Shown here: one piece after another, positions 1 through 64,000 of the stretch
How positions within the stretch are numbered: the first letter of the stretch is position 1
Layout: each line of letters begins with the position of its first letter
DNA from: Parcubacteria group bacterium GW2011_GWA2_43_11
GTDB lineage: Bacteria; Patescibacteriota; Minisyncoccia; Phycocordibacterales; UBA12088
Reading direction: 5' to 3'
DNA length: 64,000 bases
NCBI GenBank assembly: GCA_000998805.1
Contig: LCFC01000002.1
Span: 5,784-69,783, forward strand
Notes under the pieces: model-generated
What the model saw: the letters and a program-made list of their open reading frames with translations, nothing else
Databases searched by the model: none
What the model was told of the DNA's origin: nothing
Position numbers and translations under genes: made by a program

Positions 1-310
1 CTGCACGCGAAACTGGACCTCTATACAGGACGACCGCTAGAGTTTCTGAGCCTGCTTTCCCCAGATCTCGAACAAGTTCTTCCTTCCGTACATTATTAAC
101 TGCTTCACTCGCCTCTGGAGCAGTTACTAGTTCCAGCTGATCCTGTACTCGTAAAAGTCGGATACCGCGGGAAGAAAGTGTTGTGCCAAGTTTGACAGCC
201 GCTTCTTCAATCTCTTCAGGAGTCACACCTAGTAGCTTAGCAAGCTTGGTTTTTGTTTCTGACTCTCCTTTATAAAAGAGTACTGCTTCAAGTTTTTGTT
301 CAAGTGCCAT
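1..310 (-). CDS. scpB: Segregation and condensation protein B (ScpB), N-terminal part only; the C-terminus lies beyond the window edge
   Basis: Not in the ORF track because it runs off the edge. Manual translation from the ATG at 310 (minus) gives MALEQKLEAVLFYKGESETKTKLAKLLGVTPEEIEEAAVKLGTTLSSRGIRLLRVQDQLELVTAPE..., a typical ScpB winged-helix N-terminus. It lies directly downstream of scpA. Confidence 0.8.
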   Translation of the reverse strand, partial: MALEQKLEAVLFYKGESETKTKLAKLLGVTPEEIEEAAVKLGTTLSSRGIRLLRVQDQLELVTAPEASEAVNNVRKEELVRDLGKAGSETLAVVLYRGPVSRA

Positions 311-355
311 GGTTGTTTATTGTACAATACAATGAATTAAAAAAAATACTAACAA

Positions 356-1087
356 TCACCCATATCGTGGTACCTGCACCTTGTCGGTATGCATATGAAT
401 ATCTGAAAAAGATTCATGTTGTTCTACACGGATTATTCCTTGATGTACCAATTCTAGCATAGCCAGAAATGAAACAATGACATTAAGCTTGCCCTCAGAT
501 GCTCCTCCAGAAAATTGTCTGAAAGATACTTTCATACCATCGTTTATACGCTTACTCAATCTATCCATCATTTCTTCAAGAGAAACTACTTTCTGTACAA
601 CGGTTTTTGTAAGTGCTGGTTTAAATTTAGGTAAATTTGCAAGAACACCTCCCATTGCCAAAGTAATATTTTCTAAGGTCATGGTTGCATCGGGTGAAAA
701 TTCAACCCTTCTTCTTCGCACGGCATGTCTAGAATACATTGTATGTGTACCATAGAGCTCTACCAGTCCTCTCGATATTTTTTTATACGTGTCAAAGATT
801 TTTAACCTTATTTCCAAGTCTGCAATAGAATCCTGTTCTTCAGGTGTGAATGAAAGTACAGGCAAGAGAGATTTTGATTTGATAAGGAGTAACGTGGCAC
901 CCACCAGAACAAACTGCGCTACTTCAGCCAAGGGTACCTCTGCGAGACGTTCCAAATGTTTTAAGTAATCGTCAGTGACTTCCGCAAGAGAGATATCATT
1001 TATCAAAAGCTTCCGCTTTTCAATAAGCGCGAGCAACATATCCAACGGCCCATCAAAGACTTTTGTTCGTATCTGATACTCTTCCAC
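356..1087 (-). CDS. scpA: Segregation and condensation protein A (ScpA, kleisin)
   Basis: 243-aa ORF. The N-terminal FDGPLDMLLALIEKRKLLINDISLAEVTDDYL is the canonical ScpA motif. The gene is followed by scpB. Confidence 0.9.
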   Translation of the reverse strand: MEEYQIRTKVFDGPLDMLLALIEKRKLLINDISLAEVTDDYLKHLERLAEVPLAEVAQFVLVGATLLLIKSKSLLPVLSFTPEEQDSIADLEIRLKIFDTYKKISRGLVELYGTHTMYSRHAVRRRRVEFSPDATMTLENITLAMGGVLANLPKFKPALTKTVVQKVVSLEEMMDRLSKRINDGMKVSFRQFSGGASEGKLNVIVSFLAMLELVHQGIIRVEQHESFSDIHMHTDKVQVPRYG

Positions 1088-1161
1088 AGGCGTAGTATAT
1101 CATGCATAAACACAAAGGCGTGTAATGTCTATATATGATTTCTGTTGAGAAATTCTAGTTA

Positions 1162-2499
1162 TTATTCCGACAAGAGTGTATCGATACGATTAATCTCACG
1201 AGGGAAAAGTGTTGCTTCTTTCACGTTTTCAAGACCAAGTATCTTCTGTGTAAGTCGTTCTAGTCCCATACCCCATCCGCCATGTGGCGGCATACCACTC
1301 TTGAAAATCTGGAGATAGAAAGAGAAATTTTCTGGAACAAGATTCTTTGCTTTCATTTTTTCTACCAGTTCATCATACTTATGTATACGTTGACCTCCGG
1401 TAGTGATTTCAACTCCTCGGAAGAGAAGGTCGAAGCTCTTGGTATACCCTTTGTCATTTTCATCTTCGTAGGTATAGAATGGTCGCTTGGTAACAGGATA
1501 GTGCGTGATAAAAATGTAGTCACTCTTAAAATGCTCTTGTGCATACTTCGACAACCATCGTTCATGTTCAGGTGCCAAGTCTGGCTCGTTAACGCAGTCT
1601 TCACCTGTTTCCTTTGCGATGAGTGCTAGGGCTTCTCTCAGTTTCATTGAAGGAAAAGAACCTACTGGCAACATTGGGAGCTCAGCTTTAAATATTGCGA
1701 GTTCTGTCTTGCAATTTTTCTCAAGTGCGGTGTAGAGGTGTTGCATAAATTCTTCCTCAAGACGCATGATGTCGGTATGATCTTTGATGAAGCCCATCTC
1801 GACGTCGAGTGAGGTATACTCGTTTATGTGACGACTGGTAGAGTGTAGTTCTGCGCGGAACACGTTCCCGATAGAGAATACTCGCTCAAACACTCCCACC
1901 ATTATCTGTTTATAGAGCTGTGGACTTGTAGCAAGATATGCCCAACGATCTTTAAAGTATTCGACACGAAAAATATTTCCACCACCTTCTGCATCATCTC
2001 CAACTATTTTTGGTGCCTCAAACTCAGTAAAATCTTTGCTGACCAAAAATGAACGGTAGGCTTGTAGTATCTCATGTTGTACCTTAAAAATGGCTCTATT
2101 CCTAGTGTTTCTAAGGGTAAACGGTCGGTTGTCGAGGCTGGTATCAAGGTTGATATCAGCATCTTTCTCGAATGGCAGTTCCCCACCGAGTGAGAGGATT
2201 TCTATATTAAGGAGTTCAAGTTCTATGTCACCGTTTGGTTGTTCTTTGTTTACCATTTTTTCCGGTCGTTTGTTGACCTTCGCTTTCACTGAAACAGAGC
2301 TTTCGGGTTTCAACATTTGTGCGACAATAAGTGCTTCAGTATGATTTGGCAACACAACAGCTTGCACAAAACCCGATCTATCTCGTATGTCTAAAAAAAT
2401 AAGTTTTCCATGATCACGACGGACATCAATCAATCCTTTGACGGTAATTTCTTGGTCCACACTTCCGTGAAGGTCGTCTATTAATGTTCGTTCATTCAT
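1162..2499 (-). CDS. aspS: Aspartyl-tRNA synthetase, archaeal/type-2 (class IIb)
   Basis: 445 aa with SPQLYKQ, FRAELHSTSRHINEYTSLDVEM (motif 2) and GGWGMGLERL (motif 3). The choice of Asp over Asn rests on the SPQLYKQ-type signature only. Confidence 0.85.
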   Translation of the reverse strand: MNERTLIDDLHGSVDQEITVKGLIDVRRDHGKLIFLDIRDRSGFVQAVVLPNHTEALIVAQMLKPESSVSVKAKVNKRPEKMVNKEQPNGDIELELLNIEILSLGGELPFEKDADINLDTSLDNRPFTLRNTRNRAIFKVQHEILQAYRSFLVSKDFTEFEAPKIVGDDAEGGGNIFRVEYFKDRWAYLATSPQLYKQIMVGVFERVFSIGNVFRAELHSTSRHINEYTSLDVEMGFIKDHTDIMRLEEEFMQHLYTALEKNCKTELAIFKAELPMLPVGSFPSMKLREALALIAKETGEDCVNEPDLAPEHERWLSKYAQEHFKSDYIFITHYPVTKRPFYTYEDENDKGYTKSFDLLFRGVEITTGGQRIHKYDELVEKMKAKNLVPENFSFYLQIFKSGMPPHGGWGMGLERLTQKILGLENVKEATLFPREINRIDTLLSE

Positions 2500-2522
2500 A
2501 GGTAAATATTTATCTTTTAAAA

Positions 2523-3506
2523 TTACACCAGTACTCCAATTTTTTTCTTTACGTCTTGCATTTTTGCAGATGCTACAGCATGTGCCTTCTCACGTCCTTG
2601 TTCCAGCACTTTTTCTATCAAACCCTTCTCTTTTGATAGTTCGGAGCGAAGTTCACGCATAGGTGTGACGAACTTCAAGATATTGTCTGCAAGTATCTCC
2701 TTACTCTCCTTGTAACCAATACCTCCCTCTCTGTAGCGTTTCTCAAGGTCAGCAAGCATGTCTTTGCTAAAGTGCTTATGAAGTGCAAAGATATTGCACT
2801 TCTCGGGATCTTTGGACTCTTCAACACCAAGGCTGTCTGTGACAATAGACATAGTGGCTTTTCTAATGACGTCACTGTCAGCAAAAAGCGGAATAGTGTT
2901 GTTGTAACTCTTGCTCATTTTTTGTCCGTCGACACCAGGAATTATCGCAATTTCTTTAGGGATGTAGGGTTCGGGAAGTTTGAACGTAGCACCAAAGAGA
3001 GAGTTAAATTTTTCTGCAGTATCGCGTGCATATTCCACATGCTGCTTTTGGTCGGCACCAACAGGAACGATGTCGGGTTCATAGAGCAATATATCCGCAG
3101 CCATAAGCATTGGGTAATCAAACGTTCCAACGTTTATTTCTTTATTCTTTGCTTGTGCGTCTTTGTAGGCATGAGCACGCATAAGGTACGGCATTGTTGT
3201 AAATGTGTTGAATATCCAGCAAAGCTCAGTGTGTTCAGCAAGGTCTGACTGCTTGAACAAAACTACTTCCTTCGGGTCAAGACCTATGGCTAAATAGTCG
3301 AGTATCAAATCAATAGTGTTTTGCCTCATCTGATTTGCGTCGTGTATACTGTTTAATGCATGATAATCAGCAATAAAAACAAAACTCTCATGTGACTTTG
3401 CAAGGTCAACAAACTGACGCATTGCACCAAGATAATTGCCTAAGTGAGGCCTTCCTGTTGGCTTTACACCAGATAATAGTCTTTTTTTTGTTTCCATACA
3501 GAACAC
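2523..3506 (-). CDS. trpS: Tryptophanyl-tRNA synthetase
   Basis: 327 aa with GVKPTGRPHLGNYLGA (HIGH-type), YPMLMAADILLY, GADQKQH and KMSKS. The ATG at 3497 (METKK) is an alternative start. Confidence 0.93.
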   Translation of the reverse strand: MFCMETKKRLLSGVKPTGRPHLGNYLGAMRQFVDLAKSHESFVFIADYHALNSIHDANQMRQNTIDLILDYLAIGLDPKEVVLFKQSDLAEHTELCWIFNTFTTMPYLMRAHAYKDAQAKNKEINVGTFDYPMLMAADILLYEPDIVPVGADQKQHVEYARDTAEKFNSLFGATFKLPEPYIPKEIAIIPGVDGQKMSKSYNNTIPLFADSDVIRKATMSIVTDSLGVEESKDPEKCNIFALHKHFSKDMLADLEKRYREGGIGYKESKEILADNILKFVTPMRELRSELSKEKGLIEKVLEQGREKAHAVASAKMQDVKKKIGVLV

Positions 3507-3530
3507 TATAGCAAAGCTCAGAGTCCTTTG

Positions 3531-5171
3531 CTAATTATGCTTCTCCTCTTTGGACGGAACAGATTTTTCTTCGCAGACAGGGAGCTCAACAGTAAATGTA
3601 CTACCCTTCCCCACCCCTTCCGACTCAACGTTTATCCAGCCCTCATGCGCCTTCATGATTTCTCTGGCAATGTAGAGCCCCAGACCTGTACCTAGCACAT
3701 TTGCATCATTTGCATTTGATGCACGGTTAAACTTTTGGAACAAGTTTTGAATTTCTTCTGATGCTATTCCTATTCCCGTATCTTTAATTTTAACCAGCAT
3801 TTTATGTTCCGGATCCAAAGTTGTAACTGAAATCATTATTGACCCTGTCTGCGTATACTTAATTGAATTATCAATGAGGTTTGAAAAAATTTGTTTCATT
3901 TTTCCTTCGTCAACTTTCACAAGATAATTTTTTTTATTATCACACGTCATGTGTAGCGAAAGACCTTTTTCTTCCGCTACGACACGAAGTTCCTCGATAA
4001 CTGTTTCAAGTATTTTGCAAATATTTTGCGGAACCATGTTGTATATCATACGACCTTGCTCAATTCGTGTAATATTGAGGAAGTCGTCCACCATGATACC
4101 GATTCGTTGGCCTGATTCAAGAATTCGGTGTATTGGTTCGAATAGAGTCGCAGGCACTTCACCATACGTGCCGTCGCTCACGAGAGAAGCATATCCTTTT
4201 ATTGCAGCTATCGGGCTCCGCAACTGATGTGAGGCTATAGAAACAAAATCGGTTTTTTGTTTGTCGAGTTCACGTAATCGAGCATTTGCATTTGCCAAAT
4301 AGCGCGCAAGTTTTTCTCCTTTTTGCCTGCTCTGAATTTCCTCTCGAACATTTTTTGTGACCAGAAAACCAAGAAAAACAATTACAATAAAAACAAGACC
4401 ATTAACTACTTGCAAAACAGGTGTATCAGCAATAAAAACCTGTATAAAAGACGCAACAACAACAAGTCCTATAAAAACATTCATTGCTACCACTTTTAGC
4501 TCGAACAAGTTGTGTCGAAACATCGCGTACATAAGAATTGTTGTAGCAAAGAAACTTAAAGAATAGGTAACTAAAGAACTATTTACATTATAGGCAGGAA
4601 GAAATCCACTTATTGCAACTAATTCATTTGCAAAGAGAACAAAAAATATGAGTATATGTTGTATTCGTTTTGGATGAGAAGTCTCGTTTCGAAAGAGAGT
4701 AAGGATGTCAAATAATACAATGGTGGAAAAAAAACCAAAATATACTAAATAAACATGATGCAATATCCTAGCCTGAGAATGACAACCATTCGAAAAATGA
4801 TTCAATCCATCAATAAAATATGGTGACCAAACAAAAAACCAAAAAATCACCATCAGAGTGTATGCCAATATCACTAATGATTTTCTCTTCTTATTTTCTG
4901 AATAAATACTAGAAAAATGAAAAATGACTGCAGGCACTGCAATAGCAAAAAAGTAGATAACCCTATCAACCATCACTGCAAATTCTGCATTCTCACAGTT
5001 ATTAATCATGAAAGTAGTTAAAAATAACCACATAGTGAGCGCAAATGTAAACAACGCAAAAAATCTTGCTTGGGGTAACTTCCAACCTCTAAATAAAATT
5101 ACTACTCCAGCGAAGGATGTGAACACTCCTGTGACAAATGGGAACAAATAAGGATAGGTATCAAAAAACAT
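3531..5171 (-). CDS. Membrane sensor histidine kinase (multi-TM N-terminus, HisKA + HATPase_c)
   Basis: 546 aa. The hydrophobic N-terminal half is followed by the H-box FVSIASHQLRSPIAAIKGY, the N-box NLIDNSIKYT, and the G-boxes DTGIGI and GTGLGL. No response regulator is adjacent in the window. Confidence 0.85.
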   Translation of the reverse strand: MFFDTYPYLFPFVTGVFTSFAGVVILFRGWKLPQARFFALFTFALTMWLFLTTFMINNCENAEFAVMVDRVIYFFAIAVPAVIFHFSSIYSENKKRKSLVILAYTLMVIFWFFVWSPYFIDGLNHFSNGCHSQARILHHVYLVYFGFFSTIVLFDILTLFRNETSHPKRIQHILIFFVLFANELVAISGFLPAYNVNSSLVTYSLSFFATTILMYAMFRHNLFELKVVAMNVFIGLVVVASFIQVFIADTPVLQVVNGLVFIVIVFLGFLVTKNVREEIQSRQKGEKLARYLANANARLRELDKQKTDFVSIASHQLRSPIAAIKGYASLVSDGTYGEVPATLFEPIHRILESGQRIGIMVDDFLNITRIEQGRMIYNMVPQNICKILETVIEELRVVAEEKGLSLHMTCDNKKNYLVKVDEGKMKQIFSNLIDNSIKYTQTGSIMISVTTLDPEHKMLVKIKDTGIGIASEEIQNLFQKFNRASNANDANVLGTGLGLYIAREIMKAHEGWINVESEGVGKGSTFTVELPVCEEKSVPSKEEKHN

Positions 5172-5192
5172 ACTCTCTACTTTTTACTTTTT

Positions 5193-6245
5193 TCAGGTAT
5201 GACGTATAGGTGAAAAGTTATAACGATTTGCCAGGGTTTCTGCGTATTTTACTTGCTCCAAGGTTACGTTTCCAACACAAAAATCATCTGGGTAACGTGC
5301 GAGTGAAAGTAATATTGTTTCAGCTAAACAGGAAAAGCTCGTGTTTGTTGGTATTCCGAAATTATATCCAACATGTATATGGTCTGGCAACTTAATAAGA
5401 CCTCCATCAATAAATGTAACATCAGGCCTCTTTATGAGTAAATCTTCAGGAGTATTCTTGGGCTGTGTAATATCATACACAATTGCATTTTTCTTTAATA
5501 AATCTGCCTGAACAACAGTCCCACTTGCACTTGTGGCGATGAGAACTATATCGACTTTAGGTAAAGCCTCTTCCATACTCGTCTCAATTACTCTATGTGA
5601 ATGTGGATGTGGAGTAATTCTTTGTAACAATTTTTGAATATGAGATGGAGTCCGGCCCACAATATACAACGTGCCAAAAGACCCATCTTTGGTTAACAAC
5701 TCCGTAACTGCAGAACCAATTGAGCCTGTGGCACCTATAATTGCTATGTTTGATTCTGAAACAGCAGAATTACGTATTAAATCTTGAATACCTAAATACG
5801 TCATGCTGGTTGTGAGAGCATTTCCATTGGTCACATGTACCCCTTCTACTAAACCACGGACATCTTCACCACCTGAGGTAACAACCGAGGTAAACGATCC
5901 GAGTCCTACATACGTTGCACCTAATTTTTTCGCTTTTTTAATTGCTCGAAACACTTGTTTTTTTGCTTGATTTCTATCACGCAACATTTGTTCCGCAGTA
6001 ATCGGAAGACTAATTATGACCCCTTTTATTTTTTTTCCATTTTCATCAACAGCCCCTCGTACCGTTGCTAAAATTACTGGAGAAATATTTTTAAAGAAAA
6101 ACATGAACAAAACAACAGGAATAATTTTAAAAAAGGGGAATTTTTTATATATATCTTGGATATTTCTTGGATGGACAAGAAAAGCAAAATCATACTCATG
6201 TTTCGCTTTATCAGTTTTATTATGAATAGTATGTTTATTTGACAT
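5193..6245 (-). CDS. NAD(P)-binding oxidoreductase resembling acyl-ACP reductase / shikimate-DH-like enzymes
   Basis: 350 aa with a Rossmann motif IIGATGSIGSAV. The overall layout recalls the cyanobacterial acyl-ACP reductase family. It sits next to a PlsC-like acyltransferase. The function is tentative. Confidence 0.55.
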   Translation of the reverse strand: MSNKHTIHNKTDKAKHEYDFAFLVHPRNIQDIYKKFPFFKIIPVVLFMFFFKNISPVILATVRGAVDENGKKIKGVIISLPITAEQMLRDRNQAKKQVFRAIKKAKKLGATYVGLGSFTSVVTSGGEDVRGLVEGVHVTNGNALTTSMTYLGIQDLIRNSAVSESNIAIIGATGSIGSAVTELLTKDGSFGTLYIVGRTPSHIQKLLQRITPHPHSHRVIETSMEEALPKVDIVLIATSASGTVVQADLLKKNAIVYDITQPKNTPEDLLIKRPDVTFIDGGLIKLPDHIHVGYNFGIPTNTSFSCLAETILLSLARYPDDFCVGNVTLEQVKYAETLANRYNFSPIRHT

Positions 6246-6322
6246 ATGTACCTGTTGTAAAACAGTTTTATTATTTATATTTTACTCTACGAATAGAAAT
6301 GTATTAAACATCTTTTCACCTT

Positions 6323-7042
6323 CTATAGATTTCTAACATTCTTCATGATCTCTTGTGCATACATTTTTAATTCATATTCAGAAAGCTCTTCCATCTCACC
6401 ACGTAATTCCGTATGCGAAATAGGTTTACCAAATATAATAGTAATTTTTCTTTGAAATGAAAAAATTGATTTAAGATTTAAATTTGAAGTACCTGCTATT
6501 CTCACAGGTACAATAATTGCCTTTGTTCTTTTGGCTAGATAAATAAACCCAGGTCGCGCTTCACCTATTTGACCTTTCTGCATACCACCTTCTGGAAAAA
6601 TTAATACAGAGTGATTTTTTTCAAGAATACGTATATGATTTACAAACGCAGTCTCATAATCTCGCAAACCTTTGTATACAGGGTAAGCTCCCATAAGCTG
6701 AAAAAATAACCCACCATATATAAATGACCTAAAACCAAATTTACTCACAGGATAATGTTTAGCGGTCAAAGAAACAAAATATAGGGGAACAAATTTTGAA
6801 GGAAAAGAAAGTGAATATTGAAAAGCATAAGGGTCAATTTCACTTGAGTGATTTGCAGCAAACAATACTCTTCCATTTGGAATGTCTCGTAAATTTTCTT
6901 TTCCCTTCACTTCCATCCTTAGAAAAAAATGTACAAGAAATAACGCAGGAAACCAAAGTATTCCACGAATAATAAGGACTGGTATTTCAAAAATAAACAT
7001 TGGTTTTTTATATAATTCTTTTTCCTCTTTCATACGTATCAA
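6323..7042 (-). CDS. plsC: 1-acyl-sn-glycerol-3-phosphate acyltransferase family protein
   Basis: 239 aa with an N-terminal TM segment, the HX4D-type motif NHSSEIDP, and FPEGG. Confidence 0.8.
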   Translation of the reverse strand: MIRMKEEKELYKKPMFIFEIPVLIIRGILWFPALFLVHFFLRMEVKGKENLRDIPNGRVLFAANHSSEIDPYAFQYSLSFPSKFVPLYFVSLTAKHYPVSKFGFRSFIYGGLFFQLMGAYPVYKGLRDYETAFVNHIRILEKNHSVLIFPEGGMQKGQIGEARPGFIYLAKRTKAIIVPVRIAGTSNLNLKSIFSFQRKITIIFGKPISHTELRGEMEELSEYELKMYAQEIMKNVRNL

Positions 7043-7044
7043 AG

Positions 7045-7788
7045 TTAGAACTTTGGTAGTTTACTTGAAACACTTCCCACTTCTGCCAATTTTCTTTTTG
7101 CAGAATTCAAGTCATTACGTGCATAAAAATTACCATGATGAACAGGGTGTACTCTATTACTCATTTCTAAATGTTTTATTGGACACCAAGAAGATTCTAT
7201 CTGTTCTAAATTATATGCAATTGTTTCGGCAGAAACTTTATAAAATCTAATAAACGAAATAAATGGGGTTGAAAAATGACCAGCGTAGGAGTCATCGATT
7301 AAGCACTTATGAATGCGCATGTAAGATGCTCTATGTAAGCCCAGTAGTTTTATTAATACAGCTGTTGGAATGGAGGTCAGGAGCAAACCAATGAAAAAAA
7401 ACACAGTTTGTGGAATAAGGTACACGCCAATTAACACACTTTTTATCAATGAAACTTTTTTTAACTGTACAACTTGTTCAAGTTCTGCATTCATCAGTAC
7501 AGTAAGACCATTAGCATACTCACAAAATTGACAATTTAATCTATCAATCCAGTGTAGATCACGAATAGCAAACCTATCAAAGATGATATAGTTTTTTGTG
7601 TAGAGTGGTGGTAAACCTAGGAGTGGACGCAAGATACCTTTGTAAAAAAAAATCGTAATACTCATATGTACAAAAATAAAAAAAGGAATAGTGGTATACA
7701 TGAGCAAGGCTCCCAATAATGTCCTAACAATTCCAATTCTTTTTGAATGTATTCTAAAAATAGAAATTGTAACTATTTTTTCAGTCAT
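7045..7788 (-). CDS. Hypothetical multi-pass membrane protein
   Basis: 247-aa ORF with several hydrophobic helices and Cys pairs (CQFCEYANG, SSWCPIKH). It is tightly packed between neighbouring minus-strand genes. No family was recognised. Confidence 0.6.
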   Translation of the reverse strand: MTEKIVTISIFRIHSKRIGIVRTLLGALLMYTTIPFFIFVHMSITIFFYKGILRPLLGLPPLYTKNYIIFDRFAIRDLHWIDRLNCQFCEYANGLTVLMNAELEQVVQLKKVSLIKSVLIGVYLIPQTVFFFIGLLLTSIPTAVLIKLLGLHRASYMRIHKCLIDDSYAGHFSTPFISFIRFYKVSAETIAYNLEQIESSWCPIKHLEMSNRVHPVHHGNFYARNDLNSAKRKLAEVGSVSSKLPKF

Positions 7789-7856
7789 GTAAAAAGTTTT
7801 TGGCTACGAAAACAAGAATCTATCATTCTAGAGTTTTTTAACTATATTTTAAATAC

Positions 7857-8369
7857 CTAACGCCGCACAAACAAAGAAATACTTGCAAGAGGTGCAATGA
7901 GCCACAACCACAGGGCAGTCGATGACTCAAAAAGACTATTAAGTATAGTACTGAAATTATAGAAATTATCAATCTCAACAATATGATATAGGAGAGCAAT
8001 TCCTAAACCGGACGCAGTCACAGAAAGTGAAATTATTTCAACAAAACGCCAAAATGAATGGATCTGGTACGAAGTATCTATGTAATTCTTTATCGTAAAA
8101 ATACTCCCAACAAGGGCAAGTATAAAAAGCATCAAGGGCTCAAACTTCAGTGGTATGGTACCAGTCACGAAAGGTATACCTCCGTAAAATGGGAAAAAAT
8201 GAGTCACGAGCGCAGTCGGATACAAAGACAGAAGCACTACAAGAAGTGTTTTCTTACCATACGTGAGACCAAGTGCGACAAGTAAAATTATCACACCCAA
8301 CACACCAAAAATATCGGCAGATATATTGCTGAGCGAACTAACTACTGAGCCTGTCGTCTCACTGAACAT
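7857..8369 (-). CDS. Hypothetical membrane protein
   Basis: 170-aa ORF that is almost entirely hydrophobic helices, co-oriented with and downstream of dnaJ. Confidence 0.6.
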   Translation of the reverse strand: MFSETTGSVVSSLSNISADIFGVLGVIILLVALGLTYGKKTLLVVLLSLYPTALVTHFFPFYGGIPFVTGTIPLKFEPLMLFILALVGSIFTIKNYIDTSYQIHSFWRFVEIISLSVTASGLGIALLYHIVEIDNFYNFSTILNSLFESSTALWLWLIAPLASISLFVRR

Positions 8370-8374
8370 TGGTT

Positions 8375-9358
8375 TTAAATACCTTCGTCTCGCAACATTT
8401 CTGCAGCTTTTTTTGCAGAACGTGAAAGCTTATTTGGTACTTGGATTTCTATTTTAACGTACAGGTCCCCCCTCGTTTCAATTTTCTGTGAACTTCCGAG
8501 AAGAGTATCAGTGAGCTTGATAGAGAGTGGCATAACGATATCATACCCTTCCTTTTTGAAACGATGGTCTTGCTTGACATGGATTTTCACATAGAGGTCA
8601 CCAGGCACACCCCCCGATACAGCTTCTCCTCCGCCCGTCATACGTATCATCTCTCCATTGTTAATTCCTGAAGGAACTGCAATAGTCATCTCTTCTTCTC
8701 GGCGCATCACTCCCGCACCTTTACAGGTAGGACACTTTTCTTTTGGAATAAAACCTTTTCCAAAACACACTTCGCATTCACGTGTCGAAGAGAAAGCACC
8801 AAACATGGTTTGCTTTGTCTCATGGACCTTTCCTGCACCATTACATCTTTCACAGGTAACTGTATCAGTCCCTACCTTGGCTCCAGACCCTTTACACACT
8901 TCACAGGTACCAGTCTTCATGAGAAGTACGCGACGTTCCACACCAAAGACAGACTCTTTAAACGTCAGTTCAATATCAATTGAGATATCCCTTCCCCTTT
9001 TCCGCTCCGCACTACGCCCCCCACCACCGAAAATGTCTCCGAAAATATCTCCAAAGTCAAACTCAACATGCTGACCTCCTCCGCCAAAGCCTTGTGTAAA
9101 ACCGGAAAAGTCAAAGCCACCTGCACCTTGTCCACCTCCAGCACCGTTAAACGTCCTGCCGTAAGCATCGTACTCTGCGCGTTTTTTGTCGTCACCCAAG
9201 ACACTGTACGCCTCACCTATCTCTTTGAAACGTTTCTCATCGCCACCTTTTTTATCCGGATGGTACTTATGAGCAAGGCCTCGAAAAGCCTTTTTTATCT
9301 CTTCCTTGGAAGCACTTTTATCAACACCAAGAATGCTGTAGTAATCTTTATTGCTCAT
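8375..9358 (-). CDS. dnaJ: Chaperone DnaJ
   Basis: J-domain with HPD (KYHPDKK), a G/F-rich linker, and four CxxCxGxG zinc motifs (CEVCKGSG, CERCNGAG, CEVCFGKG, CPTCKGAG). At 327 aa it is shorter than typical DnaJ, with a compact C-terminal domain. Confidence 0.95.
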   Translation of the reverse strand: MSNKDYYSILGVDKSASKEEIKKAFRGLAHKYHPDKKGGDEKRFKEIGEAYSVLGDDKKRAEYDAYGRTFNGAGGGQGAGGFDFSGFTQGFGGGGQHVEFDFGDIFGDIFGGGGRSAERKRGRDISIDIELTFKESVFGVERRVLLMKTGTCEVCKGSGAKVGTDTVTCERCNGAGKVHETKQTMFGAFSSTRECEVCFGKGFIPKEKCPTCKGAGVMRREEEMTIAVPSGINNGEMIRMTGGGEAVSGGVPGDLYVKIHVKQDHRFKKEGYDIVMPLSIKLTDTLLGSSQKIETRGDLYVKIEIQVPNKLSRSAKKAAEMLRDEGI

Positions 9359-9383
9359 ATCTATGATTTTTATCTGTATGTTT

Positions 9384-9504
9384 AGGACTTACGCAAACGA
9401 GTGCAGTTCTAGGAAAACGAACAAAAAGGAGTGAGTCCCGCCACGGCGGGATGAACGACATTTTGTGAAGTTTGACAACGAAATGCGCCATTTGCGTATG
9501 TCCT
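9384..9504 (+). repeat. R-family element copy R1 (TIR - core hairpin A - TIR), 121 nt
   Basis: AGGACTTACGCAAACG...CATTTGCGTATGTCCT termini. The core is ACAAAAAGGAGTGAGTCCCGCCACGGCGGGATGAACGACATTTTGT. It fills the dnaK-dnaJ spacer and ends 3 nt from the dnaK stop codon. Confidence 0.9.
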
Positions 9505-9507
9505 ATA

Positions 9508-11397
9508 TTATTCTGTTTCAGCATCGCGTACCGTACCCTTATCTTCTTTGTTGGAATCATCATCCTTTTTCTCCGTAGTATCTTTTGAAGCATCGCCTTG
9601 TTTACTTATAGCCTCACCAATTTTAGATACCGATGTCGAAAGCGCGTCGGAAGCATTTCGTATAGCCTGACGATCCGTACCCTCGTTTGTTTTTTTCAAC
9701 GCATCAATTTTTTCTTGAACTTCTTTTTTCAAATCCTCGCCGACTTTATCTCCATACTCCTTGAGCGACTTCTCTGAGGTATATATAAGTTGCTCTGCAA
9801 TGTTTTTGGTCTCAATAAATTCACGTTTTTCTTTATCTTCCTTTTCATGAGTCTCAGCATCGCCTTGCATACTCTTAATATCACTTTCAGAGAGTCCTGA
9901 ACTCGCTTCTATTTTTATCGACTGTTCTTTATTTGAAGCTTTATCCTTAGCGGTCACTTTCAAGATTCCGTTCGCATCTACATCAAAGCTTACCTCAATC
10001 TGAGGCATACCTCTCGGTGCAGGTGGAATGCTGTCAAGAATAAATCGTCCGAGTGATTTGTTGTCTGCTGCCATTGCGCGCTCACCCTGCGTGATGTGAA
10101 TTTCTACCTGTGTTTGGTTATCAGCCGCGGTGGAAAAGGTTTGACTTCTCTGTGTAGGGATGGTCGTGTTGCGCTCTATAAGCTTTGTCGATACACCTCC
10201 CATAGTCTCAATACCAAGGGAGAGTGGAATAACATCAAGAAGGAGAACATCCTTTACATCACCCTGTAGGATACCTGCTTGTATAGCCGCGCCGTTCGCC
10301 ACCACCTCATCCGGGTTGATGGTTTTGTTAGGCTCTTTTCCAAACAATTCTTTTACCACTTTTACGATGGCAGGCATGCGGGTCTGTCCTCCTACGAGAA
10401 TAATCTCATCAATCTCTTCCTTCTTAAACGGAGATGCTTCTATGGCTCGTTTCGTAATAGCGATAGAACGCTGAATGAACTCATCTGCAAGTTCTTCGAG
10501 CTTGGTACGATTCAATTTAAGTAACAAATGCTTTGGTCCGTTTGCGTCAGAGGTGATGAACGGGATGTTGATTTCGGTATCCATAACAGTAGATAGTTCC
10601 ATCTTTGCCTTTTCTGCGGCCTCATCAAGCCTTTGTAGAGCGAGTGGGTCTTTCGTAACATCGATACCCGATTCTTTCTTAAATTCCTCGGCAATCCAAC
10701 GCACTATTTTTTGGTCGATATCTCGACCACCCATGTGCGCATCACCATCGGTACTCTTTACCTCAATAACGTCATCTCCTACTTCAAGTACAGACACGTC
10801 AAACGTACCACCACCGAAGTCAAAGACCACTATTTGTTCGTCTTTTTTCTTGTTGAATCCATATGCCAGAGCCGCCGCTGTAGGCTCGTTGATGATACGT
10901 AGGACTTCTAGGCCTGCTATCTTTCCTGCGTCTTTGGTAGCTTGTCTCTGTGAATCGTTAAAGTATGCAGGAACCGTAATCACCGCTTGGGTGATTTTCT
11001 CACCGAGCTTTCGCTCAGCATCCGCCTTCAGCTTCTGAAGAATCATCGCACTTATCTCCTCAGGTCGATAGTCTTTTTCACCCATCTTTATGAGTACACC
11101 GCCGTTGTCCGCTTTATTTACTTTATAGGCGACTATTTCCTTGTCTTTCTGAACAGCTTCCTCGTCATATGAGTGTCCGATGAATCGCTTGATACCATAT
11201 ATAGTGTTTTCCGGATTGGTAACAGCTTGTCGCTTTGCCACCACACCTACCGCACGTTCCTTCGTTTTTGAAATAGACACGACAGAAGGCGTGGTGCGAT
11301 TCCCTTCTTCATTCTCAATTATTTTTGGTTCACCTCCCTCAATAACAGCCATAGCAGAGTTCGTGGTACCAAGGTCAATTCCTAAAATTTTAGACAT
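9508..11397 (-). CDS. dnaK: Chaperone DnaK (Hsp70)
   Basis: 629 aa with [17 protein letters not shown] and other Hsp70 signatures throughout. Confidence 0.98.
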
Positions 11398-11454
11398 ACT
11401 TCGTGATGGTTACTTCTAATAAAGTCTTTAAAAAATAATGAAAGAGAAATAATA

Positions 11455-12066
11455 TTATTCCTTTTCTTGAATCTGTGCCACGACTACTTTTGCCGGGCGC
11501 ACAAGTTCCTGCTCAATCATATACCCTTTTTGAAGTACTTGTGCAATAGTGTGATCTTCTTTTTCCACACGCGTTGGCACAATACTCATACATTCATGAA
11601 TTAAAGGGTTGAAAGGTTCTCCGACGTCGCCAAATTCTGTACATCCGAGACTGGTGAGTGCTTGGCTCAATTGCCCCGCAATACGCTCGACTCCATTTCG
11701 CCAATTCTCATCCACTTCTTTCCATGAGACGTCTTGCATAGCAGATGCGAAACTATCAACGACAGGTATGACAGATGCAAGGACAGATGCTTTTGCTCGA
11801 CGCTTGTCGCGCACAGCATCCTCGTTGACATTCTTTCTGTAGTTAACAAGATCAGCCTTTGCGCGTTGCCAACCCGCCAGGTTTTCATCACGTTCTTTTT
11901 GTGTCGCGAGTAACTCTTTCCTAAGCTCTTTCAACTTCGCCTTTAGAGCAGAATTACTCACTTCTCCCTCCTCGAGAACTATCTCATTCCCAGAGTCAAT
12001 ATCTATTGAAATCTCCTCATTTTCAGCCCCTTTTTTCATGGTGGTTATTATAACCCTTGGTTTCAA
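11455..12066 (-). CDS. grpE: Nucleotide exchange factor GrpE
   Basis: 203 aa with a coiled-coil N-terminus, RAKADLVNYRKN, and a C-terminal beta domain (GYMIEQELVRPAKV). It lies upstream of dnaK. M10 is a possible alternative start. Confidence 0.9.
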   Translation of the reverse strand: MKPRVIITTMKKGAENEEISIDIDSGNEIVLEEGEVSNSALKAKLKELRKELLATQKERDENLAGWQRAKADLVNYRKNVNEDAVRDKRRAKASVLASVIPVVDSFASAMQDVSWKEVDENWRNGVERIAGQLSQALTSLGCTEFGDVGEPFNPLIHECMSIVPTRVEKEDHTIAQVLQKGYMIEQELVRPAKVVVAQIQEKE

Positions 12067-12083
12067 TATGTCAAATGAATATG

Positions 12084-12112
12084 TTGCATATTAGCGTATT
12101 TAATGGTATAAT
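12084..12112 (+). promoter_or_regulatory. Sigma70-type promoter (TTGCAT - 17 nt - TGgTATAAT) for the 12165 gene
   Basis: -35 TTGCAT at 12084-12089, and an extended -10 TGG-TATAAT with TATAAT at 12107-12112. SD AAGGAGG at 12152-12158 sits 6 nt before the ATG at 12165. Confidence 0.6.
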
Positions 12113-12164
12113 ATTATCTAGTATTTACTAGTTATTTTCTAATAAAAGACCAAGGAGGTGCCCT

Positions 12165-12743
12165 ATGGCACAAACATTCCCGACGCATGCAGTTGTAGGA
12201 GTTACACTTACACAAGCCATGGTTACATTCCATGTTGTGCAAGTCGAAAATGAAACAGTTTGGCTGTATGCTCTCGTAGCTGGGATGCTCGGAGCTATAG
12301 CCCCTGACATGGTAATGGTTCCTGAATTTTTCTGGGACAAGTACGTAAAGAAAATCCAACCCATGACGCAAGAAGGTCCAATCACCATGTTTCTCAAGGA
12401 GGTGTCGCATTCTCTATTCACTTGGTTAATTGCAGGACTTCTCTGGAGTATGTTTTTTCCTGCTGGAGAAATGAAAGTTTTTGGATTTGTTTTCCTTATA
12501 TGCGCACTGTTCGCTGGAGTAGTTCCAGACATCTACACACACACTGACCCGCGGTTCCTAAAAACTGATCCCACTTTCATTTATCCTATTTCTCATATAA
12601 CACGAAAGAGGCTTCGGTATAAAAATCCGAAACGGGAGTACAGAAAGGCTCATGGCGACCTGAGTATGAAGGAGTGGGAGAAAAGTCTGAATTTTTGGAC
12701 TTCTGTAGTGTTCTTTGTGCTCTTCCTTGTCAATCTTATTTGA
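12165..12743 (+). CDS. Membrane protein, possibly DUF457/YdjM-like membrane-bound metal-dependent hydrolase
   Basis: 192-aa ORF with a strong SD and promoter, several TM helices, and His/Asp-containing motifs (PTHAVVG, APDMV, SHSLF). The family assignment is weak. Confidence 0.5.
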   Translation: MAQTFPTHAVVGVTLTQAMVTFHVVQVENETVWLYALVAGMLGAIAPDMVMVPEFFWDKYVKKIQPMTQEGPITMFLKEVSHSLFTWLIAGLLWSMFFPAGEMKVFGFVFLICALFAGVVPDIYTHTDPRFLKTDPTFIYPISHITRKRLRYKNPKREYRKAHGDLSMKEWEKSLNFWTSVVFFVLFLVNLI

Positions 12744-12761
12744 GCACATTTGGGTGGTATT

Positions 12762-12790
12762 AAAACCCTTCGTTCTGAACGAAGGGTTTT
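12762..12790. terminator. Bidirectional hairpin terminator between convergent genes
   Basis: AAAACCCTTCG-TTCTGAA-CGAAGGGTTTT forms an 11-bp stem with A/T runs on both sides. It overlaps the ung stop codon. Confidence 0.6.
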
Positions 12791-13457
12791 ACCATGCAAT
12801 TATTTTTTTACCATTCGCACGCAAGTACTCATTCGCGCGACTAAAATGCTTGCACCCAAAGAAACCATTGTACGCACTGAAGGGTGAAGGGTGTGTGGCT
12901 TCAAGCACAAGGTGTTTTTTTGCATCTATTAGTTCCCTCTTGGCCTTTGCATAGTTACCCCAGAGCATGAAGACGACATGTTCTTTTTCGTTACTTATCT
13001 TTCGTATCACTGAATTAGTAAACTCTTCCCAGCCTTTGTTCTGATGACTACCAGGTTGCCCTGCGCGCACCGTGAGCGTGGCATTGAGAAGTAGTACACC
13101 TTGCTCTGCCCACTTCTCTAGATTGCCCGTAGTTGGTATGGAAATACCTAAGTCTGCGTGTAGTTCTTTGTAGATATTTTGAAGTGACGGTGGCACGGTG
13201 ACACCCTCAGGTACCGAAAAGCAGAGGCCGTGTGCTTGTGCCGTACCGTGGTACGGGTCTTGCCCTAGTATTACAACTTTCACCTTCACAAACGGACACA
13301 AATCAAACGCATTAAAAATATATTTCGGAGGTGGGTAGACTTTCGCTACCTTGTATTCACTTTTCACAAATTCAGAAAGTGTTCTCCACTCAGGACTTTC
13401 AAACCGCTCTTGGAGAGCTATTTTCCACGATTCTTCTATTCGTACTTCATTATTCAT
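12789..13457 (-). CDS. ung: Uracil-DNA glycosylase (family 1)
   Basis: 222 aa with GQDPYHG, the water-activating loop, and HPSPFSA (the HPSPLS-type motif). Confidence 0.95.
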   Translation of the reverse strand: MNNEVRIEESWKIALQERFESPEWRTLSEFVKSEYKVAKVYPPPKYIFNAFDLCPFVKVKVVILGQDPYHGTAQAHGLCFSVPEGVTVPPSLQNIYKELHADLGISIPTTGNLEKWAEQGVLLLNATLTVRAGQPGSHQNKGWEEFTNSVIRKISNEKEHVVFMLWGNYAKAKRELIDAKKHLVLEATHPSPFSAYNGFFGCKHFSRANEYLRANGKKIIAW

Positions 13458-13497
13458 AGTCTAGATTCTTCTATTGAGTAAATTATCTAAACTTAAA

Positions 13498-13815
13498 TTA
13501 AGAATTAGACTCATTGATATTCTTTTTCTTCCAGTTTTTAAGCTCATAATATTGTTCAATTTCACCTGCCTTGTGTGTATACTTATGTGTTGGTGTTATC
13601 TCCTCAAGACCTTCAACTACAAATTGATTATTATCTATTTGTCGTGCATATTTTTCAGACACTTCAACCTCATACACAAACACGGACTCATTAGGGTTAA
13701 ACAATTCAGGATTTTCGAACTCAATAGTTTTATCATCATTAATAAATGTTAGACCATGTGTTCTAACAGCCATTGCCAATGCATACTCGTAATGTGGCGT
13801 TAAATATATTCCCAT
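13498..13815 (-). CDS. Hypothetical protein; possibly the C-terminal part of a frameshifted longer gene starting at 13918
   Basis: 105-aa ORF. An upstream 51-codon ORF (ATG at 13918, MKFYHGSPNAYLSSLKRMQ...) ends in a different frame just where this ORF begins. Confidence 0.5.
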   Translation of the reverse strand: MGIYLTPHYEYALAMAVRTHGLTFINDDKTIEFENPELFNPNESVFVYEVEVSEKYARQIDNNQFVVEGLEEITPTHKYTHKAGEIEQYYELKNWKKKNINESNS

Positions 13816-14187
13816 ACTTTAACTCATCCTCAGGCACTTCTACACTTTCACTTGCCTCTGCTTGCATTCTTTTAAGTGATGATAAATATGCATTTGGCGA
13901 ACCGTGGTAAAATTTCATATTTTTATAGAATATTTATCTGATTCAAATCTTTTTTGCTACTCTACTTTACGTACAATATTGTATATAAAATTATCCTATC
14001 ATAGAATTTCCTCTGACAATCCTTCCATTATATTTAATTATTACTTTATAGTAGTAATTATTTATATACTATAGGTCGTAAGTTTATTTAACATCCAATC
14101 GTGTCGTACGCCGTGGAGAGAGGTGGTTTGAATAAGTCTACAATATTAACTTTTATCAAATATTTCTTATAATGGAGTCTGTACGAA

Positions 14188-14196
14188 TGGTACAAT
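14188..14196 (+). promoter_or_regulatory. Extended -10 element (TGgTACAAT) 7 nt upstream of the ATG; implies a leaderless mRNA
   Basis: TGGTACAAT at 14188-14196 and the ATG at 14204. No SD is present. Confidence 0.45.
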
Positions 14197-14203
14197 ACAA
14201 CAA

Positions 14204-14728
14204 ATGATTGGGCAGAACAATTATGCATTTATTGATAGTCAAAATGTGAATTTAAGCATTCGTCAGCTTGGGTGGCGAATTGACTGGTGCCGTTTTCGTA
14301 TATATTTGAAGGAAAAGTACGGTGTTTCAAAAGCATTTCTTTTTCTTGGTTACGTTAGTAAAAATCAAGATTTGTATACCCGACTTCAAGAAGCAGGCTT
14401 TATTTGTATATTTAAACCAACTTTAGAGTACAAGGATGGGACCACCAAAGGCAACTGTGATGCTGAACTTGTCCTTCAGGTTATGAAGGAGTTTTTAAAT
14501 TTTAACAAAGCAATTATCGTCTCTGGAGATGGTGATTTTTATTGTCTTGCAAAGCATTTACATGAAGAGAATAAACTTGGAATACTTCTCATACCAAATC
14601 GTAAACGTTTCTCCGCACTTTTAAAATGGGATATTTTCCGCAAATATCTGCGATTTATGAATGACCTTGAGAGTAAGCTTGCGTATATAAAGAAAGGGCC
14701 CCGTAAGGACGAAACCTTACAGGGCTGA
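14204..14728 (+). CDS. NYN-domain (LabA/DUF88-like, PIN-fold) putative nuclease
   Basis: 174 aa with an N-terminal YAFIDSQN and a central SGDGDFYCL, typical of NYN/LabA-like domains. Confidence 0.7.
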   Translation: MIGQNNYAFIDSQNVNLSIRQLGWRIDWCRFRIYLKEKYGVSKAFLFLGYVSKNQDLYTRLQEAGFICIFKPTLEYKDGTTKGNCDAELVLQVMKEFLNFNKAIIVSGDGDFYCLAKHLHEENKLGILLIPNRKRFSALLKWDIFRKYLRFMNDLESKLAYIKKGPRKDETLQG

Positions 14729-14849
14729 CTTTCCATTGGTGATGTATATATATTACAGCAACCTATTCTGTAGTCAAACCTTTTAAATTAAGCTATCCAT
14801 TGTGACTTTGTGTAATAGAATTTACATTTATTCGTAGTTCCATTGCACA

Positions 14850-16121
14850 TTATTGAATATTTACACTCAACGCCTCACCCCACCGTGTAGTACGCCGTGG
14901 CGAAAGATACTCTCGCCGAGCGCGCCACGTATCACTCTGCATTTCTACTCCCAACTGTACAATGTCTCCGTGTGTCTGCCGTATGTCATCAAGCACATGC
15001 ATGAGCACACTGTTCGTATTGGTAGGCTCTCCGAAGAGCGTTTCTCGTGGCTGTGCTCCATCGGGTACAATATTTCGCACCAGTACCCCAGCTTTCTTAT
15101 AGGCAACGTTAGGACGATATATTCGCTTCAGAATATCAAGCGCTGTCGCCACTATGAGAAACGTATCATTTGTATAGGTAAGTAATATTTCCACATCGAC
15201 GGACTTACTTTTTTTGCCATTCCCTTCTGGTGAATATATAAAGACACTAACTTCCTTTGCTACGGCAGACTCACTTCGCAGTATTCCTGCTATGGTGCGT
15301 GCATGCCCTGCTACTGCCGTCTCCAGATTACGTAGCGAAGTTACCCTTCTGCTAAAAGACTGCGAGCTAAGGAGTGACTTGCGCAACACTTCATCCTCTC
15401 CTAAATGGAAACAGCAAACCCCTCGAAGTTCTGACACTGTACGCAAACCTACAACGTTTGTTTCTTTCCGTATCCACGCATCATCTTTGTTGCACAAATC
15501 GAGGGCAGAGACAATTCCCTTTCGTGCAAGCTTTTGTGCATACGCCCTCCCAATACCCCACACATCACCCACGGCAATATCTTGTAACGCTTTTTGAATG
15601 TTTGAGTTTTTTATAAGAACATTGCTTCCATTACCCATGTACTGCGGTTTTGCGAAATGTGCCGCGACTTTTGCAAGTGTTTTTGTCTTTGCTATACCTA
15701 CAGACACAGGGACACCCACTTCTTGCAAAACAGTTGCTCGTATATCATTAGCTTTACGTAAAAGAAAAGCCTCTATATCCTCAGAAACAGAAAGTGCTAA
15801 AAATGCTTCATCAATTGAATACACCTCCACAACATCAGAGAAGCGACGTAAGACACTCATTACACGATTAGAAATATCTCTATACAGTTCAAAGTTTGAA
15901 GAAAACAATGCGACCTTATGTTGTTCACAGAGCACTTTAATCTTAAAGTATGGCTCACCCATTTTAATACCGAGCTTTTTTACCTCAAGAGAACGAGAAA
16001 CAATGCATCCATCATTACTAGAAAGTACCGCAACTGGGTGGTGTGCAAGGTCAGGACGAAACAATCGCTCACACGAAACAAAGAAGTTATCGCAGTCTAT
16101 CAAAAAAATATATTCAGTCAT
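14850..16121 (-). CDS. umuC: Y-family translesion DNA polymerase, UmuC-like
   Basis: 423 aa. The N-terminus IFLIDCDNFFVSCERLFRPDLAHHPVAVLSSNDGCIVSRS closely parallels the E. coli UmuC N-terminus, and SIDEAFL is present. A UmuD-like gene lies upstream. Confidence 0.9.
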   Translation of the reverse strand: MTEYIFLIDCDNFFVSCERLFRPDLAHHPVAVLSSNDGCIVSRSLEVKKLGIKMGEPYFKIKVLCEQHKVALFSSNFELYRDISNRVMSVLRRFSDVVEVYSIDEAFLALSVSEDIEAFLLRKANDIRATVLQEVGVPVSVGIAKTKTLAKVAAHFAKPQYMGNGSNVLIKNSNIQKALQDIAVGDVWGIGRAYAQKLARKGIVSALDLCNKDDAWIRKETNVVGLRTVSELRGVCCFHLGEDEVLRKSLLSSQSFSRRVTSLRNLETAVAGHARTIAGILRSESAVAKEVSVFIYSPEGNGKKSKSVDVEILLTYTNDTFLIVATALDILKRIYRPNVAYKKAGVLVRNIVPDGAQPRETLFGEPTNTNSVLMHVLDDIRQTHGDIVQLGVEMQSDTWRARREYLSPRRTTRWGEALSVNIQ

Positions 16122-16137
16122 GTATTATACCTATCAC

Positions 16138-16386
16138 AGGATTACGCAAACGGATACAGTTCGACTTGTCCTCCGTAGCTCCCGGAGGAGCGGAGGAGGA
16201 GGAAAACGAACAAAATGGAGCGCATCCCGCCACAGGCGGGATAGACGACATTTTGTGAAGTTTGACGACGAAATGCAACCTAATTTTTAACGAACGCAGG
16301 GAGTACCTGCGCGTGCGCATGGTTCTTGTGCCCTGTGGGTATAAAAATGGGAACGCTCTTGCGGTACGCCGATTGTATGAGTTCTA
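16138..16386 (+). repeat. R-family element copy R2 (TIR - F - core A - C with an extra 36-nt insert - degenerate TIR), about 249 nt
   Basis: Opens with AGGATTACGCAAACGG and contains ACAAAATGGAGCGCATCCCGCCACAGGCGGGATAGACGACATTTTGTGAAGTTTGACGACG. The right end CGCCGATTGTATGAGTTC is a decayed TIR that abuts the umuD-like stop codon. Confidence 0.85.
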
Positions 16387-16857
16387 TTACATTCTTCTAC
16401 TTACAGCTGATACCACCCCCCAAATACTCACTTCTCCACCATCCTCAAGCACAAGAGCTGTACTTGATTCACTACCGCAGATCAAAAATTTTTGACCCTC
16501 ATGTTCTGTAAAACGACACAGCGCAAACGCACCATCACGAACAGCCAAGACAAGTCGTCCAAGGGTTGGCGTCAAAGCCCTGTCTATAGTAAGCACATCC
16601 CCAGCATGTATGCCTAAAAATGTATTTTCCCCTATATCAAAATTTTCTTTATTACCTTCTACTTCGATAAAAAATGTTGATGCAGGATTGTGCACAAAGA
16701 GTGCATCTAAAGAAAGAGGGTTTGTGTACTCCTCAAAAAGACCCTCTCTTTCATCAAACTCTTTTGACAAACTTCCGCACACACTACATGCGGTGTGTTG
16801 GGTGAGCATTTTCTTCGATATATGCTCCTTATCTCTAATGAAAGGTACTGATTTCAT
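16387..16857 (-). CDS. UmuD-like S24-fold protein lacking the Ser/Lys catalytic dyad
   Basis: 156 aa. The C-terminal two thirds align to UmuD (HNPASTFFIEV..., GDVLTIDRALTPTLGRLVLAVRDGAF..., VSIWGVVSAV). However GDSM is replaced by GNKE, and the VKK lysine by LCR. Confidence 0.7.
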   Translation of the reverse strand: MKSVPFIRDKEHISKKMLTQHTACSVCGSLSKEFDEREGLFEEYTNPLSLDALFVHNPASTFFIEVEGNKENFDIGENTFLGIHAGDVLTIDRALTPTLGRLVLAVRDGAFALCRFTEHEGQKFLICGSESSTALVLEDGGEVSIWGVVSAVSRRM

Positions 16858-17001
16858 ACAAATGCTTTGGAATAGAAATTAAATAATATATTTATAAACT
16901 TTTTAATGATACTGCGTGACTTCACCACAATTCTTTCTTCTGCAAAATTTTATCAAACCAGCGTTAAGCTACGGTGAAGTTATTGGGATTCATAATATAG
17001 G

Positions 17002-17176
17002 AGGATTTACGCAAACGGGTGCAGTTCGACTTGTCCGCCGTAGCTCTCGGAGGAACGAAGGTGGAGGCGTCCAAGCAAAATGGAATGAGTTGTATTAACA
17101 ATACTACAAGAGACATTTTTGACGGGCAACGCCTGCCTGCGCAGACAGGATGAAATTCACCCGTTTTCGTAAGTCG
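17002..17176 (+). repeat. R-family element copy R3 (TIR - F - core B - extra hairpin - TIR), 175 nt
   Basis: AGGATTTACGCAAACGGG...CCCGTTTTCGTAAGTCGT termini. The core is GCAAAATGGAATGAGTTGTATTAACAATACTACAAGAGACATTTTTG. It ends 4 nt from the lexA stop codon. Confidence 0.88.
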
Positions 17177-17180
17177 TGTA

Positions 17181-17750
17181 TTATGCTCCATACGTACGTA
17201 TCACACTCCTAACCACGCCACCTATTTCGAGAGAAAACTGAGGCCACAAGTCGGGATAGTCTTCATTCGCTGCTTCTAGATACTTTTTACCTTTCTTCTC
17301 TCGTAAGTATTTAACTGTCCAATCACCGTCAAGGTTGGCGACGACAATATCACCCACTTTTGCTTGACTTGTACGCTCCACAAGCAAAAGGTCACCTTCG
17401 TAAATACCCGCATCCACCATAGAAAGACCCTTCACCCGCAGAAGATACATTTTTTCTCTTTTTCCCAACAAAAGCTCATCCACCGAAATTCTATCGAGTG
17501 CCATCTCTTCTGCTGGTGAAGGAAACCCCGCTTCTATGAGTCCAAGCAACGGCACTGTCTCTGTAAGTGCAACAGGCACCAATTTCCCTCGTGAATCTCT
17601 TTCTACCACACCAGCATCAACAAGTTTCTCTACCACCTTGGCAACAGCATTTTTGGAAGCAAAACCAAAGAGTGTACACATTTCACTATAGCCAGGCATG
17701 CGTTTATGCTTCTGAAAAAATGTTCTAAGTATCGTTGTGTATTGTTCCAT
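17181..17750 (-). CDS. lexA: LexA repressor
   Basis: N-terminal wHTH, an Ala-Gly cleavage site (IEAGFPSP), the catalytic Ser in KGLSM and Lys in TVKYL. The ATG at 17750 (MEQYTT...) is preferred. The ORF-track start at 17792 is a TTG lying inside repeat R4. Confidence 0.9.
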   Translation of the reverse strand: MEQYTTILRTFFQKHKRMPGYSEMCTLFGFASKNAVAKVVEKLVDAGVVERDSRGKLVPVALTETVPLLGLIEAGFPSPAEEMALDRISVDELLLGKREKMYLLRVKGLSMVDAGIYEGDLLLVERTSQAKVGDIVVANLDGDWTVKYLREKKGKKYLEAANEDYPDLWPQFSLEIGGVVRSVIRTYGA

Positions 17751-17759
17751 ATGTATTTT

Positions 17760-17880
17760 GAGACTTACGTAAACGGCGCATTTATGTGTCAAACTTCACA
17801 AAATGTCGTTCATCCCGCCGTGACGGGACTCACTCCTCTTTGTTCGTTTTCCTAGAACTGCATCCGTTTGCGTAAGCCCT
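17760..17880 (-). repeat. R-family element copy R4 (TIR - core A - TIR), 121 nt; the only copy in inverted orientation
   Basis: The plus strand reads GAGACTTACGTAAACGG CGCATTT...GTCAAACTTCACAAAATGTCGTTCATCCCGCCGTGACGGGACTCACTCC...CCGTTTGCGTAAGCCCT, which is the reverse complement of the R1/R10 layout. Confidence 0.9.
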
Positions 17881-17918
17881 ATCCTATAATTCGTGTTACA
17901 GCAGTCCATACCTACTAC

Positions 17919-18188
17919 TTAAAAAGCAAACTTCCATGTAAACAGTCTCGCCATCACTCCGCGATTAAGACTTTGCCGTACAGGGCTCTTGCCAATGTGC
18001 GATCGGCGTCGTGGCTTCTGTACAGGAGACACAACATCTTCACGAAGATACTGCAGTGTCGCAAGAAGCTCTCTGTGACGACGTGCTTCTTTTTCATACT
18101 GAAGACCTTTGATAATTTTAGTATCTATGCGGTCGTTTAGCTTATCTAATTCTGAATGTATTTTTTGAAATAATGTTGTTTTACTCAT
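17919..18188 (-). CDS. Small hypothetical protein, first gene of the putative SOS operon
   Basis: 89-aa ORF with a coiled-coil-like N-terminus, a basic middle and a hydrophobic tail (GVMARLFTWKFAF). Its ATG lies 26 nt downstream of a LexA-box-containing promoter. Confidence 0.5.
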   Translation of the reverse strand: MSKTTLFQKIHSELDKLNDRIDTKIIKGLQYEKEARRHRELLATLQYLREDVVSPVQKPRRRSHIGKSPVRQSLNRGVMARLFTWKFAF

Positions 18189-18214
18189 ATCCCACGTGTT
18201 ATTTGTATATACGT

Positions 18215-18243
18215 AGTCTAGGTGAACATTCGTTCACCGTCAA
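18215..18243 (-). promoter_or_regulatory. SOS promoter with an embedded LexA (Cheo-type) box
   Basis: The minus strand reads TTGACG-GTGAACGAATGTTCACC-TAGACT, that is -35, a 17-nt spacer and -10. The perfect palindrome GGTGAAC-N4-GTTCACC (18221-18238) occupies the spacer, and GAAC-N4-GTTC is the classical Gram-positive-type LexA operator core. Confidence 0.7.
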
Positions 18244-18336
18244 CTTTTTTGCCTGTGGATAGACTCTTACTGTGACAAAAATACATCCTGTCAACACCAT
18301 GGGTATTGAGAAATACCACTACCGCTATTATAAATA

Positions 18337-18345
18337 TGGTACAGT
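18337..18345 (+). promoter_or_regulatory. Extended -10 element (TGgTACAGT) 6 nt upstream of the ATG; implies a leaderless mRNA
   Basis: TGGTACAGT at 18337-18345 and the ATG at 18352. No SD is present. Confidence 0.45.
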
Positions 18346-18351
18346 CTATAT

Positions 18352-18942
18352 ATGAACAAAATAGGACAAGGTATTCTTATTATTTCCGTGATACTTAACG
18401 TAGTGTTGGTCTATGAACTTTTAGGACGGAATGTTGCACTAGCTCCAGAGGATGAAGTATCTGAAAAAAGTGAATCCGTTACTATCGAGAAGAAGGTTCA
18501 TGAAAGTGGAATCTCGTACCCACTTATGCGCATCGTTGACGGTGACACCATTATTGTCGGGTTTGAGAACGCCACCGAGTATGTTCGACTTATTGGTATA
18601 GACGCACCCGAACCAAACGACCCCGGGGGACCACAGTGCTATGCGCAAGAATCCACCACACACCTTCAAGAGCTTGCCCGCACTGGACTCGTAACACTGT
18701 ACTTTGATGAGTCACAGGGTATGTACGATAGCTACGGAAGACTGCTTGCCTACGTAGAAATGCCAGATGGTACAGATTTGGGAAAACAAATGCTTGCGGA
18801 CGGATACGCACAGGAATTTACCTACCACTCAGCATACGAACGACAAGTCTCCTACATGTCTGCGGAGACTGAGGCACTTGAAAAAGAGCAAGGCTTATGG
18901 GCACCAGATGCTTGTAATATTGCCCCCGCGAATCAACCTTAG
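18352..18942 (+). CDS. Membrane-anchored thermonuclease (SNase-like)
   Basis: 196 aa with an N-terminal TM helix, VDGDTIIV, VRLIGIDAPE and YGRLLAYV. Confidence 0.85.
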   Translation: MNKIGQGILIISVILNVVLVYELLGRNVALAPEDEVSEKSESVTIEKKVHESGISYPLMRIVDGDTIIVGFENATEYVRLIGIDAPEPNDPGGPQCYAQESTTHLQELARTGLVTLYFDESQGMYDSYGRLLAYVEMPDGTDLGKQMLADGYAQEFTYHSAYERQVSYMSAETEALEKEQGLWAPDACNIAPANQP

Positions 18943-18957
18943 GTTTTTTCGCAAATA

Positions 18958-19560
18958 TTATTCCGTGCGATTGAGACTCGTCCATAGACCATTCCACCAA
19001 TCAGAAGGACTTTGAGAGTAAATAGCTTCACTTATTTTCTTTGATGATTTAAATTGCAGTAAGTTGATTTGGGCGTTTCCTTTTCCATCCTTACCTCGTA
19101 ACCATATACTGGCTTCTTTGTTACCTTGCCACTCATACTCACGCAACAGAAGTGCTTGTTCAAGTAAATCTGCATCTTTTGTAATTCGTGCTTCTTTACT
19201 TTCCCTTTTTTCATACTCTTCCTGAAGAGATTTCATTAAGGGGTACGGCACTGCCTCCATCTGATCTTTTATTATCTCTTGCGTATGTACCGTCACATAC
19301 CTCTTGTGTATCCAGTTATGGTCATTGCTCCGTGTCTCACCTAAATCGTGGAAAAGAGCCATCATTACCGTTTTGTACGGGTCAGCTCCCTCTTCCTGCG
19401 CAAGTATCCACGCAATGAGAGCAACACGATATGAATGTGAGGCAATGTTATCTGACATATCATCGGTCAATAAAGTCTGCCGATGCACACGAGCAAGTTT
19501 GCGCATAGTGCCAGCCTCAAAAAGAAAATTAACTATTTTTGTATTTTTTTCGTCAGACAT
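18958..19560 (-). CDS. HD-domain phosphohydrolase (YfbR-like 5'-nucleotidase family)
   Basis: 200 aa with HSYRVALIA and LFHDLGETRSNDHN (the H...HD...D pattern). Confidence 0.75.
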   Translation of the reverse strand: MSDEKNTKIVNFLFEAGTMRKLARVHRQTLLTDDMSDNIASHSYRVALIAWILAQEEGADPYKTVMMALFHDLGETRSNDHNWIHKRYVTVHTQEIIKDQMEAVPYPLMKSLQEEYEKRESKEARITKDADLLEQALLLREYEWQGNKEASIWLRGKDGKGNAQINLLQFKSSKKISEAIYSQSPSDWWNGLWTSLNRTE

Positions 19561-19562
19561 TA

Positions 19563-20402
19563 TTATTCTTCATCTACCAAACCCAAACGATCATCTTCGA
19601 GTTCTATATATCCTGTCGCAGAACTTTCTACGCAGAGTCGCACAAGGTACTGACTACCCGAGAGCGCGTCGGTCGTAAGCCTGTAGTACTCACGAGGTAC
19701 CCGAGCAATACTAAGAGCAAAGTTTTCGGTTTCGTAATCAGAATCAGGAAGCGGTGGTAATCCATCTTTTGGATTAGTTATCAAGAGTGTACTATCTAGT
19801 GAGTATTTCACGCCATATTCTGTTTGAGGGCCATACGCCACAACGAGCCCACTCTCCACATCCATGACTGCATGCTGTTGACAGTTAGAACCACAACCCC
19901 ACTCAGCGACAGTAAATCTTCCAGCAAATGTCGGCCCGCGTTTGAGCGCCTCAGAGAGAGTTCTTTTATGTTCACTTGCCTCCTTGAAAATAGCAAAGTC
20001 CGGCTCTGTAGCATAGGTACCGGTATACACACTGAGCGCACTGTCCGTAGTGCTTGCTAGGCGTTGTTCTTGTCGTTCAATCACGTCCGTACAAGTAATC
20101 GCTTTTGACTGTACAGCCTGTAGCTCATTAGAGCGTTTATATACTCCACCCTGCTCTTTAATCGCACCCCATACCCAAACAACATAGTCTCCTGCGCAAG
20201 TATGTACCAAGCGTCCAAGTGGATACCAACTCACCTCAACACCTTCATGGAGTAGATTTCCTTCGCTGTCGTAGCAACTTGAGGCTACAGGACCAAAAGC
20301 TTCAAATACTTCTTTTGTTATGTTTTCTACTCCTTTTGTATCCATCCATGGAGCCCATAGAGGAACAACAATAAGTAATGCAACAATACCAAAACGAATC
20401 AT
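19563..20402 (-). CDS. Hypothetical exported/anchored protein
   Basis: 279-aa ORF with an N-terminal hydrophobic signal/anchor (MIRFGIVALLIVVPLWAPW). It follows sppA on the minus strand and lies immediately upstream of the HD-domain gene. No family was recognised. Confidence 0.55.
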   Translation of the reverse strand: MIRFGIVALLIVVPLWAPWMDTKGVENITKEVFEAFGPVASSCYDSEGNLLHEGVEVSWYPLGRLVHTCAGDYVVWVWGAIKEQGGVYKRSNELQAVQSKAITCTDVIERQEQRLASTTDSALSVYTGTYATEPDFAIFKEASEHKRTLSEALKRGPTFAGRFTVAEWGCGSNCQQHAVMDVESGLVVAYGPQTEYGVKYSLDSTLLITNPKDGLPPLPDSDYETENFALSIARVPREYYRLTTDALSGSQYLVRLCVESSATGYIELEDDRLGLVDEE

Positions 20403-20555
20403 TGTGGCAGTATACCTTGAGTCGGGTCTTGCGAAAACTTCACGTATCTCAAAATAGTTTTACTATTTTCGTAAAACATACTTCCCAGTAGTTGGACCTA
20501 CCAGAAGCTACCTAGTTTCGTAAGTAATAAACGAATACATCCTTTTACAAAGGTG

Positions 20556-21443
20556 CTAATAGAGAAGGTCTCCTAAGCCACTACCCTGTGCCTCACAAAG
20601 TACCACATCCTCTTCGTTCATTGTAAGTGTTTCTTGCAGGTACGTGATTGCCTCACTAAAACCTCCAAGCACATCGATGAGTTTCAACCGAAGCGCTTCT
20701 TCACCAAAATAAGCGCGCCCATCAGCTAGTGCGGTCAGTTCTTCTTTTTGAAGTCTCGTACGTGAAGTTGAAATACGATCAATCATGTACGCATGCGCAC
20801 TATCTACTTGTGATTGGAAATATTCTTTTTCTTGCTCAGTCAAGATTCGTTCTGGATTTCCTGCATCTTTGTACAATCCACTTGATAGATCAATCCATCG
20901 TGAACCCGTAAGCTCTGTAGAACTTGCCACTTCTAGGTAGGACATGGTGACACCAATAGAGCCAACCGCAGAGACGGGTGATGCGACTATGTAGTCAGCT
21001 CCAGAAATAGCCCAGTACGCGGCACTAGTACCTCTATCTCTTACTACTGCAACAACAGGTTTTTGTATATCCAAAAGTGCAGACATTATTTCATCTCCTG
21101 CGAGTGGTGTCCCGCCGGGAGAATCAACATCAAGTAAAATTGCAACAACATTCTCATCATCTTCAGCATCGGTAATTTTTTTAATAACACTGTCCGCACT
21201 TACAATTACTCCCATTCCAAGTAATTCACCTATTCCATTATCGGTCGAGGTGAGAACACCATGAATAGGTATTCTTGCAATGTTACAGGTCATATCTTCA
21301 TTGTATAGAATGCTTAAAAAACCTATGAAAAGGACAAGTAAAAATCCCCAGAAAAAAAGAGACGGGATTAATACTACAAGCGCATACACCACCTGCCATG
21401 CCCCTCGTTTTTTATTCGTTTGTTCAACATGCATTTCTTCCAT
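20556..21443 (-). CDS. sppA: Signal peptide peptidase SppA (S49, 36K type)
   Basis: 295 aa with an N-terminal TM segment, VDSPGGTPLAGDEI, and SAAYWAISGADYIVASPVSAVGSIGV. Confidence 0.85.
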   Translation of the reverse strand: MEEMHVEQTNKKRGAWQVVYALVVLIPSLFFWGFLLVLFIGFLSILYNEDMTCNIARIPIHGVLTSTDNGIGELLGMGVIVSADSVIKKITDAEDDENVVAILLDVDSPGGTPLAGDEIMSALLDIQKPVVAVVRDRGTSAAYWAISGADYIVASPVSAVGSIGVTMSYLEVASSTELTGSRWIDLSSGLYKDAGNPERILTEQEKEYFQSQVDSAHAYMIDRISTSRTRLQKEELTALADGRAYFGEEALRLKLIDVLGGFSEAITYLQETLTMNEEDVVLCEAQGSGLGDLLY

Positions 21444-21476
21444 AATTTATAGTATACCATCTATACCCATGTTATC

Positions 21477-22508
21477 TTATGAATTTTCCGGGGTATCTTT
21501 CGTTTCCGCACCATATAGTTTTTGTGCTTTTTCCCAAAACTCTGGATGATTTTGGTGTTTTTTCAACCAGTACCACCATTCTGCTCCCCAAAGATACTGT
21601 TTTTCAAAACGTGTTTCTTTTGCGTATGCAATAATTTTCTCAAATTTTTCAATACTCATACGTAAAAATTGGGTTTCAAGATCTGCGTCTACCACAGGCA
21701 CGTTGAGCCAAGGTTCAACAGAAAGTTCAATCAACATAGCTTCCTTTTTTCCAAAAATGATTTCAAGCAACTTCCTTTTAGCTATGTACGCCTCAGGTGG
21801 GAGTATTGACTCAATGGGCCCTGTAGCTTCATTCCAGAGGTATACGTAGACACTCGTACCAAAACTATCTCCTCGTTTGTATGCTCCATACCACATCCCC
21901 AAATTTCCACTATCCGTCACAAGTATTGGGTGTGATGGGTCAAGTTTACGAACAAAAGCTATTTCTTCATCAAGAAAGGCACTGTCTAGTTCCCCACAAT
22001 GTTCTTTTGCAAACACAGTCAAGAATGGTTCATTTTCAATCTGCCAATACACAATTGCAGAACTGTCTTTGTACCGAGTAACTACTTGTTCTAGATATTC
22101 TCGTATAAGATCTTTTTGTTCATCCCATGTTTTCTCTTGTGCCCAAACAGGTACATGACATTCTGGCCAACGAGGAAGACGCCTACCTACAGCAAAAACC
22201 ACATCAGCGCCATGCTCCTCTGCAAGTCGTATTTGGGTATCAAGTTCAGAAAAATTCCACTCTCCTTCTGCGGGTGCAACCATCGTCCAGTGTGCAGCGA
22301 GCCTTAAGTGACGCACCTGAAGGTCATCTAAAATTGCGGTATATACCTCTTCCCACTCTAGGCCGAGTTCACGAGCATAGAGTGTATTAAATGAAACACC
22401 ATACTGAACTTCCTCGGGGTATGCTTCATGTGTAAGTAGGTACCAAACAAGACCTGCCCCAGCAAGAATTATGAAAACAAGCAGTAAAATCCACGCGAGC
22501 ATTTTCAT
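21477..22508 (-). CDS. Membrane-anchored TIM-barrel glycoside hydrolase-like protein (clan GH-A, GH5/GH42-like)
   Basis: 343 aa with an N-terminal TM segment and YWQIENEP, an NEP acid/base-type motif. The family is not resolved. Confidence 0.6.
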   Translation of the reverse strand: MKMLAWILLLVFIILAGAGLVWYLLTHEAYPEEVQYGVSFNTLYARELGLEWEEVYTAILDDLQVRHLRLAAHWTMVAPAEGEWNFSELDTQIRLAEEHGADVVFAVGRRLPRWPECHVPVWAQEKTWDEQKDLIREYLEQVVTRYKDSSAIVYWQIENEPFLTVFAKEHCGELDSAFLDEEIAFVRKLDPSHPILVTDSGNLGMWYGAYKRGDSFGTSVYVYLWNEATGPIESILPPEAYIAKRKLLEIIFGKKEAMLIELSVEPWLNVPVVDADLETQFLRMSIEKFEKIIAYAKETRFEKQYLWGAEWWYWLKKHQNHPEFWEKAQKLYGAETKDTPENS

Positions 22509-22511
22509 ACC

Positions 22512-23489
22512 TTATATAAATAAAAGAAAAAAGCCAAATGCAATGAGTGGAATAGCTATCGCTTTGTGTATCATATCTTGCGTTGTGAGATTCTCACCAA
22601 AATCTCTACTGAGTTTACTTCCAAAAATAACACTGATGATGAGCAAAAAAAGATATTGCAATCCACCCAGTGCCTGCACGAGCGCAACATCCCCAAACTC
22701 AATAGCTTTAAGGATAATAATACTTGCGAAACCTGCGAGCACTTTGTTGCCAAAGACCAACAACCCATCACGTCCTTTTGCACGTGAGGTGCGCGCGGTA
22801 ATTTTGTGCCAGTATTCTGGAATAAGAAGCATAGAAAGTGCAATAAAAACAATACCCAATCTTGTCCAGAGGAACGCATTGTCAAAATTAGTCAGTTCAA
22901 CAAAAGATTTGAACACCACGTAATGCAATCCAAACATGAGAGATGCATGGGTGGTCGAAAACATGACACGCCACGAAAATCGAAATTGAGAGATTAAAAT
23001 TGTTCCAACCATCAACAAGAAAAAACCACCTACAAACTCACGGGGGAGAGGTGTTGCAAGAAACATGTATGAAAAAAGCAACGTGAAAAAAGCGGTAAGT
23101 CCACCTGTCACTGGTACAACGTCAGATGCATCAGACAGACGCAAAGCATCAAAAAACGACATGAGTGCTGAGAAAAAAGTGTACCCTGCAAGTATTGCAA
23201 ATGAAAACGCTATAAGGTCTGGGGGACTCACGTTAATAAACGATGGCATAGAAAGTCCTTCAATAGGTATCGGCAACCAACTAAAAAAGTAGATGAGTAT
23301 CGCACCGGAAGAAAGTACACTCACGTAGAATGCATACACAAAAGGACGGAATACGACGGTTTCTGACGTCACTATGTATTTGTCAAATAGGGCAACAATT
23401 GCATTTAAAAATTGCCCAACAATAGCGAGTGCAAGCCAAAGACTCATACTAATATTGTACCTGAAAAAAACCAATACATTTGTAAACAT
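22512..23489 (-). CDS. EamA/DMT-superfamily membrane protein
   Basis: 325 aa with about 10 TM helices in two similar halves. The start could be the internal Met (MSLWLALAIVGQ). Confidence 0.65.
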   Translation of the reverse strand: MFTNVLVFFRYNISMSLWLALAIVGQFLNAIVALFDKYIVTSETVVFRPFVYAFYVSVLSSGAILIYFFSWLPIPIEGLSMPSFINVSPPDLIAFSFAILAGYTFFSALMSFFDALRLSDASDVVPVTGGLTAFFTLLFSYMFLATPLPREFVGGFFLLMVGTILISQFRFSWRVMFSTTHASLMFGLHYVVFKSFVELTNFDNAFLWTRLGIVFIALSMLLIPEYWHKITARTSRAKGRDGLLVFGNKVLAGFASIIILKAIEFGDVALVQALGGLQYLFLLIISVIFGSKLSRDFGENLTTQDMIHKAIAIPLIAFGFFLLFI

Positions 23490-23495
23490 ATTAAC

Positions 23496-23520
23496 ATGAA
23501 GAAGGTTGAACCTTCTTCAT
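23496..23520. repeat. REP-like palindrome, copy 1
   Basis: ATGAAGAAGGTTGAACCTTCTTCAT. The arms ATGAAGAAGG/CCTTCTTCAT pair perfectly. It lies about 45 nt upstream of the RAYT-like gene. Confidence 0.85.
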
Positions 23521-23565
23521 AGAGCTTTATACTATAAATATATTTTCTATATTTAATTTTTGCTT

Positions 23566-24303
23566 ATGCAACGCGAACCGATTGAGACAGACGGTATTTA
23601 TCACATTTATAATCGTGGTGTTGATAAACGAATTACTTTTGATGATGACGATGAGCATAGATATTTTATTCATTTCTTATACACTCTAAATGATTCGAAA
23701 AACACTTCTACTAATATTAGGAGGGATTTTCTATCAATAACAAGATCTAACAATTATAAAACTGCCACTAATGAAGAAGGTTCAACCTTCTTCATTAGTA
23801 AACCTAAAAGATATAAAAGAGACATGTTGGTCGATATATATGCTTTTGTATTAATGCCAAATCATTACCATCTACTTCTCAAACAAAAAGTAGACAACGG
23901 AGTTTCAAAATTTATGCAGAAGTTAGGTACTGGGTATACCATGATGTTCAATGAAAAACACGAACGTTCAGGTTCCTTGTTTCAGGGTCGATATAAAAGT
24001 AAACACATCTTAAGTGATGAACAGCTGAGATATATCACGCATTACATACATCTTAACCCTCTTGGAAAAAATAACTTATTAAATCTAGAAGAGAGTGTAG
24101 AATATTTAAAAAAATATAAATGGAGTAGCTTCCCTGACTATGTTGAAATTAAGAATTTCCCATCAGTTACTTCTCGAGATTTTATTTTTTCTCTTTTTGA
24201 AGATAAGAATAAATATTTAAAGAGCATCAGTTCAGTACTTGAAAAAAATGACCTTTTGTCACATGTTGATTCAAAAGACTGTATTGATTACAGCGACTCT
24301 TAA
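23566..24303 (+). CDS. REP-associated tyrosine transposase-like protein (RAYT / IS200-like HUH-Y1, COG1943 type)
   Basis: YHIYNRG N-terminal motif, the HUH motif in LMPNHYHLLL, GRYKSK, and a C-terminal Tyr helix YITHYIHLNP. The ATG at 23566 is used because the ORF-track start is a TTG. The gene is flanked by REP-like palindromes. Confidence 0.8.
   Translation: MQREPIETDGIYHIYNRGVDKRITFDDDDEHRYFIHFLYTLNDSKNTSTNIRRDFLSITRSNNYKTATNEEGSTFFISKPKRYKRDMLVDIYAFVLMPNHYHLLLKQKVDNGVSKFMQKLGTGYTMMFNEKHERSGSLFQGRYKSKHILSDEQLRYITHYIHLNPLGKNNLLNLEESVEYLKKYKWSSFPDYVEIKNFPSVTSRDFIFSLFEDKNKYLKSISSVLEKNDLLSHVDSKDCIDYSDS
23771..23795. repeat. REP-like palindrome, copy 2, in-frame inside the RAYT-like CDS
   Basis: ATGAAGAAGGTTCAACCTTCTTCAT. 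It encodes NEEGSTFFI within the linker between the YHIYNRG and HUH motifs. Confidence 0.85.
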
Positions 24304-24307
24304 GATT

Positions 24308-25573
24308 TTAAACAGAAGAGAATGAAGAAGGTTGAACCTTCTTCATGTTTTGGGTGGAATGAGAAAGAATGAGGTCACGGTAGACGAACGCGGAGGGGCG
24401 GATGGTGCGCTCGAGGGTGTCGTAGTTTACCTCTACGAGACCGAACCGTTTGTCAAAACCGTGCGCCCATTCATAGTTATCAAGCAAAGACCAATACATA
24501 AAACCCCGAACATCAGCACCGTTTTTTATTGCTTTACCAATACCACCTACTGTTTTTCTAATATAGTCCGCTCGAAAAGCATCTTTTGCGTCTGCACAAC
24601 CACACTCCTCGACGTACACAGGTTTATTATATCGTTGTACTTCCATTATGGCATCGTAAATACCTTCAGGTCGCAAGTCCCATCCCATATCTGTCTTTGG
24701 ATAGTTCGTTTTGCTACCAAAGTCAGTGTAAAAATAATAATTCAAACCAATACTGTCTGAGTTTTTATATATCTTTTTCAAATACCTATGGGTCATATTC
24801 CACATCTGGAATTTTGCCACAAGTTTATAAAAGGGATTCCCGTGAGCATTAAAATAATGCACTTGAAACACTACGGTTACATGTATATGAGGTGCAATCT
24901 CTTTAATCGCACTATACGCAGTGTTGTGTGCACGCGCCAAAACATTCGCAAGTGTAAAAAATTTAATTATTTCCCCCCAATCTGTAGTCGAGTTCTTACT
25001 CAATTCCTTATCATTTGGTATTCGGGCCAATGCAATCAATGGAAAACGTTGAAACGGAGGGAATGTCCCGCGTACCCACCCGTTTATAACTGTCGAATAC
25101 GGTTCATTCAGTGTTGTGAAGTGTGTAGCCAAGTCTGACAAGCGAGAAACAACATATGCACAATACCGTGCAAATATTTCTGGAAAATCCTTGTGCTCAA
25201 TACCACCTTTCGCATCTAGCCAACTAGGAATCGTCCAATGCCACAATGTCACACTTGGCTCAAGATTTCTTTCTCTTAGCGCTCTCAAAACACTTCTGTA
25301 ATGTTCTATTTCCCTATCATCAAACTTCCCTTCCTCGGGCTCAATGCGTGACCACTCTATAGAAAATCTATGTGCGTTGTGTCCGAGAGACTTTGCAATA
25401 TCAAAATCTTGCTCGTAGCGATTGTAGTGGTCGCACGCCTTCCCACACACAGGCACTTTGCCTTCACGAGCGCTCTTCGCCCAGTCATTGTTTTCAATTC
25501 CTCCTTCTACTTGATAGGCAGATGTAGCTGCGCCCCACAGAAACGTATCTGGAAAGACTTTTTTTTCTTGCAT
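24308..25573 (-). CDS. GH1 beta-glucosidase
   Basis: FLWGAATSAYQVEGG, TLNEP (acid/base) and YVEECG (nucleophile region). The ATG at 25573 (MQEKKVFPDTF) is preferred over the ORF-track start at 25603. The last residues (MKKVQPSSFSSV) are encoded by REP copy 3. Confidence 0.9.
   Translation of the reverse strand: MQEKKVFPDTFLWGAATSAYQVEGGIENNDWAKSAREGKVPVCGKACDHYNRYEQDFDIAKSLGHNAHRFSIEWSRIEPEEGKFDDREIEHYRSVLRALRERNLEPSVTLWHWTIPSWLDAKGGIEHKDFPEIFARYCAYVVSRLSDLATHFTTLNEPYSTVINGWVRGTFPPFQRFPLIALARIPNDKELSKNSTTDWGEIIKFFTLANVLARAHNTAYSAIKEIAPHIHVTVVFQVHYFNAHGNPFYKLVAKFQMWNMTHRYLKKIYKNSDSIGLNYYFYTDFGSKTNYPKTDMGWDLRPEGIYDAIMEVQRYNKPVYVEECGCADAKDAFRADYIRKTVGGIGKAIKNGADVRGFMYWSLLDNYEWAHGFDKRFGLVEVNYDTLERTIRPSAFVYRDLILSHSTQNMKKVQPSSFSSV
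24322..24346. repeat. REP-like palindrome, copy 3 (forms the 3' end of the GH1 CDS)
   Basis: ATGAAGAAGGTTGAACCTTCTTCAT, identical to copy 1. Confidence 0.85.
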
Positions 25574-25595
25574 TGCTAATACGATACCATTAGGT

Positions 25596-25630
25596 ATACA
25601 CACAAAGAAAGAGGCATCCCGAAAGATGCC
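25596..25630 (-). terminator. Candidate rho-independent terminator for the 25750-26148 gene
   Basis: The minus strand reads AGGGGCATC-TTTCGG-GATGCCTCT followed by TTCTTTGTGTG. Confidence 0.45.
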
Positions 25631-25706
25631 CCTTTAAAACAGACCGTCAACCCTTAGGTCAACGTGTCAAACCACACCACTGTGGCTGACAAAAGACAAA
25701 AAGTGT

Positions 25707-25731
25707 ATGAGTAAGGTTGAACCTTCCTCAT
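25707..25731. repeat. REP-like palindrome, copy 4 (variant)
   Basis: ATGAGTAAGGTTGAACCTTCCTCAT. One arm change is compensated (A>G with T>C) and one is not. Confidence 0.75.
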
Positions 25732-25749
25732 GATGCCGAACGAAGGGGG

Positions 25750-26148
25750 TTAGTTGCCGTAGTTGTTGTTGCTGTAGTTGGGGTCGGTGAAAGACGACTT
25801 CCCCCACACCCACTCACCAAATCCTTTGGTGTAACCGCCGGCACCTGAAAATTTCGGCCCTTCAGCTTCCGAGAGGTATCCTCCGACTGACTGAATGTTC
25901 AGTCCATTCGTAGCGTCACCCATCCCAGTCCTGAAATCATACTGGCCACCCGACATAGCTTTTGTCCAGGTGTTCTTGCCTTCTGCCCAGGCTTGACTGC
26001 TACCACCGATGTCCACGAAGAACTGACCCTTGTTGACAATTGTTTGTTGTGGCGGTTGCTGCGGCTGCGAATCTGTCGCAAAACTTGATGCGACCGGGAC
26101 CGCAAGCATGATGGTCATCAGCACTACTCCAATCATCTTTTTTCTCAT
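25750..26148 (-). CDS. Small secreted hypothetical protein
   Basis: 132 aa with a signal peptide (MRKKMIGVVLMTIMLAVPVASSFA). The mature part is rich in Gly and Gln. Confidence 0.6.
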   Translation of the reverse strand: MRKKMIGVVLMTIMLAVPVASSFATDSQPQQPPQQTIVNKGQFFVDIGGSSQAWAEGKNTWTKAMSGGQYDFRTGMGDATNGLNIQSVGGYLSEAEGPKFSGAGGYTKGFGEWVWGKSSFTDPNYSNNNYGN

Positions 26149-26428
26149 TTTTTTACCCCATTTCTGAAATATTTTGCTTGTGACTCTATATGAGCCCAGC
26201 CTTTAATGTACACATCAGGCTTTCGCCTAATGTTTTTACCATTTTCTTCTTGAAAATAAGTAATGGGCTTAGCCCGATGCTTCTTGAAGGGTATCATGTT
26301 TATATGTAAATGTCAAGTGTAACGATTAAAAAAACTTGCTTTTTTATAAGATTTGTGCTATTGTTTTTTCAGGGAGTTTGTGTACCATTACAAACAAATA
26401 TCAAAAATTAAACAGGAAGGAGAAAGGG

Positions 26429-27130
26429 ATGAAAAGTTTGTTCACATGGATGTACATGTTTATCTTTTTGTTGCTTGTACCCCTTGGGGTGCTAGCAACA
26501 AATGAACAGCCGTTTGCGCCACTCGACAGTCGCCCTGCGACAAAAGCGATGGTACAGGAGAGGTATACGGAGATGAAAAAAATGGCTCCTCAAGACCCTC
26601 GAAGAGTTGAGTTCTTCAGACTTAGCCTAGCCTTAACGGGCTTTTCCGAAAACGAACTCGATATTATCGTCAAGAGAGGTGCTTACAGAATTGAGCCCTG
26701 TGGCTCATGCAATCTCAAGACATACGAGATGATACCTGATGGTAAAAGTAAGACTTGGCGGAACGTAACTCCAACGGAGTCGGTGGTATTCATCATTATT
26801 GATGAAAAAAAATCGATACCGTGGTTTTTGCCACGGTGTAATAACCCAGTCGAAGAAGTGAAGCCTAAACCACTTCCACCACCTCCGCAGGCAACAGCTC
26901 CAAAACCAGTACCACCACCAGAACCTACAAAATTCAAACCAGTGGGCTGTATTCAAGGGGCACCTCTTCAGCTACTAGGTTCGAGCACTATCCGGAGTGG
27001 AATTGGTAATTCGCCATGGAGCGGATTTGGAGTTGGAGATGTTTCCCATCACAATAACGTCATATTTTATCCCACGGAATGCATTTCAGAAACAGACTAT
27101 CAAGAAAGAGACAAGGAGGGGAAGAAATGA
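26429..27130 (+). CDS. Secreted hypothetical protein with a proline-rich segment
   Basis: The start was moved to the ATG at 26429 (SD AGGAAGGAGAAAGGG). It has a signal peptide (MKSLFTWMYMFIFLLLVPLGVLA) and the tract PKPLPPPPQATAPKPVPPPEP. Confidence 0.6.
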   Translation: MKSLFTWMYMFIFLLLVPLGVLATNEQPFAPLDSRPATKAMVQERYTEMKKMAPQDPRRVEFFRLSLALTGFSENELDIIVKRGAYRIEPCGSCNLKTYEMIPDGKSKTWRNVTPTESVVFIIIDEKKSIPWFLPRCNNPVEEVKPKPLPPPPQATAPKPVPPPEPTKFKPVGCIQGAPLQLLGSSTIRSGIGNSPWSGFGVGDVSHHNNVIFYPTECISETDYQERDKEGKK

Positions 27131-27663
27131 AAATAGTTAACCTACTCAGTATGCTGGTAATTCTCGTCACGTTGTCTGCGTGCGGAGCTCGTACAAAAGT
27201 GGCGCGTTTAGACCCAGACAAAGTATGTCCTCCAGGAGAGACATGCGTTTCATTTATGAGTTCTGGAATGGACGCGGAGGGTGGCGGTGTACAGAAAACA
27301 ACTGTCCTCTTTGGTGGCACCCAGACAGTACCAGACAAAAACGGACAACCGCAGTCCGTACCGCTTGGAGTAAAAGTTATATCGGCAAGTGCGAACGCTG
27401 ATCGAGTAGACACTATGATACCGTCTTTGGTTGGTGCTGGAGCACAACTCGGCTCAGCTGCCATCCATGCAAATGGAATGGAAAATGCGGCAAAAAGACA
27501 AGCGAACGCGCTAAAGTACGCAGCTGAACATTCAGCCCCAAGTACTGTAATCATTAACGACGGATCCGCAAGCTCGTACTCTGGGGCTACCGCCATAAGC
27601 CAGCAGACCAGTGAGGTGGGTATCGGTATGGAACAAAATACCCATTTCGACCCAAGGAAATAA
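27127..27663 (+). CDS. Putative lipoprotein
   Basis: The ATG at 27127 overlaps the upstream stop (ATGA) and is preceded by SD GGAGGGG. The lipobox LSAC sits in MKIVNLLSMLVILVTLSACG. The opposite-strand ORF 27060-27596 is judged spurious. Confidence 0.65.
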   Translation: MKIVNLLSMLVILVTLSACGARTKVARLDPDKVCPPGETCVSFMSSGMDAEGGGVQKTTVLFGGTQTVPDKNGQPQSVPLGVKVISASANADRVDTMIPSLVGAGAQLGSAAIHANGMENAAKRQANALKYAAEHSAPSTVIINDGSASSYSGATAISQQTSEVGIGMEQNTHFDPRK

Positions 27664-27691
27664 CGAGCTTTTGATATTTGTTTTTACACCC

Positions 27692-27726
27692 AAGGTCGAC
27701 GTTTTTTGTCGACCTTGTTTATTTAT
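27692..27726 (+). terminator. Rho-independent terminator
   Basis: AAGGTCGAC-GTTTTTT-GTCGACCTT followed by GTTTATTTAT. Confidence 0.7.
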
Positions 27727-27744
27727 AAAAAAATATGTACGTGT

Positions 27745-27986
27745 AGGACTTACGCAAACGGATGCGACCTAATTTTTAACGACCGCAGGGAGTATAAAAA
27801 TGGAAATACCCTTTTGGTGTAATTCGAGGCGCACAAACAAAATACTACGAGTCGTATGAATAGTACGGTGAGGAGTATTTTGTGTAGCGCAACGATGAAG
27901 TACGACCAATTTTTCTTACGATCCGCCAGCTGGCGGAGAATTAGAAAAATGAAGTACTCTTGTGGTGCGCCGTTTTCGTAAGTCCT
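27745..27986 (+). repeat. R-family element copy R5 (TIR - C - core B variant - D - TIR), 242 nt
   Basis: AGGACTTACGCAAACGG...CCGTTTTCGTAAGTCCT termini. It contains module C (GCGACCTAATTTTTAACGACCGCAGGGAGTATAAAAATGG) and module D (CGACCAATTTTTCTTACGATCCGCCAGCTGGCGGAGAATTAGAAAAATGAAG). It ends 3 nt from the ddl stop codon. Confidence 0.9.
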
Positions 27987-27989
27987 AGA

Positions 27990-28961
27990 TTATTTTCGGG
28001 CGTAGGCACGCTCCACCAAATGCCCAAGGAAGCTCGGCAACGTCGCACCCACAGCCTCGACGGTCTTAGGGAGAAGTGAGGTGGGAGTAAGCCCTGGGAG
28101 ACTATTCACCTCGAGGAAGTACACCCCGTCTCGTGCAACGATAAAATCACTCCGCGAATAGTCACGAAGTCCAAGAGTTTTGTGTACATGCTTGGCGGCA
28201 TGCAGGAGAGCGTCGGTCGTTTCTCTAGTGAATGGTGCGGGACAAAGCTCACGCGCATTCCCTCCACACTTTTCTTTATAATCAAAAAGACTTGAATCAG
28301 TGGTGACTATTTCTATCGGAGGAAATGCATACAGATCTTCCCCACGAAATCCATCCGCTACAGCAACAGTTGCTTCTCTGCCCACAATGTACTTTTCAAT
28401 GAGGACATACTCGGTGTGCGTAAAGGCAATGGTCAGAGCATAGAGCAACTCATCAAACGAGGTCACGAGAGCAGTAGCTACAGACGAGCCACCGTTTACG
28501 GGCTTAACTATGCAAGGTAATGGAAACGTTTGGAAAAGCATAATGACACTTTGCTTACTCATTTCATCTTTATGCAAAAGTCGATGCGGGGCGTGTTTAA
28601 ATGGTGCATCTTTCAAGTATCCTTTGGTAAGCGCTTTGTTCATAGCAATAGCTGAAGACAAGGACCCGCTCCCTGTATAGCGACACCCATGAGAATCCAG
28701 AAAACGCTGTACCTCACCATCCTCACCATACTTCCCATGAAGTGCATTAAACATGACATCTACTTGATCGAGTACTCTTGTCGCCTCTACAGGCATACCG
28801 CGCATATGCCACTGTCCTGACCTATCTACAAGGATATCTTTGACCTCATACCGATCTTTTGAGAGATTTTGCAATACCGATTGTCCCGTCTTGAGTGAGA
28901 CTTCATATTCGGCAGATGGACCACCGCGTAATACCCCTACACGCATCTTGTACATGTACAC
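27990..28961 (-). CDS. ddl: D-alanine--D-alanine ligase
   Basis: 323 aa with an ATP-grasp fold. Signatures include RVGVLRGGPSAEYEVSL, HGKYGEDG and FLEVNSLPGLT. Alternative Met starts exist at 28955 and 28946. Confidence 0.9.
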   Translation of the reverse strand: MYMYKMRVGVLRGGPSAEYEVSLKTGQSVLQNLSKDRYEVKDILVDRSGQWHMRGMPVEATRVLDQVDVMFNALHGKYGEDGEVQRFLDSHGCRYTGSGSLSSAIAMNKALTKGYLKDAPFKHAPHRLLHKDEMSKQSVIMLFQTFPLPCIVKPVNGGSSVATALVTSFDELLYALTIAFTHTEYVLIEKYIVGREATVAVADGFRGEDLYAFPPIEIVTTDSSLFDYKEKCGGNARELCPAPFTRETTDALLHAAKHVHKTLGLRDYSRSDFIVARDGVYFLEVNSLPGLTPTSLLPKTVEAVGATLPSFLGHLVERAYARK

Positions 28962-28976
28962 TAGTATAGCAGAAGC

Positions 28977-30242
28977 TTAACCAAGAAGATGTTTAGCTCG
29001 CTTTTTTGTGTGGACTGCGAGTGAAAACCTATGTGCCTCTGCATTTGCGAGCAATATGTCACCTTGATACAGCGTCCGAATCTTAATAGGTCCATGGAGC
29101 GAGCGAGGGTTGTGGTGTGCATCCTTCGTCACTGCTATGAGCGGTATCGCGACACCTGCTTCAGCAAGTACTTTCTTTGCGGTATTTAGCTGTGCTATAC
29201 CGCCATCGAGCACAATGATTCTCGGATACTGCCACTCTGGGTGTGCAAGTCTTCTCTCTAGAAGCTCCTTGAGTGCGCCGGTATCGCTTCCCTCTACAGC
29301 AGTACGGATAGTAAAGGTGCGGTACTCTTTCTTTTGTGCCTCACCACCCACTACCGCCACCATAACCCCAACCGTGTTTTTCCCCCCGAGGTGCGCGACG
29401 TCGTACCCTTCTATGCGAATAGCATCGGTAACTCCTTCTCCTCGCTCCTTCCGGATGAGTGACACATCTTCTATATGTTGAAGTGCAAAAAGTTGCTTCT
29501 TTGCGATATGAGCATTCTCAAATTGTTCTTGCTTTGCAAACCGTCGCATGTCTCGTTCTAGTGTTACAACCACAGATTGTAACTTTCCGTCAAAGATAGT
29601 TTTAATATGTCGTATATTCCTCCTGTACATCTCTTTTGTTATCGATGCGTTCGGATACACACCAATTGATTGATTAAAACGGAGTTTGCTGTCATTCTTC
29701 GCCATGAGCTCATCTACTGGACGCTTCGTATCATAGTACGGAAAAATCTTCCGGATTATTTTAAGCGCCTGTTTAAACTGCGTCGCATGTGGAAAGGGAC
29801 CATAGACCAATGGTTCAACTTTTTTTCCTATTCCTGTATTCCGTGCCACGAGCTCGTTGTAGCGCATTGGCAGTTCCTTGCCCCGCACGGTCAACAGCCG
29901 TGGATACGCCTCATGTATCGTGATGATGAGAAAGTTAAAACTCTTGTCATCTTTATCGCGAACGTTAAACGGCGGTTTAAGCTCTTTGATACATTTTGCT
30001 TCCAATATAAGAGCCTCAAGTACCGAATCTGTCTGGCGAAAGTCTACGCGTACTGCCCGCTCTACCATAGCAACCATTTGATTACCACGGGCAGAAGCTA
30101 GTGTCGACGCAAAGTAACTGCGCACCCTGTCTTTGAGAGAGGTCGCTTTCCCGACGTAGAGCACCTCCTGCTTTGGACCTAGGAAAAAGTAGACTCCGGA
30201 TGCATCAGGAAGTTTTTGTATGCTTGAATGATTTAATATCAT
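28977..30242 (-). CDS. uvrC: Excinuclease ABC subunit C, short form lacking the C-terminal (HhH)2 domain
   Basis: 421 aa with a GIY-YIG domain (GVYFFLG...LYVGKATSLKDRVRSYF), a UVR-like helix (FENAHIAKKQLFALQHI) and an RNase H-like endonuclease domain (IEGYDVAHLGG). The ORF ends before any HhH motif. Confidence 0.85.
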   Translation of the reverse strand: MILNHSSIQKLPDASGVYFFLGPKQEVLYVGKATSLKDRVRSYFASTLASARGNQMVAMVERAVRVDFRQTDSVLEALILEAKCIKELKPPFNVRDKDDKSFNFLIITIHEAYPRLLTVRGKELPMRYNELVARNTGIGKKVEPLVYGPFPHATQFKQALKIIRKIFPYYDTKRPVDELMAKNDSKLRFNQSIGVYPNASITKEMYRRNIRHIKTIFDGKLQSVVVTLERDMRRFAKQEQFENAHIAKKQLFALQHIEDVSLIRKERGEGVTDAIRIEGYDVAHLGGKNTVGVMVAVVGGEAQKKEYRTFTIRTAVEGSDTGALKELLERRLAHPEWQYPRIIVLDGGIAQLNTAKKVLAEAGVAIPLIAVTKDAHHNPRSLHGPIKIRTLYQGDILLANAEAHRFSLAVHTKKRAKHLLG

Positions 30243-30252
30243 GATATTGGAT

Positions 30253-30374
30253 GGGACTTATGCAAACGGATGCAGTTCGAGACGCCCTAGCAAAATGGAA
30301 CAAGTTGTATGAACAATACTACGAGAGACATTTTGTGCAGGGCAACGATGAAATGCGCCGTTTGCATAAGTCCC
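30253..30374 (+). repeat. R-family element copy R6 (TIR - core B - TIR), 122 nt, with a perfectly paired, doubly compensated TIR
   Basis: GGGACTTATGCAAACGG...CCGTTTGCATAAGTCCC termini. It fills the uvrA-uvrC spacer, lying 1 nt from the uvrA stop and 10 nt from the uvrC start. Confidence 0.92.
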
Positions 30375-30375
30375 A

Positions 30376-32961
30376 TTAGAGTACCTTTTTGAGATACTTA
30401 CTGGTATGAGAATCTTTACTTCGTGCCACCGTCTCGGGTGTACCCTTTGCTACAATGGTACCGCCTCCTACACCACCCTCAGGTCCTATGTCTATAATCC
30501 AGTCCGCAGACTTTATCACGTCAAGATTATGCTCTATGAGTACCACGGTATTACCTCGTTGTATAAGTGCATTTAGTACATCAAGAAGTTTTTTGACATC
30601 ATCATAGTGCAGACCGATTGTTGGTTCATCCAGAAGATATATTGTTTTTTCTGTGTGTGGTCGATAGAGTTCACTCGCAATCTTCACACGTTGTGCCTCA
30701 CCTCCCGAGAGTGTGTTTGCCGCTTGTCCAAGCTCGAGGTACTCAAGACCGACGTCGCTCAGAGTCTGAAGCCTATCGCTTATCTGCGGAATGTCTTTAA
30801 AAAATTCCAAACCATCCTCTACACTCATGTGCAAAATATCATAAATATTTTTCTTTTTGTACCGAACATCAAGGGTCTCTTTCATAAAACGCTTTCCGTC
30901 ACACACGTCACAAGTGACATACACCGTGGGCAAAAAGTGCATTTCCACCGCTATGGTGCCATTTCCCTGACATGCCTCACAACGTCCACCACCCTTACTT
31001 GTCGACACGTTAAACGAGAACCTCCCAGGCTTCCACCCGCGTGCTCGTGCTTCTTCTGTAGAGGTAAATAAATCTCGAACGTGCGTCCATACTCCCGTGT
31101 ACGTGGCGGGGTTACTCCGTGGAGTTCGTCCAATAGGACTCTGGTCCATAAGTACCACACGGGAGAGGTACTCTGTCCCAGTCAAACTTGAAATGTTATA
31201 CAACTTCGCAGTACGGAACTGTCTCTCGAGTCGTGCCCGTAAGTTTTTAAACAATAGCTCGTACATCAATGTAGACTTGCCAGAACCTGACACCCCCGTA
31301 ATGGCGACAAGTTTTCTGAGTGGAATATCAACATTCATTTCTTTTATGTTGAACGCATTGCCGTTTCGTATCCGAAGCCATCCAGCTTCTTCTTCACGGC
31401 GTTTTTCTGGAACTTCTATCTCTTCTTCCCCACGCAGGTAGGCAAGTGTTCGTGAACCACTCTCATTCTTTTTTGCGGTGAGCAAATCTTCGAGCCAGCC
31501 AGACACCACTACCTTGCCCCCGTGTATGCCTGCCCCTGGCCCTATATCCACGATATAGTCTGCGGAGAAAATAGTATCCTCGTCGTGTTCCACGACAATA
31601 ATCGTATTACCTAAATCACGTAGCGCAGTCAACGTTTTAATGAGCTTATCATTGTCTCTTTGGTGCAGTCCTATGGTCGGTTCATCCAGCACATAGAGAG
31701 CTCCTACCAAGCCTGATCCAAGCTGGCTCGCTAGGCGAATTCTCTGCGCCTCACCACCCGAGAGTGTGTTTGCGCGTCTATCAAGGGTAAGATAATCGAT
31801 GCCTACGTTGAGCATAAACTGCAATCGCGCATGTATCTCACGAAGCACTACAGACGCAATTTCTTTTTCTTTTGGTGTGAGCGTGAGCGTGTTCATAAAT
31901 GTTTGTGCGTCACGTATAGACAGAGAGGTGACGTCTACAATTGTCTTCCTAGTTTTTTTGTCTTTACCGAGAAAGACATGGAGCGCCTCAGGACGAAGTC
32001 GTTTCCCCTCACAGACAGGACAGATGTCATCATGGAAAAAACCGATTGTCCCCAAACCATTACACTCTGGACACGCGCCGTACGGAGAGTTAAATGAGAA
32101 AAGCCTTGGTTCAACTTCTGGAAACGAGGTCCCATCCTTTGGACAAATAAATTTTGAGGAAAGCGTCTGTAGTGTGCCGTCTGGTGCTTCTATTTCTATA
32201 AGCCCTTCTGATTCTCGAAGTGCAAGCTCGATAGCTTCTGCTAAACGCTCCTGTGCATCTTTCTTGGAACCAGTAAACTCCGAGACATAGAGCTCATCAA
32301 CCAACACACTAATGTCATGGCGCTTTTGTTTGCTGAGTACAATCTTTTCCCGTAATGAGTATTCGACGGTATCTATTTTCACTTTTTCGTACCCCTTCCC
32401 AAGCAGGTCATACAAGAGCTGGTAGTATTCACCTTTTCTTCCTACGACGACTGGTGCCCACAGACGCACCTTCCTATCATCGTAAGAAATACCCATTACC
32501 TCTTTATTGTTTTTTTCTCCTGAAATAAGAACACTCTCAAGCACTCTTTTCTGCATCTCTTCGTTTGAAAGCTTATGTATCGGCGTATCACACTTAGGGC
32601 AGTATGCCGTCCCAACACGTGCGTAGAGGATACGCATGTAGTCATACACCTCGGTAATGGTCGCAACGGTGGAACGAGGGTTATTCGATCTGGACTTTTG
32701 ATCTATCGAAATAGCCGGAGAAAGACCAAGTATTTCATCAACGTCAGGCTTTCGCATTTGATTTAGAAACTGTCGAGCATATGCCGAGAGTGATTCGACA
32801 TACCTCCTCTGCCCTTCCGCAAAAATAGTATCAAATGCGAGTGATGATTTTCCAGAACCAGAAAGACCAGTAAAAACCACCAGTTTGTTTCTAGGCATGG
32901 TCACAGAAATGTTCTGTAGATTGTGAGTGCGTGCACCCTTTACGTGTATGATGTCATCCAT
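30376..32961 (-). CDS. uvrA: Excinuclease ABC subunit A
   Basis: Two ABC ATPase modules ([26 protein letters not shown] x2) and zinc-finger Cys clusters. The ATG at 32961 ([15 protein letters not shown]) is preferred. The ORF-track start at 32982 is a TTG. Confidence 0.97.
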
Positions 32962-33081
32962 CCCGTTAGAGACAGGACACAAAGTGTCCGTCGGTTAAAC
33001 TAATAATTCTTTTATAATTCCATGTATTCATAATTACTTTTATTTAAAACGTATTTTTAGATCTGTTGTCTCTAACGGGAT
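32960..33081. repeat. Small inverted-repeat-bounded AT-rich segment at the uvrA 5' end
   Basis: ATCCCGTTAGAGACA (32960-32974) and its reverse complement TGTCTCTAACGGGAT (33067-33081) flank about 90 nt of AT-rich DNA. There is also an inner palindrome GGACAC-AAA-GTGTCC at 32975-32989. Only a single copy is seen. Confidence 0.4.
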
Positions 33082-33097
33082 CCATAAAAAGCCATAT

Positions 33098-33119
33098 ACC
33101 TGTGCAAGGTGGCACAGGT
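33098..33119. other. Perfect 8-bp GC-rich hairpin (ACCTGTGC-AAGGTG-GCACAGGT)
   Basis: On the minus strand it is followed by ATATGGCTTTTTAT. It may be a terminator for transcripts reading through the 33129-33320 element. Confidence 0.4.
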
Positions 33120-33128
33120 TAGGTACTA

Positions 33129-33320
33129 AGAGCCTATCCTAATAACCTCCCTGTCCGTACACATTACAATGTGTGCGGACCTGTCTGCAGCAAGTTTTTT
33201 TGGACTGCGACACACTCGTCTCAGTCTCAATGTACTACAGTAGATTTCGACTTCCGACTCGGTGTCTCGTCTTCAAAAAAACTTGTTTCGACTCGGGAAC
33301 CCGTTATTAGGATAGGCTCT
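33129..33320. ncRNA. 192-nt highly structured element closed by a perfect 18-bp stem (candidate ncRNA such as 6S-like, or a single-copy MITE)
   Basis: AGAGCCTATCCTAATAAC (33129-33146) pairs with GTTATTAGGATAGGCTCT (33303-33320). Nested helices are CAAGTTTTTTTG/CAAAAAAACTTG, GACAC/GTGTC, and the hairpin CCGTACACAT-TACA-ATGTGTGCGG. The strand is undetermined. Confidence 0.4.
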
Positions 33321-33465
33321 AATCATCTTACCATGCAATTATCCACGCACAAGTCAAGTATATTTTGTAATTAACGGTACTATATATTGTGAGCGATACT
33401 GTTTTCAATGTTTAACGATTAGGTTACTTGTATAAAAAAACAGACTACTTCTCAGTAGCCTGTTT

Positions 33466-35532
33466 TTATCCTTGAAATTTCTTTTTCGGTTTTTTATCTT
33501 GTAACTTTTTTAACTCAAGTAACTCGTCTCGAAGTATTGCAGCTGTTTCAAAATCCAAAATCTTAACAGCCTCATTCATTTGTCGTGTTTTTTCTTTTAT
33601 GAGTGCTTTGGGATTTTTCTTGAACAAATCACTGTCAATTTCCAAAAGTGCACCAACTGTTTTTTTATGTTCAGATTGAATCTGTTCAGTAATATCTTTA
33701 ATAGCTTTTACAATTGTTTGTGGAGTAATGTTGTGTTTTTTGTTATACGCCTGTTGCGTTGCCCTCCTCCTATTTGTCTCATCTATTGCGGCCTTCATGG
33801 ACCGAGTTGTTTTGTCTGCGTACAAAATAACGCGACCGTTCACGTTACGTGCAGCTCGTCCGATAGTCTGAATGAGTGAAGTTTCAGAGCGCAAAAAACC
33901 TTCTTTGTCAGCATCGAGAATACCCACCAAAGATACCTCTGGTAAATCAAGTCCTTCCCTGAGCAAGTTGACTCCTACCAGCACATCAAAATCACCCCGT
34001 CGAAACTGAGAGAGTATTTCTATTCGTTCCATAGTTTTGATGTCACTGTGGATGTACGCCGCCTTAATCTTCTTTTCTTTTATGTACTCTGTCAAATCTT
34101 CTGCCATTTTTTTTGTAAGTGTTGTCACCAGTGCTCGTTCCCCATTTTTTGCCACACGCACGACCTCACTCAAAAAGTCCTGCACCTGTCCTTTGTAGGT
34201 ACCACTCGAGATAATAGGTCGTTCAATAAGTTCAGGGTCTAGTAGGCCTGTCGGTCGGATAATCTGCTCAACAATTTGCCCCTGTTTTTTGCTTACTTCA
34301 AGCTCGTACGTACCAGGTGTTGCTGAGGTATAGAGCACCTGCCCGACGCGTTCCGTAAACTCATCAAACCGCAACGGTCTATTGTCGAGTGCAGACGGCA
34401 GGCGAAAGCCGTGCTCAATAAGTGTTTCTTTCCGCGAACGATCTCCTGCATACATGCCCCCTATCTGGGGCACCGTGACATGCGACTCATCTATGATAGT
34501 AAGGAAATCAGGCGATCCATCAGGAAGGTGTGGAAAATACGACAACAGCGTGTGTGCTGGATCACCTTCCTTACGCCCATCAAAGTGTCGTGAGTAATTT
34601 TCTATACCATTGCAGTATCCAATTTCTTTGATGAGCGCAAGGTCATGATTGGTTCTCCGCTTTAAGCGTTCATGTTCTAAGACGCTTCCTTGTTTTTCAA
34701 GCGTTTGCAACCGGTCTCGCAACTCATCCTGAATGTCAGCAATAGCTCTTTTTCGTTCATGTTCTGGCGTAATAAAATGTTTCGCAGGAAAGAGAAAAAA
34801 AGCTGGATGTGTCCTCCGTACCATTCTTGATACAGGATCAAGCTCAGTGATACTCTCTATCGTATTGTCAGAAAAAAGTACTCTATAAATCACTCGCTCA
34901 CTCGTCGGCATGATTTCTACCATGTTTCCACGTGCCCTGAACAAGCCAGGGAAAAGGTCTGCATTCGTACGGCTAAAATGAATGTGTACCAATTCTCGTA
35001 TCAATACTGCACGGGTCAACGTAGCACCCACCTCTAACTTGAGATTAACTTTCTGATACTCTTCGGGACTTCCAAGACCGTAGATGCATGATACGGAAGC
35101 TACCACAATCACATCCCGACGCGACAACAACGCCTGTGTAGAGGCATGTCGCAACCGTTCGATTTCCTCATTAATCATCGCTTCCTTTTCAATATAGGTA
35201 TCACTCACTGGCATATACGCTTCTGGCTGGTAGTAGTCGTAGTACGACACAAAAAAATGAACCGCGTTTTCAGGAAAAAATTCTCGATACTCCTGGGCAA
35301 GTTGTGCTGCGAGTGTTTTGTTGTGCGCTATCACAAGCGTTGGCTTCTGTATTTTCTCTATGATATTTGCCATCGTGAATGTTTTTCCCGTTCCCGTAGC
35401 GCCAAAGAGAACTTGGTGTTGCATACCCTTCTTCACGCCATCAACAAGCGCGGCAATAGCCGCAGGTTGGTCCCCCGCGGGTAAAAACGTAGGTTTCAGT
35501 TTCAATTTCTGATTGTGCATACTTATTGACAT
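33466..35532 (-). CDS. uvrB: Excinuclease ABC subunit B
   Basis: 688 aa with GATGTGKTF, DESH, helicase motifs, and a C-terminal UVR domain (FETAAILRDELLELKK). Confidence 0.97.
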   Translation of the reverse strand: MSISMHNQKLKLKPTFLPAGDQPAAIAALVDGVKKGMQHQVLFGATGTGKTFTMANIIEKIQKPTLVIAHNKTLAAQLAQEYREFFPENAVHFFVSYYDYYQPEAYMPVSDTYIEKEAMINEEIERLRHASTQALLSRRDVIVVASVSCIYGLGSPEEYQKVNLKLEVGATLTRAVLIRELVHIHFSRTNADLFPGLFRARGNMVEIMPTSERVIYRVLFSDNTIESITELDPVSRMVRRTHPAFFLFPAKHFITPEHERKRAIADIQDELRDRLQTLEKQGSVLEHERLKRRTNHDLALIKEIGYCNGIENYSRHFDGRKEGDPAHTLLSYFPHLPDGSPDFLTIIDESHVTVPQIGGMYAGDRSRKETLIEHGFRLPSALDNRPLRFDEFTERVGQVLYTSATPGTYELEVSKKQGQIVEQIIRPTGLLDPELIERPIISSGTYKGQVQDFLSEVVRVAKNGERALVTTLTKKMAEDLTEYIKEKKIKAAYIHSDIKTMERIEILSQFRRGDFDVLVGVNLLREGLDLPEVSLVGILDADKEGFLRSETSLIQTIGRAARNVNGRVILYADKTTRSMKAAIDETNRRRATQQAYNKKHNITPQTIVKAIKDITEQIQSEHKKTVGALLEIDSDLFKKNPKALIKEKTRQMNEAVKILDFETAAILRDELLELKKLQDKKPKKKFQG

Positions 35533-35625
35533 AGAGTGAATACTGTATACTGGTTTTATCCGCTACACAAGTATAGAGCAAATTATATCGACGTCGTCTT
35601 CGACGTAGTCGCCGACGTCGTTTAT

Positions 35626-35640
35626 ACACGATTGTTCACC
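35626..35640 (-). promoter_or_regulatory. Possible degenerate LexA half-site upstream of uvrB
   Basis: The minus strand reads GGTGAAC-AATC-GTGT. The left half is identical to the box at 18221-18238, while the right half matches 2 of 4 positions. It lies about 95 nt upstream of the uvrB ATG. Confidence 0.3.
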
Positions 35641-36849
35641 TTACAAATTAAGCAAGCGTTCTCGTTCTCCTTTCACAAGTTGAATTAAAAAGTAGAGATT
35701 ATGTATGCTTCCTAGTGTGGCACCAAGCATTTCATGAGCACGAAAAAGGTGTGACAAGTATGCGCGAGTATACGTGTGACATACTGGACATCTACACGAA
35801 GAATCAATAGGAGAAAAATCTCTCTCGTACTCGGCCTTGGTAAGTGTCATCTTTTTTCCTTGTGGGCCATAGACCGTACCTGTACGTGCGAGGCGCGTCG
35901 GTTGCACACAATCAAATAAATCAATTCCTTGTTGCACACCCTTCAGTAAATCTTCAGGCTCTCCTATCCCTAAGAGGTGTCGAGGTTTTTCTTCTGGTAG
36001 CTCATCAGTCACCCATCCCACTGCGGTATCTAGGTCAAACTTTTGGTAGCTCCCCCCTATACCAAACCCATCAAACTCCATACCAGCAAGCGTCCGGGCA
36101 CTTTCTCTTCGCAAATCCTCAAATCGCCCTCCTTGTACGATACCGAATATGCCCTGACGTTCCCCTGCTTCTATGTTCTGGCGGTGTGCACGTAGGGATC
36201 GTACCGCCCACCGATGGGTACGATGCATCGCTTCTTGTTGGTATGTGTGGTCAGCTTCCGCTGCAGTACACTCATCAAAAGTAAAAAAAATATCTGCACC
36301 AAGCTCGTGCTGTATTTCAACAGAACGCTCAGGAGTGAAACGATGTAGTGAGCCATCAAGGTGACTCGTGAAGCTCACGCCTTCATCATCTATTTGAGCC
36401 AACTTTCCGTGCTGTGATGCAACCTCTTGGTCAAACACGGTTGCTATTTTTGATTCTGCATCTAGTTCTTCACGGGTGACTTTAGACACTGTCTTTCCAA
36501 ATCCAACACCGAGAGAAAACACCTGAAAGCCACCTGAGTCCGTGAGGAGTGGACCATCCCATCCCATAAATGCATGTAGCCCTCCAGCCGCCTTCACCAC
36601 TGAACTCCCTGGCTGAAGATGCAGGTGGTAGGTATTTGCAATGAGTGTTTGCAAACCGATATCGTGCAATGTGGGCATCGTAACACCTTTTACTGTACCT
36701 TTTGTACCCACAGCGACAAACGCGGGGGTTTTAATATCACCATGAGGCGTATGCAATATCCCAACTCTCGCCTTACTCTGTGTATCTTTTTTTAGTATTT
36801 CAAAAGTGATTGCATTCATACGATACTGATTCTGCGTGTGTAGAAACAC
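35641..36849 (-). CDS. tgt: Queuine tRNA-ribosyltransferase
   Basis: 402 aa with TPAFVAVGT, LLTDSGGFQV, and the zinc site CRCPVC...H. The ATG at 36819 (MNAITFEIL) is an alternative start. Confidence 0.95.
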   Translation of the reverse strand: MFLHTQNQYRMNAITFEILKKDTQSKARVGILHTPHGDIKTPAFVAVGTKGTVKGVTMPTLHDIGLQTLIANTYHLHLQPGSSVVKAAGGLHAFMGWDGPLLTDSGGFQVFSLGVGFGKTVSKVTREELDAESKIATVFDQEVASQHGKLAQIDDEGVSFTSHLDGSLHRFTPERSVEIQHELGADIFFTFDECTAAEADHTYQQEAMHRTHRWAVRSLRAHRQNIEAGERQGIFGIVQGGRFEDLRRESARTLAGMEFDGFGIGGSYQKFDLDTAVGWVTDELPEEKPRHLLGIGEPEDLLKGVQQGIDLFDCVQPTRLARTGTVYGPQGKKMTLTKAEYERDFSPIDSSCRCPVCHTYTRAYLSHLFRAHEMLGATLGSIHNLYFLIQLVKGERERLLNL

Positions 36850-36884
36850 AGCACATTCTAAACTGCTTTGTTTTATAGCTTACT

Positions 36885-37280
36885 CTAGAGTATTGGAGCT
36901 ACACACCCACTGTTCTCAGCAAGGTCAGCAAATGGAACTTCACCTGTAAGTCGTGTTCCATTGCTAAATACCCATGTTGGGTAGCTAGTGACACCTGCTT
37001 CTTTACATACATCTGTTTGCCCACGACTATCTTCCGTAGAACACTCTACATATGGGAGGGCATCTACCGCTTCCTTAAAAGCCGCTTTTTGGTTTCGGCA
37101 ATGACTACACCAAAAAGCTCCATAGAATTTTGCACCACTCTCTTTGAGACATGTTGCAAATTGAGTTAAATCATCTTGCGAAAATTCAGTACGAGGTTCA
37201 GTCTTTTGCAAAAAAAACATTCCTCCTATAACAAGAAAAACTACAGCTAGAGTACTTACTATAATCGTTGTTTTTTTCAT
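36885..37280 (-). CDS. Membrane-anchored thioredoxin-fold protein (CxxC)
   Basis: 131 aa with an N-terminal TM segment and FYGAFWCSHCRNQK (WCSHC active-site-like). It resembles the Trx-like domains associated with VKOR/DsbA systems. Confidence 0.6.
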   Translation of the reverse strand: MKKTTIIVSTLAVVFLVIGGMFFLQKTEPRTEFSQDDLTQFATCLKESGAKFYGAFWCSHCRNQKAAFKEAVDALPYVECSTEDSRGQTDVCKEAGVTSYPTWVFSNGTRLTGEVPFADLAENSGCVAPIL

Positions 37281-37314
37281 ATCTTAATTATATAATTTAT
37301 TTACTCAATAATTA

Positions 37315-37917
37315 TTACTTCATAGTGCCATTAAAGTCCTGCATGGCACGGGCTTGTCCTTCGGAAACCAACACCTCAACTGCTTCCGCCGCATGTGCAA
37401 CCACCTTTTGCATCGCTTCGTCTTCTTTTTTAGTAAGTTTTTTTAAAATGAAGTCATGGACCTCACCTTCACCTTTGGGTTTTTTAAGTTTACCAGTTGG
37501 TGTCGTAGGTACAACCCCTATACGCACACGCATATATGCTTGTGTTTTAAGAGCACGTTCGATACTCAGAACGCCACGGTGGCCACCCGATCCCCGATTA
37601 CACACGATACGCATTGAACCAAGCCCAATATCAATATCATCATGTATTACAATAAGTCGCTCCAGTTGTTTTTTTGTTTTTATAAGCGGGGCTATTGAAC
37701 CCCCTGATCGATTCATATAATTGTCTGGGAGAACAAGTGTAACTTTGCATGCAGACACCATTCCCTGTGAAATCTTTGCACGTAATTTTTTATCATCTCG
37801 CCAGTCACTCGTTTTCCATCGTTCTTGAAGCACCTCTACTACCATGCGTCCAATGTTGTGGCGGGTGTGCGTGTATTCTTCTCCAGGGTTTCCAAGACCA
37901 ACTATAATGCATTCCAT
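37315..37917 (-). CDS. pth: Peptidyl-tRNA hydrolase
   Basis: 200 aa with VGLGNPGEEYTHTRHNIG and GHRGVLSI-type motifs. Confidence 0.93.
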   Translation of the reverse strand: MECIIVGLGNPGEEYTHTRHNIGRMVVEVLQERWKTSDWRDDKKLRAKISQGMVSACKVTLVLPDNYMNRSGGSIAPLIKTKKQLERLIVIHDDIDIGLGSMRIVCNRGSGGHRGVLSIERALKTQAYMRVRIGVVPTTPTGKLKKPKGEGEVHDFILKKLTKKEDEAMQKVVAHAAEAVEVLVSEGQARAMQDFNGTMK

Positions 37918-38054
37918 ACCGCAAGTATAAATGAGATATTACAACTCTCCAAAGTTTGTTACTGATTTACGTACCGCTTTAAATATCGCACACTGTATTT
38001 AGTCCCTGTATTAGTAAAAAATATTTGGTATACTATCTACATACACTTTTTTCT

Positions 38055-38732
38055 ATGGACCCTTTAACTATCAAATCACGTGACACAGTAGCAGATGAAC
38101 GTTTCGTGCGTGAGGATATTGAACCTACCCAAACACACAATCCTGAAAATGACAGTAGCTTTATAGGAGAAATTTTTAAATTCGCCCTACTTGCACTTAT
38201 TATTGTTATTCCATTTCGTCTTTTCATTGCTCAACCCTTCATTGTAAGTGGTGCTTCCATGTCACCTACCTTCGAAACCGGTGAATACATCATTGTCGAT
38301 CAGGTCACCTACCGTCTTCACGAGCCCAAGCGTGGCGATGTGGTTATATTCCGATTTCCTAATGACCCGTCTAAATTTTTTATAAAACGTATCATAGGTC
38401 TACCAGGAGAAGTAGTTACACTTGCAAATGGTGTCACCACAATAGTAGACCCTGAAACCAACAGCGAAACCGTTCTTGATGAAAAGTACCTCATTACAGA
38501 CAAAACGGACGACCACCTTTCTATCACCCTCTCTTCAACCGAGTACTTTGTGATGGGTGATAATCGCAGTGCCAGCTCTGACTCACGGGTCTGGGGACCA
38601 GTTCCCAGTGATAATATTGTTGGACGAGCTTTAGTGCGTCTATTGCCAGTAAATACTTTTTCTGTGTTCCCTGGTGGATATACTTTTACCTCTGAAAACA
38701 CACGCACCAGCACACCAGATGATATTCAATAA
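38055..38732 (+). CDS. lepB: Signal peptidase I
   Basis: SGASMSPTF (catalytic Ser), KRIIGLPGE (Lys box) and GDNRSASSDSR. The ATG at 38055 is used because the ORF-track start at 38025 is a TTG. Confidence 0.9.
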   Translation: MDPLTIKSRDTVADERFVREDIEPTQTHNPENDSSFIGEIFKFALLALIIVIPFRLFIAQPFIVSGASMSPTFETGEYIIVDQVTYRLHEPKRGDVVIFRFPNDPSKFFIKRIIGLPGEVVTLANGVTTIVDPETNSETVLDEKYLITDKTDDHLSITLSSTEYFVMGDNRSASSDSRVWGPVPSDNIVGRALVRLLPVNTFSVFPGGYTFTSENTRTSTPDDIQ

Positions 38733-38738
38733 CTTACT

Positions 38739-39911
38739 ATGAAGATACTACCTTTTAGTACTGAAACTTTCTTCAAAAAGGCAGTTAACGTAGCGGAATG
38801 CTACGGTTTCTCAAATGTTGATGATCTTCGCAAAAAAGCGACCGCAAAAGGTACGACTCTTCTTGGGCTACAAAAACACAAAAGTGAGCACGAAGAATTT
38901 GCCCATCACGTACTCGCAGATGTCTTTAAACACTACTCAAGTTCGTGTGATCTAAAACAAAAAAAGCCTTTAATGTTTTACACACCATCTACCGTCTCAC
39001 CAGCATCGACACCTAGTGTGCGCATCAGTGCCCTTACCTTAAATACTGTTGGTACAAATGATCCGCTTGCTGAAATTGTACTTTTGAAAAGTGCGACAAG
39101 TATTTTACGTGAACTTGGTATAAAGAAATTCAGCTTACGTATTAACAGTATTGGTGACAGCGATTCTTCGGTACGCTTTTTGCGTGAAGCGACGTTACGT
39201 ATACGAAACCGTATGCATGAACTACCTGTCGAACTCTCCAACAGTATGCGCGCAAACCCAGGAGCAGTGTTTGCGCAATTATACAGTGAAAAACACCCTC
39301 TCGCTGAGGAGCTTCCAAGCCCTATTGAGTACCTCACTACCCCAAGTAGAAAGTATTTTAAGGAAGTCTTGGAACTACTTGGAAACGCTGACATACCTTT
39401 TGAACTTTCTGATAAATTATATGCAAATCCAAACATTTACTCTCACACTATTTTTGAAATAGTTGAAATAAACGAAAATGAAGCAATGCCACCTACAGTA
39501 CTCGCACGAGGCGGGAGGTACGATGAGCTTACGCGACCGTATGTACGAGGGACACTACCTTCAACCGGTATAGTGATAGCAATGCGCACCAACGATAAGA
39601 ATTCTAAATTTGGAAGACCTCGACGACGTAAAGCTAATGCATGTTTGGTGCACATTGGAAAAGAAGCTCGCATACGCAGTATTAACATTATAGAAACTTT
39701 TAGAGCACGAAAGATTCCGATTGAACAATGTCTCTATTTTGAACGATTTTCTGAACAAATGGCTTACGCTGAAGCCCAACATACAAAATACATACTCATT
39801 ATTGGGCAACAAGAAGCACGGGACAATGTAGTCTTGATGCGAAATACTAATGATCACTCTCAACAAACAGTGTCAATCGACCGTCTTCCTGAGCTATTAG
39901 GTATGAAATAA
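38739..39911 (+). CDS. Histidyl-tRNA synthetase-like protein with a degenerate class II motif 2
   Basis: 390 aa. RGGRYDEL (HisB-like) and a clear C-terminal HisRS-type anticodon-binding domain are present. The FRYE-PQ-GR motif-2 region is replaced by YTPSTVSPASTPSVR. Confidence 0.6.
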   Translation: MKILPFSTETFFKKAVNVAECYGFSNVDDLRKKATAKGTTLLGLQKHKSEHEEFAHHVLADVFKHYSSSCDLKQKKPLMFYTPSTVSPASTPSVRISALTLNTVGTNDPLAEIVLLKSATSILRELGIKKFSLRINSIGDSDSSVRFLREATLRIRNRMHELPVELSNSMRANPGAVFAQLYSEKHPLAEELPSPIEYLTTPSRKYFKEVLELLGNADIPFELSDKLYANPNIYSHTIFEIVEINENEAMPPTVLARGGRYDELTRPYVRGTLPSTGIVIAMRTNDKNSKFGRPRRRKANACLVHIGKEARIRSINIIETFRARKIPIEQCLYFERFSEQMAYAEAQHTKYILIIGQQEARDNVVLMRNTNDHSQQTVSIDRLPELLGMK

Positions 39912-40084
39912 GCGGTGGCAACTTTGACCTTACGTATAAGATTCAGCTCTACCAAGAGGGGCTTGCCCCGTAGTAGAAATGACGATGCGCTTCGCGCGCT
40001 CGACCCATGGTTGAGCCCCGTACTGAAGCTTTGCTCTAGTACAGGGCGAGCTTCGTCAATTTTCACTACGGGGCTTGCCCGTAA
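39912..40084 (+). repeat. S-family structured element copy S1
   Basis: CCCCGTAGTAGAAATGACG...CGTCAATTTTCACTACGGGG forms a long closing helix. An inner hairpin at 40016-40046 is the reverse complement of module E of R8. The element starts immediately after the upstream stop codon with GCGGTG. Confidence 0.75.
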
Positions 40085-40110
40085 TAACACCCTGTGGTAC
40101 GATGTGCCAC

Positions 40111-40353
40111 ATGATAAACGTAGAAGTTGAGCGACATGGAAACGAGAACGTTGGCGGTTTGATGCGCCGTTTTTCGCGTAAGATGCAGAGCAGTGGCGTG
40201 GTTCGTCGTGTTCGCGGTTTGCGCTATCACCAACGAAATCTTTCAGATTCAAAACAAAAAAAGGAAGCACTTAACCGTCTTGCACGTACTGAAAAATACA
40301 TGGATTTGTTCAAAGAAGGTCGAAAGATGCCTGAAAAAGCAAAGCATCGTTAA
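40111..40353 (+). CDS. rpsU: 30S ribosomal protein S21
   Basis: MINVEVERHGNENVGGLMRRFSRKMQSSGVVRRVRGLRYHQR... The ATG at 40111 is preferred over the ORF-track start at 40075. Confidence 0.9.
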   Translation: MINVEVERHGNENVGGLMRRFSRKMQSSGVVRRVRGLRYHQRNLSDSKQKKEALNRLARTEKYMDLFKEGRKMPEKAKHR

Positions 40354-40364
40354 ACAACAATGAT

Positions 40365-40580
40365 AGGACTTACGCAAACGGATGCGACCTAATTTTCAAG
40401 GAGTGAAACGACTATGAAAATGGAAATGCCCTTGCGGTACAGTTCTAGGAAAGCGAACAAAATGGAGCGAGTCCCGCCACGGGCGGGATGAGAGATATTT
40501 TGTGAAGTTTGACAACGAGAATGCGACCAATTTTTCTTACGACTGTAAGGAGTTAGAAAAATGAAGTGCCCTCGTGGTGT
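40365..40580 (+). repeat. R-family element copy R7 (TIR - C - core A - D), right TIR missing
   Basis: AGGACTTACGCAAACGG, then module C with a covarying stem (AATTTTCA/TATGAAAAT), core A and module D. Homology to R5 stops at ...GTGGTG (40580), inside the ybeY ORF. Confidence 0.85.
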
Positions 40581-40853
40581 ATAGGAGATACTACCGCAAA
40601 AAAATTAAACAAAACGTATAGAAACAAAACTTCGCCTGCAAACATACTCACCTTCCCTCTTGCGAAAAATGAGGCAGAGATTTTTCTCAATGTAGCCGGC
40701 ATCAAAAGAGAAGCCCACCGATTTGATTTCACACCAAGTCAACATGGACGTTTTTTGCTTATCCACGGTTGTTTGCATTTGAAAGGACACACGCACGGGA
40801 GTACAATGGAACAAGCGGAGGAACGAGCACTCAAAAAATTTGCTATCCGCTGA
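40566..40853 (+). CDS. ybeY: Endoribonuclease YbeY, N-terminally short; the 5' end overlaps R7
   Basis: LNKTYRNKTSPANILTFP and the zinc motif HGCLHLKGHTHG are present. At 95 aa from a GTG start, it lacks about 35-40 N-terminal residues compared with typical YbeY. It may be truncated or a pseudogene. Confidence 0.65.
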   Translation: MPSWCIGDTTAKKLNKTYRNKTSPANILTFPLAKNEAEIFLNVAGIKREAHRFDFTPSQHGRFLLIHGCLHLKGHTHGSTMEQAEERALKKFAIR

Positions 40854-40961
40854 TTCAGCCCCTTGCCTTTAGAGAAAACGTACTGTGCTTTAGGAGACAA
40901 GCACCCTACGTGCCTTTTTTTGGTACTCACCCACATATACCATTGTTCAAATCACATAAAC

Positions 40962-42122
40962 ATGGCACAAAAAATAGCAGTTGGCATCGATGTTGGCACG
41001 TATCAAATCAAGGTCGTGGTAGCTTCGCAAGATTCTCGAGAACAACGGGCTAAAATAATAGGCACGGGTTTTGCGCAATCACGCGGCATCAGGCACGGGT
41101 ACGTGGTTAACAGGCAAGATATTGCAAAAATGCTACAACTTGCTGTACGTGAAGCAGAAAAATCCTCAGGAGTTGCCATACGGCGCGCATACTTGTCTGT
41201 CGGAGGTGTCGGTCTCGAAGAATTCCGTTCCCGGGCAGAACTCCTTGTGTCACGCGCAGACAGTGAGGTTACCGAGCTCGATTTAAAAAACATTATCGAA
41301 GAAAGTGAACGTAAAATAAGTTCACGCTTACTCAACAGGAAAGTGATACACGCGATACCCTTAGCTTATCGGCTAGATGGTGAAAGACTCATGGGTTCAC
41401 CAATTGGAATGAAAGGAGTTAAGTTAGAATTGGACGCCTTATTTCTGACAGCTCTTGAGCAACATTTAAATGATTTAATTGCAGCTGTTGAAGACGTGGG
41501 AGTTTCTGTTATTGATGTTATGGCGAGCCCTCTTGCAGGAAGTTTTGTAACCCTTACCAAGGCTCAAAAAATAGCTGGCGTCGTACTTGCAAACATTGGT
41601 GCCGAAACTCTTTCGGTAGCAGTATTTGAAAATGACGTGCCAATTTCGGTAAAAGTCTTCCCAATGGGTTCGACTGACATAACTCACGATATTGCACTAG
41701 GACTTAAGATATCTATAGAAGACGCAGAGCAAGCAAAACGTGGTGCATTAATTAATTCAGTGACTTCAAAAAAACAGCTTGACACTATTATTGCCCATCG
41801 CCTTTCAAACATTTTTGCATTGATTGAAGCCCACCTGAAACGACTTGGGAAAAACGGGTTACTCCCCGCTGGTGTTGTTATTTCTGGTGGGGGTTCCGGA
41901 GTCACTACTATTGAAGACATTGCCCGAGTTGTTTTAAAAATACCTTCCAAAAAAGCGTCACTTATGCTTGAAGGGAAGTCAAAAGTTAAGAACAGTACAT
42001 GGGCGGTCGCTTATGGACTCTGCATATGGGGCCTTACAAACGATATTGAGTCAAGTAGTTTTTCTACCATCAAAGAAAACGCAAGCGGTTTCATTACTTG
42101 GCTCAAACAATTTCTCCCATAA
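40962..42122 (+). CDS. ftsA: Cell division protein FtsA
   Basis: Actin-like ATPase with IAVGIDVGTYQIKVVVA and VVISGGGS. The ATG at 40962 is preferred over the ORF-track start at 40863. Confidence 0.9.
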   Translation: MAQKIAVGIDVGTYQIKVVVASQDSREQRAKIIGTGFAQSRGIRHGYVVNRQDIAKMLQLAVREAEKSSGVAIRRAYLSVGGVGLEEFRSRAELLVSRADSEVTELDLKNIIEESERKISSRLLNRKVIHAIPLAYRLDGERLMGSPIGMKGVKLELDALFLTALEQHLNDLIAAVEDVGVSVIDVMASPLAGSFVTLTKAQKIAGVVLANIGAETLSVAVFENDVPISVKVFPMGSTDITHDIALGLKISIEDAEQAKRGALINSVTSKKQLDTIIAHRLSNIFALIEAHLKRLGKNGLLPAGVVISGGGSGVTTIEDIARVVLKIPSKKASLMLEGKSKVKNSTWAVAYGLCIWGLTNDIESSSFSTIKENASGFITWLKQFLP

Positions 42123-42243
42123 ATCCTTTATTCTAGAGCTATTTTAGGAATATAAAACAAAGCTACAAACGAGACTTTGTGTCAACGGTTTCGCTTTTTT
42201 GTGCTTCTGATATGATGACAGAACTTAACCTAACGCTTGGTTT

Positions 42244-43494
42244 ATGCCACAAGTACAAACAGATATAGAATCATTTGCAAGAATACGAGTAGTAGGAATC
42301 GGTGGTTCAGGCAACAATGCCATAAACCACATGATTAACTCGAACGTAAAAGGAGTTGATTTCATAACTATTAATACAGACGCTCAGGATCTTCAAAATT
42401 CAAAAGCGAAAAAGAAAGTTCATATTGGAAAAAACCTAACACGAGGTCTGGGTGCTGGTGGAAACCCTGACTCAGGGAAACGGGCAGCTGAGGAAACTCA
42501 GGAAGAAATTCTTGAGACTCTTCGTGACTCTGACATGGTGTTTATATCCGGTGGACTTGGAGGTGGTACAGGAACAGGTGCCGCTCCTATCGTCGCACGT
42601 CTAGCAAAGGAGGCTGGCGCGCTTACAGTAGGTATAGTAACAAAACCTTTCTCGTTTGAAGGACAACAGAGAATGCGAGCCGCAGAAGAGGGTCTTGCAG
42701 CACTCAAGGAAGAGGTGGATGCTATCATCGTGATTCCTAATGACCGACTACTTGCTATTGTTGACCGCGATACGAGCGTACTTAATGCATTTGCACTTTG
42801 TGATGATGTACTACGACAAGCAGTCGAGGGTATTTCTGACCTCATCATTACCCCTGGTATTGTTAACGTTGACTTTGCAGATATCAAATCAGTTATGCAA
42901 AATGCCGGCTCGGCACTCATGGGTATTGGACTTGCTTCAGGAGAAAAACGTGCAGAAGAAGCGGCACTAAAAGCTATCAATTCCCCACTACTTGAAGTAT
43001 CTATTTCTGGAGCTCGTGGTGTCCTTTTCGCTATCGCTGGGGGTGAAGATCTAGGAATGCTAGAAATACAAGATGCTGCACGAATAATCACTGAAACTGT
43101 TGATCCAAACGCACGAGTTATCTTCGGAGCATTTCGTGACGACAAACTCAAAAAAGATGAGCTTAAAGTTACTGTTATTGCTACGGGATTTACTGAAGGT
43201 GAAATTACAGAACATGCAAGTTCCCTCTTCTCTATTGGTGGGGGGCTCTCCCAAAAAGAAGAGCTTACACCATCAGCAATACACAACACGATTGCTGATG
43301 TACGTGCAGCAAACAATAATGCAGTTCGGACGACACCGGCGTTTCGACCTAAGCCTGAAATAAAATCAATACAAAAAGAAAGAAAGATTCCCGCGGACAC
43401 AAAAGAGGACTATGTAAAGGATATCAAAGATGATGAAGAAGATGACAACGAATGGGGTATTCCACCTTTTTTACGACGCTCAAAAATAAAATAG
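42244..43494 (+). CDS. ftsZ: Cell division protein FtsZ
   Basis: GIGGSGNNAINHM, the GGGTGTGAAP tubulin signature, and a C-terminal conserved peptide (IPPFLRR). Confidence 0.98.
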   Translation: MPQVQTDIESFARIRVVGIGGSGNNAINHMINSNVKGVDFITINTDAQDLQNSKAKKKVHIGKNLTRGLGAGGNPDSGKRAAEETQEEILETLRDSDMVFISGGLGGGTGTGAAPIVARLAKEAGALTVGIVTKPFSFEGQQRMRAAEEGLAALKEEVDAIIVIPNDRLLAIVDRDTSVLNAFALCDDVLRQAVEGISDLIITPGIVNVDFADIKSVMQNAGSALMGIGLASGEKRAEEAALKAINSPLLEVSISGARGVLFAIAGGEDLGMLEIQDAARIITETVDPNARVIFGAFRDDKLKKDELKVTVIATGFTEGEITEHASSLFSIGGGLSQKEELTPSAIHNTIADVRAANNNAVRTTPAFRPKPEIKSIQKERKIPADTKEDYVKDIKDDEEDDNEWGIPPFLRRSKIK

Positions 43495-43565
43495 AACTTT
43501 TGAATCTACCCCGATAACACTTTACTATTCCGCTCCACTACACATGTCTTCTTGAAAGCATTAAA

Positions 43566-43662
43566 AGTAGTGAGTAAAGAGTAGTGAGCCGGGAGTAAAT
43601 AATTAAAAAGCTCGCCACCGTGGTGGCGTTAACTCTAGGCTCTCGACTCATTACTCACTACT
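43566..43662. repeat. 97-nt nested-helix element carrying three AGTAGTGAG motifs
   Basis: AGTAGTGAGTAA (43566-43577) pairs with TTACTCACTACT (43651-43662). Inner pairs are GAGCC/GGCTC and the palindrome CGCCACC-GT-GGTGGCG. A related string, CTCGGACTCATTACTCA, is found at 55555-55571. Confidence 0.5.
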
Positions 43663-43816
43663 ATACTATCTGAAATAACTGGTTGCGCTCATACTTGAAG
43701 TTGGTTATTAGATAGACTGAGTCCCATAAGTGCTCTTAAGTATATTTCTGGTATAGTATACGAGCGATGAGAAATTATTGCTCGTATCTATTTTTACATA
43801 ATCACCTACTTGTTCT

Positions 43817-44572
43817 ATGAAATTTGATTTAGTTATCATTGGAGGAGGGCCTGCTGCTATAGCAGGAGGAGTGTACGCTGCACGAAAGCGACTCAAAACA
43901 CTTGTTATTGCAAAAGAGTTTGGTGGGCAAAGTATTGTCTCATCGGAAATCTTTAACTGGATAGGAACCCCTTCAATACGAGGTGAAGACTTAGCGAAAT
44001 CTCTTAAAAATCACCTTGAACAATACAAGGGTGAGTATATTACTATTGAGGAAGGGTTACTCGTGACCAAAGTAGCTGGTACACAGGGAGATTTTGCTAT
44101 AACCACCAACACAGAGAAGGTGTTTACATGTTCTATGGTTCTTGTAGCCTCAGGTGCAACCCGTAGAAGACTTAAGGTCTCAGGGACTATGGAATATGAC
44201 CAAAAGGGACTTACCTATTGTGCCACATGTGACGGTCCACTATTTTCCGGAATGGATGTGGTAGTTGTTGGTGGTGGAAATGCCGGTTTTGAATCTGCAT
44301 CCCAACTTCTTGCTTACGCCAAAAGTGTCACACTTCTTGATAATGGTGACATGTTTAAAGCAGAACCAATTACGATTGAGAAGGTACTTTCACGAAAAAA
44401 TATGAAGGCGATACTTCATGCCGAAACAACAGAGATTCTTGGAGACAAGATGGTTACGGGTATTAAATATAAAGATACTAAAACAGGAGAAGAACAGGTA
44501 CTACCTGTACAAGGAATATTTATTGAAATCGGAGTGGTCCCTTACGGAAGTAGATGCAGTGAAAGCACTTGA
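43817..44572 (+). pseudogene. trxB: Thioredoxin-disulfide reductase, C-terminally truncated
   Basis: GGGPAAIAGGVYAARK (FAD), the CATCDG redox centre and VVGGGNAGFESA (NADPH) are present. The ORF stops at 251 aa, just after GIFIEIG, so the final FAD-binding GD motif region (about 60-70 aa) is absent. R8 follows 52 nt later. Confidence 0.6.
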
Positions 44573-44624
44573 AGACATATACGTACACTTCCACAAATAG
44601 ATACTTGAGAAGAGAGATCGTCCA

Positions 44625-44879
44625 AGACCTACGCAAATGGATGCGACCAATTTTTCTTATGATCCGCCAGCGTGCGGAGAGTTAGAAAAATGAAGTACTC
44701 CTGCTCGCCCCGTATACAGCTATGCTGTTGTACTGGGGTGGTGCAATTCAAGGCGCCAGAACAAAATAGAATGAGTTGTATGAGTAATACTACGAGAGAT
44801 ATTTTGCGACGGGCCCTGTACTAGAGCGAAGCTTCAGTACGGGGCGGGCAACGATGAAGTGCGCCGTTTGCGTAGGTCA
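44625..44879 (+). repeat. R-family element copy R8 (TIR - D with nested hairpin - core B with nested hairpin E - TIR), 255 nt
   Basis: AGACCTACGCAAATGG...CCGTTTGCGTAGGTC termini. Nested hairpins lie at 44708-44738 and 44814-44844, the latter flanked by a duplicated CGGG. Confidence 0.9.
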
Positions 44880-44911
44880 TGTTACAGGCGCTGTTGTTGC
44901 AACTCCTTTCT

Positions 44912-45442
44912 TTACTCTTTATGGTTCGGCAAAGTCAGAGCAACACAGTTCCAAAAGCGTACTGAATGATTCATCTCTCTTAGGTGGCAAAGCTCGTGAA
45001 CTAAAAGGTAATCTTGTAAATGACTAGGTAAAAAAATAATCCTATAATCGAAATTCAAATTTCCTTTTTCTGAGCAACTTCCCCATCTGCTTGTATTCAC
45101 ACGTATGGATACACGATGGTACGTGTATCCATACACTCTATTCAGCTCTGTCAATCTAAGTTGCACAAACTTTCGTGCGGCTTCTTTGTGCTTCGTGTAG
45201 TGTTTTTTTCTTACATGAGTAGATACCGCTTGCGGGTACTTTTGGAGCACTGCCAAGAGCCAACTCTTTTTTTCAAGTATAAATTTTTCCGCTCCTCTTA
45301 ATGAAATCCAGTAAGGAACTGTGAGTGTTATTCTCCCCTCCCTCTGCACAGCAAGCGAATAGCTTTTTTGTTTCCTTCTCTTCCGAAGCGTGTACTCAAT
45401 AGTTTGATTGTCGATTACAAAGGTTCGTACTTGTTGCATCAA
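44912..45442 (-). CDS. YgjP-like (DUF45) M48-family metallopeptidase
   Basis: 176 aa with the HExxH motif in LLVHELCHLREMNHS. Confidence 0.75.
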   Translation of the reverse strand: MMQQVRTFVIDNQTIEYTLRKRRKQKSYSLAVQREGRITLTVPYWISLRGAEKFILEKKSWLLAVLQKYPQAVSTHVRKKHYTKHKEAARKFVQLRLTELNRVYGYTYHRVSIRVNTSRWGSCSEKGNLNFDYRIIFLPSHLQDYLLVHELCHLREMNHSVRFWNCVALTLPNHKE

Positions 45443-45525
45443 GTTAGTATACCGCAGAACAGGATATTTTTATGCTGTATATGATACTTGCACATGAATA
45501 TTAAGCTGTATTAATCTATACATAT

Positions 45526-45876
45526 ATGGAAAATCAAATACAAGAGTCAATTGAAACAGAGGCAAAAAAAGAGTTCAGACCCGAAAAAGAAAAGCATGTT
45601 GGTTTGGCAATTATTGCGTATCTTCTCTTTTTCGTACCACTTTTAACAGAAGCAAAAGACGACGTTTTTGTTAAATATCACGTGAAGCAAGGATTCGTTT
45701 TGTTTCTGAGTGCAGTTATAACAAATATTATTTCAATATCACCACTGCCATTTATTGGAATCTTACTTCAGTTCGGTCTGGTTATACTTTTTTTTATAGG
45801 TATCATAAATGTACTTCACGAAAAAAAAGAACCATTGCCATTTATTGGGCAGTTCGCAGACAAATTTACTTTTTAG
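45526..45876 (+). CDS. Small membrane protein, DUF4870-like
   Basis: 116 aa with three TM helices and a VKYHVKQGFVLFL motif typical of that family. Assigned from memory, so confidence is moderate. Confidence 0.55.
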   Translation: MENQIQESIETEAKKEFRPEKEKHVGLAIIAYLLFFVPLLTEAKDDVFVKYHVKQGFVLFLSAVITNIISISPLPFIGILLQFGLVILFFIGIINVLHEKKEPLPFIGQFADKFTF

Positions 45877-45941
45877 TAGTACAACAAAAAGAAAAGGGAC
45901 AACACAAAGTCCCTTTTCTTTTTTCATTTTGTAACGTTTTA

Positions 45942-46943
45942 TTAGTCAGTCCTAAAGTTTCGTACTGATCCAAGTTCAAGTGTTTTGTTATCATCCTCAT
46001 CTTCATACTCGACACCAATTCGGTAATAGTAAACAGTATCACTATCAAGCCCCCGCAACTCACCTATATAGGTACCACTCTTGTCTAAGTCTGAATCAAC
46101 ACGGAATGTAGCAAGATCTTCTCCATCCTCGTCGATATCTCCAAACGTGTCCTCATCATCGACACCATCCACCATATCTTCGTCTTCACCATAAACGAAG
46201 AATACTGTTCCATTCGTAAAGTCATTCATGTCAACACTGCCTCGTATGTTCGCAGAGTCTTCGTCAATACTATTTGCAGTAAGAGTTTTAGCTTCAGGAG
46301 TATATTCTTCTGAATCACTGTCGTCATCATCATCATCATCTTCAGTTAAGAAACTGAGCATTGATCCGTATTCGCGATCGTTACCATTTTCTATCACAGC
46401 TCGAAAGTAATATCGTGTATCAGAATCTAGATTAGAGACTGTTTTAGAGAAATCCTCATCATCGTCTTCATCGATTGTTGTTTTACTGGTTCTCTCACTC
46501 AGGTTAGAAGGACGAGTTCCATACTCAAACCACACAAGAGCATCCTCCTCGTCATTAAGATCAACAGTTCCACGGAGTGTGACACTATCCTCATCTATTC
46601 CAGTTGCAGGACGAGTTGTGACATCAACATCTACTGTAGAGTTTCTTTTTCCTGTTTCTATCCAAGTAATCTTTTTACCATGTTTGTGTATAGACTTATA
46701 CATGTTGTCACGTGCAAAATTGATTGCTTCTTCAATACTCCCAAAAGAATGATTCCCCCACTTATAGAAAAAGTACGGGTTATGCATCCTCCCGTAGAGT
46801 GAATTCCCAGGGTAACCAGAGTAGCTGTATGCCTCTGAGTACGCATACGTTTGTGCTGCGTCGGCTTGTGGAGCTACACTGACTGCTGTAAGTAGTACTA
46901 CAACAGACAAAAATGTGGCCACCAATAATGATTTAGCATTCAT
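45942..46943 (-). CDS. Secreted acidic protein with internally repeated Fn3-like domains
   Basis: 333 aa with a signal peptide (...APQADAAQ). Two or three repeats of the pattern IRGSVD-ND...VFF/WFEYG...LDSDT-YYYR are separated by poly-D/E tracts. Confidence 0.6.
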   Translation of the reverse strand: MNAKSLLVATFLSVVVLLTAVSVAPQADAAQTYAYSEAYSYSGYPGNSLYGRMHNPYFFYKWGNHSFGSIEEAINFARDNMYKSIHKHGKKITWIETGKRNSTVDVDVTTRPATGIDEDSVTLRGTVDLNDEEDALVWFEYGTRPSNLSERTSKTTIDEDDDEDFSKTVSNLDSDTRYYFRAVIENGNDREYGSMLSFLTEDDDDDDDSDSEEYTPEAKTLTANSIDEDSANIRGSVDMNDFTNGTVFFVYGEDEDMVDGVDDEDTFGDIDEDGEDLATFRVDSDLDKSGTYIGELRGLDSDTVYYYRIGVEYEDEDDNKTLELGSVRNFRTD

Positions 46944-47364
46944 AATATATTTATTTTACGTCTAATAACAATTAGGAAGGTGATCCATGTGTGCTGTACT
47001 ACATACAAAGACGTATGTGAGTATGTACCATTACTTCCCTATACCTACTTCTTATGGTGTTATAGTATACCAATTTTCAGATTTGTATAGTCATAGACCA
47101 ATCTGGCTCGTAAAAAGTATATATTTTAAGCAATTTTTTAACTTGACCAGGAATTCTTTTAAAGTCTGTTCTATTCATTCAAAAAAGGATTGTAAAAAAC
47201 ACATACTTTGGAGAAACGCATGTTAAGGAAACCAACCAGGTAATGAGGCAAGGGGTTTCTTTGCCCATTAATAAAGATGTTTTTACATTCAAATTACCCG
47301 CCACGGTGTTAGTGGCGGGGGTTGCTATGTAAAACTTACTGTGGAAACAGGCAGTCCCAAAAAT

Positions 47365-47862
47365 TTACTGCAATAGCGAAGTTTGCGAGTATGAGTTCGT
47401 CGGTGTGCGATGATTGAACTCTACCAATAAACTTTTGATTTCTAAAAAATGTCTGATTGCTTCAGCTTTAGTTAAAACTGTCTGCAAGGGGTCACTTGGT
47501 CGGGCAATTCTGTCTAGAAATTGATGACCAGAGGCAAGTAACACATTTTGAAACTCTGGATGGAGATTAGCTGACCTGAAGGCACAACCAATCAATTCAC
47601 AGAATTCTTCTGAATCTCGACAGTATTCAACTCCTCTCCAATGAAGAACTTGGGTTTTTCTCCATGTTGAGCCGATGTCTCGAATTCGTTCAAGGTCATC
47701 TTCTTCACGAATTTTGCATACATATATTCGCGTTGCTTCTTCCTGAAATTTAACTGCCTGAAAAAAACTTATCAGACAACTACAGTACACCGTATCAAGT
47801 ACAAAGGGATATCGTTTTAGGAGCAAATCGTATGGTGAATCAAACATCCTGTTTTGACACAT
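47365..47862 (-). CDS. Hypothetical protein (ORFan island)
   Basis: 165-aa ORF with a strong SD (GGAGG 7 nt upstream of the ATG). No family is confidently recognised. Confidence 0.55.
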   Translation of the reverse strand: MCQNRMFDSPYDLLLKRYPFVLDTVYCSCLISFFQAVKFQEEATRIYVCKIREEDDLERIRDIGSTWRKTQVLHWRGVEYCRDSEEFCELIGCAFRSANLHPEFQNVLLASGHQFLDRIARPSDPLQTVLTKAEAIRHFLEIKSLLVEFNHRTPTNSYSQTSLLQ

Positions 47863-48269
47863 GGAAGCACCTCCCTAGCTTAATGTTTTGATTTGAAGGT
47901 TGAACTATTTTTTCTATATTGAGAATACTATAAATCAATAGTGATGCAAAGATGGTTAGTCACCTAAAGGTATGCATAAGAGAAATCACCGACTGCAGGC
48001 AGCCGGTGATTCACAACGAGGAAGGAGAGCGCAAGCATGCGCAAAAACATGAATAAAGATCACAGTCCCAAAGATCATCGATAACCGAGGGAACAGACCT
48101 GATTACAAGTATATACAAAACTTTCACTGTGTCAAAAAGTTTTCAACAGGAAGAATAAAGTACATATTATATAATTTTATTGACATTCCTGCAAAAGAAG
48201 GTACAGTACTTTTCAGAAACTGTTAGAAATTGTTCTCAAAAATACTCAAAAATACAACGGAGGTCTGCT

Positions 48270-48713
48270 ATGACAAAAAGAAAGAAAATATCTTTAATTC
48301 TTATCCTTAAGGGTGAATTTACAGATAAATTTGAAAACATTGAGGGATTTGCCAAAGATTTGTACGACTCATTATTACTTACTCTTCAACCTGAAGAGAA
48401 GGAGGCAGTAGAAAATCTTACGGATTTCACGACAAGGTATATTTCGGCCGCAAAAAAATATGTTGCCGAGGAATATACACTTCGATTGAAGAACTTTACT
48501 CACAAAGAATTAGACGCACAGATTGCATACTACGCATCAGGTGCTGATAAGAAAGAGCATTTGATTGCAGAACAACTGCTCAGAATTAATGAGGGTTTTC
48601 GCTTCGAAATATACTCACCGTTCTTCGATACGTCAGCGTTCGCCAGAAGCTGCGGTGGCAGTTGTCAAGGAGATGCTGGTGGTTGCAAATGTAGTGAACA
48701 CAAAAATGAATAG
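48270..48713 (+). CDS. Hypothetical protein with a Cys-rich C-terminus (ORFan island)
   Basis: The ATG at 48270 is preceded by GGAGG (6-nt spacing). 147 aa, with the tail CGGSCQGDAGGCKCSEHKNE. It has its own terminator. Confidence 0.6.
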   Translation: MTKRKKISLILILKGEFTDKFENIEGFAKDLYDSLLLTLQPEEKEAVENLTDFTTRYISAAKKYVAEEYTLRLKNFTHKELDAQIAYYASGADKKEHLIAEQLLRINEGFRFEIYSPFFDTSAFARSCGGSCQGDAGGCKCSEHKNE

Positions 48714-48721
48714 TGGATATT

Positions 48722-48763
48722 ACAGGGCGTCGTGTTTATTTAATTGACGCCCTGTTTTGTTTG
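48722..48763 (+). terminator. Rho-independent terminator
   Basis: ACAGGGCGTC - 14-nt loop - GACGCCCTGT followed by TTTGTTTG. Confidence 0.7.
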
Positions 48764-48870
48764 TCACAACATCACTGTAATCTCAATTTCGTAACTCATT
48801 GACGAAAAAGATATATCAATGTATCTTGTGCCATAGAATAAATCACAACATTCCATTGAGGAGGTGCTTT

Positions 48871-49074
48871 ATGACAAACTTTGATTTGTTGTATCAACCC
48901 TTTAAACAACAGGGAGGGAGGTGTTTTGTATGCGCTCAACCCTTTCGTTTCAAGATCTCAGGATTCCACAACTTAACCAATGCGTGTCACTGCCCCAGCT
49001 GTCAGGAAGAAGAACTTGAGGAAATGGTATTGCTTCTTAATACCGAAGTTGAAGAGGGTGCGTTTCTGCACTAA
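48871..49074 (+). CDS. Small zinc-ribbon-like hypothetical protein (ORFan island)
   Basis: The ATG at 48871 is preceded by GAGGAGG (6-nt spacing). 67 aa, with CFVC...CHCPSC. Confidence 0.55.
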   Translation: MTNFDLLYQPFKQQGGRCFVCAQPFRFKISGFHNLTNACHCPSCQEEELEEMVLLLNTEVEEGAFLH

Positions 49075-49094
49075 CCTCAATGATCTTTCACACG

Positions 49095-49136
49095 ACCGCA
49101 AGCAACTATTCAGTTGCTTGCGGTTGTCGTTTTTTG
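49095..49136 (+). terminator. Rho-independent terminator
   Basis: ACCGCAAGCAACT-ATTC-AGTTGCTTGCGGT followed by TGTCGTTTTTTG. Confidence 0.8.
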
Positions 49137-49248
49137 AGGATAAGTGTACATCTGTAATAACCATGATAATTTTGAAATTAGAAATATATGTGGTATTCTT
49201 GCGTCAGAAATCGATCCATTCTATGTTACCTCAACAAAGGAGATGATC

Positions 49249-49755
49249 ATGAACGACACAACAGAAAGATGTCCCGTTCACCCAAAATATAATCCCTTCG
49301 ATAGAAAAAACAGAGAGCAGTTTAACCACACCTGCAACACATGCGTTTGCTTGTTTTACGCAACCGAGTGTGTTGGGAAATTCTCAGGTGAACATGAGGA
49401 AAATGGTGAGGGAGCCCAAAATGCTCAATATCGCATAGGTCCTTTATCACTCGAACAACTCGGTTGTATACGTTACTCACTCGGTTTTTCCTATTACCAC
49501 GAAGTAATGGAGGGTACTTATCGCACCGACCTCGTCAACAGAATAATTTATGTTGACAGTGATATGTGTTCAAACATACTTAATAAGTGTAGAGAACTTG
49601 GGTGTGTCGTATATAAAAGAGAATGGCCAAATCCCCCTCGAATAGCACTGCGTCATGTTTTGCATGCAGCCAGAGAAGGGTTTTTAGAATTTTGGTCTAC
49701 CCTTCTAAACCCACCCAAACAACCTTTCGTTGAGACCATAGTACGTGGTGAGTAG
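49249..49755 (+). CDS. Hypothetical protein with a Cys-rich N-terminus (ORFan island)
   Basis: The ATG at 49249 lies 6 nt after AAGGAG. 168 aa, with the N-terminus CPVHPKYNPFDRKNREQFNHTCNTCVC. Confidence 0.6.
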   Translation: MNDTTERCPVHPKYNPFDRKNREQFNHTCNTCVCLFYATECVGKFSGEHEENGEGAQNAQYRIGPLSLEQLGCIRYSLGFSYYHEVMEGTYRTDLVNRIIYVDSDMCSNILNKCRELGCVVYKREWPNPPRIALRHVLHAAREGFLEFWSTLLNPPKQPFVETIVRGE

Positions 49756-49788
49756 TACATTTCTCACACACCATCATCTCTCAAGACA

Positions 49789-49824
49789 ACACCCCCGCAC
49801 TGTGGGGTGTTTGTGTTTTTATTT
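49789..49824 (+). terminator. Rho-independent terminator
   Basis: ACACCCC - loop - GGGGTGT followed by TTGTGTTTTTATTT. Confidence 0.7.
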
Positions 49825-49916
49825 AAATCATAAACTTGTAACATCTCCTACACACGTATGGTATAAATGAATTAGAAACTATACTTTAAAACTTTTATTC
49901 GCAAGGAGTTACCGTT

Positions 49917-50249
49917 ATGGAATATGAATTTAGCCCTTTGGCTCCAGGGATTCCTCTTTCTGAAAAGCCTTGTAAAAAAGCACCAGCAAAAGTATGCACA
50001 ATTTGGGATCAAGAGGAGGAAACCTTCTCTGTACACAATGGATGTATATTAGCATTCACGAATCTAGAAAATGCAAATAAGTATCTGCCAATCGCTCTAG
50101 CATACTCACCAGAAATGTGTAAGGTTATCGAGTATGCATGGGCTGATCTTACTGAAGTGATTCAAAACCCTGAATTCACCACAGTCCTTCTCGACTTTGA
50201 TCCAAAAAATAATGAGACTGGTCCGTATGAAGTCTACTTCATTAGATGA
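49917..50249 (+). CDS. Hypothetical protein (ORFan island)
   Basis: 110-aa ORF with AAGGAG 8 nt upstream of the ATG and its own terminator. Confidence 0.6.
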   Translation: MEYEFSPLAPGIPLSEKPCKKAPAKVCTIWDQEEETFSVHNGCILAFTNLENANKYLPIALAYSPEMCKVIEYAWADLTEVIQNPEFTTVLLDFDPKNNETGPYEVYFIR

Positions 50250-50262
50250 TATTTCTCCTTAA

Positions 50263-50296
50263 CCCCCGCAAATCACCTGCGGGGGCGGTTTTTTAT
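50263..50296 (+). terminator. Rho-independent terminator
   Basis: CCCCCGCA-AATCACC-TGCGGGGG followed by CGGTTTTTTAT. Confidence 0.8.
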
Positions 50297-50343
50297 ACTT
50301 ACTATCTAGATAAGCACCAGTACGACTACCACCGAATCTTTCC

Positions 50344-51906
50344 TTAAAATGAATCTCTGCGTATTTCTTTTGCAAATGAAACAAATCCGTCAAAGGAACC
50401 CAGGAGTATTTTAAATGGCGTCTCAAGTACAAAGTCCATAAAGAATACAAAAACATTTATTGATGAGAGTTTCAAAGAGATCCATTTACCAGTTTGCAAA
50501 ATCGGCATGGTAACTAAGTACCAAAATAAACCGGTGGTTGAATCATCTTCTTTACTATACGTCCACTCTCTGGATTTAAAACGTATACGAAAACCAAAAT
50601 AACTTACTATCACCAAAAAGAACAAGAACAAAAGAATACTGGTAATATTAAAGTGTAAATACTGTAGAGCCGTAACAATGATCCCAAAAGAAAATAGACT
50701 TAAAACGACATAAAACAGTATAAATGAAAACTTTTGTGCCCCACTCTTAGAAGTGACGGGTATAAGAACACGTTTTAATTGAGTGGTGTGTAAAAATTTG
50801 TTCATACCTTGGACAAGGTGATCTGTATTTTCACTATCAGGATAGGTAATGATTTTTACCATAAAGAAAAGGAGGATCGGAAAAAACAGTATATTAATAG
50901 TAAGTGGTATGAAGTGGACTTCATTGAGTACAAATATTTCAAACGGTAATTCTATAGCCAGTCCAATACACACTTTCGTAATGAGTACGTATACAATCGC
51001 CTGCAGAGCACTCCTCTGTATTATCGCTTTGTGAGATTGATACACACCCTGGAGTTTTGATCGTATCTTTTCTTCGAACAATGAGTCATTTTTAACTATT
51101 TGAGCCGTATCCATACCATATTGTCGAACAATATCTTGCAACAGTGACGCGTATATGGACTCATTATGTAGCCTACTTTCAATTTTTATATGTATATCAG
51201 AATCTAGTTGCGCATCTATATGTTGCATTTGCCGAGAATAGTTTGATGCTATTCTTTCTGTGTTTTCATCACTATACTCCGCTACAAACCAGTTTGGTTC
51301 CATAGATTTCCAAAGTTCAAAACGAATTTCTTCAGCATTATCGTGTAAAAACATTCGCCGACAAGCTATAAAAACTTGTGTTTCGAACTCTTCATCAGTC
51401 ACAATACCTTCTTCTCGTGGAGCCATATATGAAAGAACCGTTTTATATAACGCAGTAAAGATTTCATTCTTCTGAAATGTTGGAAAAAGAAACTGTTCTA
51501 TCTCCGTAGCTGCATGTGTCCAAAGTGAATGCGAATCAGAGTGTGATAACTTCTGACCAAGAAATCTGTATCTGTTTATTATTGATTGAATGTCGACTGT
51601 TACTGATTCTGGTAGTGTGTTGTTTTGTATATAATCTCCTTGCACCAGTTCCGTCAGAAGTGCCCGAGGAACATTGTTACTTGTTTCAAAAACATCAACT
51701 CGACGGAGTATTCTCTCAATAGCATTTCTTCGTACAGAGTTCTCATCCTGATAATCAAGAGTATACCGAAGTCGTTCGTAGAGAGAACCAGCTCGCTTGG
51801 TAATGGTATTCGTGACAAAAAAAGGTCCCTCTGAATCATGCAACCGTTTGTTTGGAGTGTTGTTGCGGAGGTTGAGTAAAAATTCTTCAAAGTTTTTGGA
51901 AAGCAT
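50344..51906 (-). CDS. Large membrane protein of unknown function (about 300-aa soluble N-terminal domain plus multi-TM C-terminal half)
   Basis: 520-aa ORF with no SD. The hydrophobic helices begin at about residue 300. No family is confidently recognised. Confidence 0.65.
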   Translation of the reverse strand: MLSKNFEEFLLNLRNNTPNKRLHDSEGPFFVTNTITKRAGSLYERLRYTLDYQDENSVRRNAIERILRRVDVFETSNNVPRALLTELVQGDYIQNNTLPESVTVDIQSIINRYRFLGQKLSHSDSHSLWTHAATEIEQFLFPTFQKNEIFTALYKTVLSYMAPREEGIVTDEEFETQVFIACRRMFLHDNAEEIRFELWKSMEPNWFVAEYSDENTERIASNYSRQMQHIDAQLDSDIHIKIESRLHNESIYASLLQDIVRQYGMDTAQIVKNDSLFEEKIRSKLQGVYQSHKAIIQRSALQAIVYVLITKVCIGLAIELPFEIFVLNEVHFIPLTINILFFPILLFFMVKIITYPDSENTDHLVQGMNKFLHTTQLKRVLIPVTSKSGAQKFSFILFYVVLSLFSFGIIVTALQYLHFNITSILLFLFFLVIVSYFGFRIRFKSREWTYSKEDDSTTGLFWYLVTMPILQTGKWISLKLSSINVFVFFMDFVLETPFKILLGSFDGFVSFAKEIRRDSF

Positions 51907-52048
51907 ATATATTTAAAACAAAAAAGTCATACCTTTATGATAGACATAAAGTGTATAACATTTGCATCAAAAAAACTAAATCTTCTCCCTTACCTCAGAA
52001 AAGCGCCAGCAGAGGCGGTTTTGTAGCTAACATACCGAAAGAAAGATT

Positions 52049-52080
52049 AAGACCTTGCACAACTGCAAGGTCTTTTTGTG
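52049..52080. terminator. Bidirectional hairpin terminator
   Basis: AAGACCTTGCA-CAAC-TGCAAGGTCTT with TTTGTG on the plus side and a T-rich run on the minus side. It lies downstream of the 52405-52103 gene. Confidence 0.6.
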
Positions 52081-52102
52081 AAAGTACTGTGACTGCAAAA
52101 TT

Positions 52103-52405
52103 TCAGTCAGATATCTCAGTATCAAAAGTTTTTGCATTCACCAAATATCCTTCCTTGTCGAGAATACGTTCAAATGTATCTTTCACTTCAGGAGGGATGA
52201 TATTACGAAACCTTCCGTGTACAACCTCGGTCACATTGAGGTTTGGGCCATAGCCCTTACTGGCTGAATGTTCTGATTTGCATGTCGTGATAACACAGAA
52301 CTTCATTCCAACAAACGGCACCCCGCCCTGACACTCATTGAAAAATGAGAGTGGCAATTCAACATATTCTTTTCCATTCACGATTAAAAGAACGATTTCA
52401 GGCAT
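52103..52405 (-). CDS. Hypothetical protein (ORFan island)
   Basis: The ATG at 52405 (MPEIVLLIVNGKEY...) lies 5 nt after AAGGAGG. 100 aa. The longer ORF-track version has no RBS. Confidence 0.6.
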   Translation of the reverse strand: MPEIVLLIVNGKEYVELPLSFFNECQGGVPFVGMKFCVITTCKSEHSASKGYGPNLNVTEVVHGRFRNIIPPEVKDTFERILDKEGYLVNAKTFDTEISD

Positions 52406-52431
52406 TACTACCTCCTTACAGAACCTATATA

Positions 52432-52671
52432 TTATTGAGGCGTATAGCCACAAGACTTGCATACCATACTTTTTTCCGTAACAGACACCACCTTCATCTC
52501 TTTTTTGCCACACTTCTCACACACAGCATTTCTTTCGATAATAGCTACCACTTGGGACAAATACCCTTCCGGGTTTTTGTAATGCTTGTGCGCAAATTTT
52601 GGATCAAATAACTCAGAAAATTTTTCATCTTCTTCCCAGTTACCAATACTCACAAGGCACCTCCTTTTCAT
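52432..52671 (-). CDS. Small zinc-ribbon hypothetical protein (ORFan island)
   Basis: CEKCGKK...CKSCG. Candidate starts are the ATG at 52671 and, better supported, the GTG at 52653, which lies 6 nt after AAGGAGG. Confidence 0.55.
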   Translation of the reverse strand: MKRRCLVSIGNWEEDEKFSELFDPKFAHKHYKNPEGYLSQVVAIIERNAVCEKCGKKEMKVVSVTEKSMVCKSCGYTPQ

Positions 52672-53038
52672 TGTTGTTTCAACCCTCAGTAAAATACACG
52701 AGGGCTGTAATTTTGGATTCTTATCCCACGATACCACAGTTAGAAATATTGAAAACTGTAGAGTACGTAAATGGGGATCTCCATTAACATAGTACAAAAG
52801 TTCCTTGAAATTAAAAAACTCTATTACAAAAGGAAAACCAACTGTACACAGTCGTGTTCAATATCTCAACAAAACTAATGATGTATCACGGTAATGTGCA
52901 AACACATGTGGCGGATTTAGAAATGGATATGTGTCTCTCATAAACCAAGGGCTTTTTTATTCCACAAAAATGTAGATATGTTTAAATAACCCTCTGTCTA
53001 ACAAAGACGTCTGTAAAAAGACAATATGTGTTTAGTAC

Positions 53039-53434
53039 TTATTTTTCCGGTTCCATTATGCTGAACACATTTCCTTCAGAATCAAGGCATGAAGCAAAAT
53101 GTCCCACTTTAGCCATGTGCATTTTTGGCATCAAAATTTCACCTCCATGAGCTTCAACTTTTTTCAAAATATCATCAAGTGAGGCAACCTCCACTGTACA
53201 CACAAATCCGTTGACACTTTTGGTACGCTCTTTTGTATCGGTACCCATCTCTTTCCGTAAGCCACCGTTTATTGCTCCTGGGGTTTTGGGGGGTACGGTC
53301 ATAACCATCCAATATTCCATATCCATATCTGGATCTTCCCATTTCTCAAACCTCCAATCAAAAACTTTTGTGTAGAAATCCATAGCTCGTTTAAGATCTA
53401 TGGCAACAATTTCAAAATGAGTAACTTTGTTCAT
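53039..53434 (-). CDS. VOC (glyoxalase/bleomycin-resistance fold) family protein
   Basis: 131 aa with an N-terminal VTHFEIVAIDLKRAMDFYTKVFDW and a C-terminal GHFASCLDSEGNVFSIME. Confidence 0.8.
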   Translation of the reverse strand: MNKVTHFEIVAIDLKRAMDFYTKVFDWRFEKWEDPDMDMEYWMVMTVPPKTPGAINGGLRKEMGTDTKERTKSVNGFVCTVEVASLDDILKKVEAHGGEILMPKMHMAKVGHFASCLDSEGNVFSIMEPEK

Positions 53435-53745
53435 AGTGATTGTATTAGACTTATAAATTATTCCAGTGTATTTTATTTGATCGCCTACAGACAGAATTAT
53501 TTATATTGTAAAACAAAAAGAATGAAAGTTGAGTGAGGGTTTGAATCTAAGTATCCCAATCAATATAGAACAGCACCAAGCGACACTTGATGCTGTACGT
53601 TTTTTATATACATGGATTTCTCGTCAAACGTAAACAAAGGATACAAAATAACCGATTGCAAGCAATCGGTGTTTTGTTACGAGTCTGATTACAAAATATA
53701 AAAGACCTTTATTTTTCAGAATATTCATAGTACAATCGCTTGCAA

Positions 53746-53955
53746 TGGCCCTATCGTCTTCCGCCAGCGGGCGGATCCTCCTGCGGGAGGAAACGGTTAG
53801 GACATCGCCTTCGAGAAGTGAACGGAATGAGATCCATTCCACAAAACCTTTGATGTAATTTAGATCCGCCAGATGGCGGACAAAAAGTATCCAAAAAGTG
53901 TACTGCACCTGTAAGGCGGACGGAGTTTGAAAGAATCGAACGAAATGGTATTATC
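53746..53955 (+). pseudogene. Decayed tandem copy of tRNA-Glu, interrupted by hairpin insertions
   Basis: Positions 1-13 and 14-34 are identical to the downstream tRNA, but they are separated by a 32-nt double-hairpin insert (53759-53790). A 100-nt insert (53812-53911) sits in the anticodon loop. The T arm is disrupted, and the 3' acceptor strand has mutated (TATTATC vs TAGGGTC) so it cannot pair. Confidence 0.7.
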
Positions 53956-53967
53956 ACAGTTGAATAT

Positions 53968-54039
53968 TGGCCCTATCGTCTAACGGTTAGGACATCGCCT
54001 TCTCAAGGCGGTAATCAGAGTTCGATTCTCTGTAGGGTC
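53968..54039 (+). tRNA. tRNA-Glu (anticodon CTC)
   Basis: Manual cloverleaf: acceptor GGCCCTA/TAGGGTC, D stem GTCT/GGAC, anticodon stem TCGCC/GGCGG with loop TTCTCAA, T arm CAGAG-TTCGATT-CTCTG, discriminator A. CCA is not encoded. Confidence 0.9.
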
Positions 54040-54046
54040 ACAAAGG

Positions 54047-54088
54047 TTAGAACAAAACACACTGCGAGCAAGCAGTGTGTTTTGTTCT
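54047..54088. other. Perfect 18-bp hairpin immediately downstream of the tRNA
   Basis: TAGAACAAAACACACTGC-GAGCAA-GCAGTGTGTTTTGTTCTA. It has the same ACAAAA...TTTTGT design as the hairpin at 53643-53677 and the R-family cores. Confidence 0.6.
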
Positions 54089-54351
54089 AGAAAACAAACT
54101 GCTTTGCTTTCGTACCTTTTGTGAGGTCGGAGCATATTTTCTGCTCTTTCCTAGAGCAGAAAATAGCCGAGGCGAGGTGTCGAAGAGCACTTAGTATTTT
54201 AGAAACGAAGTGTCCTAAAATACTTAGGAAAATTATACCAACCACAATTGAGTTAAACCCAATATATCTAATACAAACTTGATTCTTTTTTAAGATTTCA
54301 AATCAAATAACGGATTTCCACTTCATGATTGTTTTTTTCAGATTTTGTACT

Positions 54352-54654
54352 CTAAAAGCCATCTTGAAAACCAATAGGCAAAGAAATAGCAGGAATGTTT
54401 ACAGGTGGTTTAGGAAGTGGACTAGAAGGCGGTATGGGTTTAGGAATTTTAGGAATCGGATTAATGGTAAAGGGATTTCTTAATATATACCAATAGTCAG
54501 CTAATTGGATTAGTTTACCCCTAAAATTACCCCCAATATCCCAAACAATATCACCTTCAACCCAACCTAAATAAAGATTATCACGTGAAAAAACATAATC
54601 GTTTCTGACGAATCCAAGATATTGACCTGTTGACTTAAAAATATATTTTTCCAT
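54352..54654 (-). CDS. Small repeat protein (4-fold beta-flower-like N-terminus, Pro-rich tail)
   Basis: 100 aa with a periodic pattern YIFKSTGQYLGFVRNDYVFSRDNLYLGWVEGDIVWDIGGNFRGKL, then PIPKIPKPIPPSSPLPKPP. Its start lies 2 nt after the protease stop. The family name is from memory. Confidence 0.5.
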   Translation of the reverse strand: MEKYIFKSTGQYLGFVRNDYVFSRDNLYLGWVEGDIVWDIGGNFRGKLIQLADYWYILRNPFTINPIPKIPKPIPPSSPLPKPPVNIPAISLPIGFQDGF

Positions 54655-54656
54655 AA

Positions 54657-55394
54657 TTATTTTTTCTTTCTTTCTTGCTTGACCTTTTGTTCACTTTTAT
54701 TCAATTTTGGTGGTTCAGCGCCATCTTTATAAGAAGGAATGTACGAACATGGGACAGCATAACCCATACCTAACTGAACATTACTAATCAGTGCCTGATG
54801 AAGTTCGACAAGGTCAATACCATGCAAGGATAATGCGCCAATCTGTAAAGCTTCCACTTTTGAAAGTAAGTCAGACCTTTCTCTTCTTTTGGCATTTACA
54901 ACACCAATAACCGCACCATTTGCATCCATCAAAGGGCAACCACTATTGCCTGAATTTACTGTACCGTCAATTAAGTAAGTAACAACACCTGTAGCATCTG
55001 TAATTATTCCAGAAAGAATACCCTGATGGGTTGTTAAGTTAAATAAACTTAATGGGTAACCTGCAAATAGTACAGACACACCTTCTTTAATACTTTTTAT
55101 GTCAACTTTTAATAAAGGGATACTAGTTGGTGCTAAATTTTCATCATACTTAAGCAAGGCTAAATCATGTTCCTCATCTCTTATTGCAACCTTCGCATCA
55201 AAAAATTCGGCAGTATCATCAAGTCTTATCTTTAAACCATCGTTGTTTGCTACAACATGATTACAGGTCACCAAAAGACCTTTTTTCATATAAACAAAAC
55301 CACTACCCTTACTTGTAATATTGCCTTGTGGGTTCACTGTAAGAACCAAGGCAATACTATTTTTTATTTTCTCAACAGTTCCAGAATAGTCCAT
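54657..55394 (-). CDS. Trypsin-like serine protease (S1 family, no PDZ domain)
   Basis: 245 aa with the catalytic triad contexts TCNHVV (His), DLALLK (Asp) and GNSGCPL (Ser). Confidence 0.8.
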   Translation of the reverse strand: MDYSGTVEKIKNSIALVLTVNPQGNITSKGSGFVYMKKGLLVTCNHVVANNDGLKIRLDDTAEFFDAKVAIRDEEHDLALLKYDENLAPTSIPLLKVDIKSIKEGVSVLFAGYPLSLFNLTTHQGILSGIITDATGVVTYLIDGTVNSGNSGCPLMDANGAVIGVVNAKRRERSDLLSKVEALQIGALSLHGIDLVELHQALISNVQLGMGYAVPCSYIPSYKDGAEPPKLNKSEQKVKQERKKK

Positions 55395-55611
55395 AATTTT
55401 ATTCTATGTTACAGGAAAATGCTGATAAAACAAATCCATAGTTTTACAAAATTTTATTGATACATACTCCAAAGCTGAAGGTCATAGTGAATATAATACT
55501 ATCAAGTGGTAATTCCATATTATGTTTCGCTACTCGTTTGTGGTACAGGGTAAACTCGGACTCATTACTCAGAACTAGCTACTCCCTACACCCCACTCCC
55601 TACTCAAGGCT

Positions 55612-56919
55612 CTATTTAATATTCTTCCAGTGCGAATCCTGACGCACGAGAAGATTTATCGCTGAGGGTGATTCAAGCATAATATTCTCAACTATACGTT
55701 CCATACGCATTCCCTGACTTCCCTTCACAAACACCACATCATCTTCAGCAATTATTTCCTGAAGCGTTTTGATTGCTTCTTCACTTGTTTTAAATGCCAT
55801 AACACTGGTACATCGCGCCTTGGTCGCTTGTACAAGTTCAGCAGCTCCTAGCATACGCACACCTACTGCCACGAACACATCTGCCTCTGTTGCTACCAAC
55901 TCACCTATCATCTTGTGCTCCTGAACAGAGAAATCTCCGAGCTCTAGCATGTCACCCAATACTACTATCTTCTTACCTTTTACCTGAAGTGTCGTAAGTG
56001 CTTCGAGTCCTGCTCGTACCGCTACAGGTGAGCTATTGTAGGTATCATCCACAATCGTTGACCCTTTCATGCCCTGAAGAAGTCGCATTCTCCCTGGCGC
56101 TAAAATATGGTTACTCAAATCAAGTGCTGACTTCTCAAAGGCTTTACCCTCAGAAATAATCACCGTCAATGCTGCAAGTAGTGGGTATACATGATGTCTC
56201 CCTAACACACCATCAAGGTTGACTTGAGCTTTTTTTTCTTGAAATTGTGCAGTAAAAGAAATACCCACAGGCTTTCCCTCTTCATACATAATCATGTAGT
56301 CGTACCCACGCACTGTGGCATGCTCAGAAAACCCATACGATAACCTATGCTGCCCCTCACGCACTTCTTCGGAACTCATTTTAGAATCGTCTGCATTTAT
56401 AATAAGCGTCCCCTCAGGCTTGAGGGTGTCTTTAAGTTTGCATTTTTCTTTTCGTACATCTTCCGGTGATGCGAAATACTCTACGTGCACTGGGACATCG
56501 GGAAATTGCGTAAATATAACCACATCAGAATTGAGCCATGACAGTCTCTGAATATCCCCTGGTCTATCTACACCTATTTCCAATACCAGCCAGTCGGGGT
56601 ATGCGTTATGCCTCCACGGTAAAATAAATCCTTCACCAATGTTTTCTATCCAACCCATCATGCTTGACCATGCATTTGGCAGTCCCAACACAGTCAGAGG
56701 AACACCTATTTCACTATTAAAACTTTTTTCACTTTTTCGTGCATGTTCCGTCTGAGAAAGTATCGTATATACCGCGTCTTTCGTCCCTGTCTTGCCCACA
56801 CTTCCCGTCACTGTAATTATCTTCGGCTTAAACTTTCGCACGACCCTTTTTGCTTCCCATATCAGAATTGCGACAATACCTTTTTTAATCGTTTCCTTCA
56901 TACACAAAATGACTTTCAA
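55612..56919 (-). CDS. murF: UDP-N-acetylmuramoyl-tripeptide--D-alanyl-D-alanine ligase
   Basis: 435 aa. It has the Mur ligase P-loop VTGSVGKTGTKD and central and C-terminal Mur ligase domains, in a dcw context. Confidence 0.9.
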   Translation of the reverse strand: MKVILCMKETIKKGIVAILIWEAKRVVRKFKPKIITVTGSVGKTGTKDAVYTILSQTEHARKSEKSFNSEIGVPLTVLGLPNAWSSMMGWIENIGEGFILPWRHNAYPDWLVLEIGVDRPGDIQRLSWLNSDVVIFTQFPDVPVHVEYFASPEDVRKEKCKLKDTLKPEGTLIINADDSKMSSEEVREGQHRLSYGFSEHATVRGYDYMIMYEEGKPVGISFTAQFQEKKAQVNLDGVLGRHHVYPLLAALTVIISEGKAFEKSALDLSNHILAPGRMRLLQGMKGSTIVDDTYNSSPVAVRAGLEALTTLQVKGKKIVVLGDMLELGDFSVQEHKMIGELVATEADVFVAVGVRMLGAAELVQATKARCTSVMAFKTSEEAIKTLQEIIAEDDVVFVKGSQGMRMERIVENIMLESPSAINLLVRQDSHWKNIK

Positions 56920-56947
56920 TTGCTTTTACTGATAAATAATATCTTCT

Positions 56948-57069
56948 AGGACTTACGCAAACGGGTGAAATTCAAGGCGCCCGAACAAAATAGAACGAGT
57001 TGTATGAATAATACTACGAGAGATATTTTGTGACGGGCAACGATGAAGTACACCGTTTCCGTAAGTCCT
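56948..57069 (+). repeat. R-family element copy R9 (TIR - core B - TIR), 122 nt
   Basis: AGGACTTACGCAAACGG...CCGTTTCCGTAAGTCCT termini. The core is ACAAAATAGAACGAGTTGTATGAATAATACTACGAGAGATATTTTGT. It fills the ftsI-murF spacer and ends 3 nt from the ftsI stop. Confidence 0.92.
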
Positions 57070-57072
57070 GGC

Positions 57073-58791
57073 TTATCTATCTGGTGGTATATCATAGTAG
57101 TTAATCAAAAAGTCGACAAGTTCCATAAAAGGCGCGGTTAGAGTTTCAGAGGCGTATCTGGCTCCTTGCGGTTCCAAATGATACAAGAAAATAATAAACC
57201 TTGGTTCATACGCTGGGAAGTACCCAAAGAAAGAATGAAGATATCTGTCATCATAATACCCACGTTCACCATCATGCGCCATCTGTGCTGTACCTGTTTT
57301 AGCTGCTATGGCGTAGTGCTCTTTCGCAACAGTGCCCCCTCGTAGCGCATCATCTACCACATTAACAAGCATTTGTGTTATTTCACGAGACGTATCTTCT
57401 GAAATGACCTGTACATGATCATCCGGAGCTACAGACGCTTCAGCACCGTTTTCATACTGAATGTGTGTAACAAAATGAGGTGTAACCAGATACCCACCAT
57501 TACCAAGGGCGGCAAGCGCTCGCACTGTTGCGATAGGTGTAAGTGCTATACCTTGTCCGAACGCGGCAGTCGCATACTCTACTCTACGGGGACTGTCGAG
57601 ATTGTTAATGAGTCCTCGCGCCTCGAACGGAATATCTATACCGGTCTCTTCACCAAAACCAAACGCTTTCATACGCTCACCGAGCACCTTGCCACCCACC
57701 TTGTCGGCCACAAACGACATACCGAGATTGAGGGATTGATTTAACACCTCCTGCATAGGCACCACACCACGCGCTCCCCCATCGTAGTTGCTAATTTTGT
57801 ACCCATCAACCGTAATGTTTCCCGTATCGTTGTACGTTGTATCTTGAGTGACTGCCCCCTCATCAAGACCTATGGCCATAGCAATAGGTTTAATAATCGA
57901 ACCCATCTCGTACACGTCCTCAACAAACGGATTGCGAAAAACGCGTGCATCTTTTTCCTCAGAGTACAGATTTGAATCAAATGATGGAAGCGCACTCATT
58001 GCATATATTGCTCCTGTCTTGGGGTCCATGATTATACCCGCAAGCTGTTTTGCCCCCCACTCGTCTTGTGTTTTGAGTAATACTCTATCAAGTGCTTGTT
58101 GTACCGCAGGCTCAATACTGGTCACCACACTTCCCACACGCGGGGTCTCTTCAGACGAAAACGCTTCACGCGCATTCGTAAAAATCTCGGCAAAAAAGTT
58201 GACATACAATCTATCCGTTTGTCGTTCAAGTACAGACTCCCAATAGCGCTCAAGTCCATACTGCCCTTTTTGAGTAATGCCGTCTTCGCCAAATCCTACA
58301 AAGCCCAGTACGAGACTCGCCATGGATCCGCCTGGGTAGTACCTCCATTGCTCACGGAAAAGTTGAACGCCTTTCAAATCTTCTTTCTCTATCAGTTCAG
58401 CGGCTTCCGGAGTAACATGTCGAGCCATTTCTTCGTATGGGTCCTCTGTTTTTCCCGCACGCGCAAAAAAAAGCTCTTTATCAATATCCATGTGTTTCCG
58501 CAAGGTATCATACACATGTTGTGCATCCTCTATCTGATTAGGATTTAAAGCCAACATATACCCACTCTTGAGCGAAGCTGCTGCAATACGCTCACCATTT
58601 CGCAAGGTGAAGAAAATTGAACCTCTATCAAAAATATCACGTGAAGAACGTACGTATTGATTGTTAGCTTCAGCTCTATAGCTCTGCCCATGAGCAACCT
58701 GCAATATATATAATCGGACGATGATAATACATGCAAAGATAACAATACCTACAACGAGGATTCGTATGCGAATTAATAGTTGCGTACGCAT
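57073..58791 (-). CDS. ftsI: Penicillin-binding protein (FtsI/PBP2-type transpeptidase)
   Basis: 572 aa with an N-terminal TM segment, SxxK (GSIIKP), KTGTAQ, and dcw cluster position. Confidence 0.9.
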   Translation of the reverse strand: MRTQLLIRIRILVVGIVIFACIIIVRLYILQVAHGQSYRAEANNQYVRSSRDIFDRGSIFFTLRNGERIAAASLKSGYMLALNPNQIEDAQHVYDTLRKHMDIDKELFFARAGKTEDPYEEMARHVTPEAAELIEKEDLKGVQLFREQWRYYPGGSMASLVLGFVGFGEDGITQKGQYGLERYWESVLERQTDRLYVNFFAEIFTNAREAFSSEETPRVGSVVTSIEPAVQQALDRVLLKTQDEWGAKQLAGIIMDPKTGAIYAMSALPSFDSNLYSEEKDARVFRNPFVEDVYEMGSIIKPIAMAIGLDEGAVTQDTTYNDTGNITVDGYKISNYDGGARGVVPMQEVLNQSLNLGMSFVADKVGGKVLGERMKAFGFGEETGIDIPFEARGLINNLDSPRRVEYATAAFGQGIALTPIATVRALAALGNGGYLVTPHFVTHIQYENGAEASVAPDDHVQVISEDTSREITQMLVNVVDDALRGGTVAKEHYAIAAKTGTAQMAHDGERGYYDDRYLHSFFGYFPAYEPRFIIFLYHLEPQGARYASETLTAPFMELVDFLINYYDIPPDR

Positions 58792-58804
58792 AAAATCAAA
58801 CGCC

Positions 58805-59128
58805 TTACTGATTTCTAGTTAATCGATCATGGCCTTCGCGAGCCACAGTGACATAGGACGCGGTAGGCACTTCCACAAGTCCCAAACTAGCTGCTGTATC
58901 TTGAGAAAGTACGCTTGAACCCTCAATGTATGAAGCCTCAAGATTACTTACTCGCGTCTCTGCTTCCTGCACAGAAACAAGCAGTTCTTGTCGTAACACA
59001 ACTTGAATAACCGTCATCGCAATAAAATAAACATAGAGAAGGAGTGCAAGAGCAAGCAAACTCCACTCCAGCCATGAGATACAGGACTCTATCCGCACAT
59101 GAATATTTTTAAATGATACTGTTCCCAT
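58805..59128 (-). CDS. ftsL: FtsL-like small bitopic cell-division protein
   Basis: 107 aa with a single TM segment followed by a coiled-coil-like stretch, positioned between rsmH and ftsI. The call is positional. Confidence 0.55.
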   Translation of the reverse strand: MGTVSFKNIHVRIESCISWLEWSLLALALLLYVYFIAMTVIQVVLRQELLVSVQEAETRVSNLEASYIEGSSVLSQDTAASLGLVEVPTASYVTVAREGHDRLTRNQ

Positions 59129-59173
59129 GATATTTTTTAATAGATAAATATTTATTGATATAACGTCACTTTT

Positions 59174-60097
59174 CTACTCAGCTTTCATAAAACACCGTAA
59201 TTTTGCACTTCGTGACCGGCGATTTTCAATACACTCCTTCCTACTTGGCACTATGGGACGTTTAGTTATTCGTTCCCCTAAGCCCTCTTTCTCCCACTCG
59301 ATAAATGCACGCTTCACAATTCTATCTTCTAAACTGTGAAATGAGATTATCGCAATACGTCCACCGGGAGCCAAAATCTTTAAACTTTTACTGAGAACTT
59401 CCCCGAGTGCGCCAAGTTCGTCATTTACTGCGATACGTATAGCTTGAAAGGTGCGTGTCGCGGGATGTGCACCACTCCTTCGAGGTGTTGCTTGTTCTAC
59501 TATAGCTGCAAGCTCCTTACTGGTTTCAATGCTTTTTGTCTGACGTGCCTCTACGATAGCTCGAGCAATACGTCGTGACCTTTTTTCTTCCCCAAAACCA
59601 AAAATAATGTCGGCAAGTGACTCCTCACTCCATTCATTGACCACATGCCATGCGGTCAAGGTGTGTAGATCTCTAGCATGTGCAAATGTCATCTTGAGCG
59701 GTTCATCCACCATGAAGCTGAAACCTCGTCCACTTTGTGTTTCGAGCTGGTCAGAAGAAAGCCCAAGGTCAAGAAGAATTTTATGCACTTGGTTTATGCC
59801 TGCTTCCTGTATCAACGTGTCCATCGTTCTAAAATTACCCAAGGCAAAGTGCATTCGCTTATCTCTTCCAAGTAGCTTTCGTACCCGTGTGAGCGCAGTA
59901 TCATCTGCATCAATCCCGAGGTACATTCCATTTGGTCCAAGCTTTTCTAGAATGTGTGTAGCATGTCCACCACCACCCAATGTGCCATCCACTACCGTAT
60001 CAGTAGGTTTGACAGCAAGTACAGTAATGACGTTTTGTAAAAGAACAGGTATGTGCACGGTAGTTGCTTGTTGGTTTTTCTTGCTTTGTTTTTCCAT
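59174..60097 (-). CDS. rsmH: 16S rRNA (cytosine1402-N4)-methyltransferase RsmH
   Basis: 307 aa with HIPVLL, DGTLGGGGH, DLGLSS and SFHSLEDR. Confidence 0.95.
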   Translation of the reverse strand: MEKQSKKNQQATTVHIPVLLQNVITVLAVKPTDTVVDGTLGGGGHATHILEKLGPNGMYLGIDADDTALTRVRKLLGRDKRMHFALGNFRTMDTLIQEAGINQVHKILLDLGLSSDQLETQSGRGFSFMVDEPLKMTFAHARDLHTLTAWHVVNEWSEESLADIIFGFGEEKRSRRIARAIVEARQTKSIETSKELAAIVEQATPRRSGAHPATRTFQAIRIAVNDELGALGEVLSKSLKILAPGGRIAIISFHSLEDRIVKRAFIEWEKEGLGERITKRPIVPSRKECIENRRSRSAKLRCFMKAE

Positions 60098-60099
60098 AC

Positions 60100-60534
60100 C
60101 TACAACACACCTATTGCACCCAACGCTTCTGCAACTCTATCAGCCTCCTTCTCAACAGACGTTTGGTAGACATCCCACGCATCCTCACTCCATACCTCAC
60201 AACGATCATGTACCCCTATGAGTACAGCCTTGGTATCTAGTTTTGCATGTGTGGCAAGCTCTGAAGGAATAAGAATTCTTCCTAACTGGTCTATATCCAA
60301 TTCCGCAGCACCTGCAAAGAAGTATCTAGCAAACGCACGTGAATCAGCCTGACCCATTGAGAGTGCTTTAAGTTTCTCGACTATTGAGCGCCATTCTGTC
60401 TGACTAAAGACAAAAAGGCATGAGTCGAGTCCGCGCGTGATGATAACTTTTTTCCCAAGCGCACGACGAAATTTAGCCGGAAGCGCAATCCTTCGCTTCT
60501 CATCTAGAGTATGTCTGTATTCTCCGATGAGCAT
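60100..60534 (-). CDS. mraZ: Transcriptional regulator MraZ
   Basis: 144 aa with duplicated SpoVT/AbrB-like halves carrying the DEKRRIALPAKFR and DQLGRILIP motifs. Confidence 0.95.
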   Translation of the reverse strand: MLIGEYRHTLDEKRRIALPAKFRRALGKKVIITRGLDSCLFVFSQTEWRSIVEKLKALSMGQADSRAFARYFFAGAAELDIDQLGRILIPSELATHAKLDTKAVLIGVHDRCEVWSEDAWDVYQTSVEKEADRVAEALGAIGVL

Positions 60535-60669
60535 GCGAAATGTATTAGCTTATAAACAAGTACTCCTTACTGCAAACTGTTTCTTCCGCACAACGTACTT
60601 TTGAAACGGTATGTAATTTAGAGCGATGTATAAACATATTTTCCGTAAAACAAAGAGATACTATCATTT

Positions 60670-60705
60670 ACCACTTTGTTCCACTTACCTACCACAATAC
60701 ACCAC
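60670..60705 (-). promoter_or_regulatory. Putative MraZ operator: four phased GTGG(T/A) direct repeats
   Basis: The plus strand has ACCAC at 60670, TCCAC at 60680, ACCAC at 60691 and ACCAC at 60701 (10/11/10-bp phasing). They lie 135-170 nt upstream of mraZ. Confidence 0.5.
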
Positions 60706-60798
60706 AATGAGTATTTTGTCTTACCTATTTATCCACAAAAAAACAATACGGAAAGGAAAATTATCCTTGTAATAAAAGACTATTTCAATTACTTACCT

Positions 60799-60919
60799 AG
60801 GACTTTCCCAAACGTCGTACTTCTAGGAAAACGAACAAAATGGAGTGAGTCCCGCCACGGGCGGGATGAACGACATTTTGTGAAGTTTGACAACGAAATG
60901 CGGCGTTTGGGTAAGTCCC
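60799..60919 (+). repeat. R-family element copy R10 (TIR - core A - TIR), 121 nt
   Basis: AGGACTTTCCCAAACG...CGTTTGGGTAAGTCCC termini with a compensated G>C/C>G pair. Core A is identical to R1 apart from one base. It lies in the divergent mraZ / relA spacer. Confidence 0.92.
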
Positions 60920-60960
60920 ATTCTTGCTTGGAAAGAACAAATGTCGCATAGTGTACAAGT

Positions 60961-62526
60961 ATGAGTAAACATGAGGAAAAGGAGATTCAATCAGTTGATG
61001 CCCTCATTAGTGTGATGAACAAACCTACCGAGGCAGATAAAGCCTTGGTACGTAAAGCGTACGCATTTGCAGAACATGCACATAAAGATCACAAACGAAA
61101 TTCCGGTGAGCCATACTTCGACCACCTCTACGCCACAGCAATGGGTCTCGCAGAAATAGACATGGGTGCTGTAACTGTTGCGGCTGGACTGCTCCACGAC
61201 ACAATAGAGGACGTAGGCGTGACCGAAGAACAGTTAGAAGCTGAGTTTGGGAACGAGGTACTTTTTCTTGTAAAGGGGGTTACAAAGCTTGGAGAGCTTA
61301 AATACCGCGGAGCAGCTCGACACATAGAAAGTCTTCGACGCCTCTTTGTTGCAACGAGCAAAGATATTCGAGTACTTTTGATTAAGCTCTTGGACCGCAG
61401 ACACAATATCAGCACACTGGAATTTGTTCCCAAAAACAAACAAGGAAGAATTGCATCTGAAACACTCACTATATATGCACCACTTGCAGATAGATTAGGA
61501 ATGGGTGAGCTCAAGCGTGAGCTTGAAGATCTTTCATTTAAATATGTCTATCCCAAAGAATATGAAAAAATGAATACCATCATGCAGGAGAGCAAGCTCT
61601 TGAAGGAACCCCAACTTGAGATAGTGAGAAACACCCTCAAACGCAACCTCGCGGAGCATGGGGTCAAAGGATTTAGAACTGAATCGCGCGTAAAAGGACT
61701 CTACTCACTGTACAAAAAACTTGAACGTAAGAATGATGATATTGAAAGAATTCATGATCTCCACGCTATTAGAATAATTGTGCACACGGTTGAGGATTGT
61801 TATCGAGCACTCGGCGTAGCCCATACACTATGGCATCCTCTCCCCGGAAAAATAAAAGATTACATCGCATTCCCAAAACCGAACGGCTATCGTTCTATCC
61901 ACACAACCGTGGTTACTAAGGAGGCCGGTCCGGTTGAAATTCAATTTCGTACAGAACAGATGCATCTTGAGGCCCAGTATGGTATTGCTTCCCACCTTAC
62001 CTACAAGGAATCAGGAGAACTGTTAGACCGTGGAGAAAAGAAAAAAAACAACCTCTGGTTTCGACAACTTATTCCATCTCTCCTCCGAACAGCCCCAGCC
62101 TCCCAAAGTAGCGCGACACAACCAAAACCTCCCAAGTGGGTGGATGATCTTGCTACTGCACACAATGTTGATGAACTTCCCAAATCGGAAACATTCCTTC
62201 AAGAAATTAGCGACGATTTTTTCAGTCACAGAATCTTTGTATTTACCCCCAAGGGCGATGTCGTAGACCTTCCTGTAGATTCTACACCAATTGATTTTGC
62301 GTATGCAATACATTCTGAAATAGGCGACCATACAGCAGGGGCCAGTATCAACGGAAAGTTGGTATCATTGGATACTAAACTTAGAAACGGTGAAATTGTA
62401 CAAATAGAAACGAAGAAGAACGCTCGTCCGAGCAAAAAATGGCTCGAGTACGTACGCACAACCATGGCACGAAAGCATATAAATCAAGCGGTAGCAAAAA
62501 ACCAAAAGAAAGACGGTAAGTATTAG
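60961..62526 (+). CDS. Bifunctional (p)ppGpp synthetase/hydrolase (RelA/SpoT homolog), short form without ACT domain
   Basis: 521 aa with a HD hydrolase domain (HDTIEDV), a RelA/SpoT synthetase domain (YRSIHTTV) and a TGS domain (IFVFTPKGDVVDLPVDSTPIDFAYAIHSEIG). Confidence 0.9.
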   Translation: MSKHEEKEIQSVDALISVMNKPTEADKALVRKAYAFAEHAHKDHKRNSGEPYFDHLYATAMGLAEIDMGAVTVAAGLLHDTIEDVGVTEEQLEAEFGNEVLFLVKGVTKLGELKYRGAARHIESLRRLFVATSKDIRVLLIKLLDRRHNISTLEFVPKNKQGRIASETLTIYAPLADRLGMGELKRELEDLSFKYVYPKEYEKMNTIMQESKLLKEPQLEIVRNTLKRNLAEHGVKGFRTESRVKGLYSLYKKLERKNDDIERIHDLHAIRIIVHTVEDCYRALGVAHTLWHPLPGKIKDYIAFPKPNGYRSIHTTVVTKEAGPVEIQFRTEQMHLEAQYGIASHLTYKESGELLDRGEKKKNNLWFRQLIPSLLRTAPASQSSATQPKPPKWVDDLATAHNVDELPKSETFLQEISDDFFSHRIFVFTPKGDVVDLPVDSTPIDFAYAIHSEIGDHTAGASINGKLVSLDTKLRNGEIVQIETKKNARPSKKWLEYVRTTMARKHINQAVAKNQKKDGKY

Positions 62527-62780
62527 CGGTGTTAAAAGTTGAAAGTTGAATGTTAAAAGCCCCGTAGTAGAAATTGACGGTGCACTTCGAGCATCGAGCC
62601 ATAGTGGGCTCGACTTCGTCAAGTTTCACTACAGAGGTCTACCCTGTACCGACTGGTATTGGGGGTAGAAGTACTCGATTTTTTTTATGTTCACAGTACG
62701 TCTTCGGGCTAACAATGCCGTTTGCTCGCTCGCCACTTTTTACCTTATGAACTTTATAACTTTAAAACTTTCAAATTGTC
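62527..62780 (+). repeat. S-family structured element copy S2; fills the whole convergent relA-parB spacer
   Basis: CCCCGTAGTAGAAATTGACGG...CTTCGTCAAGTTTCACTACAG is homologous to S1. A/T-rich imperfect inverted arms (62531-62559 vs 62749-62778) carry AAGTTGAAAGTT/AACTTTCAAATT motifs. An internal T8 run lies at 62676-62683. Confidence 0.7.
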
Positions 62781-64000
62781 CTAAATGCTGAAGTTTCGAA
62801 TAGAGTAGAGGTCAGGGTCTTCTTCTTGCGCCGACTCCACCACTGGTGCAGGTGCTGGTTTTGGCACGAATACATCTAGGATACCGCTCTTCCTAGGTTC
62901 TACGCTCTGCTCAGGTATCGGACGATTTGGAGATGGAACAATATGCCGTTGTACTTCAGGTTGTGTTACAAGTTTTTCTTCAGCCTCAGCAAGAATTTTT
63001 GGAATAAGATTTTCCACAACCGCCTCAGAAGTCTCTCGTTCGAGCACAGTCTCAGAATTAGACTTCGTATTCTTGGAGACATCCTCTCTGTCTGAAAAAA
63101 AGTCTGAAGTGCCATTTAGTATGTCACCTACACTCATACCTGAGGGGGTAAGCTCTCCATCTTCCACAGTAGAAGTATCATACATATCCTCAGTCATTTC
63201 AGCATTTTCACGAACCTCTTGCATTTGCTCGTGGTCATATTTTCTTAAAAGGTCTGAAGTTGGTGCGTTTGGGTTACCGTTAAAAATAGGATTTGTAGCA
63301 TTCTCATATTTTTCAAGTTGCATTGTATTCAAGAGTACGGAAAGATCTTCTGCGGAAAAGAAACTGATAACCAACTTGCCTCCAACTTCACGTTGTTCTA
63401 TTTGAACTCGTGTACCGAGTTTTTCAGTAAGTTTGCGCTCTAGCGCTAGAATTTCAGGATTAATTTTATGTTTTGATGTTACTTTCTCTTGTGCAGAACG
63501 ACGTGCAAGTGCCTCTGATTCACGAACTGTAAGCTTCTTAAGCAAAATCTCTTTTGCCAAGACTCCCTGCTCGTCTGGTTTATCATTAAGCATCAGGAGT
63601 GGACGGGTATGACCTTCCGACATACGCCCTTCCGCTAGGTAGCCGAGAATCGCTTCGGGAAGCAGAAGTAAACGAAGTGTGTTTGAAACATACTCACGAC
63701 TCTTCCCCACCTTCTTCCCAATATCAAGATGCGTAAAACTAAACTCTTTGTGTAGTCTTAAAAATGCTTTCGCTCGATCTACAGGATTGAGGTCTTCGCG
63801 TTGCAAGTTTTCGATAATCGCAAGCTCGAGCTTCATCTGGTCGGTATCTTGCCCACTACGAATAATGACTGGTACTTGCAATAGACCTGCAATCTTGGAA
63901 GCCCGTAGACGCCGTTCTCCGGCAATAAGTTCGTACTCTACAGAAATACCCCCGTCTTCACGAGTGATTTCATTACGAGTTACGGTAAGCGGTTGGAGAA
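62781..64000 (-). CDS. parB: Chromosome partitioning protein ParB, N-terminus beyond the window end, with a long acidic C-terminal extension
   Basis: The frame stays open to position 64000 (LQPLTVTRNEITREDGGISVEYELIAGERRLRASKIAGLLQVPVIIRSG...). It has an HTH region and a dimerisation-like VGGKLVISFFSAEDL, then about 170 extra low-complexity residues. Confidence 0.9.
   Translation of the reverse strand, partial: LQPLTVTRNEITREDGGISVEYELIAGERRLRASKIAGLLQVPVIIRSGQDTDQMKLELAIIENLQREDLNPVDRAKAFLRLHKEFSFTHLDIGKKVGKSREYVSNTLRLLLLPEAILGYLAEGRMSEGHTRPLLMLNDKPDEQGVLAKEILLKKLTVRESEALARRSAQEKVTSKHKINPEILALERKLTEKLGTRVQIEQREVGGKLVISFFSAEDLSVLLNTMQLEKYENATNPIFNGNPNAPTSDLLRKYDHEQMQEVRENAEMTEDMYDTSTVEDGELTPSGMSVGDILNGTSDFFSDREDVSKNTKSNSETVLERETSEAVVENLIPKILAEAEEKLVTQPEVQRHIVPSPNRPIPEQSVEPRKSGILDVFVPKPAPAPVVESAQEEDPDLYSIRNFSI

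Follow-up and report, generated by a model that had tools for sequence, protein, structure and literature searches.

A modular, hairpin-built intergenic repeat family in a Parcubacteria genome is very probably a MITE with ISPlag1-type ends

The ten repeats (R1–R10) dispersed through the window analyzed here, a 64,000-nucleotide stretch of contig LCFC01000002.1 from Parcubacteria group bacterium GW2011_GWA2_43_11, very probably form a family of non-coding, non-autonomous DNA transposons (MITEs) that carry the 18-nt ends, (T)AGGACTTACGCAAACGG, of ISPlag1-group insertion sequences (ISs) of the IS701 family. At 121–257 nt, the elements are too small for any protein. The original prediction had described a dispersed, modular, hairpin-built intergenic family closed by terminal inverted repeats (TIRs) and had compared it with Correia and BOX elements; our analysis supports the description and, through the evidence for its MITE nature, the comparison. 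It had recognized no named family in the sequence and, indeed, the MITE itself matches no Rfam family; the terminal repeats, however, are those of a described IS group (IS701 family/ISPlag1). Our literature search found no paper on the R family or on any CPR MITE, and interiors with the R-family core hairpin design were found only in contigs labelled as CPR or in unlabelled groundwater contigs.

Within the window, the end motif has 13 matches at up to two mismatches (both strands), compared with 0.01 expected from shuffles. When the five minimal copies (R1, the reverse complement of R4, R6, R9 and R10) were used to train a covariance model, a search with filters off retrieved exactly the ten predicted loci, all other matches scoring below 20 bits. 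The ten sequences are as first described, except that R3 ends at 17177 and R8 starts at 44624, and all of them are confirmed as intergenic. Three minimal copies span 121 nt around a type A core: R1 (9384–9504, plus strand, 124.6 bits), between dnaK, whose stop is 3 nt from the right end of the element, and dnaJ, which starts 25 nt from the left end; R4 (17760–17880), which is inverted (119 bits on the minus strand) and lies immediately upstream of a lexA-like gene; and R10 (60799–60919, plus strand, 123.4 bits), in the divergent region between mraZ and relA/spoT, with a G-C to C-G flip in both ends. The two type B minimal copies span 122 nt and lie on the plus strand. R6 (30253–30374, 129 bits) occupies the uvrA–uvrC gap, 1 nt from the uvrA stop and 10 nt from the uvrC start, and its ends carry paired compensatory changes (GGGACTTATG...CATAAGTCCC). 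R9 (56948–57069, 124.5 bits) is flanked by a gene for a penicillin-binding-protein transpeptidase, whose stop is 3 nt away, and by a Mur ligase gene that starts at a distance of 28 nt.

The composite copies, all on the plus strand, add hairpin modules to this plan. R2 (16138–16386) directly abuts the stop of a umuD-like gene, 16 nt from the umuC start, and comprises a left end, module F (16165–16201), a type A core (16202–16276), an expanded C module (16277–16367) and a degenerate right end that matches the closing repeat at only ~12 of 17 positions, although a closing repeat had been described for every copy except R7. R3 (17002–17177), separated from the stop codon of the lexA-like gene by 4 nt, comprises a left end, module F (17030–17066), a type B core (17067–17131), a small G hairpin (17132–17149) and a right end. 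In R5 (27745–27986), 3 nt from the ddl stop, a C module (27766–27821), a type B' core (27822–27903) and a D module (27904–27968) lie between the two ends. R8 (44624–44880) sits between two converging genes and carries, between its ends, a D module (44645–44707) and two E-type hairpins (44708–44744 and 44815–44849) on either side of a type B core (44745–44814); its left end, like that of R2, has a 1-nt deletion. R7 (40365–40580) has a left end, a C module (40386–40440), a type A core (40441–40524) and a truncated D module (40525–40580). The truncation at ybeY recorded in the original prediction is a deletion that took out both the right end of the element and ~36 codons from the N-terminal end of ybeY, whose ORF now has its start at a GTG within the D module (40566). 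A degenerate eleventh copy, absent from the earlier list, is a relic on the plus strand at 20492–20528 with the ends TTGGACCTACC...CTAGTTTCGTAAGTAAT and almost no interior.

That each element contains exactly one core hairpin holds within the window and fails among relatives, where the coreless L057 reads end-C-D-end. Modules C and D, first taken as separate, are variants of one module with common ends (GACC[T]AATTTTT...AAAAATGRAARTRC-CYYTKKGGTGC). The modules recur in related genomes, which bears out the modular reading.

By sequence, the R ends are identical or nearly identical to those of complete or partial ISs encoding IS701/ISPlag1-type DDE transposases. Contig L005 of Hymenobacter piscis begins with TAGGACTTACGCAAACGG, which agrees with the R consensus end at 18/18 positions, and 22 nt after this end lies an ORF that scores 324 bits on the NCBIfam model "IS701 family transposase" (NF049921) and whose product is ~49% identical to the RefSeq "IS701-like element ISPlag1 family transposase"; in the same genome, about ten further contig ends have this end too. 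The R ends also closely match (C/T)AGGACTTACGCA..., the terminal sequence of complete ISPlag1-type elements from Planktothrix, Nodularia and Paraburkholderia, and the published ISPlag1 inverted repeat is CAGGACTTACGCAAGCACG... (PMC2464740). Flanking 5-bp duplications are present at the Planktothrix (TTCAA) and Paraburkholderia (ACCTC) elements and lacking at the Nodularia copy. R-type ends also surround unrelated interiors in Pseudanabaena, Rivularia, Calothrix, Nostoc, Janthinobacterium, Burkholderiales, Chloroflexota and Saccharibacteria.

R copies share with the ISPlag1-type ISs a 5-bp target duplication that directly adjoins the terminal T...A on the outside. At this position (offset 1) a perfect direct repeat of 5 bp is present in 15 of 48 end-bounded elements, compared with 0–1 of the 48 at offsets 0, 2 and 3 and a mean of 0.5 (maximum 4) in a shuffled-partner control. 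An intact duplication survives at none of the ten copies in the window (the best, R6, retains 4/5); they are old insertions.

Copies present in one related genome can be missing from another, and a single true empty site was found. The R7 site in a relative (L093, ~80% identical) is empty and reads ...ACAACAATGGGAACT, whereas in the related LCCS01 it holds a simple 123-nt element (L049:745–867) with a perfect duplication (AATGA/TCATT), ACAAC-AATGA-T[element]A-AATGA-GTACT; the empty site shows insertion at the ybeY start codon, with AATGR duplicated. Across the 82–91% nucleotide identity shared by the window and LCCS01, orthologous sites differ both in copy presence and in modules, which are gained, lost, swapped and inverted: the R2 site holds a nested pair of elements, R3 is missing, the R4 site holds a 5'-truncated element plus a D module in the opposite orientation, the relic corresponds to a full composite element, R5 corresponds to a simple 122-nt type A element without modules (L079:1460–1581), and R6 is inverted in place. 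A full element is also nested inside another in L086.

We hypothesize that the R copies are, or formerly were, moved by an ISPlag1-type transposase supplied in trans. Against this, tblastn detected no such transposase in the window, in CPR genome loci (~205 kb) or in family-bearing metagenome loci (315 kb), ~585 kb of element-bearing DNA in all. Insertion would occur into A/T-rich pentamers within very short intergenic gaps; the target pentamers may often share bases with a TAA stop codon, and the duplication would keep that codon intact. The cargo between the ends would be a single core, with tandem G·A loops and an apex that varies, to which C/D, E, F and G hairpins may be added, and reshuffling may proceed by insertion at TGC sites in the arms, in-place inversion, and recombination or gene conversion via the conserved arms.

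The most serious alternative, which we consider possible though rather unlikely, is that the interior is an exapted functional structured RNA (or single-stranded DNA) module for which the transposon ends are only a delivery vehicle: a rod-like hairpin with tandem G·A loops would act at gene 3' ends or between cistrons, where it might govern processing or stability, serve as a platform for protein binding or work as an antisense RNA. This reading overlaps with the MITE explanation, and the two are not mutually exclusive. As RNA, the minimal copies do zip into one long hairpin as predicted (-50 to -66 kcal/mol; z of -8 to -10 relative to shuffles), whereas the composites form multi-branched folds closed by the terminal stem. 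Stem covariation favors exaptation, with 28 of 48 pairs changed on both sides and 91.5% of cells paired (reached by 0 of 500 shuffles), and it is repeated in an independent metagenome set (27/48 pairs); the apex stems are free to vary, in contrast to the internal loops, which are conserved 5'-GA/5'-GA tandems. In one orientation there are 81 G·U pairs versus 17 A·C mismatches, opposite to the expectation from local GC skew, and the RNA fold of this strand is more stable than that of its complement by as much as 15 kcal/mol. R6 and its LCCS01 ortholog share 91% identity, versus 54–55% for 4-fold degenerate sites in the neighboring uvrA and ddl. At 22 sites the element has its right end against a converging gene's stop codon, with the opposite arrangement at one site, a bias that regional GC skew fails to explain. 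A passive, purely selfish MITE predicts none of this conservation, covariation, G·U excess or orientation bias. However, the best-folding strand is antisense to the adjacent gene at most sites, so read-through mRNA would carry the weaker, A·C-containing version, and a scan found no sigma-70-like promoter or intrinsic terminator within the elements. Inversion, a switch of core type and the gain or loss of modules are also tolerated at orthologous sites, which argues against a site-specific function, and covariation in near-palindromic DNA can also stem from subfamily founder effects or intra-hairpin repair.

It is very improbable that the elements or their small modules are REP/PATE-type single-strand hairpin elements moved by an HUH (Y1) transposase. 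A candidate enzyme is present in the window (a Y1_Tnp-domain ORF at 23560–24303), and the C/D modules, as single hairpins that always adjoin TGC in the arms (GGATGC^AGTTC, GAAATGC^GCC) and end in ...GGTGC, loosely recall site-specific insertion without long duplications. HUH mobility of the whole element is largely refuted by the long TIRs and 5-bp duplications, which HUH elements lack; moreover, the palindromes that flank the Y1 gene (GAAGAAGGTTGAACCTTCTTC) are unrelated and have no further occurrence in ~900 kb, and the modules are present in both orientations and were never found outside end-bounded elements. We give almost no credence to ordinary transcription terminators or attenuators that resemble each other by chance: stable hairpins do stand just after stop codons, but they lack a U-tract and score as no terminator, many lie inside operons (dnaK-dnaJ, umuD-umuC, uvrA-uvrC) and R4 and R10 lie in divergent promoter regions, and the idea leaves the IS-type ends unexplained and is refuted by the target duplications and insertion polymorphism, including the empty site.

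Among known systems, the ISPlag1 group (ISPlag1 of Planktothrix agardhii and its Hymenobacter, Nodularia and Paraburkholderia relatives) has, like R, terminal (C/T)AGGACTTACGCAA... and a 5-bp duplication directly outside the terminal base; these ISs are 1.1–1.4 kb long and encode a DDE transposase, whereas R is non-coding and has nothing in common with them beyond the 18-nt ends. Correia elements (NEMIS/CREE) of Neisseria are likewise abundant intergenic MITEs with long TIRs that form hairpins when transcribed, but they are unrelated in sequence, have a different parent IS family and duplicate TA rather than 5 bp. In-place inversion, reported for Correia together with RNase III cleavage at the paired ends (reviewed in PMC10969869), is shared by R (R6 in LCCS01). 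No promoter or IHF site was identified in R. The BOX elements of Streptococcus pneumoniae resemble R in placing variable numbers of hairpin-forming subunits between conserved end modules, in being intergenic and in nesting with other repeats; they share no sequence similarity with R, and BOX is not known to have a parent IS or terminal repeats of IS type that go with a defined target duplication, whereas R has both. The small dispersed repeats (SDRs) of Nostoc, reportedly described by Elhai et al. in 2008 as nested in mini-transposons, are cyanobacterial and 21–27 nt long; like the R modules they are very small hairpin units nested inside larger MITE-like hairpins, with compensatory changes, but the R modules are 18–91 nt (mostly 35–65) and unrelated in sequence. 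By its description, Nezha is similar to R in carrying the ends of an IS absent from its host: it is a MITE of 130–170 bp that shares ends and duplications with ISNpu3, which the host genome lacks (PMC3184786). Cyanobacterial elements of ~125 nt (L012 and L023) have R-type ends and perfect 5-bp duplications around interiors unrelated to the R core. Finally, ERIC of enterobacteria, unrelated to R in sequence and host, is a hairpin MITE often found at gene 3' ends, where R shows its strong orientation bias, and its orientation affects mRNA fate (reviewed in PMC10969869).

Most R copies lie inside operons and are thus presumably co-transcribed, folding into long RNA hairpins that, by analogy with Correia and ERIC, could be processed or could alter mRNA stability. 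The R elements are a new family within a familiar class of element, noteworthy for their density, modularity and unusually good conservation in a groundwater bacterium with a tiny genome.

All ten R copies (R1–R10) of the original prediction read back from the window as it had described them, each an intergenic element with a left end, a core hairpin (type A, B or B'), optional hairpin modules (C, D, E, F and G) and a right end. The end 17-mer AGGACTTACGCAAACGG occurs 13 times at ≤2 mismatches on both strands of the window, against an expectation of 0.01 from dinucleotide shuffles. A covariance model of the five minimal copies (R1, R4, R6, R9 and R10; alignment A1), scanned over the whole window with filters off, recovers the ten loci, with no further match above 20 bits. 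The copies are non-coding and 121–257 nt long, amount with an additional relic (20492–20528) to ten plus one per 64 kb, and make up ~2.7% of the window; nine of the ten carry terminal inverted repeats (17–18 nt) on both sides, the right end of R7 having gone through deletion. As RNA, the minimal copies fold into one long hairpin (−50 to −66 kcal/mol, z-scores of −8 to −10), and composite copies give branched folds, with a separate hairpin for every added module and a closing stem made by the terminal repeats. Rfam scans of the window (gathering threshold and E ≤ 1) returned no family overlapping any R copy, and the predicted novelty holds against that database. The sole tRNA in the 64 kb, tRNA-Glu(CTC) at 53969–54041, is also the sole Rfam gathering-score match.

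Its terminal repeats, a target duplication of parental length, its small, non-coding and multi-copy nature, filled and empty sites, and ends that it shares with insertion sequences (ISs) identify the R family as a MITE that derives from ISPlag1-group IS701 elements or parasitizes them. An exact scan of the end 17-mer against 185,579 species genomes returned 86 stretches, close to the ~70 estimated by chance, so the signal resides in clustering: repeated matches in MAGs of the Candidate Phyla Radiation (CPR), ~10 Hymenobacter piscis contig ends and nine cyanobacterial matches. A 953-nt Hymenobacter contig begins with the motif in its first 18 nt (18/18 identical to the R end); after a further 22 nt comes an ORF that matches the NCBIfam 'IS701 family transposase' (NF049921) at 324 bits, matches Pfam DDE_5/DDE_Tnp_1 and encodes a transposase ~49% identical to the RefSeq 'IS701-like element ISPlag1 family transposase' of Planktothrix plasmids. 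In complete Planktothrix, Nodularia and Paraburkholderia elements both ends read (C/T)AGGACTTACGCA..., and the inverted repeat of ISPlag1, the Planktothrix agardhii IS, was published as CAGGACTTACGCAAGCACG... (PMC2464740). The predicted 'closing stem' therefore corresponds to the terminal inverted repeat known from an IS group already described.

R-type ends also surround unrelated interiors of 46–359 nt in Pseudanabaena, Rivularia, Calothrix, Nostoc, Janthinobacterium, a Burkholderiales MAG and a Chloroflexota MAG, and in a Saccharibacteria MAG as a different type of 129 nt, as expected if the transposase recognizes the ends and leaves the interior free. Nine loci with MITEs of unrelated interior and IS701/ISPlag1-type ends (L014, L012, L023, L043, L031, L051, L070, L007 and L016) come from Cyanobacteria, Betaproteobacteria, Gammaproteobacteria, Chloroflexota and Bacteroidota, many with perfect 5-bp duplications. 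A single IS end here has numerous independent MITE derivatives in different phyla. Ultra-short derivatives of 46–75 nt, barely longer than two ends, lie at L022:4016–4069, L025:6296–6341 and L015:4270–4343; since one is flanked by a perfect ATAAA duplication, mobility seems to need no more than the ends. A search by tblastn with four ISPlag1-group transposases gave no match in the window, nor in the element-bearing loci from CPR genomes (~205 kb) and metagenomes or groundwater (315 kb). As for Nezha, whose partner ISNpu3 is missing from the host genome (PMC3184786), the transposase mobilizing R may be elsewhere or lost.

Target duplications were sought at 48 elements bounded by both ends (≤3 mismatches per end). 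Fifteen of them have a perfect 5-bp direct repeat just outside one extra terminal base (offset 1), which forms a T...A and sometimes a C...G pair, whereas offsets 0, 2 and 3 give 0, 1 and 0 perfect repeats, and shuffled partners average 0.5 and never exceed 4 in 2000 trials. The same 5-bp geometry is found in ISPlag1 (TTCAA) and a Paraburkholderia IS (ACCTC). The 15 include three 129-nt Saccharibacteria-type elements, as well as copies with the R-family core, flanked by TCATT and TATCA, from the MAG 'Parcubacteria group bacterium GW2011_GWD2_42_14' (contigs LCCS01). None of the ten window copies retains a perfect duplication (the best, R6, matches at 4/5), indicating that these copies are old. 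A TA duplication of the IS630/mariner type is rejected, as it would place the repeats at offset 0, where not one is perfect, compared with 15 at offset 1. IS701 proper makes a 4-bp YTAR duplication, which the R junctions do not fit.

The R7 insertion site has a true empty counterpart. In L093, a metagenome contig ~80% identical to the window, it reads ...CGCTAAACAACAATGGGAACTATC..., with the upstream stop followed by a 6-nt spacer and then the ybeY ATG; the filled LCCS01 site reads ACAAC-AATGA-T[AGGAC...GTCCT]A-AATGA-GTACTATT, and the window has its left junction in common with LCCS01. Insertion thus duplicated AATGR and left ybeY with an ATG. R3 is present in the window and absent at the LCCS01 site, three LCCS01 copies are absent or relics in the window, and in LCCS01 one full R element is nested inside another. 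LCCS01 gave no base-level empty sites for R3 and R4, as the flanks are too diverged or taken by another partial element.

REP/RAYT systems consist of 20–40 nt palindromes clustered around a Y1 transposase gene and have no terminal repeats or duplications, both of which R has. The window does contain an IS200-like HUH transposase domain (Pfam Y1_Tnp), in a 247-aa ORF at 23560–24303 (+) within 23490–25732. This ORF is flanked by the perfect palindrome GAAGAAGGTTGAACCTTCTTC (23498–23518 and 24324–24344), which is unrelated to R, has further copies in frame within the ORF (23773–23793) and at 25709–25729, and occurs nowhere else in the ~900 kb searched. The arrangement is the same in LCCS01 and one metagenome relative, and it looks like a RAYT/REPtron-type unit. 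R itself is not a REP/RAYT element, having terminal inverted repeats and duplications, and the Y1 gene has other palindromes of its own. The pneumococcal BOX element shares the modular principle with R, but its boxA-boxB(n)-boxC module sequences are not known to resemble those of R. Correia/NEMIS elements have ~26-bp terminal repeats and a TA duplication; the R ends differ from these and its duplication is 5 bp. R works in the manner of Correia, Nezha and ERIC, has a BOX-like build and stands outside all four families; the original prediction had compared it to BOX and Correia in organization. In the literature, we found no paper on MITEs in Saccharibacteria or CPR, and the R end in no paper other than that on ISPlag1; judged against Rfam and the literature, the family is undescribed so far.

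The window has a GC content of 41%, and its genes include dnaK/dnaJ, umuDC, a lexA-like repressor, ddl and uvrABC. It is identical to an ENA metagenome contig across 7.8 kb and 99.87% identical to a JGI contig (L136) across 4.6 kb, and the LCCS01 contigs are syntenic with it at 82–91% nucleotide identity. The core hairpin design recurs in several 'Candidatus Saccharibacteria' MAGs, another 'Parcubacteria group' MAG and 45 metagenome stretches; related contigs hold ~70 further R matches, which with the window copies make 49 distinct sites. A cyanobacterial origin of the window is not supported, as it has no HIP1 (GCGATCGC) sites. Nor is viral carriage: no viral contig searched has R-family elements, the exact end gave one chance match in a phage ORF, and an R-specific 19-mer gave none.

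The modules behave as exchangeable parts. They are present again in LCCS01 and one Saccharibacteria MAG, and so pass the refutation test that the original prediction had set, and all module matches lie inside end-bounded elements. C and D, originally listed as separate modules, have both ends in common and differ in the apex alone, and are hence one family. These C/D modules sit directly after TGC (left arm GGATGC^AGTTC or right arm GAAATGC^GCC), in either orientation and ending ...GGTGC; module F occupies a TTCGA^GG loop, G lies in CAACG^ATGAA and E follows CGGGC. Strand-specific (HUH-like) insertion of C/D is weakened by a reverse-orientation module at the same TGCA site. The rule of exactly one core per element describes the window copies and breaks down in LCCS01, where one element runs end-C-D-end without a core. 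Orthologous copies differ accordingly in content: R7 has C + D and a TCCCGCC apex, its ortholog no modules and a CTGTAC apex; R5 (B' core + C + D) corresponds to a plain type A copy in LCCS01; and the LCCS01 counterpart of R4 is a shortened copy with a D module in the opposite orientation. R6 and its ortholog (30253–30374 and L088:7076–7197) have the same junctions and an inverted interior; aligned in the same element orientation the two agree at 111/122 positions, and aligned in the opposite one at 80/122. An inverted interior at identical junctions is also seen in R4 (17760–17880) relative to L086:3645–3760. In-place inversion has been reported for Correia elements (PMC10969869), and recombination via inverted arms or terminal repeats is suggested as the simplest cause.

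The fold of the interior is supported by covariation. In alignments guided by covariance models (A4 with 26 copies; A10 with another 46 from metagenomes, of which 34 are distinct), paired cells amount to 91.5% and 89.8% and changes fall on both sides of a pair in 28/48 and 27/48, respectively, whereas shifted-register controls are ~35–42% paired and 0/500 shuffles reach the observed values. The apex stem is free to vary (TCCCGCC/GGCGGGA, GTTGTAT/ATACTAC, CTGTAC/GTACAG, GCGTAT/ATACGG and others), and the predicted purine-rich internal loops are indeed conserved and can be resolved further into two tandem 5'-GA/5'-GA mismatches with two base pairs between. Counted in the plus orientation (the element strand of the original prediction), G.U pairs number 81 and A.C mismatches 17, and as RNA this strand gains up to 15 kcal/mol in stability over its complement, whereas as DNA the difference is merely 1–4 kcal/mol. 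Mutation bias does not account for the G.U excess, since local skew predicts the opposite asymmetry. Promoter or terminator function is also disfavored, with consistent sigma-70 or intrinsic-terminator matches not found within the elements. Just upstream of R5 (27691–27717) there is a canonical hairpin of intrinsic-terminator type that has a T-tract, indicating that the host genome uses ordinary terminators, unlike the R hairpins.

R6 is 91% identical to its ortholog, whereas identity at 4-fold degenerate sites, also between window and LCCS01, is 53.8% for uvrA and 55.0% for ddl, and R ends are near-perfect although the flanking duplications have decayed. Placement is also biased. At 22 of the 49 distinct sites (25 with mixed clusters), the right end lies ≤15 nt from the stop codon of a converging gene, whereas the left end adjoins a same-strand stop at 1 (4 with mixed clusters), both arrangements occurring at two sites (binomial p ~6e-6 for 22:1); the better-folding, purine-rich strand is usually antisense to the neighboring gene. 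A replication-strand account of this bias does not hold, as sites away from stops are only 12:7 relative to regional GC skew. Position by stops is readily explained by A/T-rich targets with TAA and selection sparing the downstream start; this account covers position and not orientation. For the latter, possible reasons are that selection keeps a highly stable hairpin with many Shine-Dalgarno-like motifs out of operon mRNA, that the plus strand has an antisense or single-strand role, or that the target is asymmetric.

In several cases the stop of the adjacent gene is the TAG of the element's own end; at L110:3681–3802, L093:4451–4572 and L034:6383–6504, the neighbor's stop overlaps or comes from the TAG/TAA at the terminal T-A-G-G, so that some proteins owe their present C-termini to MITE insertion. 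At R7, ybeY is without ~36 N-terminal codons, lost with the right end (40525–40853; L049:360–745); the remaining ORF starts at a GTG in module D (VPSWC-IGDT...) and keeps the HGxLHLxGxxH catalytic region. The shortened ybeY could be a pseudogene or a MITE-gene fusion. In the umuC/umuD-like/lexA-like cluster (14850–17880), which is an SOS operon, an R element (R2, R3, R4) occupies every intergenic gap and R4 replaces the region directly upstream of the lexA-like gene; further copies lie between essential genes (dnaK/dnaJ, uvrA/uvrC, ddl and those for the PBP transpeptidase and Mur ligase).

A passive MITE predicts neither this conservation, nor the orientation bias, nor a missing transposase in the searched loci. 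An unlikely, though conceivable, reading is that the R interior is under purifying selection in CPR, changing ~7-fold more slowly than 4-fold sites, and that the family is a domesticated MITE, orientation-specific at gene 3' ends. On the same reading, the interior would be more than cargo, namely a conserved, rod-shaped nucleic acid with tandem G.A loops, a variable apex and a G.U-bearing strand, and its hairpin modules would be exchangeable cassettes, inserting at TGC sites and flipping in place.

CPR/Patescibacteria genomes are ~1 Mb, tightly packed and generally thought poor in mobile DNA. In this setting, R insertion has altered the ends of genes by providing TAG stops and cutting ybeY short, and the family lends itself to marking strain-level variation among CPR populations in groundwater. 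Its IS end sequence, spread over at least five phyla with different cargos, is a clean case, and R deserves follow-up more than the average MITE on account of its conservation, strand asymmetry, orientation bias and cassette-like modules. If the unusual conservation and orientation bias are functional, R would represent MITE domestication in minimal genomes, and otherwise a well-behaved new MITE family; under the domesticated reading, if true, it would be a device of general use, post-transcriptional or for genome architecture, in minimal genomes from which the transposase has gone.

Follow-up and report, generated by a model that had tools for sequence, protein, structure and literature searches.

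Two questions about RAYT enzymes are open: what benefit they bring to their hosts, and how they evolve their specificity for REP hairpins. The locus described here combines a RAYT-like gene with a small set of palindromes, and its layout may help to reveal what RAYT-like enzymes recognize. The gene lies in a stretch of 64 kb (64,000 nt, hereafter the window) from the CPR genome of a small groundwater bacterium, Parcubacteria group GW2011_GWA2_43_11 / GWC2_42_11, as anticipated by the original prediction, which had judged the genome CPR-like. The features of the locus, in window coordinates, are as follows.

22512–23489, minus strand: membrane-protein gene, divergent from the RAYT-like gene; 325 aa from the first ATG; the conserved syntenic neighbor on the other side from the GH1 gene
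23496–23520, unstranded: palindrome copy 1, with G at its centre; the RAYT-like ORF begins 46 nt 3' of it, and the divergent membrane-protein gene starts 7 nt away
23528–23533, plus strand: TATACT, a hexamer resembling a −10 box and separated by 16 nt from the preceding loop TTGAAC; part of the putative promoter of the RAYT-like gene
23566–24303, plus strand: RAYT-like Y1 HUH gene, 245 aa; HUH = H100/H102, catalytic-type Tyr = Y160
23767–23799 (core 23771–23795), unstranded: palindrome copy 2, a 33-nt perfect palindrome with centre C, in frame inside the RAYT-like ORF
24308–25573, minus strand: GH1 (glycosyl hydrolase family 1) gene, convergent with the RAYT-like gene; conserved syntenic neighbor
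24322–24346, unstranded: palindrome copy 3, with G at its centre; 19 nt 3' of the RAYT-like stop codon
25707–25731, unstranded: palindrome copy 4, degenerate; upstream of GH1 and downstream of a 132-aa gene

The RAYT-like gene encodes an intact Y1 HUH enzyme that is under purifying selection. The three motifs named in the original prediction are all present in the ORF, YHIYNRG at residues 12–18, NHYHLLL at 99–105 and YITHYIHLNP at 156–165, and membership of the Y1 HUH family is confirmed by the Pfam profile Y1_Tnp (PF01797), which the protein matches with 43.1 bits against a cut-off of 23 (E = 5.4e-11). Residues H100, H102 and Y160 are invariant across 23 homologues, and comparison with a 95.5% identical relative gives a dN/dS of 0.15. 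The AlphaFold model (pTM 0.76) contains predicted strands and a helix in the order expected for an HUH Y1 enzyme. The best PDB match to this model in Foldseek is Escherichia coli TnpAREP (4ER8, E = 4e-5), with the IS608 and ISDra2 TnpA structures matching more weakly (E = 0.04–0.3); in a single-sequence PDB search, 4ER8 is a marginal match (E = 0.88). The narrower assignment to the RAYTs stands in part. REP_Tyr_transpos (NF047646) is the sole NCBIfam match and 4ER8 the closest fold, but the score of 55.9 bits falls short of the equivalog cut-off of 80 bits. A C-terminal extension (approximately residues 170–245, YKWSSFPDY...NFPSVT) is conserved and has no Pfam match.

Palindromes at 23496, 23771, 24322 and 25707 had been noted in the original prediction, and all four are present, the last in degenerate form. 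The 25-nt palindrome ATGAAGAAGGTTGAACCTTCTTCAT matches exactly at 23496–23520 and 24322–24346; the 25-mer at 23771–23795 is its reverse complement, with C at the centre, and that at 25707–25731 has three mismatches. The remaining 61.7 kb of the window contains no further copy, and chance would be expected to produce none (no matches in 100 dinucleotide shuffles). Cognate palindromes bracket the gene, as had been proposed, but copy 2 lies within the ORF, a placement that the prediction had missed. Copy 3 overlaps the final codons of the convergent GH1 gene and is translated as the GH1 C-terminus (...NMKKVQPSSFSSV, followed by the stop codon). One of the three differences in copy 4 is compensatory (A5–T21 to G–C) and one breaks a pair, and in a relative (L103) the orthologous position is occupied by that genome's own variant of the palindrome. 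As single-stranded DNA, copies 1–4 fold into stems of 11–15 bp with 3-nt loops, with free energies of −9.8, −14.1, −10.0 and −5.6 kcal/mol, respectively, and z-scores between −4.7 and −8.9. None of these hairpins matches an Rfam family; the single Rfam match in the window is a tRNA at 53969.

Of all features of the locus, the palindrome within the ORF is the most informative. Its 33 nt encode TNEEGSTFFIS (residues 68–78), and it falls in a predicted disordered loop (pLDDT < 50 for residues 53–76 in the AlphaFold model). Between the window gene and a relative with 68% nucleotide identity (L100), where synonymous sites are saturated, the longest stretch of identity within the gene coincides exactly with the 25-nt internal palindrome. 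In another relative (L092) a synonymous change disrupts one pair of the internal hairpin, so the constraint on this hairpin is not absolute. A central G in place of C would create an in-frame TGA stop codon. The internal copy may have arisen by in-frame insertion and be tolerated thanks to its position in an unstructured linker, its orientation being set by the need to escape the stop codon. It is possible, though doubtful, that the internal copy is a working part of the system, forming with the promoter copy and the copy after the stop codon a self-recognition circuit of three sites that serves autoregulation or self-limitation. If so, circuit and enzyme specificity would need to evolve together, and this would account for the internal palindrome being better conserved than any other DNA of the gene and for its tracking of each paralogue in thousands of CPR genomes.

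The upstream copy lies in the likely promoter of the gene. Its loop contains TTGAAC (23506–23511), a −35-like hexamer, and the −10-like TATACT follows after a spacer of 16 nt, with a match of only five of six positions to the −10 consensus. At several homologous loci (L008, L010, L061 and L101–L104), TTGAAC is followed after 17–19 nt by a perfect TATAAT, with the ATG 6–12 nt further on. Across the family, a perfect TATAAT accompanies 8 of 59 perfect upstream hairpins, compared with 1.2% of random upstream positions; promoter-like sites in the window region show no excess over shuffled sequence. With the hairpin loop as the putative −35 box, a protein bound at this site, or extrusion of the hairpin, would stop transcription of the enzyme's own gene, and the layout suggests a simple form of autoregulation through the hairpins. 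An antisense promoter arising from the internal copy was also considered and dropped: on the minus strand of the window, the nearest TATAAT follows only after 21 nt, too long a spacer.

The placement of palindromes at the gene is a family trait. We surveyed 88 homologous loci, mostly from Patescibacteria; more than 7,800 homologues were detected in the CPR clade. A perfect cognate palindrome specific to the genome is found at the gene in 53 of these loci; within that group it lies before the start codon in 51, after the stop codon in 47, inside the ORF in 41 and at all three positions in 34. Inserts in the ORF recur at two hot spots in this large family. The copies at one gene change together and are paralogue-specific in the relatives. 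In 33 of 45 loci the internal arm agrees with the external copy of its own locus at 7 or more of 8 positions, compared with a mean identity of 0.40 to the external copies of other loci. The clearest example is GCA_054008175.1, which carries three paralogues, each with its own palindrome variant upstream of and inside the ORF; a third copy directly follows the stop codon in two of them and lies upstream of GH1 in the third, as copy 4 does in the window. Individual copies continue the palindrome outward with sequence of their own, reaching up to 45 nt. The stems pair perfectly and lack a bulge, and 18 aligned copies share no conserved flanking bases or guide tetranucleotide. Taken over the whole family, the centre base shows no general preference of orientation at any of the three positions (upstream, internal, downstream); a bias is seen only where a stop codon or the TTGAAC −35 box is at stake.

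The palindromes also occur, sparingly, away from the gene. A metagenome scan for the 25-mer gave at least 13 matches, and related metagenomic contigs carry the same 25-mer at no fewer than three further kinds of locus. Confinement to this locus as a simple local duplication, which the original prediction had named as the outcome that would count against it, is therefore rejected, and triads of locus-specific sequence recur elsewhere. High-copy dispersal, the defining property of REPs, is not seen in the sequence covered: the rest of the window is empty, and dispersed copies in relatives are few. Turnover is visible in a close relative that has a hairpin doublet at the position of a single copy in the window. 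The dispersed copies of type A lie between convergent genes with runs of A and T alongside.

We conclude that the locus is probably a REPtron-like unit, consisting of a vertically inherited Y1 HUH enzyme of the RAYT kind and its cognate hairpin. By analogy with E. coli TnpAREP, the enzyme would bind the palindrome as a single-stranded hairpin and cut and rejoin the adjacent DNA. Such an activity would spread a few copies, mostly near the gene, and would keep them matched to the specificity of the enzyme.

Alternatively, the palindromes could be double-stranded operators at which a symmetric dimer, perhaps using the C-terminal extension, regulates its own gene and the neighbors, with no mobilization left. 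Their perfect two-fold symmetry and the overlap of one of them with the −35 position fit this idea, as do their clustering and low dispersal: palindrome density is 6.3 per kb within 150 nt of the gene and ~0.05 per kb at 1–4 kb, with none found beyond 4 kb in 86 kb surveyed, a 100-fold concentration at the gene. Paralogue-specific covariation would likewise be expected of operator–repressor pairs. However, a pure repressor has no need of the HUH and Tyr residues, which are invariant, and the copy-specific outward extension of the palindromes is more in keeping with a hairpin than with an operator. Dispersed copies exist, as does a gain or loss of a doublet, and HUH Y1 enzymes bind single-stranded hairpins (PMC3479197). 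We regard the operator explanation as unlikely.

The RAYT-like gene is vertically inherited at a fixed position, in the manner of a domesticated gene. The order membrane gene – RAYT-like gene – GH1 ... Ddl–UvrC–UvrA–UvrB is kept in relatives with 65%, 53% and 49% protein identity. An active insertion sequence of the IS200/IS605 type, in which the hairpins would be the left and right ends and the whole gene would transpose, could account for the Y1_Tnp domain, for hairpins at both gene ends resembling the subterminal hairpins of those elements, and for the several homologues in some genomes. Because the chromosomal position is unchanged down to 49% protein identity, the gene is not such an active element. 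In addition, the window holds a single copy of the gene, the paralogues within one genome are clearly distinct from each other and only 53–58% identical to the window protein, rather than near-identical copies, and the structure is nearer to TnpAREP than to the IS608 or ISDra2 TnpA; we consider active transposition of the gene very improbable. That the palindromes are ordinary terminators or mRNA-stabilizing stem-loops, placed beside the enzyme by chance or local duplication, is hardly credible: copy 3 and the dispersed type A copies with their A and T runs do lie between convergent genes, and a terminator scan of the window flags copies 2 and 3, but one copy is within an ORF and another upstream of a promoter −10 box, no window copy has a proper T run, the triad recurs with locus-specific sequence in 34 of the 88 homologous loci, the variants are paralogue-specific, and the palindromes are concentrated 100-fold at a RAYT-like gene.

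The REPtron-like unit proposed here is most readily compared with the REPtrons of E. coli (rayT; PDB 4ER8) and Pseudomonas (RAYT–REPIN), whose enzymes have the same Y1 HUH fold as the window enzyme. REPtron genes, like the window gene, are single-locus and vertically inherited (PMC5581495), and cognate palindromes bracket the gene in both systems. For Pseudomonas RAYT–REPIN, a separate palindrome family for each paralogue has been reported, as seen in GCA_054008175.1. The differences lie mainly in the DNA. E. coli K-12 REPs are imperfect (10 of 12 pairs), carry a GTAG tag and lie at least 14 nt from the ends of the rayT ORF, with none inside rayT, whereas the CPR palindromes are perfect, lack a bulge and a GTAG/CGTC tag, and are present in low copy number. 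They also abut the ORF, with the upstream copy over the −35 position and one copy inside the ORF. The 'classical' REP arrangement of the original prediction holds for the flanking of the gene on both sides but not for the repeats themselves, given their perfect stems and the absence of a GTAG-type tag. E. coli TnpAREP requires both the bulge and a conserved flanking tetranucleotide (PMC3479197). The CPR protein is also ~80 residues longer at the C-terminus.

Other known systems share single aspects of the locus. RAYT groups 1 and 4 are flanked by a 16-mer with 12–14 occurrences genome-wide (Bertels et al. 2017; PMC5581495), and these groups, together with the TIRtrons of Di Nocera et al. 2013 (PMC3733652), have moderately abundant flanking repeats comparable to the low density in CPR; unlike the CPR gene, they have no described internal repeat copy. 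The Rickettsia RPE and intragenic REPs (PMC3733652) are palindromic repeats that are inserted in frame and translated, as in the RAYT-like gene and at the GH1 C-terminus. In the CPR case, by contrast, the gene that hosts the insert presumably encodes the cognate enzyme, and the insert changes in step with the external copies. The IS200/IS605 TnpA enzymes (IS608, ISDra2) recognize single-stranded DNA hairpins at both gene ends by the same HUH Y1 chemistry that the CPR enzyme, judging from its sequence, would use. The CPR locus differs in being immobile as a unit, syntenic over deep divergence and provided with an identical palindrome at both ends. We found no prior description in the open-access literature of a RAYT/REP system in CPR bacteria or of a REP within a RAYT gene.

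The locus shows that very small, repeat-poor genomes retain such systems at a fixed position. The CPR clade offers many natural enzyme–hairpin pairs, three of them orthogonal and within a single genome, and the recognition sequence can be read from the promoter, the coding sequence and the 3' end of the gene itself, which makes the specificity code directly testable. Orthogonal HUH–hairpin pairs also have practical appeal, as sequence-specific tags for covalent attachment to single-stranded DNA.

For the divergent neighbor of the RAYT-like gene, the product reported by the gene callers is 311 aa long and begins at a later ATG, and the counterpart of this membrane-protein gene in one relative (L106) is EamA-like.

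The locus appears, from its sequence, to be a RAYT-type unit in which perfect, untagged, low-copy palindromes lie in the likely promoter of a gene for a Y1 HUH enzyme, within its ORF and just past its stop codon. The features concerned are:

22512-23489, minus strand: membrane-protein gene
23496: copy 1 of the 25-nt palindrome ATGAAGAAGGTTGAACCTTCTTCAT, exact
23566-24303, plus strand: RAYT-like gene, 245 aa
23771: copy 2, reverse complement of ATGAAGAAGGTTGAACCTTCTTCAT, with centre C
24308-25573, minus strand: GH1 gene
24322: copy 3, exact
25707: copy 4, three differences from ATGAAGAAGGTTGAACCTTCTTCAT

The original prediction of this palindrome at four sites is borne out. Its picture of four palindromes around the gene holds for copies 1, 3 and 4 but not for copy 2, which lies within the ORF in a palindrome 33 nt long (23767-23799; in-frame translation TNEEGSTFFIS). 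Of the copy 4 differences, one (A-T to G-C) preserves the pairing as a compensatory change and another disrupts a pair. The 64-kb window contains no fifth copy, and 100 shuffles of the sequence gave no matches. Folded as single-stranded DNA, the four copies form stems of 11-15 bp with a 3-nt loop (-5.6 to -14.1 kcal/mol; z-scores -4.7 to -8.9). At copy 3, the final codons of the convergent GH1 gene read through the palindrome, which has therefore taken the place of the native 3' end. The hairpin-encoded GH1 C-terminus (NMKKVQPSSFSSV and stop in the window, 24308-24346, minus strand; ...KKVQSSS and stop in the relative L092, 2613-2700; also L100, 1673-1699) strongly resembles the palindromic repeats inserted in frame in Rickettsia genes.

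The product passes the Pfam Y1_Tnp profile (43.1 bits, cut-off 23), in agreement with the HUH-Y1 assignment first proposed. Its sole NCBIfam match, REP_Tyr_transpos, scores 55.9 bits, under the equivalog cut-off of 80. The earlier identification as a RAYT with cognate hairpins was essentially right, though incomplete. All 23 aligned homologues share the HUH histidines H100 and H102 and the tyrosine Y160. An AlphaFold model (pTM 0.76) best matches the solved structure of E. coli TnpAREP with a REP hairpin bound (4ER8; E = 4e-5), with the IS608 and ISDra2 TnpA structures ranking behind (E = 0.04-0.3). A comparison with a relative at 95.5% protein identity gives a dN/dS of 0.15, so the gene is functional. 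The genome is CPR-like as predicted, its source being Rifle aquifer bacteria of the Parcubacteria group, and the existing annotation of the gene is 'Transposase' only. The homologue search brought up over 7,800 proteins, the majority from Patescibacteria. A C-terminal extension (residues about 170-245) contains a conserved YKWSS-F/Y-x-DY ... NFPSVT pattern with W186, S187, S188, D191 and Y192 invariant. This segment has no Pfam match and is absent from E. coli TnpAREP; it could be the palindrome-reading part of the protein.

Internal copies among homologues form two clusters, at window residues about 62-82 (first strand to HUH strand) and about 167-178 (directly past the Tyr helix). Both sites are linkers, and residues 53-76 have pLDDT <50 in the AlphaFold model. 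Homologues differ in the frame in which they read one and the same DNA core, giving either EVGL/EVQP or xGSTx; it is therefore the DNA palindrome that is conserved and not the peptide. In the window's own clade the internal peptides are mirror-symmetric by codon (N..I, E..F, G..T, D..I, R..S), a symmetry that any translated palindrome has to show. The window gene is 68% identical to its counterpart in L100, with synonymous sites saturated (pS 0.81); nevertheless, the longest stretch of identity across the gene coincides exactly with the 25-nt internal palindrome. A centre G would read GGT TGA in this frame, which accounts for the presence of the centre-C 'loop variant' inside the gene. The constraint is not absolute: in L092 a synonymous change of GGT to GGC has cost the internal copy one pair.

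The homologue set comprised 88 loci (80 genome loci among the matches listed, seven closer loci and the window). A recognisable locus-specific perfect palindrome is present at the gene in 53, lying upstream in 51 of these, after the stop in 47, inside the ORF in 41 and at all three places in 34. Despite differences between genomes, these palindromes have a common core, GA[AG]GT[TC][CG][AG]AC[CT]TC. The internal arm equals its own external copy at a minimum of 7/8 positions in 33 of 45 loci; against external copies of other loci the mean identity is 0.40. In GCA_054008175.1, the paralogue variants ATGGTGAAGGTTSAACCTTCACCAT, ATGATAGAGGTTSAACCTCTATCAT and ATGGGTAGAGGTTSAACCTCTACCCAT each occur upstream of and within their own gene, and a third copy lies directly after the stop in two paralogues and, in the remaining one, upstream of GH1, where copy 4 sits in the window. 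The hairpin triad is a family trait, with palindromes that co-vary with the enzyme. A second, unrelated family of intergenic palindromes (AAAACGAAGGACSGTCCTTCGTTTT and a variant) occurs in L101, part of a genome with three RAYT-like paralogues, at 8520-8548, 17693-17717 and 18945-18969; its core resembles hairpins of the more distant homologues L076 and L079.

The loop of the upstream copy in the window is TTGAAC (23506-23511), with TATACT 16 nt further on. This promoter-like match is weaker than those of relatives (L008, L010, L061, L101-L104), in which a perfect TATAAT stands 17-19 nt beyond the TTGAAC loop and the ATG comes another 6-12 nt later. A perfect TATAAT at this spacing accompanies 8 of 59 perfect upstream hairpins, compared with 1.2% of random upstream positions. 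We infer that this hairpin doubles as the -35 box, in many cases for a leaderless transcript, so that the RAYT-like gene would be repressed by extrusion of the hairpin or by the protein binding to it. The main rival to a RAYT-type unit is that the palindromes work solely as duplex operators.

An active insertion sequence is unlikely. Relatives at 65%, 53% and 49% protein identity have the same gene order (membrane gene, RAYT-like gene, GH1, then Ddl, UvrC, UvrA and UvrB), the RAYT-like gene is single-copy in the window, and the three paralogues of GCA_054008175.1 are clearly distinct among themselves, with just 53-58% identity to the window protein apiece. Two further homologues have a second conserved chromosomal position in common. 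This fixed-locus behaviour is that described for domesticated RAYTs (PMC5581495). The surroundings (roughly 14000-36000, as seen in L001-L006) form a DNA-damage neighbourhood with a Y-family polymerase (IMS domains), a LexA-like S24 peptidase, a staphylococcal-type nuclease, UvrA, UvrB and UvrC, which may be relevant to an enzyme acting on single-stranded DNA.

Cognate palindromes reach 6.3 per kb at <=150 nt from the gene, thin out to 0.05-0.14 per kb at distances up to 4 kb, and are absent from the 86 kb surveyed farther away. A metagenome scan found the 25-mer in at least three further types of locus, all lacking a RAYT-like gene:

Between convergent genes, with A and T runs at the sides, bidirectional-terminator-like
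A doublet with a degenerate copy
An isolated intergenic copy

The palindrome thus occurs beyond this locus, whereas confinement to it was to count against the original prediction, but it is a low-copy element. Purely local duplication is unlikely, as are chance terminators. One dispersed locus also holds the R family, the window's more abundant repeats, and a second belongs to a small assembly that also contains a RAYT contig, which ties these two loci to the window's lineage. The copies between convergent genes in L087, L090, L095 and L097 (e.g. L090 2792-2824) have runs of five or six A and of six T at their sides; they look like bidirectional intrinsic terminators and may be exapted. In L092, two hairpins separated by a 33-nt spacer stand where the window has a single one, a recent gain or loss.

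The closest known system is the REPtron, a RAYT (TnpAREP) gene flanked by REPs. At the E. coli K-12 rayT locus, read directly as a control, the REPs pair imperfectly (10/12 pairs), carry a GTAG tag and keep >=14 nt away from the ORF ends, with no REP inside the gene; E. coli TnpAREP requires the bulge and the GTAG tag (PMC3479197). The stems here, by contrast, are perfect, and no flanking base is common to 18 aligned copies. In-frame REP inserts within other genes are known (PMC3733652), as are RAYT groups whose flanking repeats are of only moderate abundance (PMC5581495). Searches of the open-access literature found neither CPR RAYT-like genes described with cognate palindromes nor any RAYT gene reported to contain its own REP.

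The R family elements of the window lie at:

9361-9511
16139-16365
17004-17184
17759-17888
27722-27993
30230-30377
40362-40579
44626-44883
56925-57076
60821-60922

They look MITE-like, with lengths of 100-270 nt, terminal inverted repeats (GGACTTACGCAAACGG ... CCGTTTGCGTAAGTCC) and GC-rich hairpins inside, and they also occur in the close relatives L089, L092, L094 and L096. They have no sequence in common with the 25-nt palindrome, and no link to the RAYT-like enzyme was found. Other long perfect palindromes with 13-18 bp stems (54048-54089, 12761-12791, 45103-45134 and 49095-49124) are unrelated to the 25-mer in sequence and are probably terminators; one lies directly 3' of the tRNA gene at 53969-54040.

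Follow-up and report, generated by a model that had tools for sequence, protein, structure and literature searches.

Correia elements (NEMIS) of Neisseria are MITEs of ∼100–160 bp with terminal inverted repeats (TIRs); they are co-transcribed with their neighbours and form RNA hairpins. Their target duplication is TA, and most of their pairing lies in the 26-bp TIRs. The IS200/IS605-derived PATEs are small non-coding hairpin derivatives that act through folded single strands, have no TIRs, make no target duplication and insert 3' of a fixed tetra- or pentanucleotide. In its passages on bacterial MITEs, the review by Delihas (2011; PMC3184786, with Correia/NEMIS included in its Table 1) describes these elements as typically long stem-loops found at the 3' ends of genes and able to influence the stability of mRNA. 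The passages on bcr1 in the same paper describe a repeat of the Bacillus cereus group of ∼150–155 bp that is flanked by 5-bp direct repeats, is transcribed, and is not conserved in location between strains, with base-pair compensatory changes that keep a cruciform-like fold (PMC3184786). In its passages on ERIC, this element is a ∼127-bp imperfect palindrome with an end-to-end fold, found intergenically in transcription units; it has longer variants with internal insertions, effects on mRNA stability, and TA flanks (PMC3184786).

The repeat family described here, R, was found in a 64,000-nt stretch (the window: the whole stretch analysed, positions 5,784 to 69,783 of contig LCFC01000002.1) of Parcubacteria group bacterium GW2011_GWA2_43_11, a CPR bacterium from Rifle groundwater. 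The window region is also present on GCA_000997835.1 LCCJ01000001.1 and in several groundwater metagenome assemblies. One copy, R6, lies between uvrC (28977–30242, - strand) and uvrA (30376–32982, - strand). Its arm GGGACTTATGCAAACGG (30253–30269) is the exact reverse complement of CCGTTTGCATAAGTCCC (30358–30374; 17/17), and the whole 122 nt from 30253 to 30374 fold into a long imperfect hairpin, with a minimum free energy (MFE) of -61.2 kcal/mol on the + strand and -53.0 kcal/mol on the - strand (shuffles -25.8 ± 3.6; z = -9.8). The covariance model of the family scores R6 at 139.7 bits on the + strand and 55 bits on the - strand.

The R family as a mobile element

There are 10 copies of R in the window, nine on the + strand and one on the - strand, and repeat finding, nhmmer and the covariance model agree on them (Table 1). 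Together they sum to 1,764 nt, or 2.8% of the window. The elements have no coding capacity.

Table 1. Copies of the R family in the window, parts of R6 and related sites (window coordinates)
Feature	Position	Strand	Remarks
R1, short form	9383..9505	+	2 nt after the dnaK stop (9508-9510), 24 nt ahead of the dnaJ start
R2, composite	16137..16386	+	Extra 5' hairpin and a module in the 3' arm; 3' arm degenerate
R2 neighbour, 156-aa gene	16387-16857	-	Its stop is touched by the R2 3' end
R3, composite	17001..17178	+	2 nt from the stop of a LexA-like gene (17181..)
R4, short form	17759..17881	-	Sole minus-strand copy in the window; 108.9 bits on - (covariance model)
Empty site	25501..25636		R element at the orthologous position in Parcubacteria GW2011_GWD2_42_14 (L020:3730-3849)
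R5, composite	27744..27987	+	One module per arm (27762-27819, 27903-27967); 2 nt from the ddl stop
R6 left target-duplication copy, TTGGA	30247-30251
R6, short form	30252..30375	+	124 nt including terminal TG..CA; in the spacer from uvrC start to uvrA stop
R6 5' terminal inverted repeat, TGGGACTTATGCAAACGG	30252..30269	+	3' arm is its exact complement
R6 3' terminal inverted repeat, CCGTTTGCATAAGTCCCA	30358..30375	+
R6 right 5-bp target duplication, TTAGA	30376..30380	+	Bases 1-3 complement the uvrA stop codon
R7, composite, truncated	40364..40579	+	Without the 3' terminal arm
R8, composite	44623..44881	+	Module and two more hairpins
R9, short form	56947..57070	+	2 nt after the stop of a PBP gene, 57073-58791 (-)
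R10, short form	60798..60920	+	Divergent promoter region

Outside the window the family was searched with a degenerate core pattern in one-genome-per-species bacterial assemblies, metagenomes and viral contigs. The pattern matches 18 stretches in four species-representative assemblies (Parcubacteria GW2011_GWD2_42_14, two MAGs labelled Saccharibacteria and one Azambacteria MAG) and 70 metagenome stretches, with no match in the viral contigs; no R element was found outside CPR-type genomes in the assembly and metagenome scans. Over all collected loci (numbered with the prefix L) nhmmer gives 143 hits, 95 of them full length and 61 distinct. The lengths delimited by the TIRs fall into discrete classes: ∼102, ∼120 (the majority), ∼174, 203–213 and 240–255 nt, and up to 340 nt.

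In all collected loci, 113 elements of at most 400 nt are bounded by the 18-nt TIRs TAGGACTTACGCAAACGG / CCGTTTGCGTAAGTCCTA. Empty sites were sought by joining the flanks of each copy and matching them against the other loci, the junctions being read by hand. They place the element boundaries at TAGGAC...GTCCTA, and three clean filled/empty pairs show 5-bp duplications: TGAGT (L013 versus L046), RTATA (L035 versus L092) and AAGTA (L044 versus L034). Two further pairs, among them the empty site of the window (25501–25636) with L020, are older or messier and have approximate duplications. When left and right flanks are compared over 71 distinct insertion contexts, the only peak of the match is at a length of 5 (0.48 per base, against 0.25–0.35 at other lengths and 0.30 in a shifted control), and 15 of the 71 copies agree at four or more of the five positions, compared with two of 71 in the control. 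The target consensus is AT-rich, TnnTA, and the duplications have mostly decayed. A TA target duplication, as in IS630- or ERIC-like elements, was rejected because the empty sites place the TA inside the element. Given the 18-nt TIRs and the 5-bp target duplication at filled/empty sites, R is a MITE, a transposable element of the non-autonomous kind, carried by CPR bacteria of the Parcubacteria type.

A fixed 5-bp target duplication with perfect TIRs is the signature of DDE-type transposition of duplex DNA by cut-and-paste or copy-paste; HUH/Y1 single-strand transposition leaves no duplication. No kb-sized TIR pair that could represent an autonomous partner was found in ∼0.8 Mb of loci: the sole TIR pair longer than 400 nt (L021:3646–4998) probably joins an orphan arm to an adjacent copy. 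Orphan arms were assumed to be composite, degenerate or contig-end copies, and some were checked against module matches. Among the gene-called parts of the window no transposase domain was found except Y1_Tnp (Pfam, E = 5.5e-11), in an IS200-like Y1 transposase gene at 23560–24303.

The presence of this Y1_Tnp gene in the same window recalls REPIN–RAYT systems, in which case R copies would be REP doublets mobilised by its product, and REPINs are indeed ∼100-nt hairpins with compensatory changes (PMC3116915). We regard this as very unlikely. A RAYT gene has on its flanks the repeat that is dispersed in its genome, whereas the palindrome on either side of the Y1 gene is another one, 25 nt long (ATGAAGAAGGTTGAACCTTCTTCAT), which is not an R arm and occurs only at that locus; R makes 5-bp target duplications; and, by eye, R arms lack the internal inverted repeat of REP units. 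The target duplication and the different palindrome at the Y1 gene led us to discard the IS200/IS605 reading as well.

It is likewise highly improbable that R is immobile and consists of free-standing genes for structured RNAs or of cis-regulatory RNAs. Covarying stems and conserved loops, both found in R, are the usual hallmark of functional RNAs, but orthologous sites occur both filled and empty, with target duplications, and there is no relation between the copies and what their neighbouring genes do. Rfam 15 at the gathering threshold finds only tRNA over the whole window and nothing on R elements, and even at E < 5 no match falls on the R elements between 27700 and 30420. A scan of R9 and R10 for sigma-70 promoters and intrinsic terminators finds none inside the elements and no conserved promoter, and overall counts are below the shuffled expectation.

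Pairing, covariation and the favoured strand

The basic R unit of ∼124 nt is a single rod-like hairpin of at least 41 pairs. In a structure-blind MAFFT alignment of 59 distinct short-form copies, RNAalifold predicts a rod of 41 pairs, 27 of which have at least one double compensatory change. Standard pairs fill 97.4% of 2,416 pair cells (88.1 ± 0.3% with shuffled partners, 33–45% when the partners are slid by 1–3 columns), and double changes are seen in 265 cells, compared with 84 in shuffled and 12–43 in slid controls. None of 500 shuffles reaches the observed value on any of five pairing measures, and the slid controls are far lower. When mutual information (MI) with APC is computed for all column pairs, the top three are predicted pairs (49–85, 24–113 and 13–125), and 13 of the 21 variable predicted pairs are mutual best MI partners among 137 columns; pair 14–124, which is mismatch-prone and omitted by RNAalifold, also has MI rank 1. 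The covariation spans the entire element, beyond the termini.

Parsimony on a neighbour-joining tree places double Watson–Crick-to-Watson–Crick changes on 74 branches (0–2 in slid controls). These compensated events outnumber the 50 single-sided changes to a mismatch; other single-sided events are 46 changes to G.U, 29 from G.U to Watson–Crick and 15 from mismatch to Watson–Crick. In a further count there are 84 double events, 65 of them on terminal branches. The first-pass annotation, made from the window, had held that paired substitutions keep the stems of R intact, and shuffles, MI/APC and tree counts now give the covarying pairs statistical support.

The sequences on which it drew are all present in the window. 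Relative to the consensus TAGGACTTACGCAAACGG / CCGTTTGCGTAAGTCCTA, R6 has A>G with T>C and C>T with G>A, so that 17/17 pairing is kept; a G:C pair has become C:G in the arms of R10 (TCCCAAACG / CGTTTGGGT), and T:A has become C:G in those of R8 (GACCTACGC / GCGTAGGTC). The base of the core stem reads AAAATGG..GACATTTT in some copies and AAAATAG..GATATTTT in others, R7 having the G.T form; the 59 copies divide into 37 GC, 20 AU and one GU. Uncompensated cases, which the first-pass annotation left out, occur in the same copies and in R1: T.T in R10, A.A and U.G in R8, and T.T and C.A in R1.

The two strands of R are not equivalent. In 58 of the 59 copies the strand read in the first-pass annotation has the more stable fold (mean MFE -52.9 kcal/mol, against -43.7 kcal/mol for the complement, with RNA parameters), and covariance model scores are 115–140 bits on the read strand and 36–56 bits on the complement. 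Non-Watson–Crick cells on the read strand are G.T in 141 cases and A.C in 28. Three wobble positions are family-wide and exchange only with Watson–Crick pairs: columns 22–115 (U.G 48, C-G 6, U-A 4 in the 59 copies), 42–94 (A-U 34, G.U 21) and 56–76 (G-C 32, G.U 24). On the complement these three G.U pairs turn into C.A mismatches. Among de novo single changes the excess is weaker, with 48 G.U and 30 A.C (p = 0.054), and gene context makes no detectable difference (12 G.U and 7 A.C in antisense copies, 6 and 4 in sense copies). A mutational bias behind the G.T excess was rejected, as the + strand of the window is C-rich and deamination would push the other way; non-template-strand deamination predicts the opposite of a G.T excess.

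Recurrent compensatory substitution, partly through G.U intermediates, argues that the single-stranded folded form is under purifying selection, and the strand asymmetry indicates that one folded single strand is constrained, rather than duplex TIR recognition or a symmetric cruciform. To this extent the earlier proposal that a folded single strand is selected stands, with covariation that is both recurrent and strand-asymmetric.

A rival view dispenses with selection on the fold: correction of one arm from the other (quasipalindrome template switching or hairpin mismatch repair), together with gene conversion, could keep the arms complementary. The very high frequency of double events, with most of the 84 on terminal branches, is in its favour. 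Such correction would, however, erase wobbles and loops, yet the three G.U positions persist (most clearly at 22–115) and the asymmetric internal loops are sequence-conserved despite ∼24% overall divergence. The excess of G.U over A.C intermediates also suits thermodynamic filtering better, and we consider correction an improbable explanation of the pattern as a whole.

Selection could also act on the element itself, if a rod in one DNA strand were needed for excision, synapsis or copying; we hold this possible, though doubtful. DNA parameters also favour the fold of the read strand (mean MFE -28.2 versus -24.7 kcal/mol), and REPINs, which compensate likewise, are thought to move as single-stranded DNA hairpins (PMC3116915). 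The TIRs and the fixed 5-bp duplication of R, on the other hand, carry the duplex DDE-type signature and not that of HUH/Y1 transposition.

Composite copies add hairpin modules to the rod. What the first-pass annotation called module C and a second module are one family, CGACC(A/T)AATTTTT - stem-loop - AAAAATGAAGTACTCTTGTGGT, of 53–64 nt, with 38 distinct copies, each within or adjoining an R element. The stem change it had reported between R2 and R5 (AATTTTTA/TATAAAAAT) and R7 (AATTTTCA/TATGAAAAT) recurs as the same covariation in these 38 copies, where ATTTTTCT/AGAAAAAT, ATTTTTGT/ACAAAAAT and ATTTTCA/TGAAAAT replace each other. Modules sit at a constant point of either arm, in an orientation fixed relative to the local sequence, and are bracketed by a 4-nt repeat, G(C/T)AC. 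Exactly one module separates the near-identical orthologues L048 (121 nt) and L021 (174 nt), and the same is seen at three other sites; this pattern fits either insertion or slippage deletion. Composite copies have predicted branched folds closed by the terminal stem (e.g. R5).

Placement at stop codons and the arena of selection

Many copies begin or end at a stop codon. The distances from stop to terminus are -3 (seven cases), -1 (two), 0 (six), +1 (five) and +2 (12). At -3 the terminal TAG of the element is itself the stop codon of the gene; the mode at +2 means that the stop codon plus 2 nt make up the 5-bp duplication. Of the stops that abut an element (-3 to +2 nt), 29 lie against its 3' end and three against its 5' end (p = 2.6e-6), and the gene abutting the 3' end lies on the strand opposite to the element. 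In the window, R1, R2, R3, R5, R6 and R9 have their 3' ends 0–2 nt from minus-strand stops (of dnaK, the 156-aa gene, the LexA-like gene, ddl, uvrA and the PBP gene, respectively).

It follows from this rule that the operon mRNA usually carries the complement of the better-pairing strand: judged from gene direction, this would be so at 29 of the 32 stop-abutting termini. Between genes of the same direction (38 contexts, ORFs of 100 aa or more standing in for genes) the better-folding strand is antisense in 31 and sense in seven. Ten copies lie in divergent promoter regions. No element pairs that share one contig have opposite gene directions. The termini of the element are identical, and in copies distant from stop codons the target appears symmetric (TAnTA), which suggests that orientation was filtered after insertion rather than set by insertion chemistry; post-insertion selection is thus the more likely source of the orientation bias.

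Copies resident at orthologous sites allow a direct comparison of element and surroundings. Five orthologous sites in diverged genomes hold copies in the same orientation, and at each of them the element is more conserved than its 150-nt flanks (identities of element versus flanks): 93.5% versus 80.4%, 96.0% versus 82.4%, 96.0% versus 83.3%, 100% versus 91.5% and 97.6% versus 92.0%. Among ∼30 differences (in four same-orientation pairs and the inverted pair R6/L022), three are double compensated, seven are exchanges between Watson–Crick and G.U, nine are mismatches and ∼12 are unpaired; by a rough estimate, independent substitution would give ∼0.1 double compensations at these sites instead of three. 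The two compensated pairs of R6 are derived relative to the copy in the same uvrC–uvrA spacer of GW2011_GWD2_42_14.

That copy has rare core variants in common with R6 but is inverted relative to the flanks. L065 and L047, similarly, have identical junctions and the same arm variant, with cores that differ and are inverted. Such swapped or inverted cores at the same site indicate that inversion or replacement by recombination between copies occurs, which also favours the correction and conversion view above. Concerted evolution could therefore account for part of the apparent conservation, and gene conversion between copies could mimic slow divergence in situ. What looked like a 155-nt insertion behind dnaJ in L095 is a run of N in a scaffold.

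Our preferred reading, held with moderate confidence, is that R is a MITE in which selection on the single-stranded fold maintains the full-length rod, and whose copies are retained only where, and in the orientation in which, they are harmless or useful in transcripts. The position after stops, the single orientation and the divergence below that of the flanks at the five sites point to the transcript as the most likely arena of this selection. Surviving copies directly after stops in operon spacers would be co-transcribed by virtue of their position, in one orientation, and a compact, fully paired rod would probably allow a polycistronic mRNA to tolerate 120 inserted nt or to benefit from them; the rod may hold the stop and the next start close together, serve as a 3' hairpin or spare the transcript unwanted processing. 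Selection would purge badly folding copies and orientations, as well as those in which harmful motifs are exposed. An RNA-level explanation fits poorly with an mRNA that would be the complement in 31 of the 38 operon contexts, unless it is the weaker fold that is tolerated. The copies in divergent promoter regions, which transcription may not read through, count against the preferred reading too, as do the negative promoter and terminator scan of R9 and R10, the modest G.U excess among de novo single changes and the failure to find an autonomous partner in the loci examined.

These same observations bear on selection for a rod in single-stranded DNA. Under that alternative the orientation bias would reflect the exposed strand, and genes would merely correlate with the direction of replication, as is suggested by the better-pairing strand usually differing from the mRNA strand, and by nine of the 10 window copies lying on one strand although the genes switch direction at R7, R8 and R10. 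Selection for propagation only does not predict that resident orthologues are conserved and compensate in situ; nor does it sit well with convergent genes, where a stop within 2 nt is found at the 3' end at seven of 11 sites and at the 5' end at one of 11 (at this site both ends abut).

A bolder proposal is that the rods are more than tolerated junk: a structural module of CPR operons, retained by the host and set by selection exactly at stops in one orientation or, instead, a replicator selected as the single strand opposite to the mRNA (antisense RNA or a DNA strand); we think this unlikely. If the replicator version were true, the route of transposition or maintenance would combine a folded single-strand stage with a 5-bp target duplication, and we know of no described family with this combination. 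In that case the nested modules, which come and go at a single point of either arm, would represent a second-order parasite or else an expansion segment of the structure.

Comparison with described elements

CPR (Patescibacteria) genomes are tiny and gene-dense, yet ∼2.8% of the window is structured repeat. Our literature search found no description of MITEs in CPR bacteria. For annotation, the R family explains many 'long' intergenic spacers in these genomes, and it supplies stop codons (the seven TAG cases). With dozens of independent compensatory events, and compensation in situ at orthologous sites, it offers unusually clean material on why many bacterial MITEs fold end to end; the 29-to-3 preference for stop codons at one end, and a better-pairing strand that usually differs from the sense transcript, add to this.

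The first-pass annotation had set R apart from classical MITEs on the ground that TIRs recognised by a transposase have no need to covary. This contrast does not hold: R has all the TIR and target-duplication marks of a MITE, and compensation is already on record for bcr1 (PMC3184786) and for REPINs (PMC3116915).

PATEs differ from R in all three of their traits, as R has TIRs, a target duplication and a variable target around TnnTA. Correia elements differ in that R pairs and covaries over its whole body and makes a 5-bp duplication, and by eye there is no sequence relation. REPINs (Bertels and Rainey 2011, PMC3116915) resemble R in their compensating hairpins, and a Y1 gene lies in the same window. 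A REPIN, however, is a doublet of inverted REP palindromes around a spacer and makes no target duplication, whereas R has TIRs and a target duplication, and the local Y1 gene goes with another palindrome family. ERIC is similar to R as an imperfect palindrome that folds end to end and has longer variants, but it has TA flanks where R has a 5-bp duplication, and no sequence similarity was seen by eye.

Like R, bcr1 is a non-coding interspersed repeat with 5-bp duplications and compensatory changes, as far as the passages on bcr1 in PMC3184786 describe it. Its hosts belong to a different phylum, and a comparison at the level of motifs shows no sequence relation. The rule of stop codons and orientation and the optional modules of R do not figure in those passages (PMC3184786). 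The compensated hairpin is thus already known in bacterial MITE-like repeats, and the R family is a new member; what it adds is the CPR host group, the strength of the covariation signal, the rule that ties placement and orientation to stop codons, a favoured strand at odds with the mRNA strand, and the nested modules.

Same-site copies and internal hairpin modules

The copy R6 of the R family of MITE-like hairpin repeats (window 30252-30375) and the copy at L022:7075-7198 (L numbers denote loci from related genomes or metagenomes) occupy the same intergenic site and are inverted relative to the flanks. A second same-site pair from related genomes, L065:446-569 and L047:6384-6514, is likewise inverted; and in one of these two pairs the junctions and the arm variant are identical while the core subtype differs. 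Because same-site copies are inverted, one with a different core subtype, we suggest recombination through the inverted arms, flipping or replacing the element.

R elements also contain hairpin modules (see table), and near-identical orthologous copies differ by the gain or loss of whole modules (e.g. L021:870-1047 versus L048:1956-2080). The module site is constant (the same point in either arm), as is the orientation with respect to the local sequence, and each module is bracketed by the 4-nt repeat G(C/T)AC. Such gain and loss could reflect insertion of a second-order mini-element, or deletion by slippage.

Coordinates of the R-associated features, the Y1 transposase locus and a hairpin look-alike
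Feature	Coordinates	Strand	Remarks
IS200-like Y1 transposase gene	window 23560-24303	+	Pfam E = 5.5e-11; HUH motif HYH
25-nt palindromes at the Y1 locus	window 23496-23520, 23771-23795, 24322-24346, 25707-25731		perfect palindromes
Hairpin modules	window 27762-27819, 27903-27967, 40382-40438, 40524-40579, 44644-44708, 16273-16365		53-64 nt; within R elements
Short hairpin	window 54046-54091	both	weak R covariance model matches, E about 0.05
Terminal TAG as ORF stop (examples)	L027:312-435, L046:9447-9570, L051:825-948		

The Y1 transposase locus and look-alikes

The Y1 gene is flanked by a palindrome, ATGAAGAAGGTT(G/C)AACCTTCTTCAT, one copy of which lies in frame inside the ORF, encoding ..TNEEGSTFFIS.. 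after the N-terminal YHIYNRG strand and before the HUH motif. The layout is kept in GW2011_GWD2_42_14 (L020, L041; spacings 275 and 551 nt), and across the window and the related loci compared the palindrome is confined to the Y1 locus. Gene and palindromes together resemble a RAYT/REP-like unit that has no relation to the R family.

The short hairpin directly follows tRNA-Glu (53969-54041) and is probably a terminator-like palindrome, also unrelated to the R family. An apparent 155-nt insertion after dnaJ on the public scaffold ANAN16-1 scaffold_3239 is an N run (L095:13117-13216) with duplicated flanking sequence, that is, an assembly artefact and no element polymorphism.

Neighbouring genes and clustering of R copies

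At seven loci the adjoining ORF stops at the TAG within the terminal TAGGAC of the element, and insertion therefore redefined the protein C-terminus.

The gene neighbours of R copies in the window are enriched in SOS/repair genes: R2, R3 and R4, all inside 1.8 kb (window 16137-17881), bracket a LexA-like (Peptidase_S24) gene, a 156-aa gene and a DinB/IMS-type polymerase gene, and R6 lies in the uvrA-uvrC spacer. This proximity is probably a coincidence in a dense genome.

On a contig of MAG binchicken_co245_132, several R copies are clustered within 3 kb (L012:2094-2523 and 4103-4979), partly head to tail and partly inverted; this cluster resembles the higher-order arrays of REP/BIME elements.

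Follow-up and report, generated by a model that had tools for sequence, protein, structure and literature searches.

Tagged REPs, which fall into GTAG and CGTC super-families, can be nested in longer palindromes and also occur inside replication and repair genes (PMC3733652). They are thought to be handled by RAYT enzymes of the Y1/HUH kind acting on single-stranded DNA (PMC3733652, PMC2817692, PMC3116915), and PMC2817692 puts their usual copy number above 100 per genome. RPE-4 and RPE-6 have been equated with CGTC REPs (PMC3733652). Since nesting and genic copies are already described for REPs, the behaviour that we report here is of a known kind. CPR bacteria have tiny genomes and are generally considered poor in mobile DNA. 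A literature search found no paper tying CPR to REP, MITE, RAYT or palindromic elements, and a search for the sequence of the hairpin studied here, entered as a string, also gave nothing relevant.

The DNA analysed, a stretch of 64,000 nucleotides hereafter called the window, belongs to a groundwater Parcubacteria (CPR/Patescibacteria) population; seven public contigs, including GCA_000997835.1, match the region at 99.8–100%, and the aligned part of its TrxR/AhpF-like protein (43817-44572) shows 100% identity with a 'Parcubacteria group bacterium GW2011_GWC2_42_11' protein. The window carries ten R elements of about 119–255 nt, built from two alternative cores (A and B) and optional modules. 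Their inverted ends, GGACTTACGCAAACGG, are 16–17 bp long (18 matches to the end motif versus 0.3 expected), and TA lies on either side of most copies. Among all loci fetched, the end motif was found only in this species and its close relatives. The R elements have the inverted ends, the short duplication and the presence or absence in relatives by which MITEs are recognised. L140, from a related species whose HisRS-like protein is 91% identical, is without R7 (3880-4040), yet has R copies at sites that are empty in the window, and L139, from a relative at 95%, has an additional R between ftsZ and the TrxR-like gene. Such differences in position and content between relatives are as expected of MITE-like elements. 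Judged by sequence, R elements are apparently MITE-like and confined to the window's lineage.

Table 1. Positions of the R, S and hairpin features, in window coordinates unless another locus is named.
Feature	Position	Strand	Remarks
R8, composite MITE-like R element	44625..44879	+	18-nt inverted repeat, 89%; module families D2, D3, D13
R8, left inverted repeat	44625-44640		
R8, module D	~44644-44703		
R8, core B	44739-44813		
R8, right inverted repeat	44864-44879		
H1, 31-nt hairpin (44814-44844) with flanks	44810..44848	- (family's canonical strand)	CGGG direct repeats 44810-44813 and 44845-44848
H2 unit, tag CTCG (44704-44707) and 31-nt hairpin (44708-44738)	44704..44738	+	flanking duplication absent
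S1, 108-nt long-stem palindromic element (39966-40073)	39962..40077	+	CTTG flanks 39962-39965 and 40074-40077
Second H1 copy (40016-40046), nested in S1	40012..40050	+	flanks TGAG 40012-40015 and CGAG 40047-40050
S2, S-type element without nested hairpin	62560..62637	+	paralogous empty site between 62613/62614
R9, simple core-B element	56949..57068	+	H1 site empty between 57037/57038; single CGGG 57034-57037
R6, simple core-B element	30254..30373	+	H1 site likewise empty
Extra 36 nt in R2 module C	16306..16341	+	single-copy, weak fold, outside the hairpin family
18-nt palindrome CCTGCCTGCGCAGACAGG, R3 only	17132..17149	.	a few bases from R8's H1 position
Short solo hairpin with the same ends, CCCCGTAAGGACGAAACCTTACAGGG	14699..14724	+	3' end of NYN-domain gene
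HisRS-like/rpsU spacer, window	39962-40077		
HisRS-like/rpsU spacer, L001	4819-4845		
HisRS-like/rpsU spacer, L139	7160-7248		
HisRS-like/rpsU spacer, L140	3535-3650		
tRNA-adjoining locus, L085	3497-3590		
tRNA-adjoining locus, L092	4200-4290		
tRNA-adjoining locus, L094	2780-2900		
tRNA-adjoining locus, L095	1590-1665		

R8 lies in the spacer of the convergent TrxR-like and YgjP-like genes and contains two 31-nt hairpins, H1 and H2 (Table 1). The element, including both hairpins, is identical across seven independent public contigs of the same population (NCBI, ENA and JGI assemblies), indicating that it is not an assembly artefact. The segment 44810-44848 reads CGGG-CCCTGTACTAGAGCGAAGCTTCAGTACGGGG-CGGG, and R9 continues uninterrupted across the corresponding site as GACGGGCAACGATGAAG (also given as GACGGGCAACG); an earlier sequence-only reading, which had described a 31-nt hairpin bounded by a duplicated CGGG, was thus accurate. 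When up to three mismatches were allowed, the H1 31-mer was found at two sites of the window, 44814-44844 (+) and 40016-40046 (-, one mismatch), with 0 expected from 100 shuffles, and the latter is the inverted copy inside S1 that the same reading had reported. H2 (44708-44738) has one copy in the window and, as had also been noticed, interrupts module D of R8: together with the four preceding bases it makes 35 nt extra relative to module D of R5 and R7.

With each read on its proper strand, H1 and H2 have a common architecture, consisting of an outer stem CCCCGTAC/GTACGGGG, an inner AGC/GCT stem and a 3-nt loop; H1-type copies end in GTACAGGG. A pattern for this architecture matched three copies in the window (H1, H2 and the S1 copy) and no others. 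The same three were the sole strong matches in the window to a covariance model trained on 53 hairpin copies from other genomes, with scores of 54.9 bits for H2 (E 2e-11), 32.4 bits for H1 (E 8e-6) and 29.7 bits for the S1 copy (E 4e-5). As single-stranded DNA the hairpins fold at -5.6 to -7.2 kcal/mol (z -2.6 to -3.8). H1 and H2 are inverted, 75 nt apart, and pair together in the R8 fold; they are only distantly alike, and core B also occurs without them. An Rfam search of the window returned only a tRNA at gathering score, and for 39900-45000 nothing relevant appeared at E up to 5.

When six core-B elements were aligned, five of them, two from related species, showed a clean 35-nt gap at the H1 position. 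In the window, R9 and R6 have no H1, and the same holds for an R copy in L140 and for the element that occupies the R8 site in L139, a simple core-B element of 122 nt that is without H1, H2 and module D. A locus from a third lineage (L008) was considered as an empty R8 site and rejected, since a solo R end was found there. S1 itself (fold -38.2 kcal/mol, z -6.9) is present at the same place in L140, between the HisRS-like gene and rpsU, with the hairpin absent, and the window is exactly 35 nt longer at this point (the hairpin plus 4 nt). The empty S1 site of L140 reads GGTCGAG^CATCG, given also as the orthologous ...CCCATGGTCGAG^CATCGTCA..., and the window has GGT-TGAG-hairpin-CGAG-CTTCG. In the S2 region (62560-62664), a short hairpin of 23 nt, CCCTGTACCGACTGGTATTGGGG, comes after S2 and corresponds to the family's outer stem only.

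At both H1 insertions with an identified empty site, the hairpin is flanked by a 4-nt direct repeat (CGGG/CGGG and TGAG/CGAG) that is a single copy when the site is empty, and H1-type repeats in another genome are TATA/TATA (L029 and L064). A 4-nt duplication throughout the family found no support: among the matches listed it was seen in 3 of 113 copies, against 0.6 expected, and H2 has none. The idea that short duplications flank the hairpins therefore held for H1-type copies, with 4 nt, and failed for H2 and for the family at large.

Hairpins also lie in frame inside the LeuRS, DnaX, UvrB and RecG genes of other CPR genomes, for which homologues without the insert were found, and they are translated as (D/N)PSTRA(K/E)LGTGH or PRTE..SGTG. 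The DnaX gene of L088 has a 36-nt insert relative to that of L049, with near-identical flanks. L014 and L118 each carry one insert in UvrB, at different sites, and the RecG insert is in L102; the LeuRS inserts of L115 and L034 share one site and that of L055 occupies another. The identities of the insert-bearing genes were confirmed by Pfam. Within the window's own genes, the covariance model detected no in-frame family copies. Pairs of empty and filled sites, which the sequence-only reading had proposed to look for, thus exist at S1 in L140, at S2, in the four core-B elements named above and in the LeuRS, DnaX, UvrB and RecG homologues. We conclude that the hairpins were gained as discrete units, of 31 + 4 nt or of 36 nt where the frame is kept, at otherwise conserved sites.

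A 21-base search pattern, comprising 20 fixed bases and one purine-only position, was run on a species-representative genome collection; about two chance matches were estimated in its 596 Gb, assuming uniform base composition. The pattern matched at least 114 stretches of other genomes, the flanks of which are unrelated, so that copies elsewhere, the other thing to be looked for, do exist. Among the matches listed, nearly all are Patescibacteria/CPR by record title and represent many classes, with labels that include Saccharibacteria, Paceibacterota and Uhr-, Nomura-, Moran-, Gottesman-, Komeili-, Kerfeld-, Harrison- and Zambryski-bacteria. A few matched bins carry the record-title labels Gammaproteobacteria, Elusimicrobia, Nitrospira and Methanosarcinales. 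H2 differs from a Harrisonbacteria copy (L056) by one mismatch, and the first 27 nt of the S1 copy are identical to a Paceibacterota copy. In viral contigs (IMG/VR) the pattern had no matches. The unrelated-flank copies and the empty/filled pairs together support the view that small hairpins insert into larger elements, and the distribution of the hairpins suggests that they are mobile.

The hairpin is an imperfect palindrome of 31 nt with 13 base pairs, which lies within the REP size of 20–40 bp. Conservation at the 20 pattern-fixed positions is by construction, because the copies were ascertained with that pattern. At the stem positions left free by the pattern, the bases pair in 67 of 67 and 63 of 67 unique variants among the matches listed, through three to four pair types each, whereas shuffles gave means of 39.6 and 30.4 and maxima of 47 and 44. 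Compensatory changes altered 43 cells on both sides compared with 9.3 in shuffles (none of 500 shuffles reached 43), and by pair counting 98% of cells are paired, versus at most 53% when the partners were slid. Between the two stems lies a base that the pattern also left free; in 66 of 67 variants among the matches listed it is an unpaired T, and a second bulged T is found in 38 of the 67.

Outside the stem, the hairpin is preceded by a 5' tag, C-Y-T-G, with C in 75, Y in 86, T in 75 and G in 95 of the 118 copies among the matches listed. These four bases read CCTG in 32 of the copies, CTTG in 13 and CTCG in 11, and GTAG in only 5, and a T directly follows the hairpin at its 3' side in 86 of the 118. 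The canonical strand coincides with the C-rich strand at 52 of 80 loci with |GC skew| >=0.03 (p ~0.01; loci L013-L126, among the matches listed). Most copies in other genomes are single and dispersed and, among the matches listed, most are intergenic; the window has three strong copies in 64 kb. A CRISPR or TIGR array was rejected, as the copies are dispersed singly and not in tandem, whereas TIGR units form 36-nt tandem arrays adjoining Tas genes (PMC12045711). As a separate observation, 39% of the unique variants among the matches listed have no stop in any of the six frames, compared with 16% of shuffles.

Two further contexts were seen in other genomes. Copies of a subfamily, GTATAAAGC...GCTTTTGTAC, make up the middle of a longer palindromic repeat, itself conserved, which reads CCCCTCCTCAGTCTCG-hairpin-TGAAGGAGGGG, at L017, L040, L087, L120, L086, L100 (bin labelled Gammaproteobacteria) and at L019, L076 (Komeilibacteria); nesting in bigger palindromes thus recurs in other genomes. 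Elsewhere in CPR the hairpin adjoins tRNA genes and lies between partial duplicates of the tRNA 3' or 5' end (21 nt in L085 and L092, ~20 nt in L094), and in L092, L094 and L095 the motif GTGCGGGG...TATTTA adjoins it. The possibility that hairpins interrupt tRNA genes was rejected: their removal restored no tRNA, and partial tRNA duplications flank them instead.

Differences between strains and relatives were found at R7 and S1. R7, at 40366-40579 in the window, has neither module C nor the apical part of core A in L001 (5132-5260), and in L139 (7539-7674) it is a simple core-A element with another apical hairpin, CTGTACCCGTCGTACAG. The hairpins do not explain why the larger modules, C and D, are found in R7 of some strains and missing from others. 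The 36 extra nt of R2 are an indel, as had been described, and they could not be established as a hairpin element, the segment having a fold z of -1.5 and no covariance-model match in addition to being single-copy. The R3 palindrome, of the perfect type, is a different nested mini-palindrome within an R element.

Two alleles of the S1 site coexist in the natural population, a long one (S1 plus hairpin) in the window, L127 and L131 and a short one, carrying a different 24-nt hairpin, in five contigs; L139 has yet another combination. The HisRS-like/rpsU spacer therefore shows four hairpin contents among close relatives, with two alleles in one population, and every unit is preceded by CTTG or CTGCG. 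This spacer is a hot spot. Strain polymorphism was also sought at R2-R6, R9, R10 and S2, all of which are fixed in the sampled contigs. None of the population's sampled contigs varies at H1, at H2 or at most R elements, and no ongoing movement was thus observed in these contigs.

Several assembly differences were recorded. Compared with all public contigs of the same population, the window is missing 131 nt at 40579/40580, where the right inverted end of R7 and ~32 ybeY codons are gone; at 44543-44552, TACGGAAGTA replaces 150 nt of the TrxR-like gene and causes an early ORF end; and 120 nt are missing at 53672/53673. GCA_000997835.1 in turn is missing 40 nt where R7 and ybeY join. Assembly or gap artefacts at repeats, or else differences between strains, probably account for these deletions. 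Inside R9, the contig L143 (3346-3621) changes to another neighbourhood, with DHFR and thymidylate synthase genes; the genome is rearranged there, or the assembly is chimeric at the repeat. An additional palindrome, ATGAAGAAGGTT(G/C)AACCTTCTTCAT, has four copies (23496-23520, 23767-23799, 24317-24351 and 25706-25732) around the genes at 23.5–25.7 kb; these are unrelated to the R elements and the hairpin family and could be terminators or operators.

Taking these data together, we consider it probable, with good confidence, that H1 and H2 are copies of a tiny REP/RPE-like insertional element, present CPR-wide, that landed independently in the MITE-like R8 and in S1. The same arrangement might instead have arisen with no insertion, by recombination or gene conversion between R variants or by precise deletion through replication slippage. 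Whole modules do differ among strains in R7 (L001 is without module C and part of core A), several assemblies have deletions at R ends and H1 is flanked by short direct repeats, as slippage needs. However, one 31-mer is shared by R8 and S1, which are unrelated hosts and hold it in opposite orientations, more than 100 other genomes carry the hairpin between unrelated flanks, in-frame copies occupy differing sites of homologous genes, and the five of six core-B elements that miss H1 include copies in two related species. The presence of the unit in unrelated hosts and genomes disfavours recombination among R variants, and we regard an origin without insertion as very unlikely.

A motif selected for a host function, for instance termination in both directions, mRNA stabilisation, RNase action or protein binding, with spread as a secondary matter, is also unlikely, even though compensatory changes and the conserved bulged T keep the structure across deep lineages, most copies are intergenic and R8 itself lies between convergent genes. 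REPs have such secondary roles, according to PMC3733652 and PMC2817692. Against such a function, the hairpin shows no preferred orientation towards its neighbouring genes (tandem contexts gave 11:11 and 13:11), copies lie between divergent genes and inside essential ORFs, and the placement of copies would need an insertion process anyway. A T-run after the hairpin is absent, with T at +1 only; on this ground, together with the unbiased orientation and the copies between divergent genes and in ORFs, an intrinsic terminator was rejected. The three local deletions of the window relative to public contigs might raise the suspicion of an assembly artefact, or of adapter or vector contamination, yet seven contigs from NCBI, ENA and JGI assemblies have exactly the same R8, and the family varies with compensatory changes and is present in many unrelated studies, which makes this exceedingly improbable.

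If H1 and H2 are indeed inserted copies, the insertional element would comprise about 31 nt plus a 4-nt leader, with a stem CCCCGTAC...GTAC(T)GGGG and an interior made up of the AGC/GCT inner stem, the 3-nt loop and bulged T residues; its host in R8 would be a MITE-like element with GGACTTACGCAAACGG inverted ends and the usual TA flanks. A protein that acts in trans and recognises one strand of the hairpin may move the units. A candidate is an HUH/Y1 single-strand DNA enzyme of the RAYT or IS200/IS605 type, to judge by the modest strand bias and by the REP-like layout, in which the hairpin has an adjacent conserved tetranucleotide and a conserved bulged T. Larger hairpins may be preferred targets because single strands would be exposed there, and landing within other hairpins would fit a single-strand DNA enzyme. 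Y1 enzymes leave no target duplication, whereas duplications are left by DDE enzymes. The 4-nt repeats of H1-type copies would suit a staggered-cut (DDE-type) enzyme better, and neither enzyme type fits all of the data, since H1 has 4-nt repeats and the main family has none. H2 conforms to the tag model. There are two insertion modes, or else the repeats represent target microhomology.

We searched for the enzyme in the loci at hand. With an IS200 TnpA query, tblastn gave nothing below E = 1 in the window and ~0.9 Mb of hairpin-bearing loci. When 848 ORFs within 1.5 kb of hairpins were clustered, no family was found in more than 6 of the 114 loci listed, at ~8 kb sampled per genome. A Pfam scan of 63 window proteins showed housekeeping functions only and no transposase, among 25 of 120 families listed.

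A structure-conserved element of 31 nt shared across CPR would serve as a CPR sequence marker and would give a handle on a DNA-processing enzyme common to CPR. It would also be a source of intergenic repeat diversity and of small insertions in essential proteins. With orthologous empty and filled sites that do and do not show the 4-nt repeats, the insertion chemistry of REP-like elements becomes testable.

How does the hairpin family compare with described elements? Like tagged REPs (PMC3733652, PMC2817692, PMC3116915), it is an imperfect palindrome of 20–40 nt, one end of which bears a conserved tetranucleotide outside the pairing, is found singly and perhaps as inverted pairs, with some copies nested or genic, and shares with CGTC REPs that a transposase is not known. 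Unlike in tagged REPs, the tag is C-Y-T-G, neither GTAG nor CGTC, the stem has conserved T bulges, and one consensus extends across CPR lineages of class or phylum rank and not a species or genus; moreover, copies in the window are few, H1-type copies have 4-nt flanking repeats, and a RAYT was not found in the loci sampled. The ends of IS200/IS605 elements and their miniature derivatives (PATEs) resemble the family in the imperfect hairpin, the extrahelical T, the reading of one strand and the strand bias, as well as in a fixed tetranucleotide 5' of the element and, for the main hairpin family, the absence of duplication. They differ in that the hairpin is single and not one of two distinct ends, TnpA was not found in the loci sampled and H1 copies have flanking duplications.

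Among DDE MITEs (Correia/NEMIS and IS630-type, TA-flanked), the R elements fit in size, inverted ends, TA flanks and presence or absence, and H1 resembles two back-to-back inverted ends with a 4-nt duplication; however, a 31-nt hairpin is far under the usual MITE size, the main family is without duplication and a parent insertion sequence was not seen. Rickettsia palindromic elements are alike as palindromic selfish DNA tolerated in frame in coding genes of reduced genomes, and are set apart, by description, through unrelated sequence and host and through the insert length, which here is 36 nt or 12 residues. RPE-1 measures ~100–150 nt. In Nostoc, Elhai et al. (2008) reportedly described SDR, mobile-looking repeats of 21–27 nt nested in other repeats, including MITE-like elements. 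Going by that description, SDR are alike as small nested repeats, unlike in their cyanobacterial host and their sequences.

We tentatively raise the possibility, with somewhat more doubt than conviction, that the hairpins represent a third kind of tagged mini-palindrome, marked by C-Y-T-G and a T-bulged stem, spread CPR-wide by a putative enzyme and giving rise to nested repeats and to 12-residue loops in essential proteins. If this were true, the element would have been shared by ancient retention or horizontal spread among genomes otherwise almost devoid of mobile DNA. It would have produced nested 'Russian-doll' repeats and loops in replication, repair and translation proteins, and the H1 subtype would be the smallest known unit leaving a target-site duplication. 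Relative to REPs, the features that differ are the tag, the T-bulged stem, the superphylum-wide consensus and the 4-nt repeats of one subtype.
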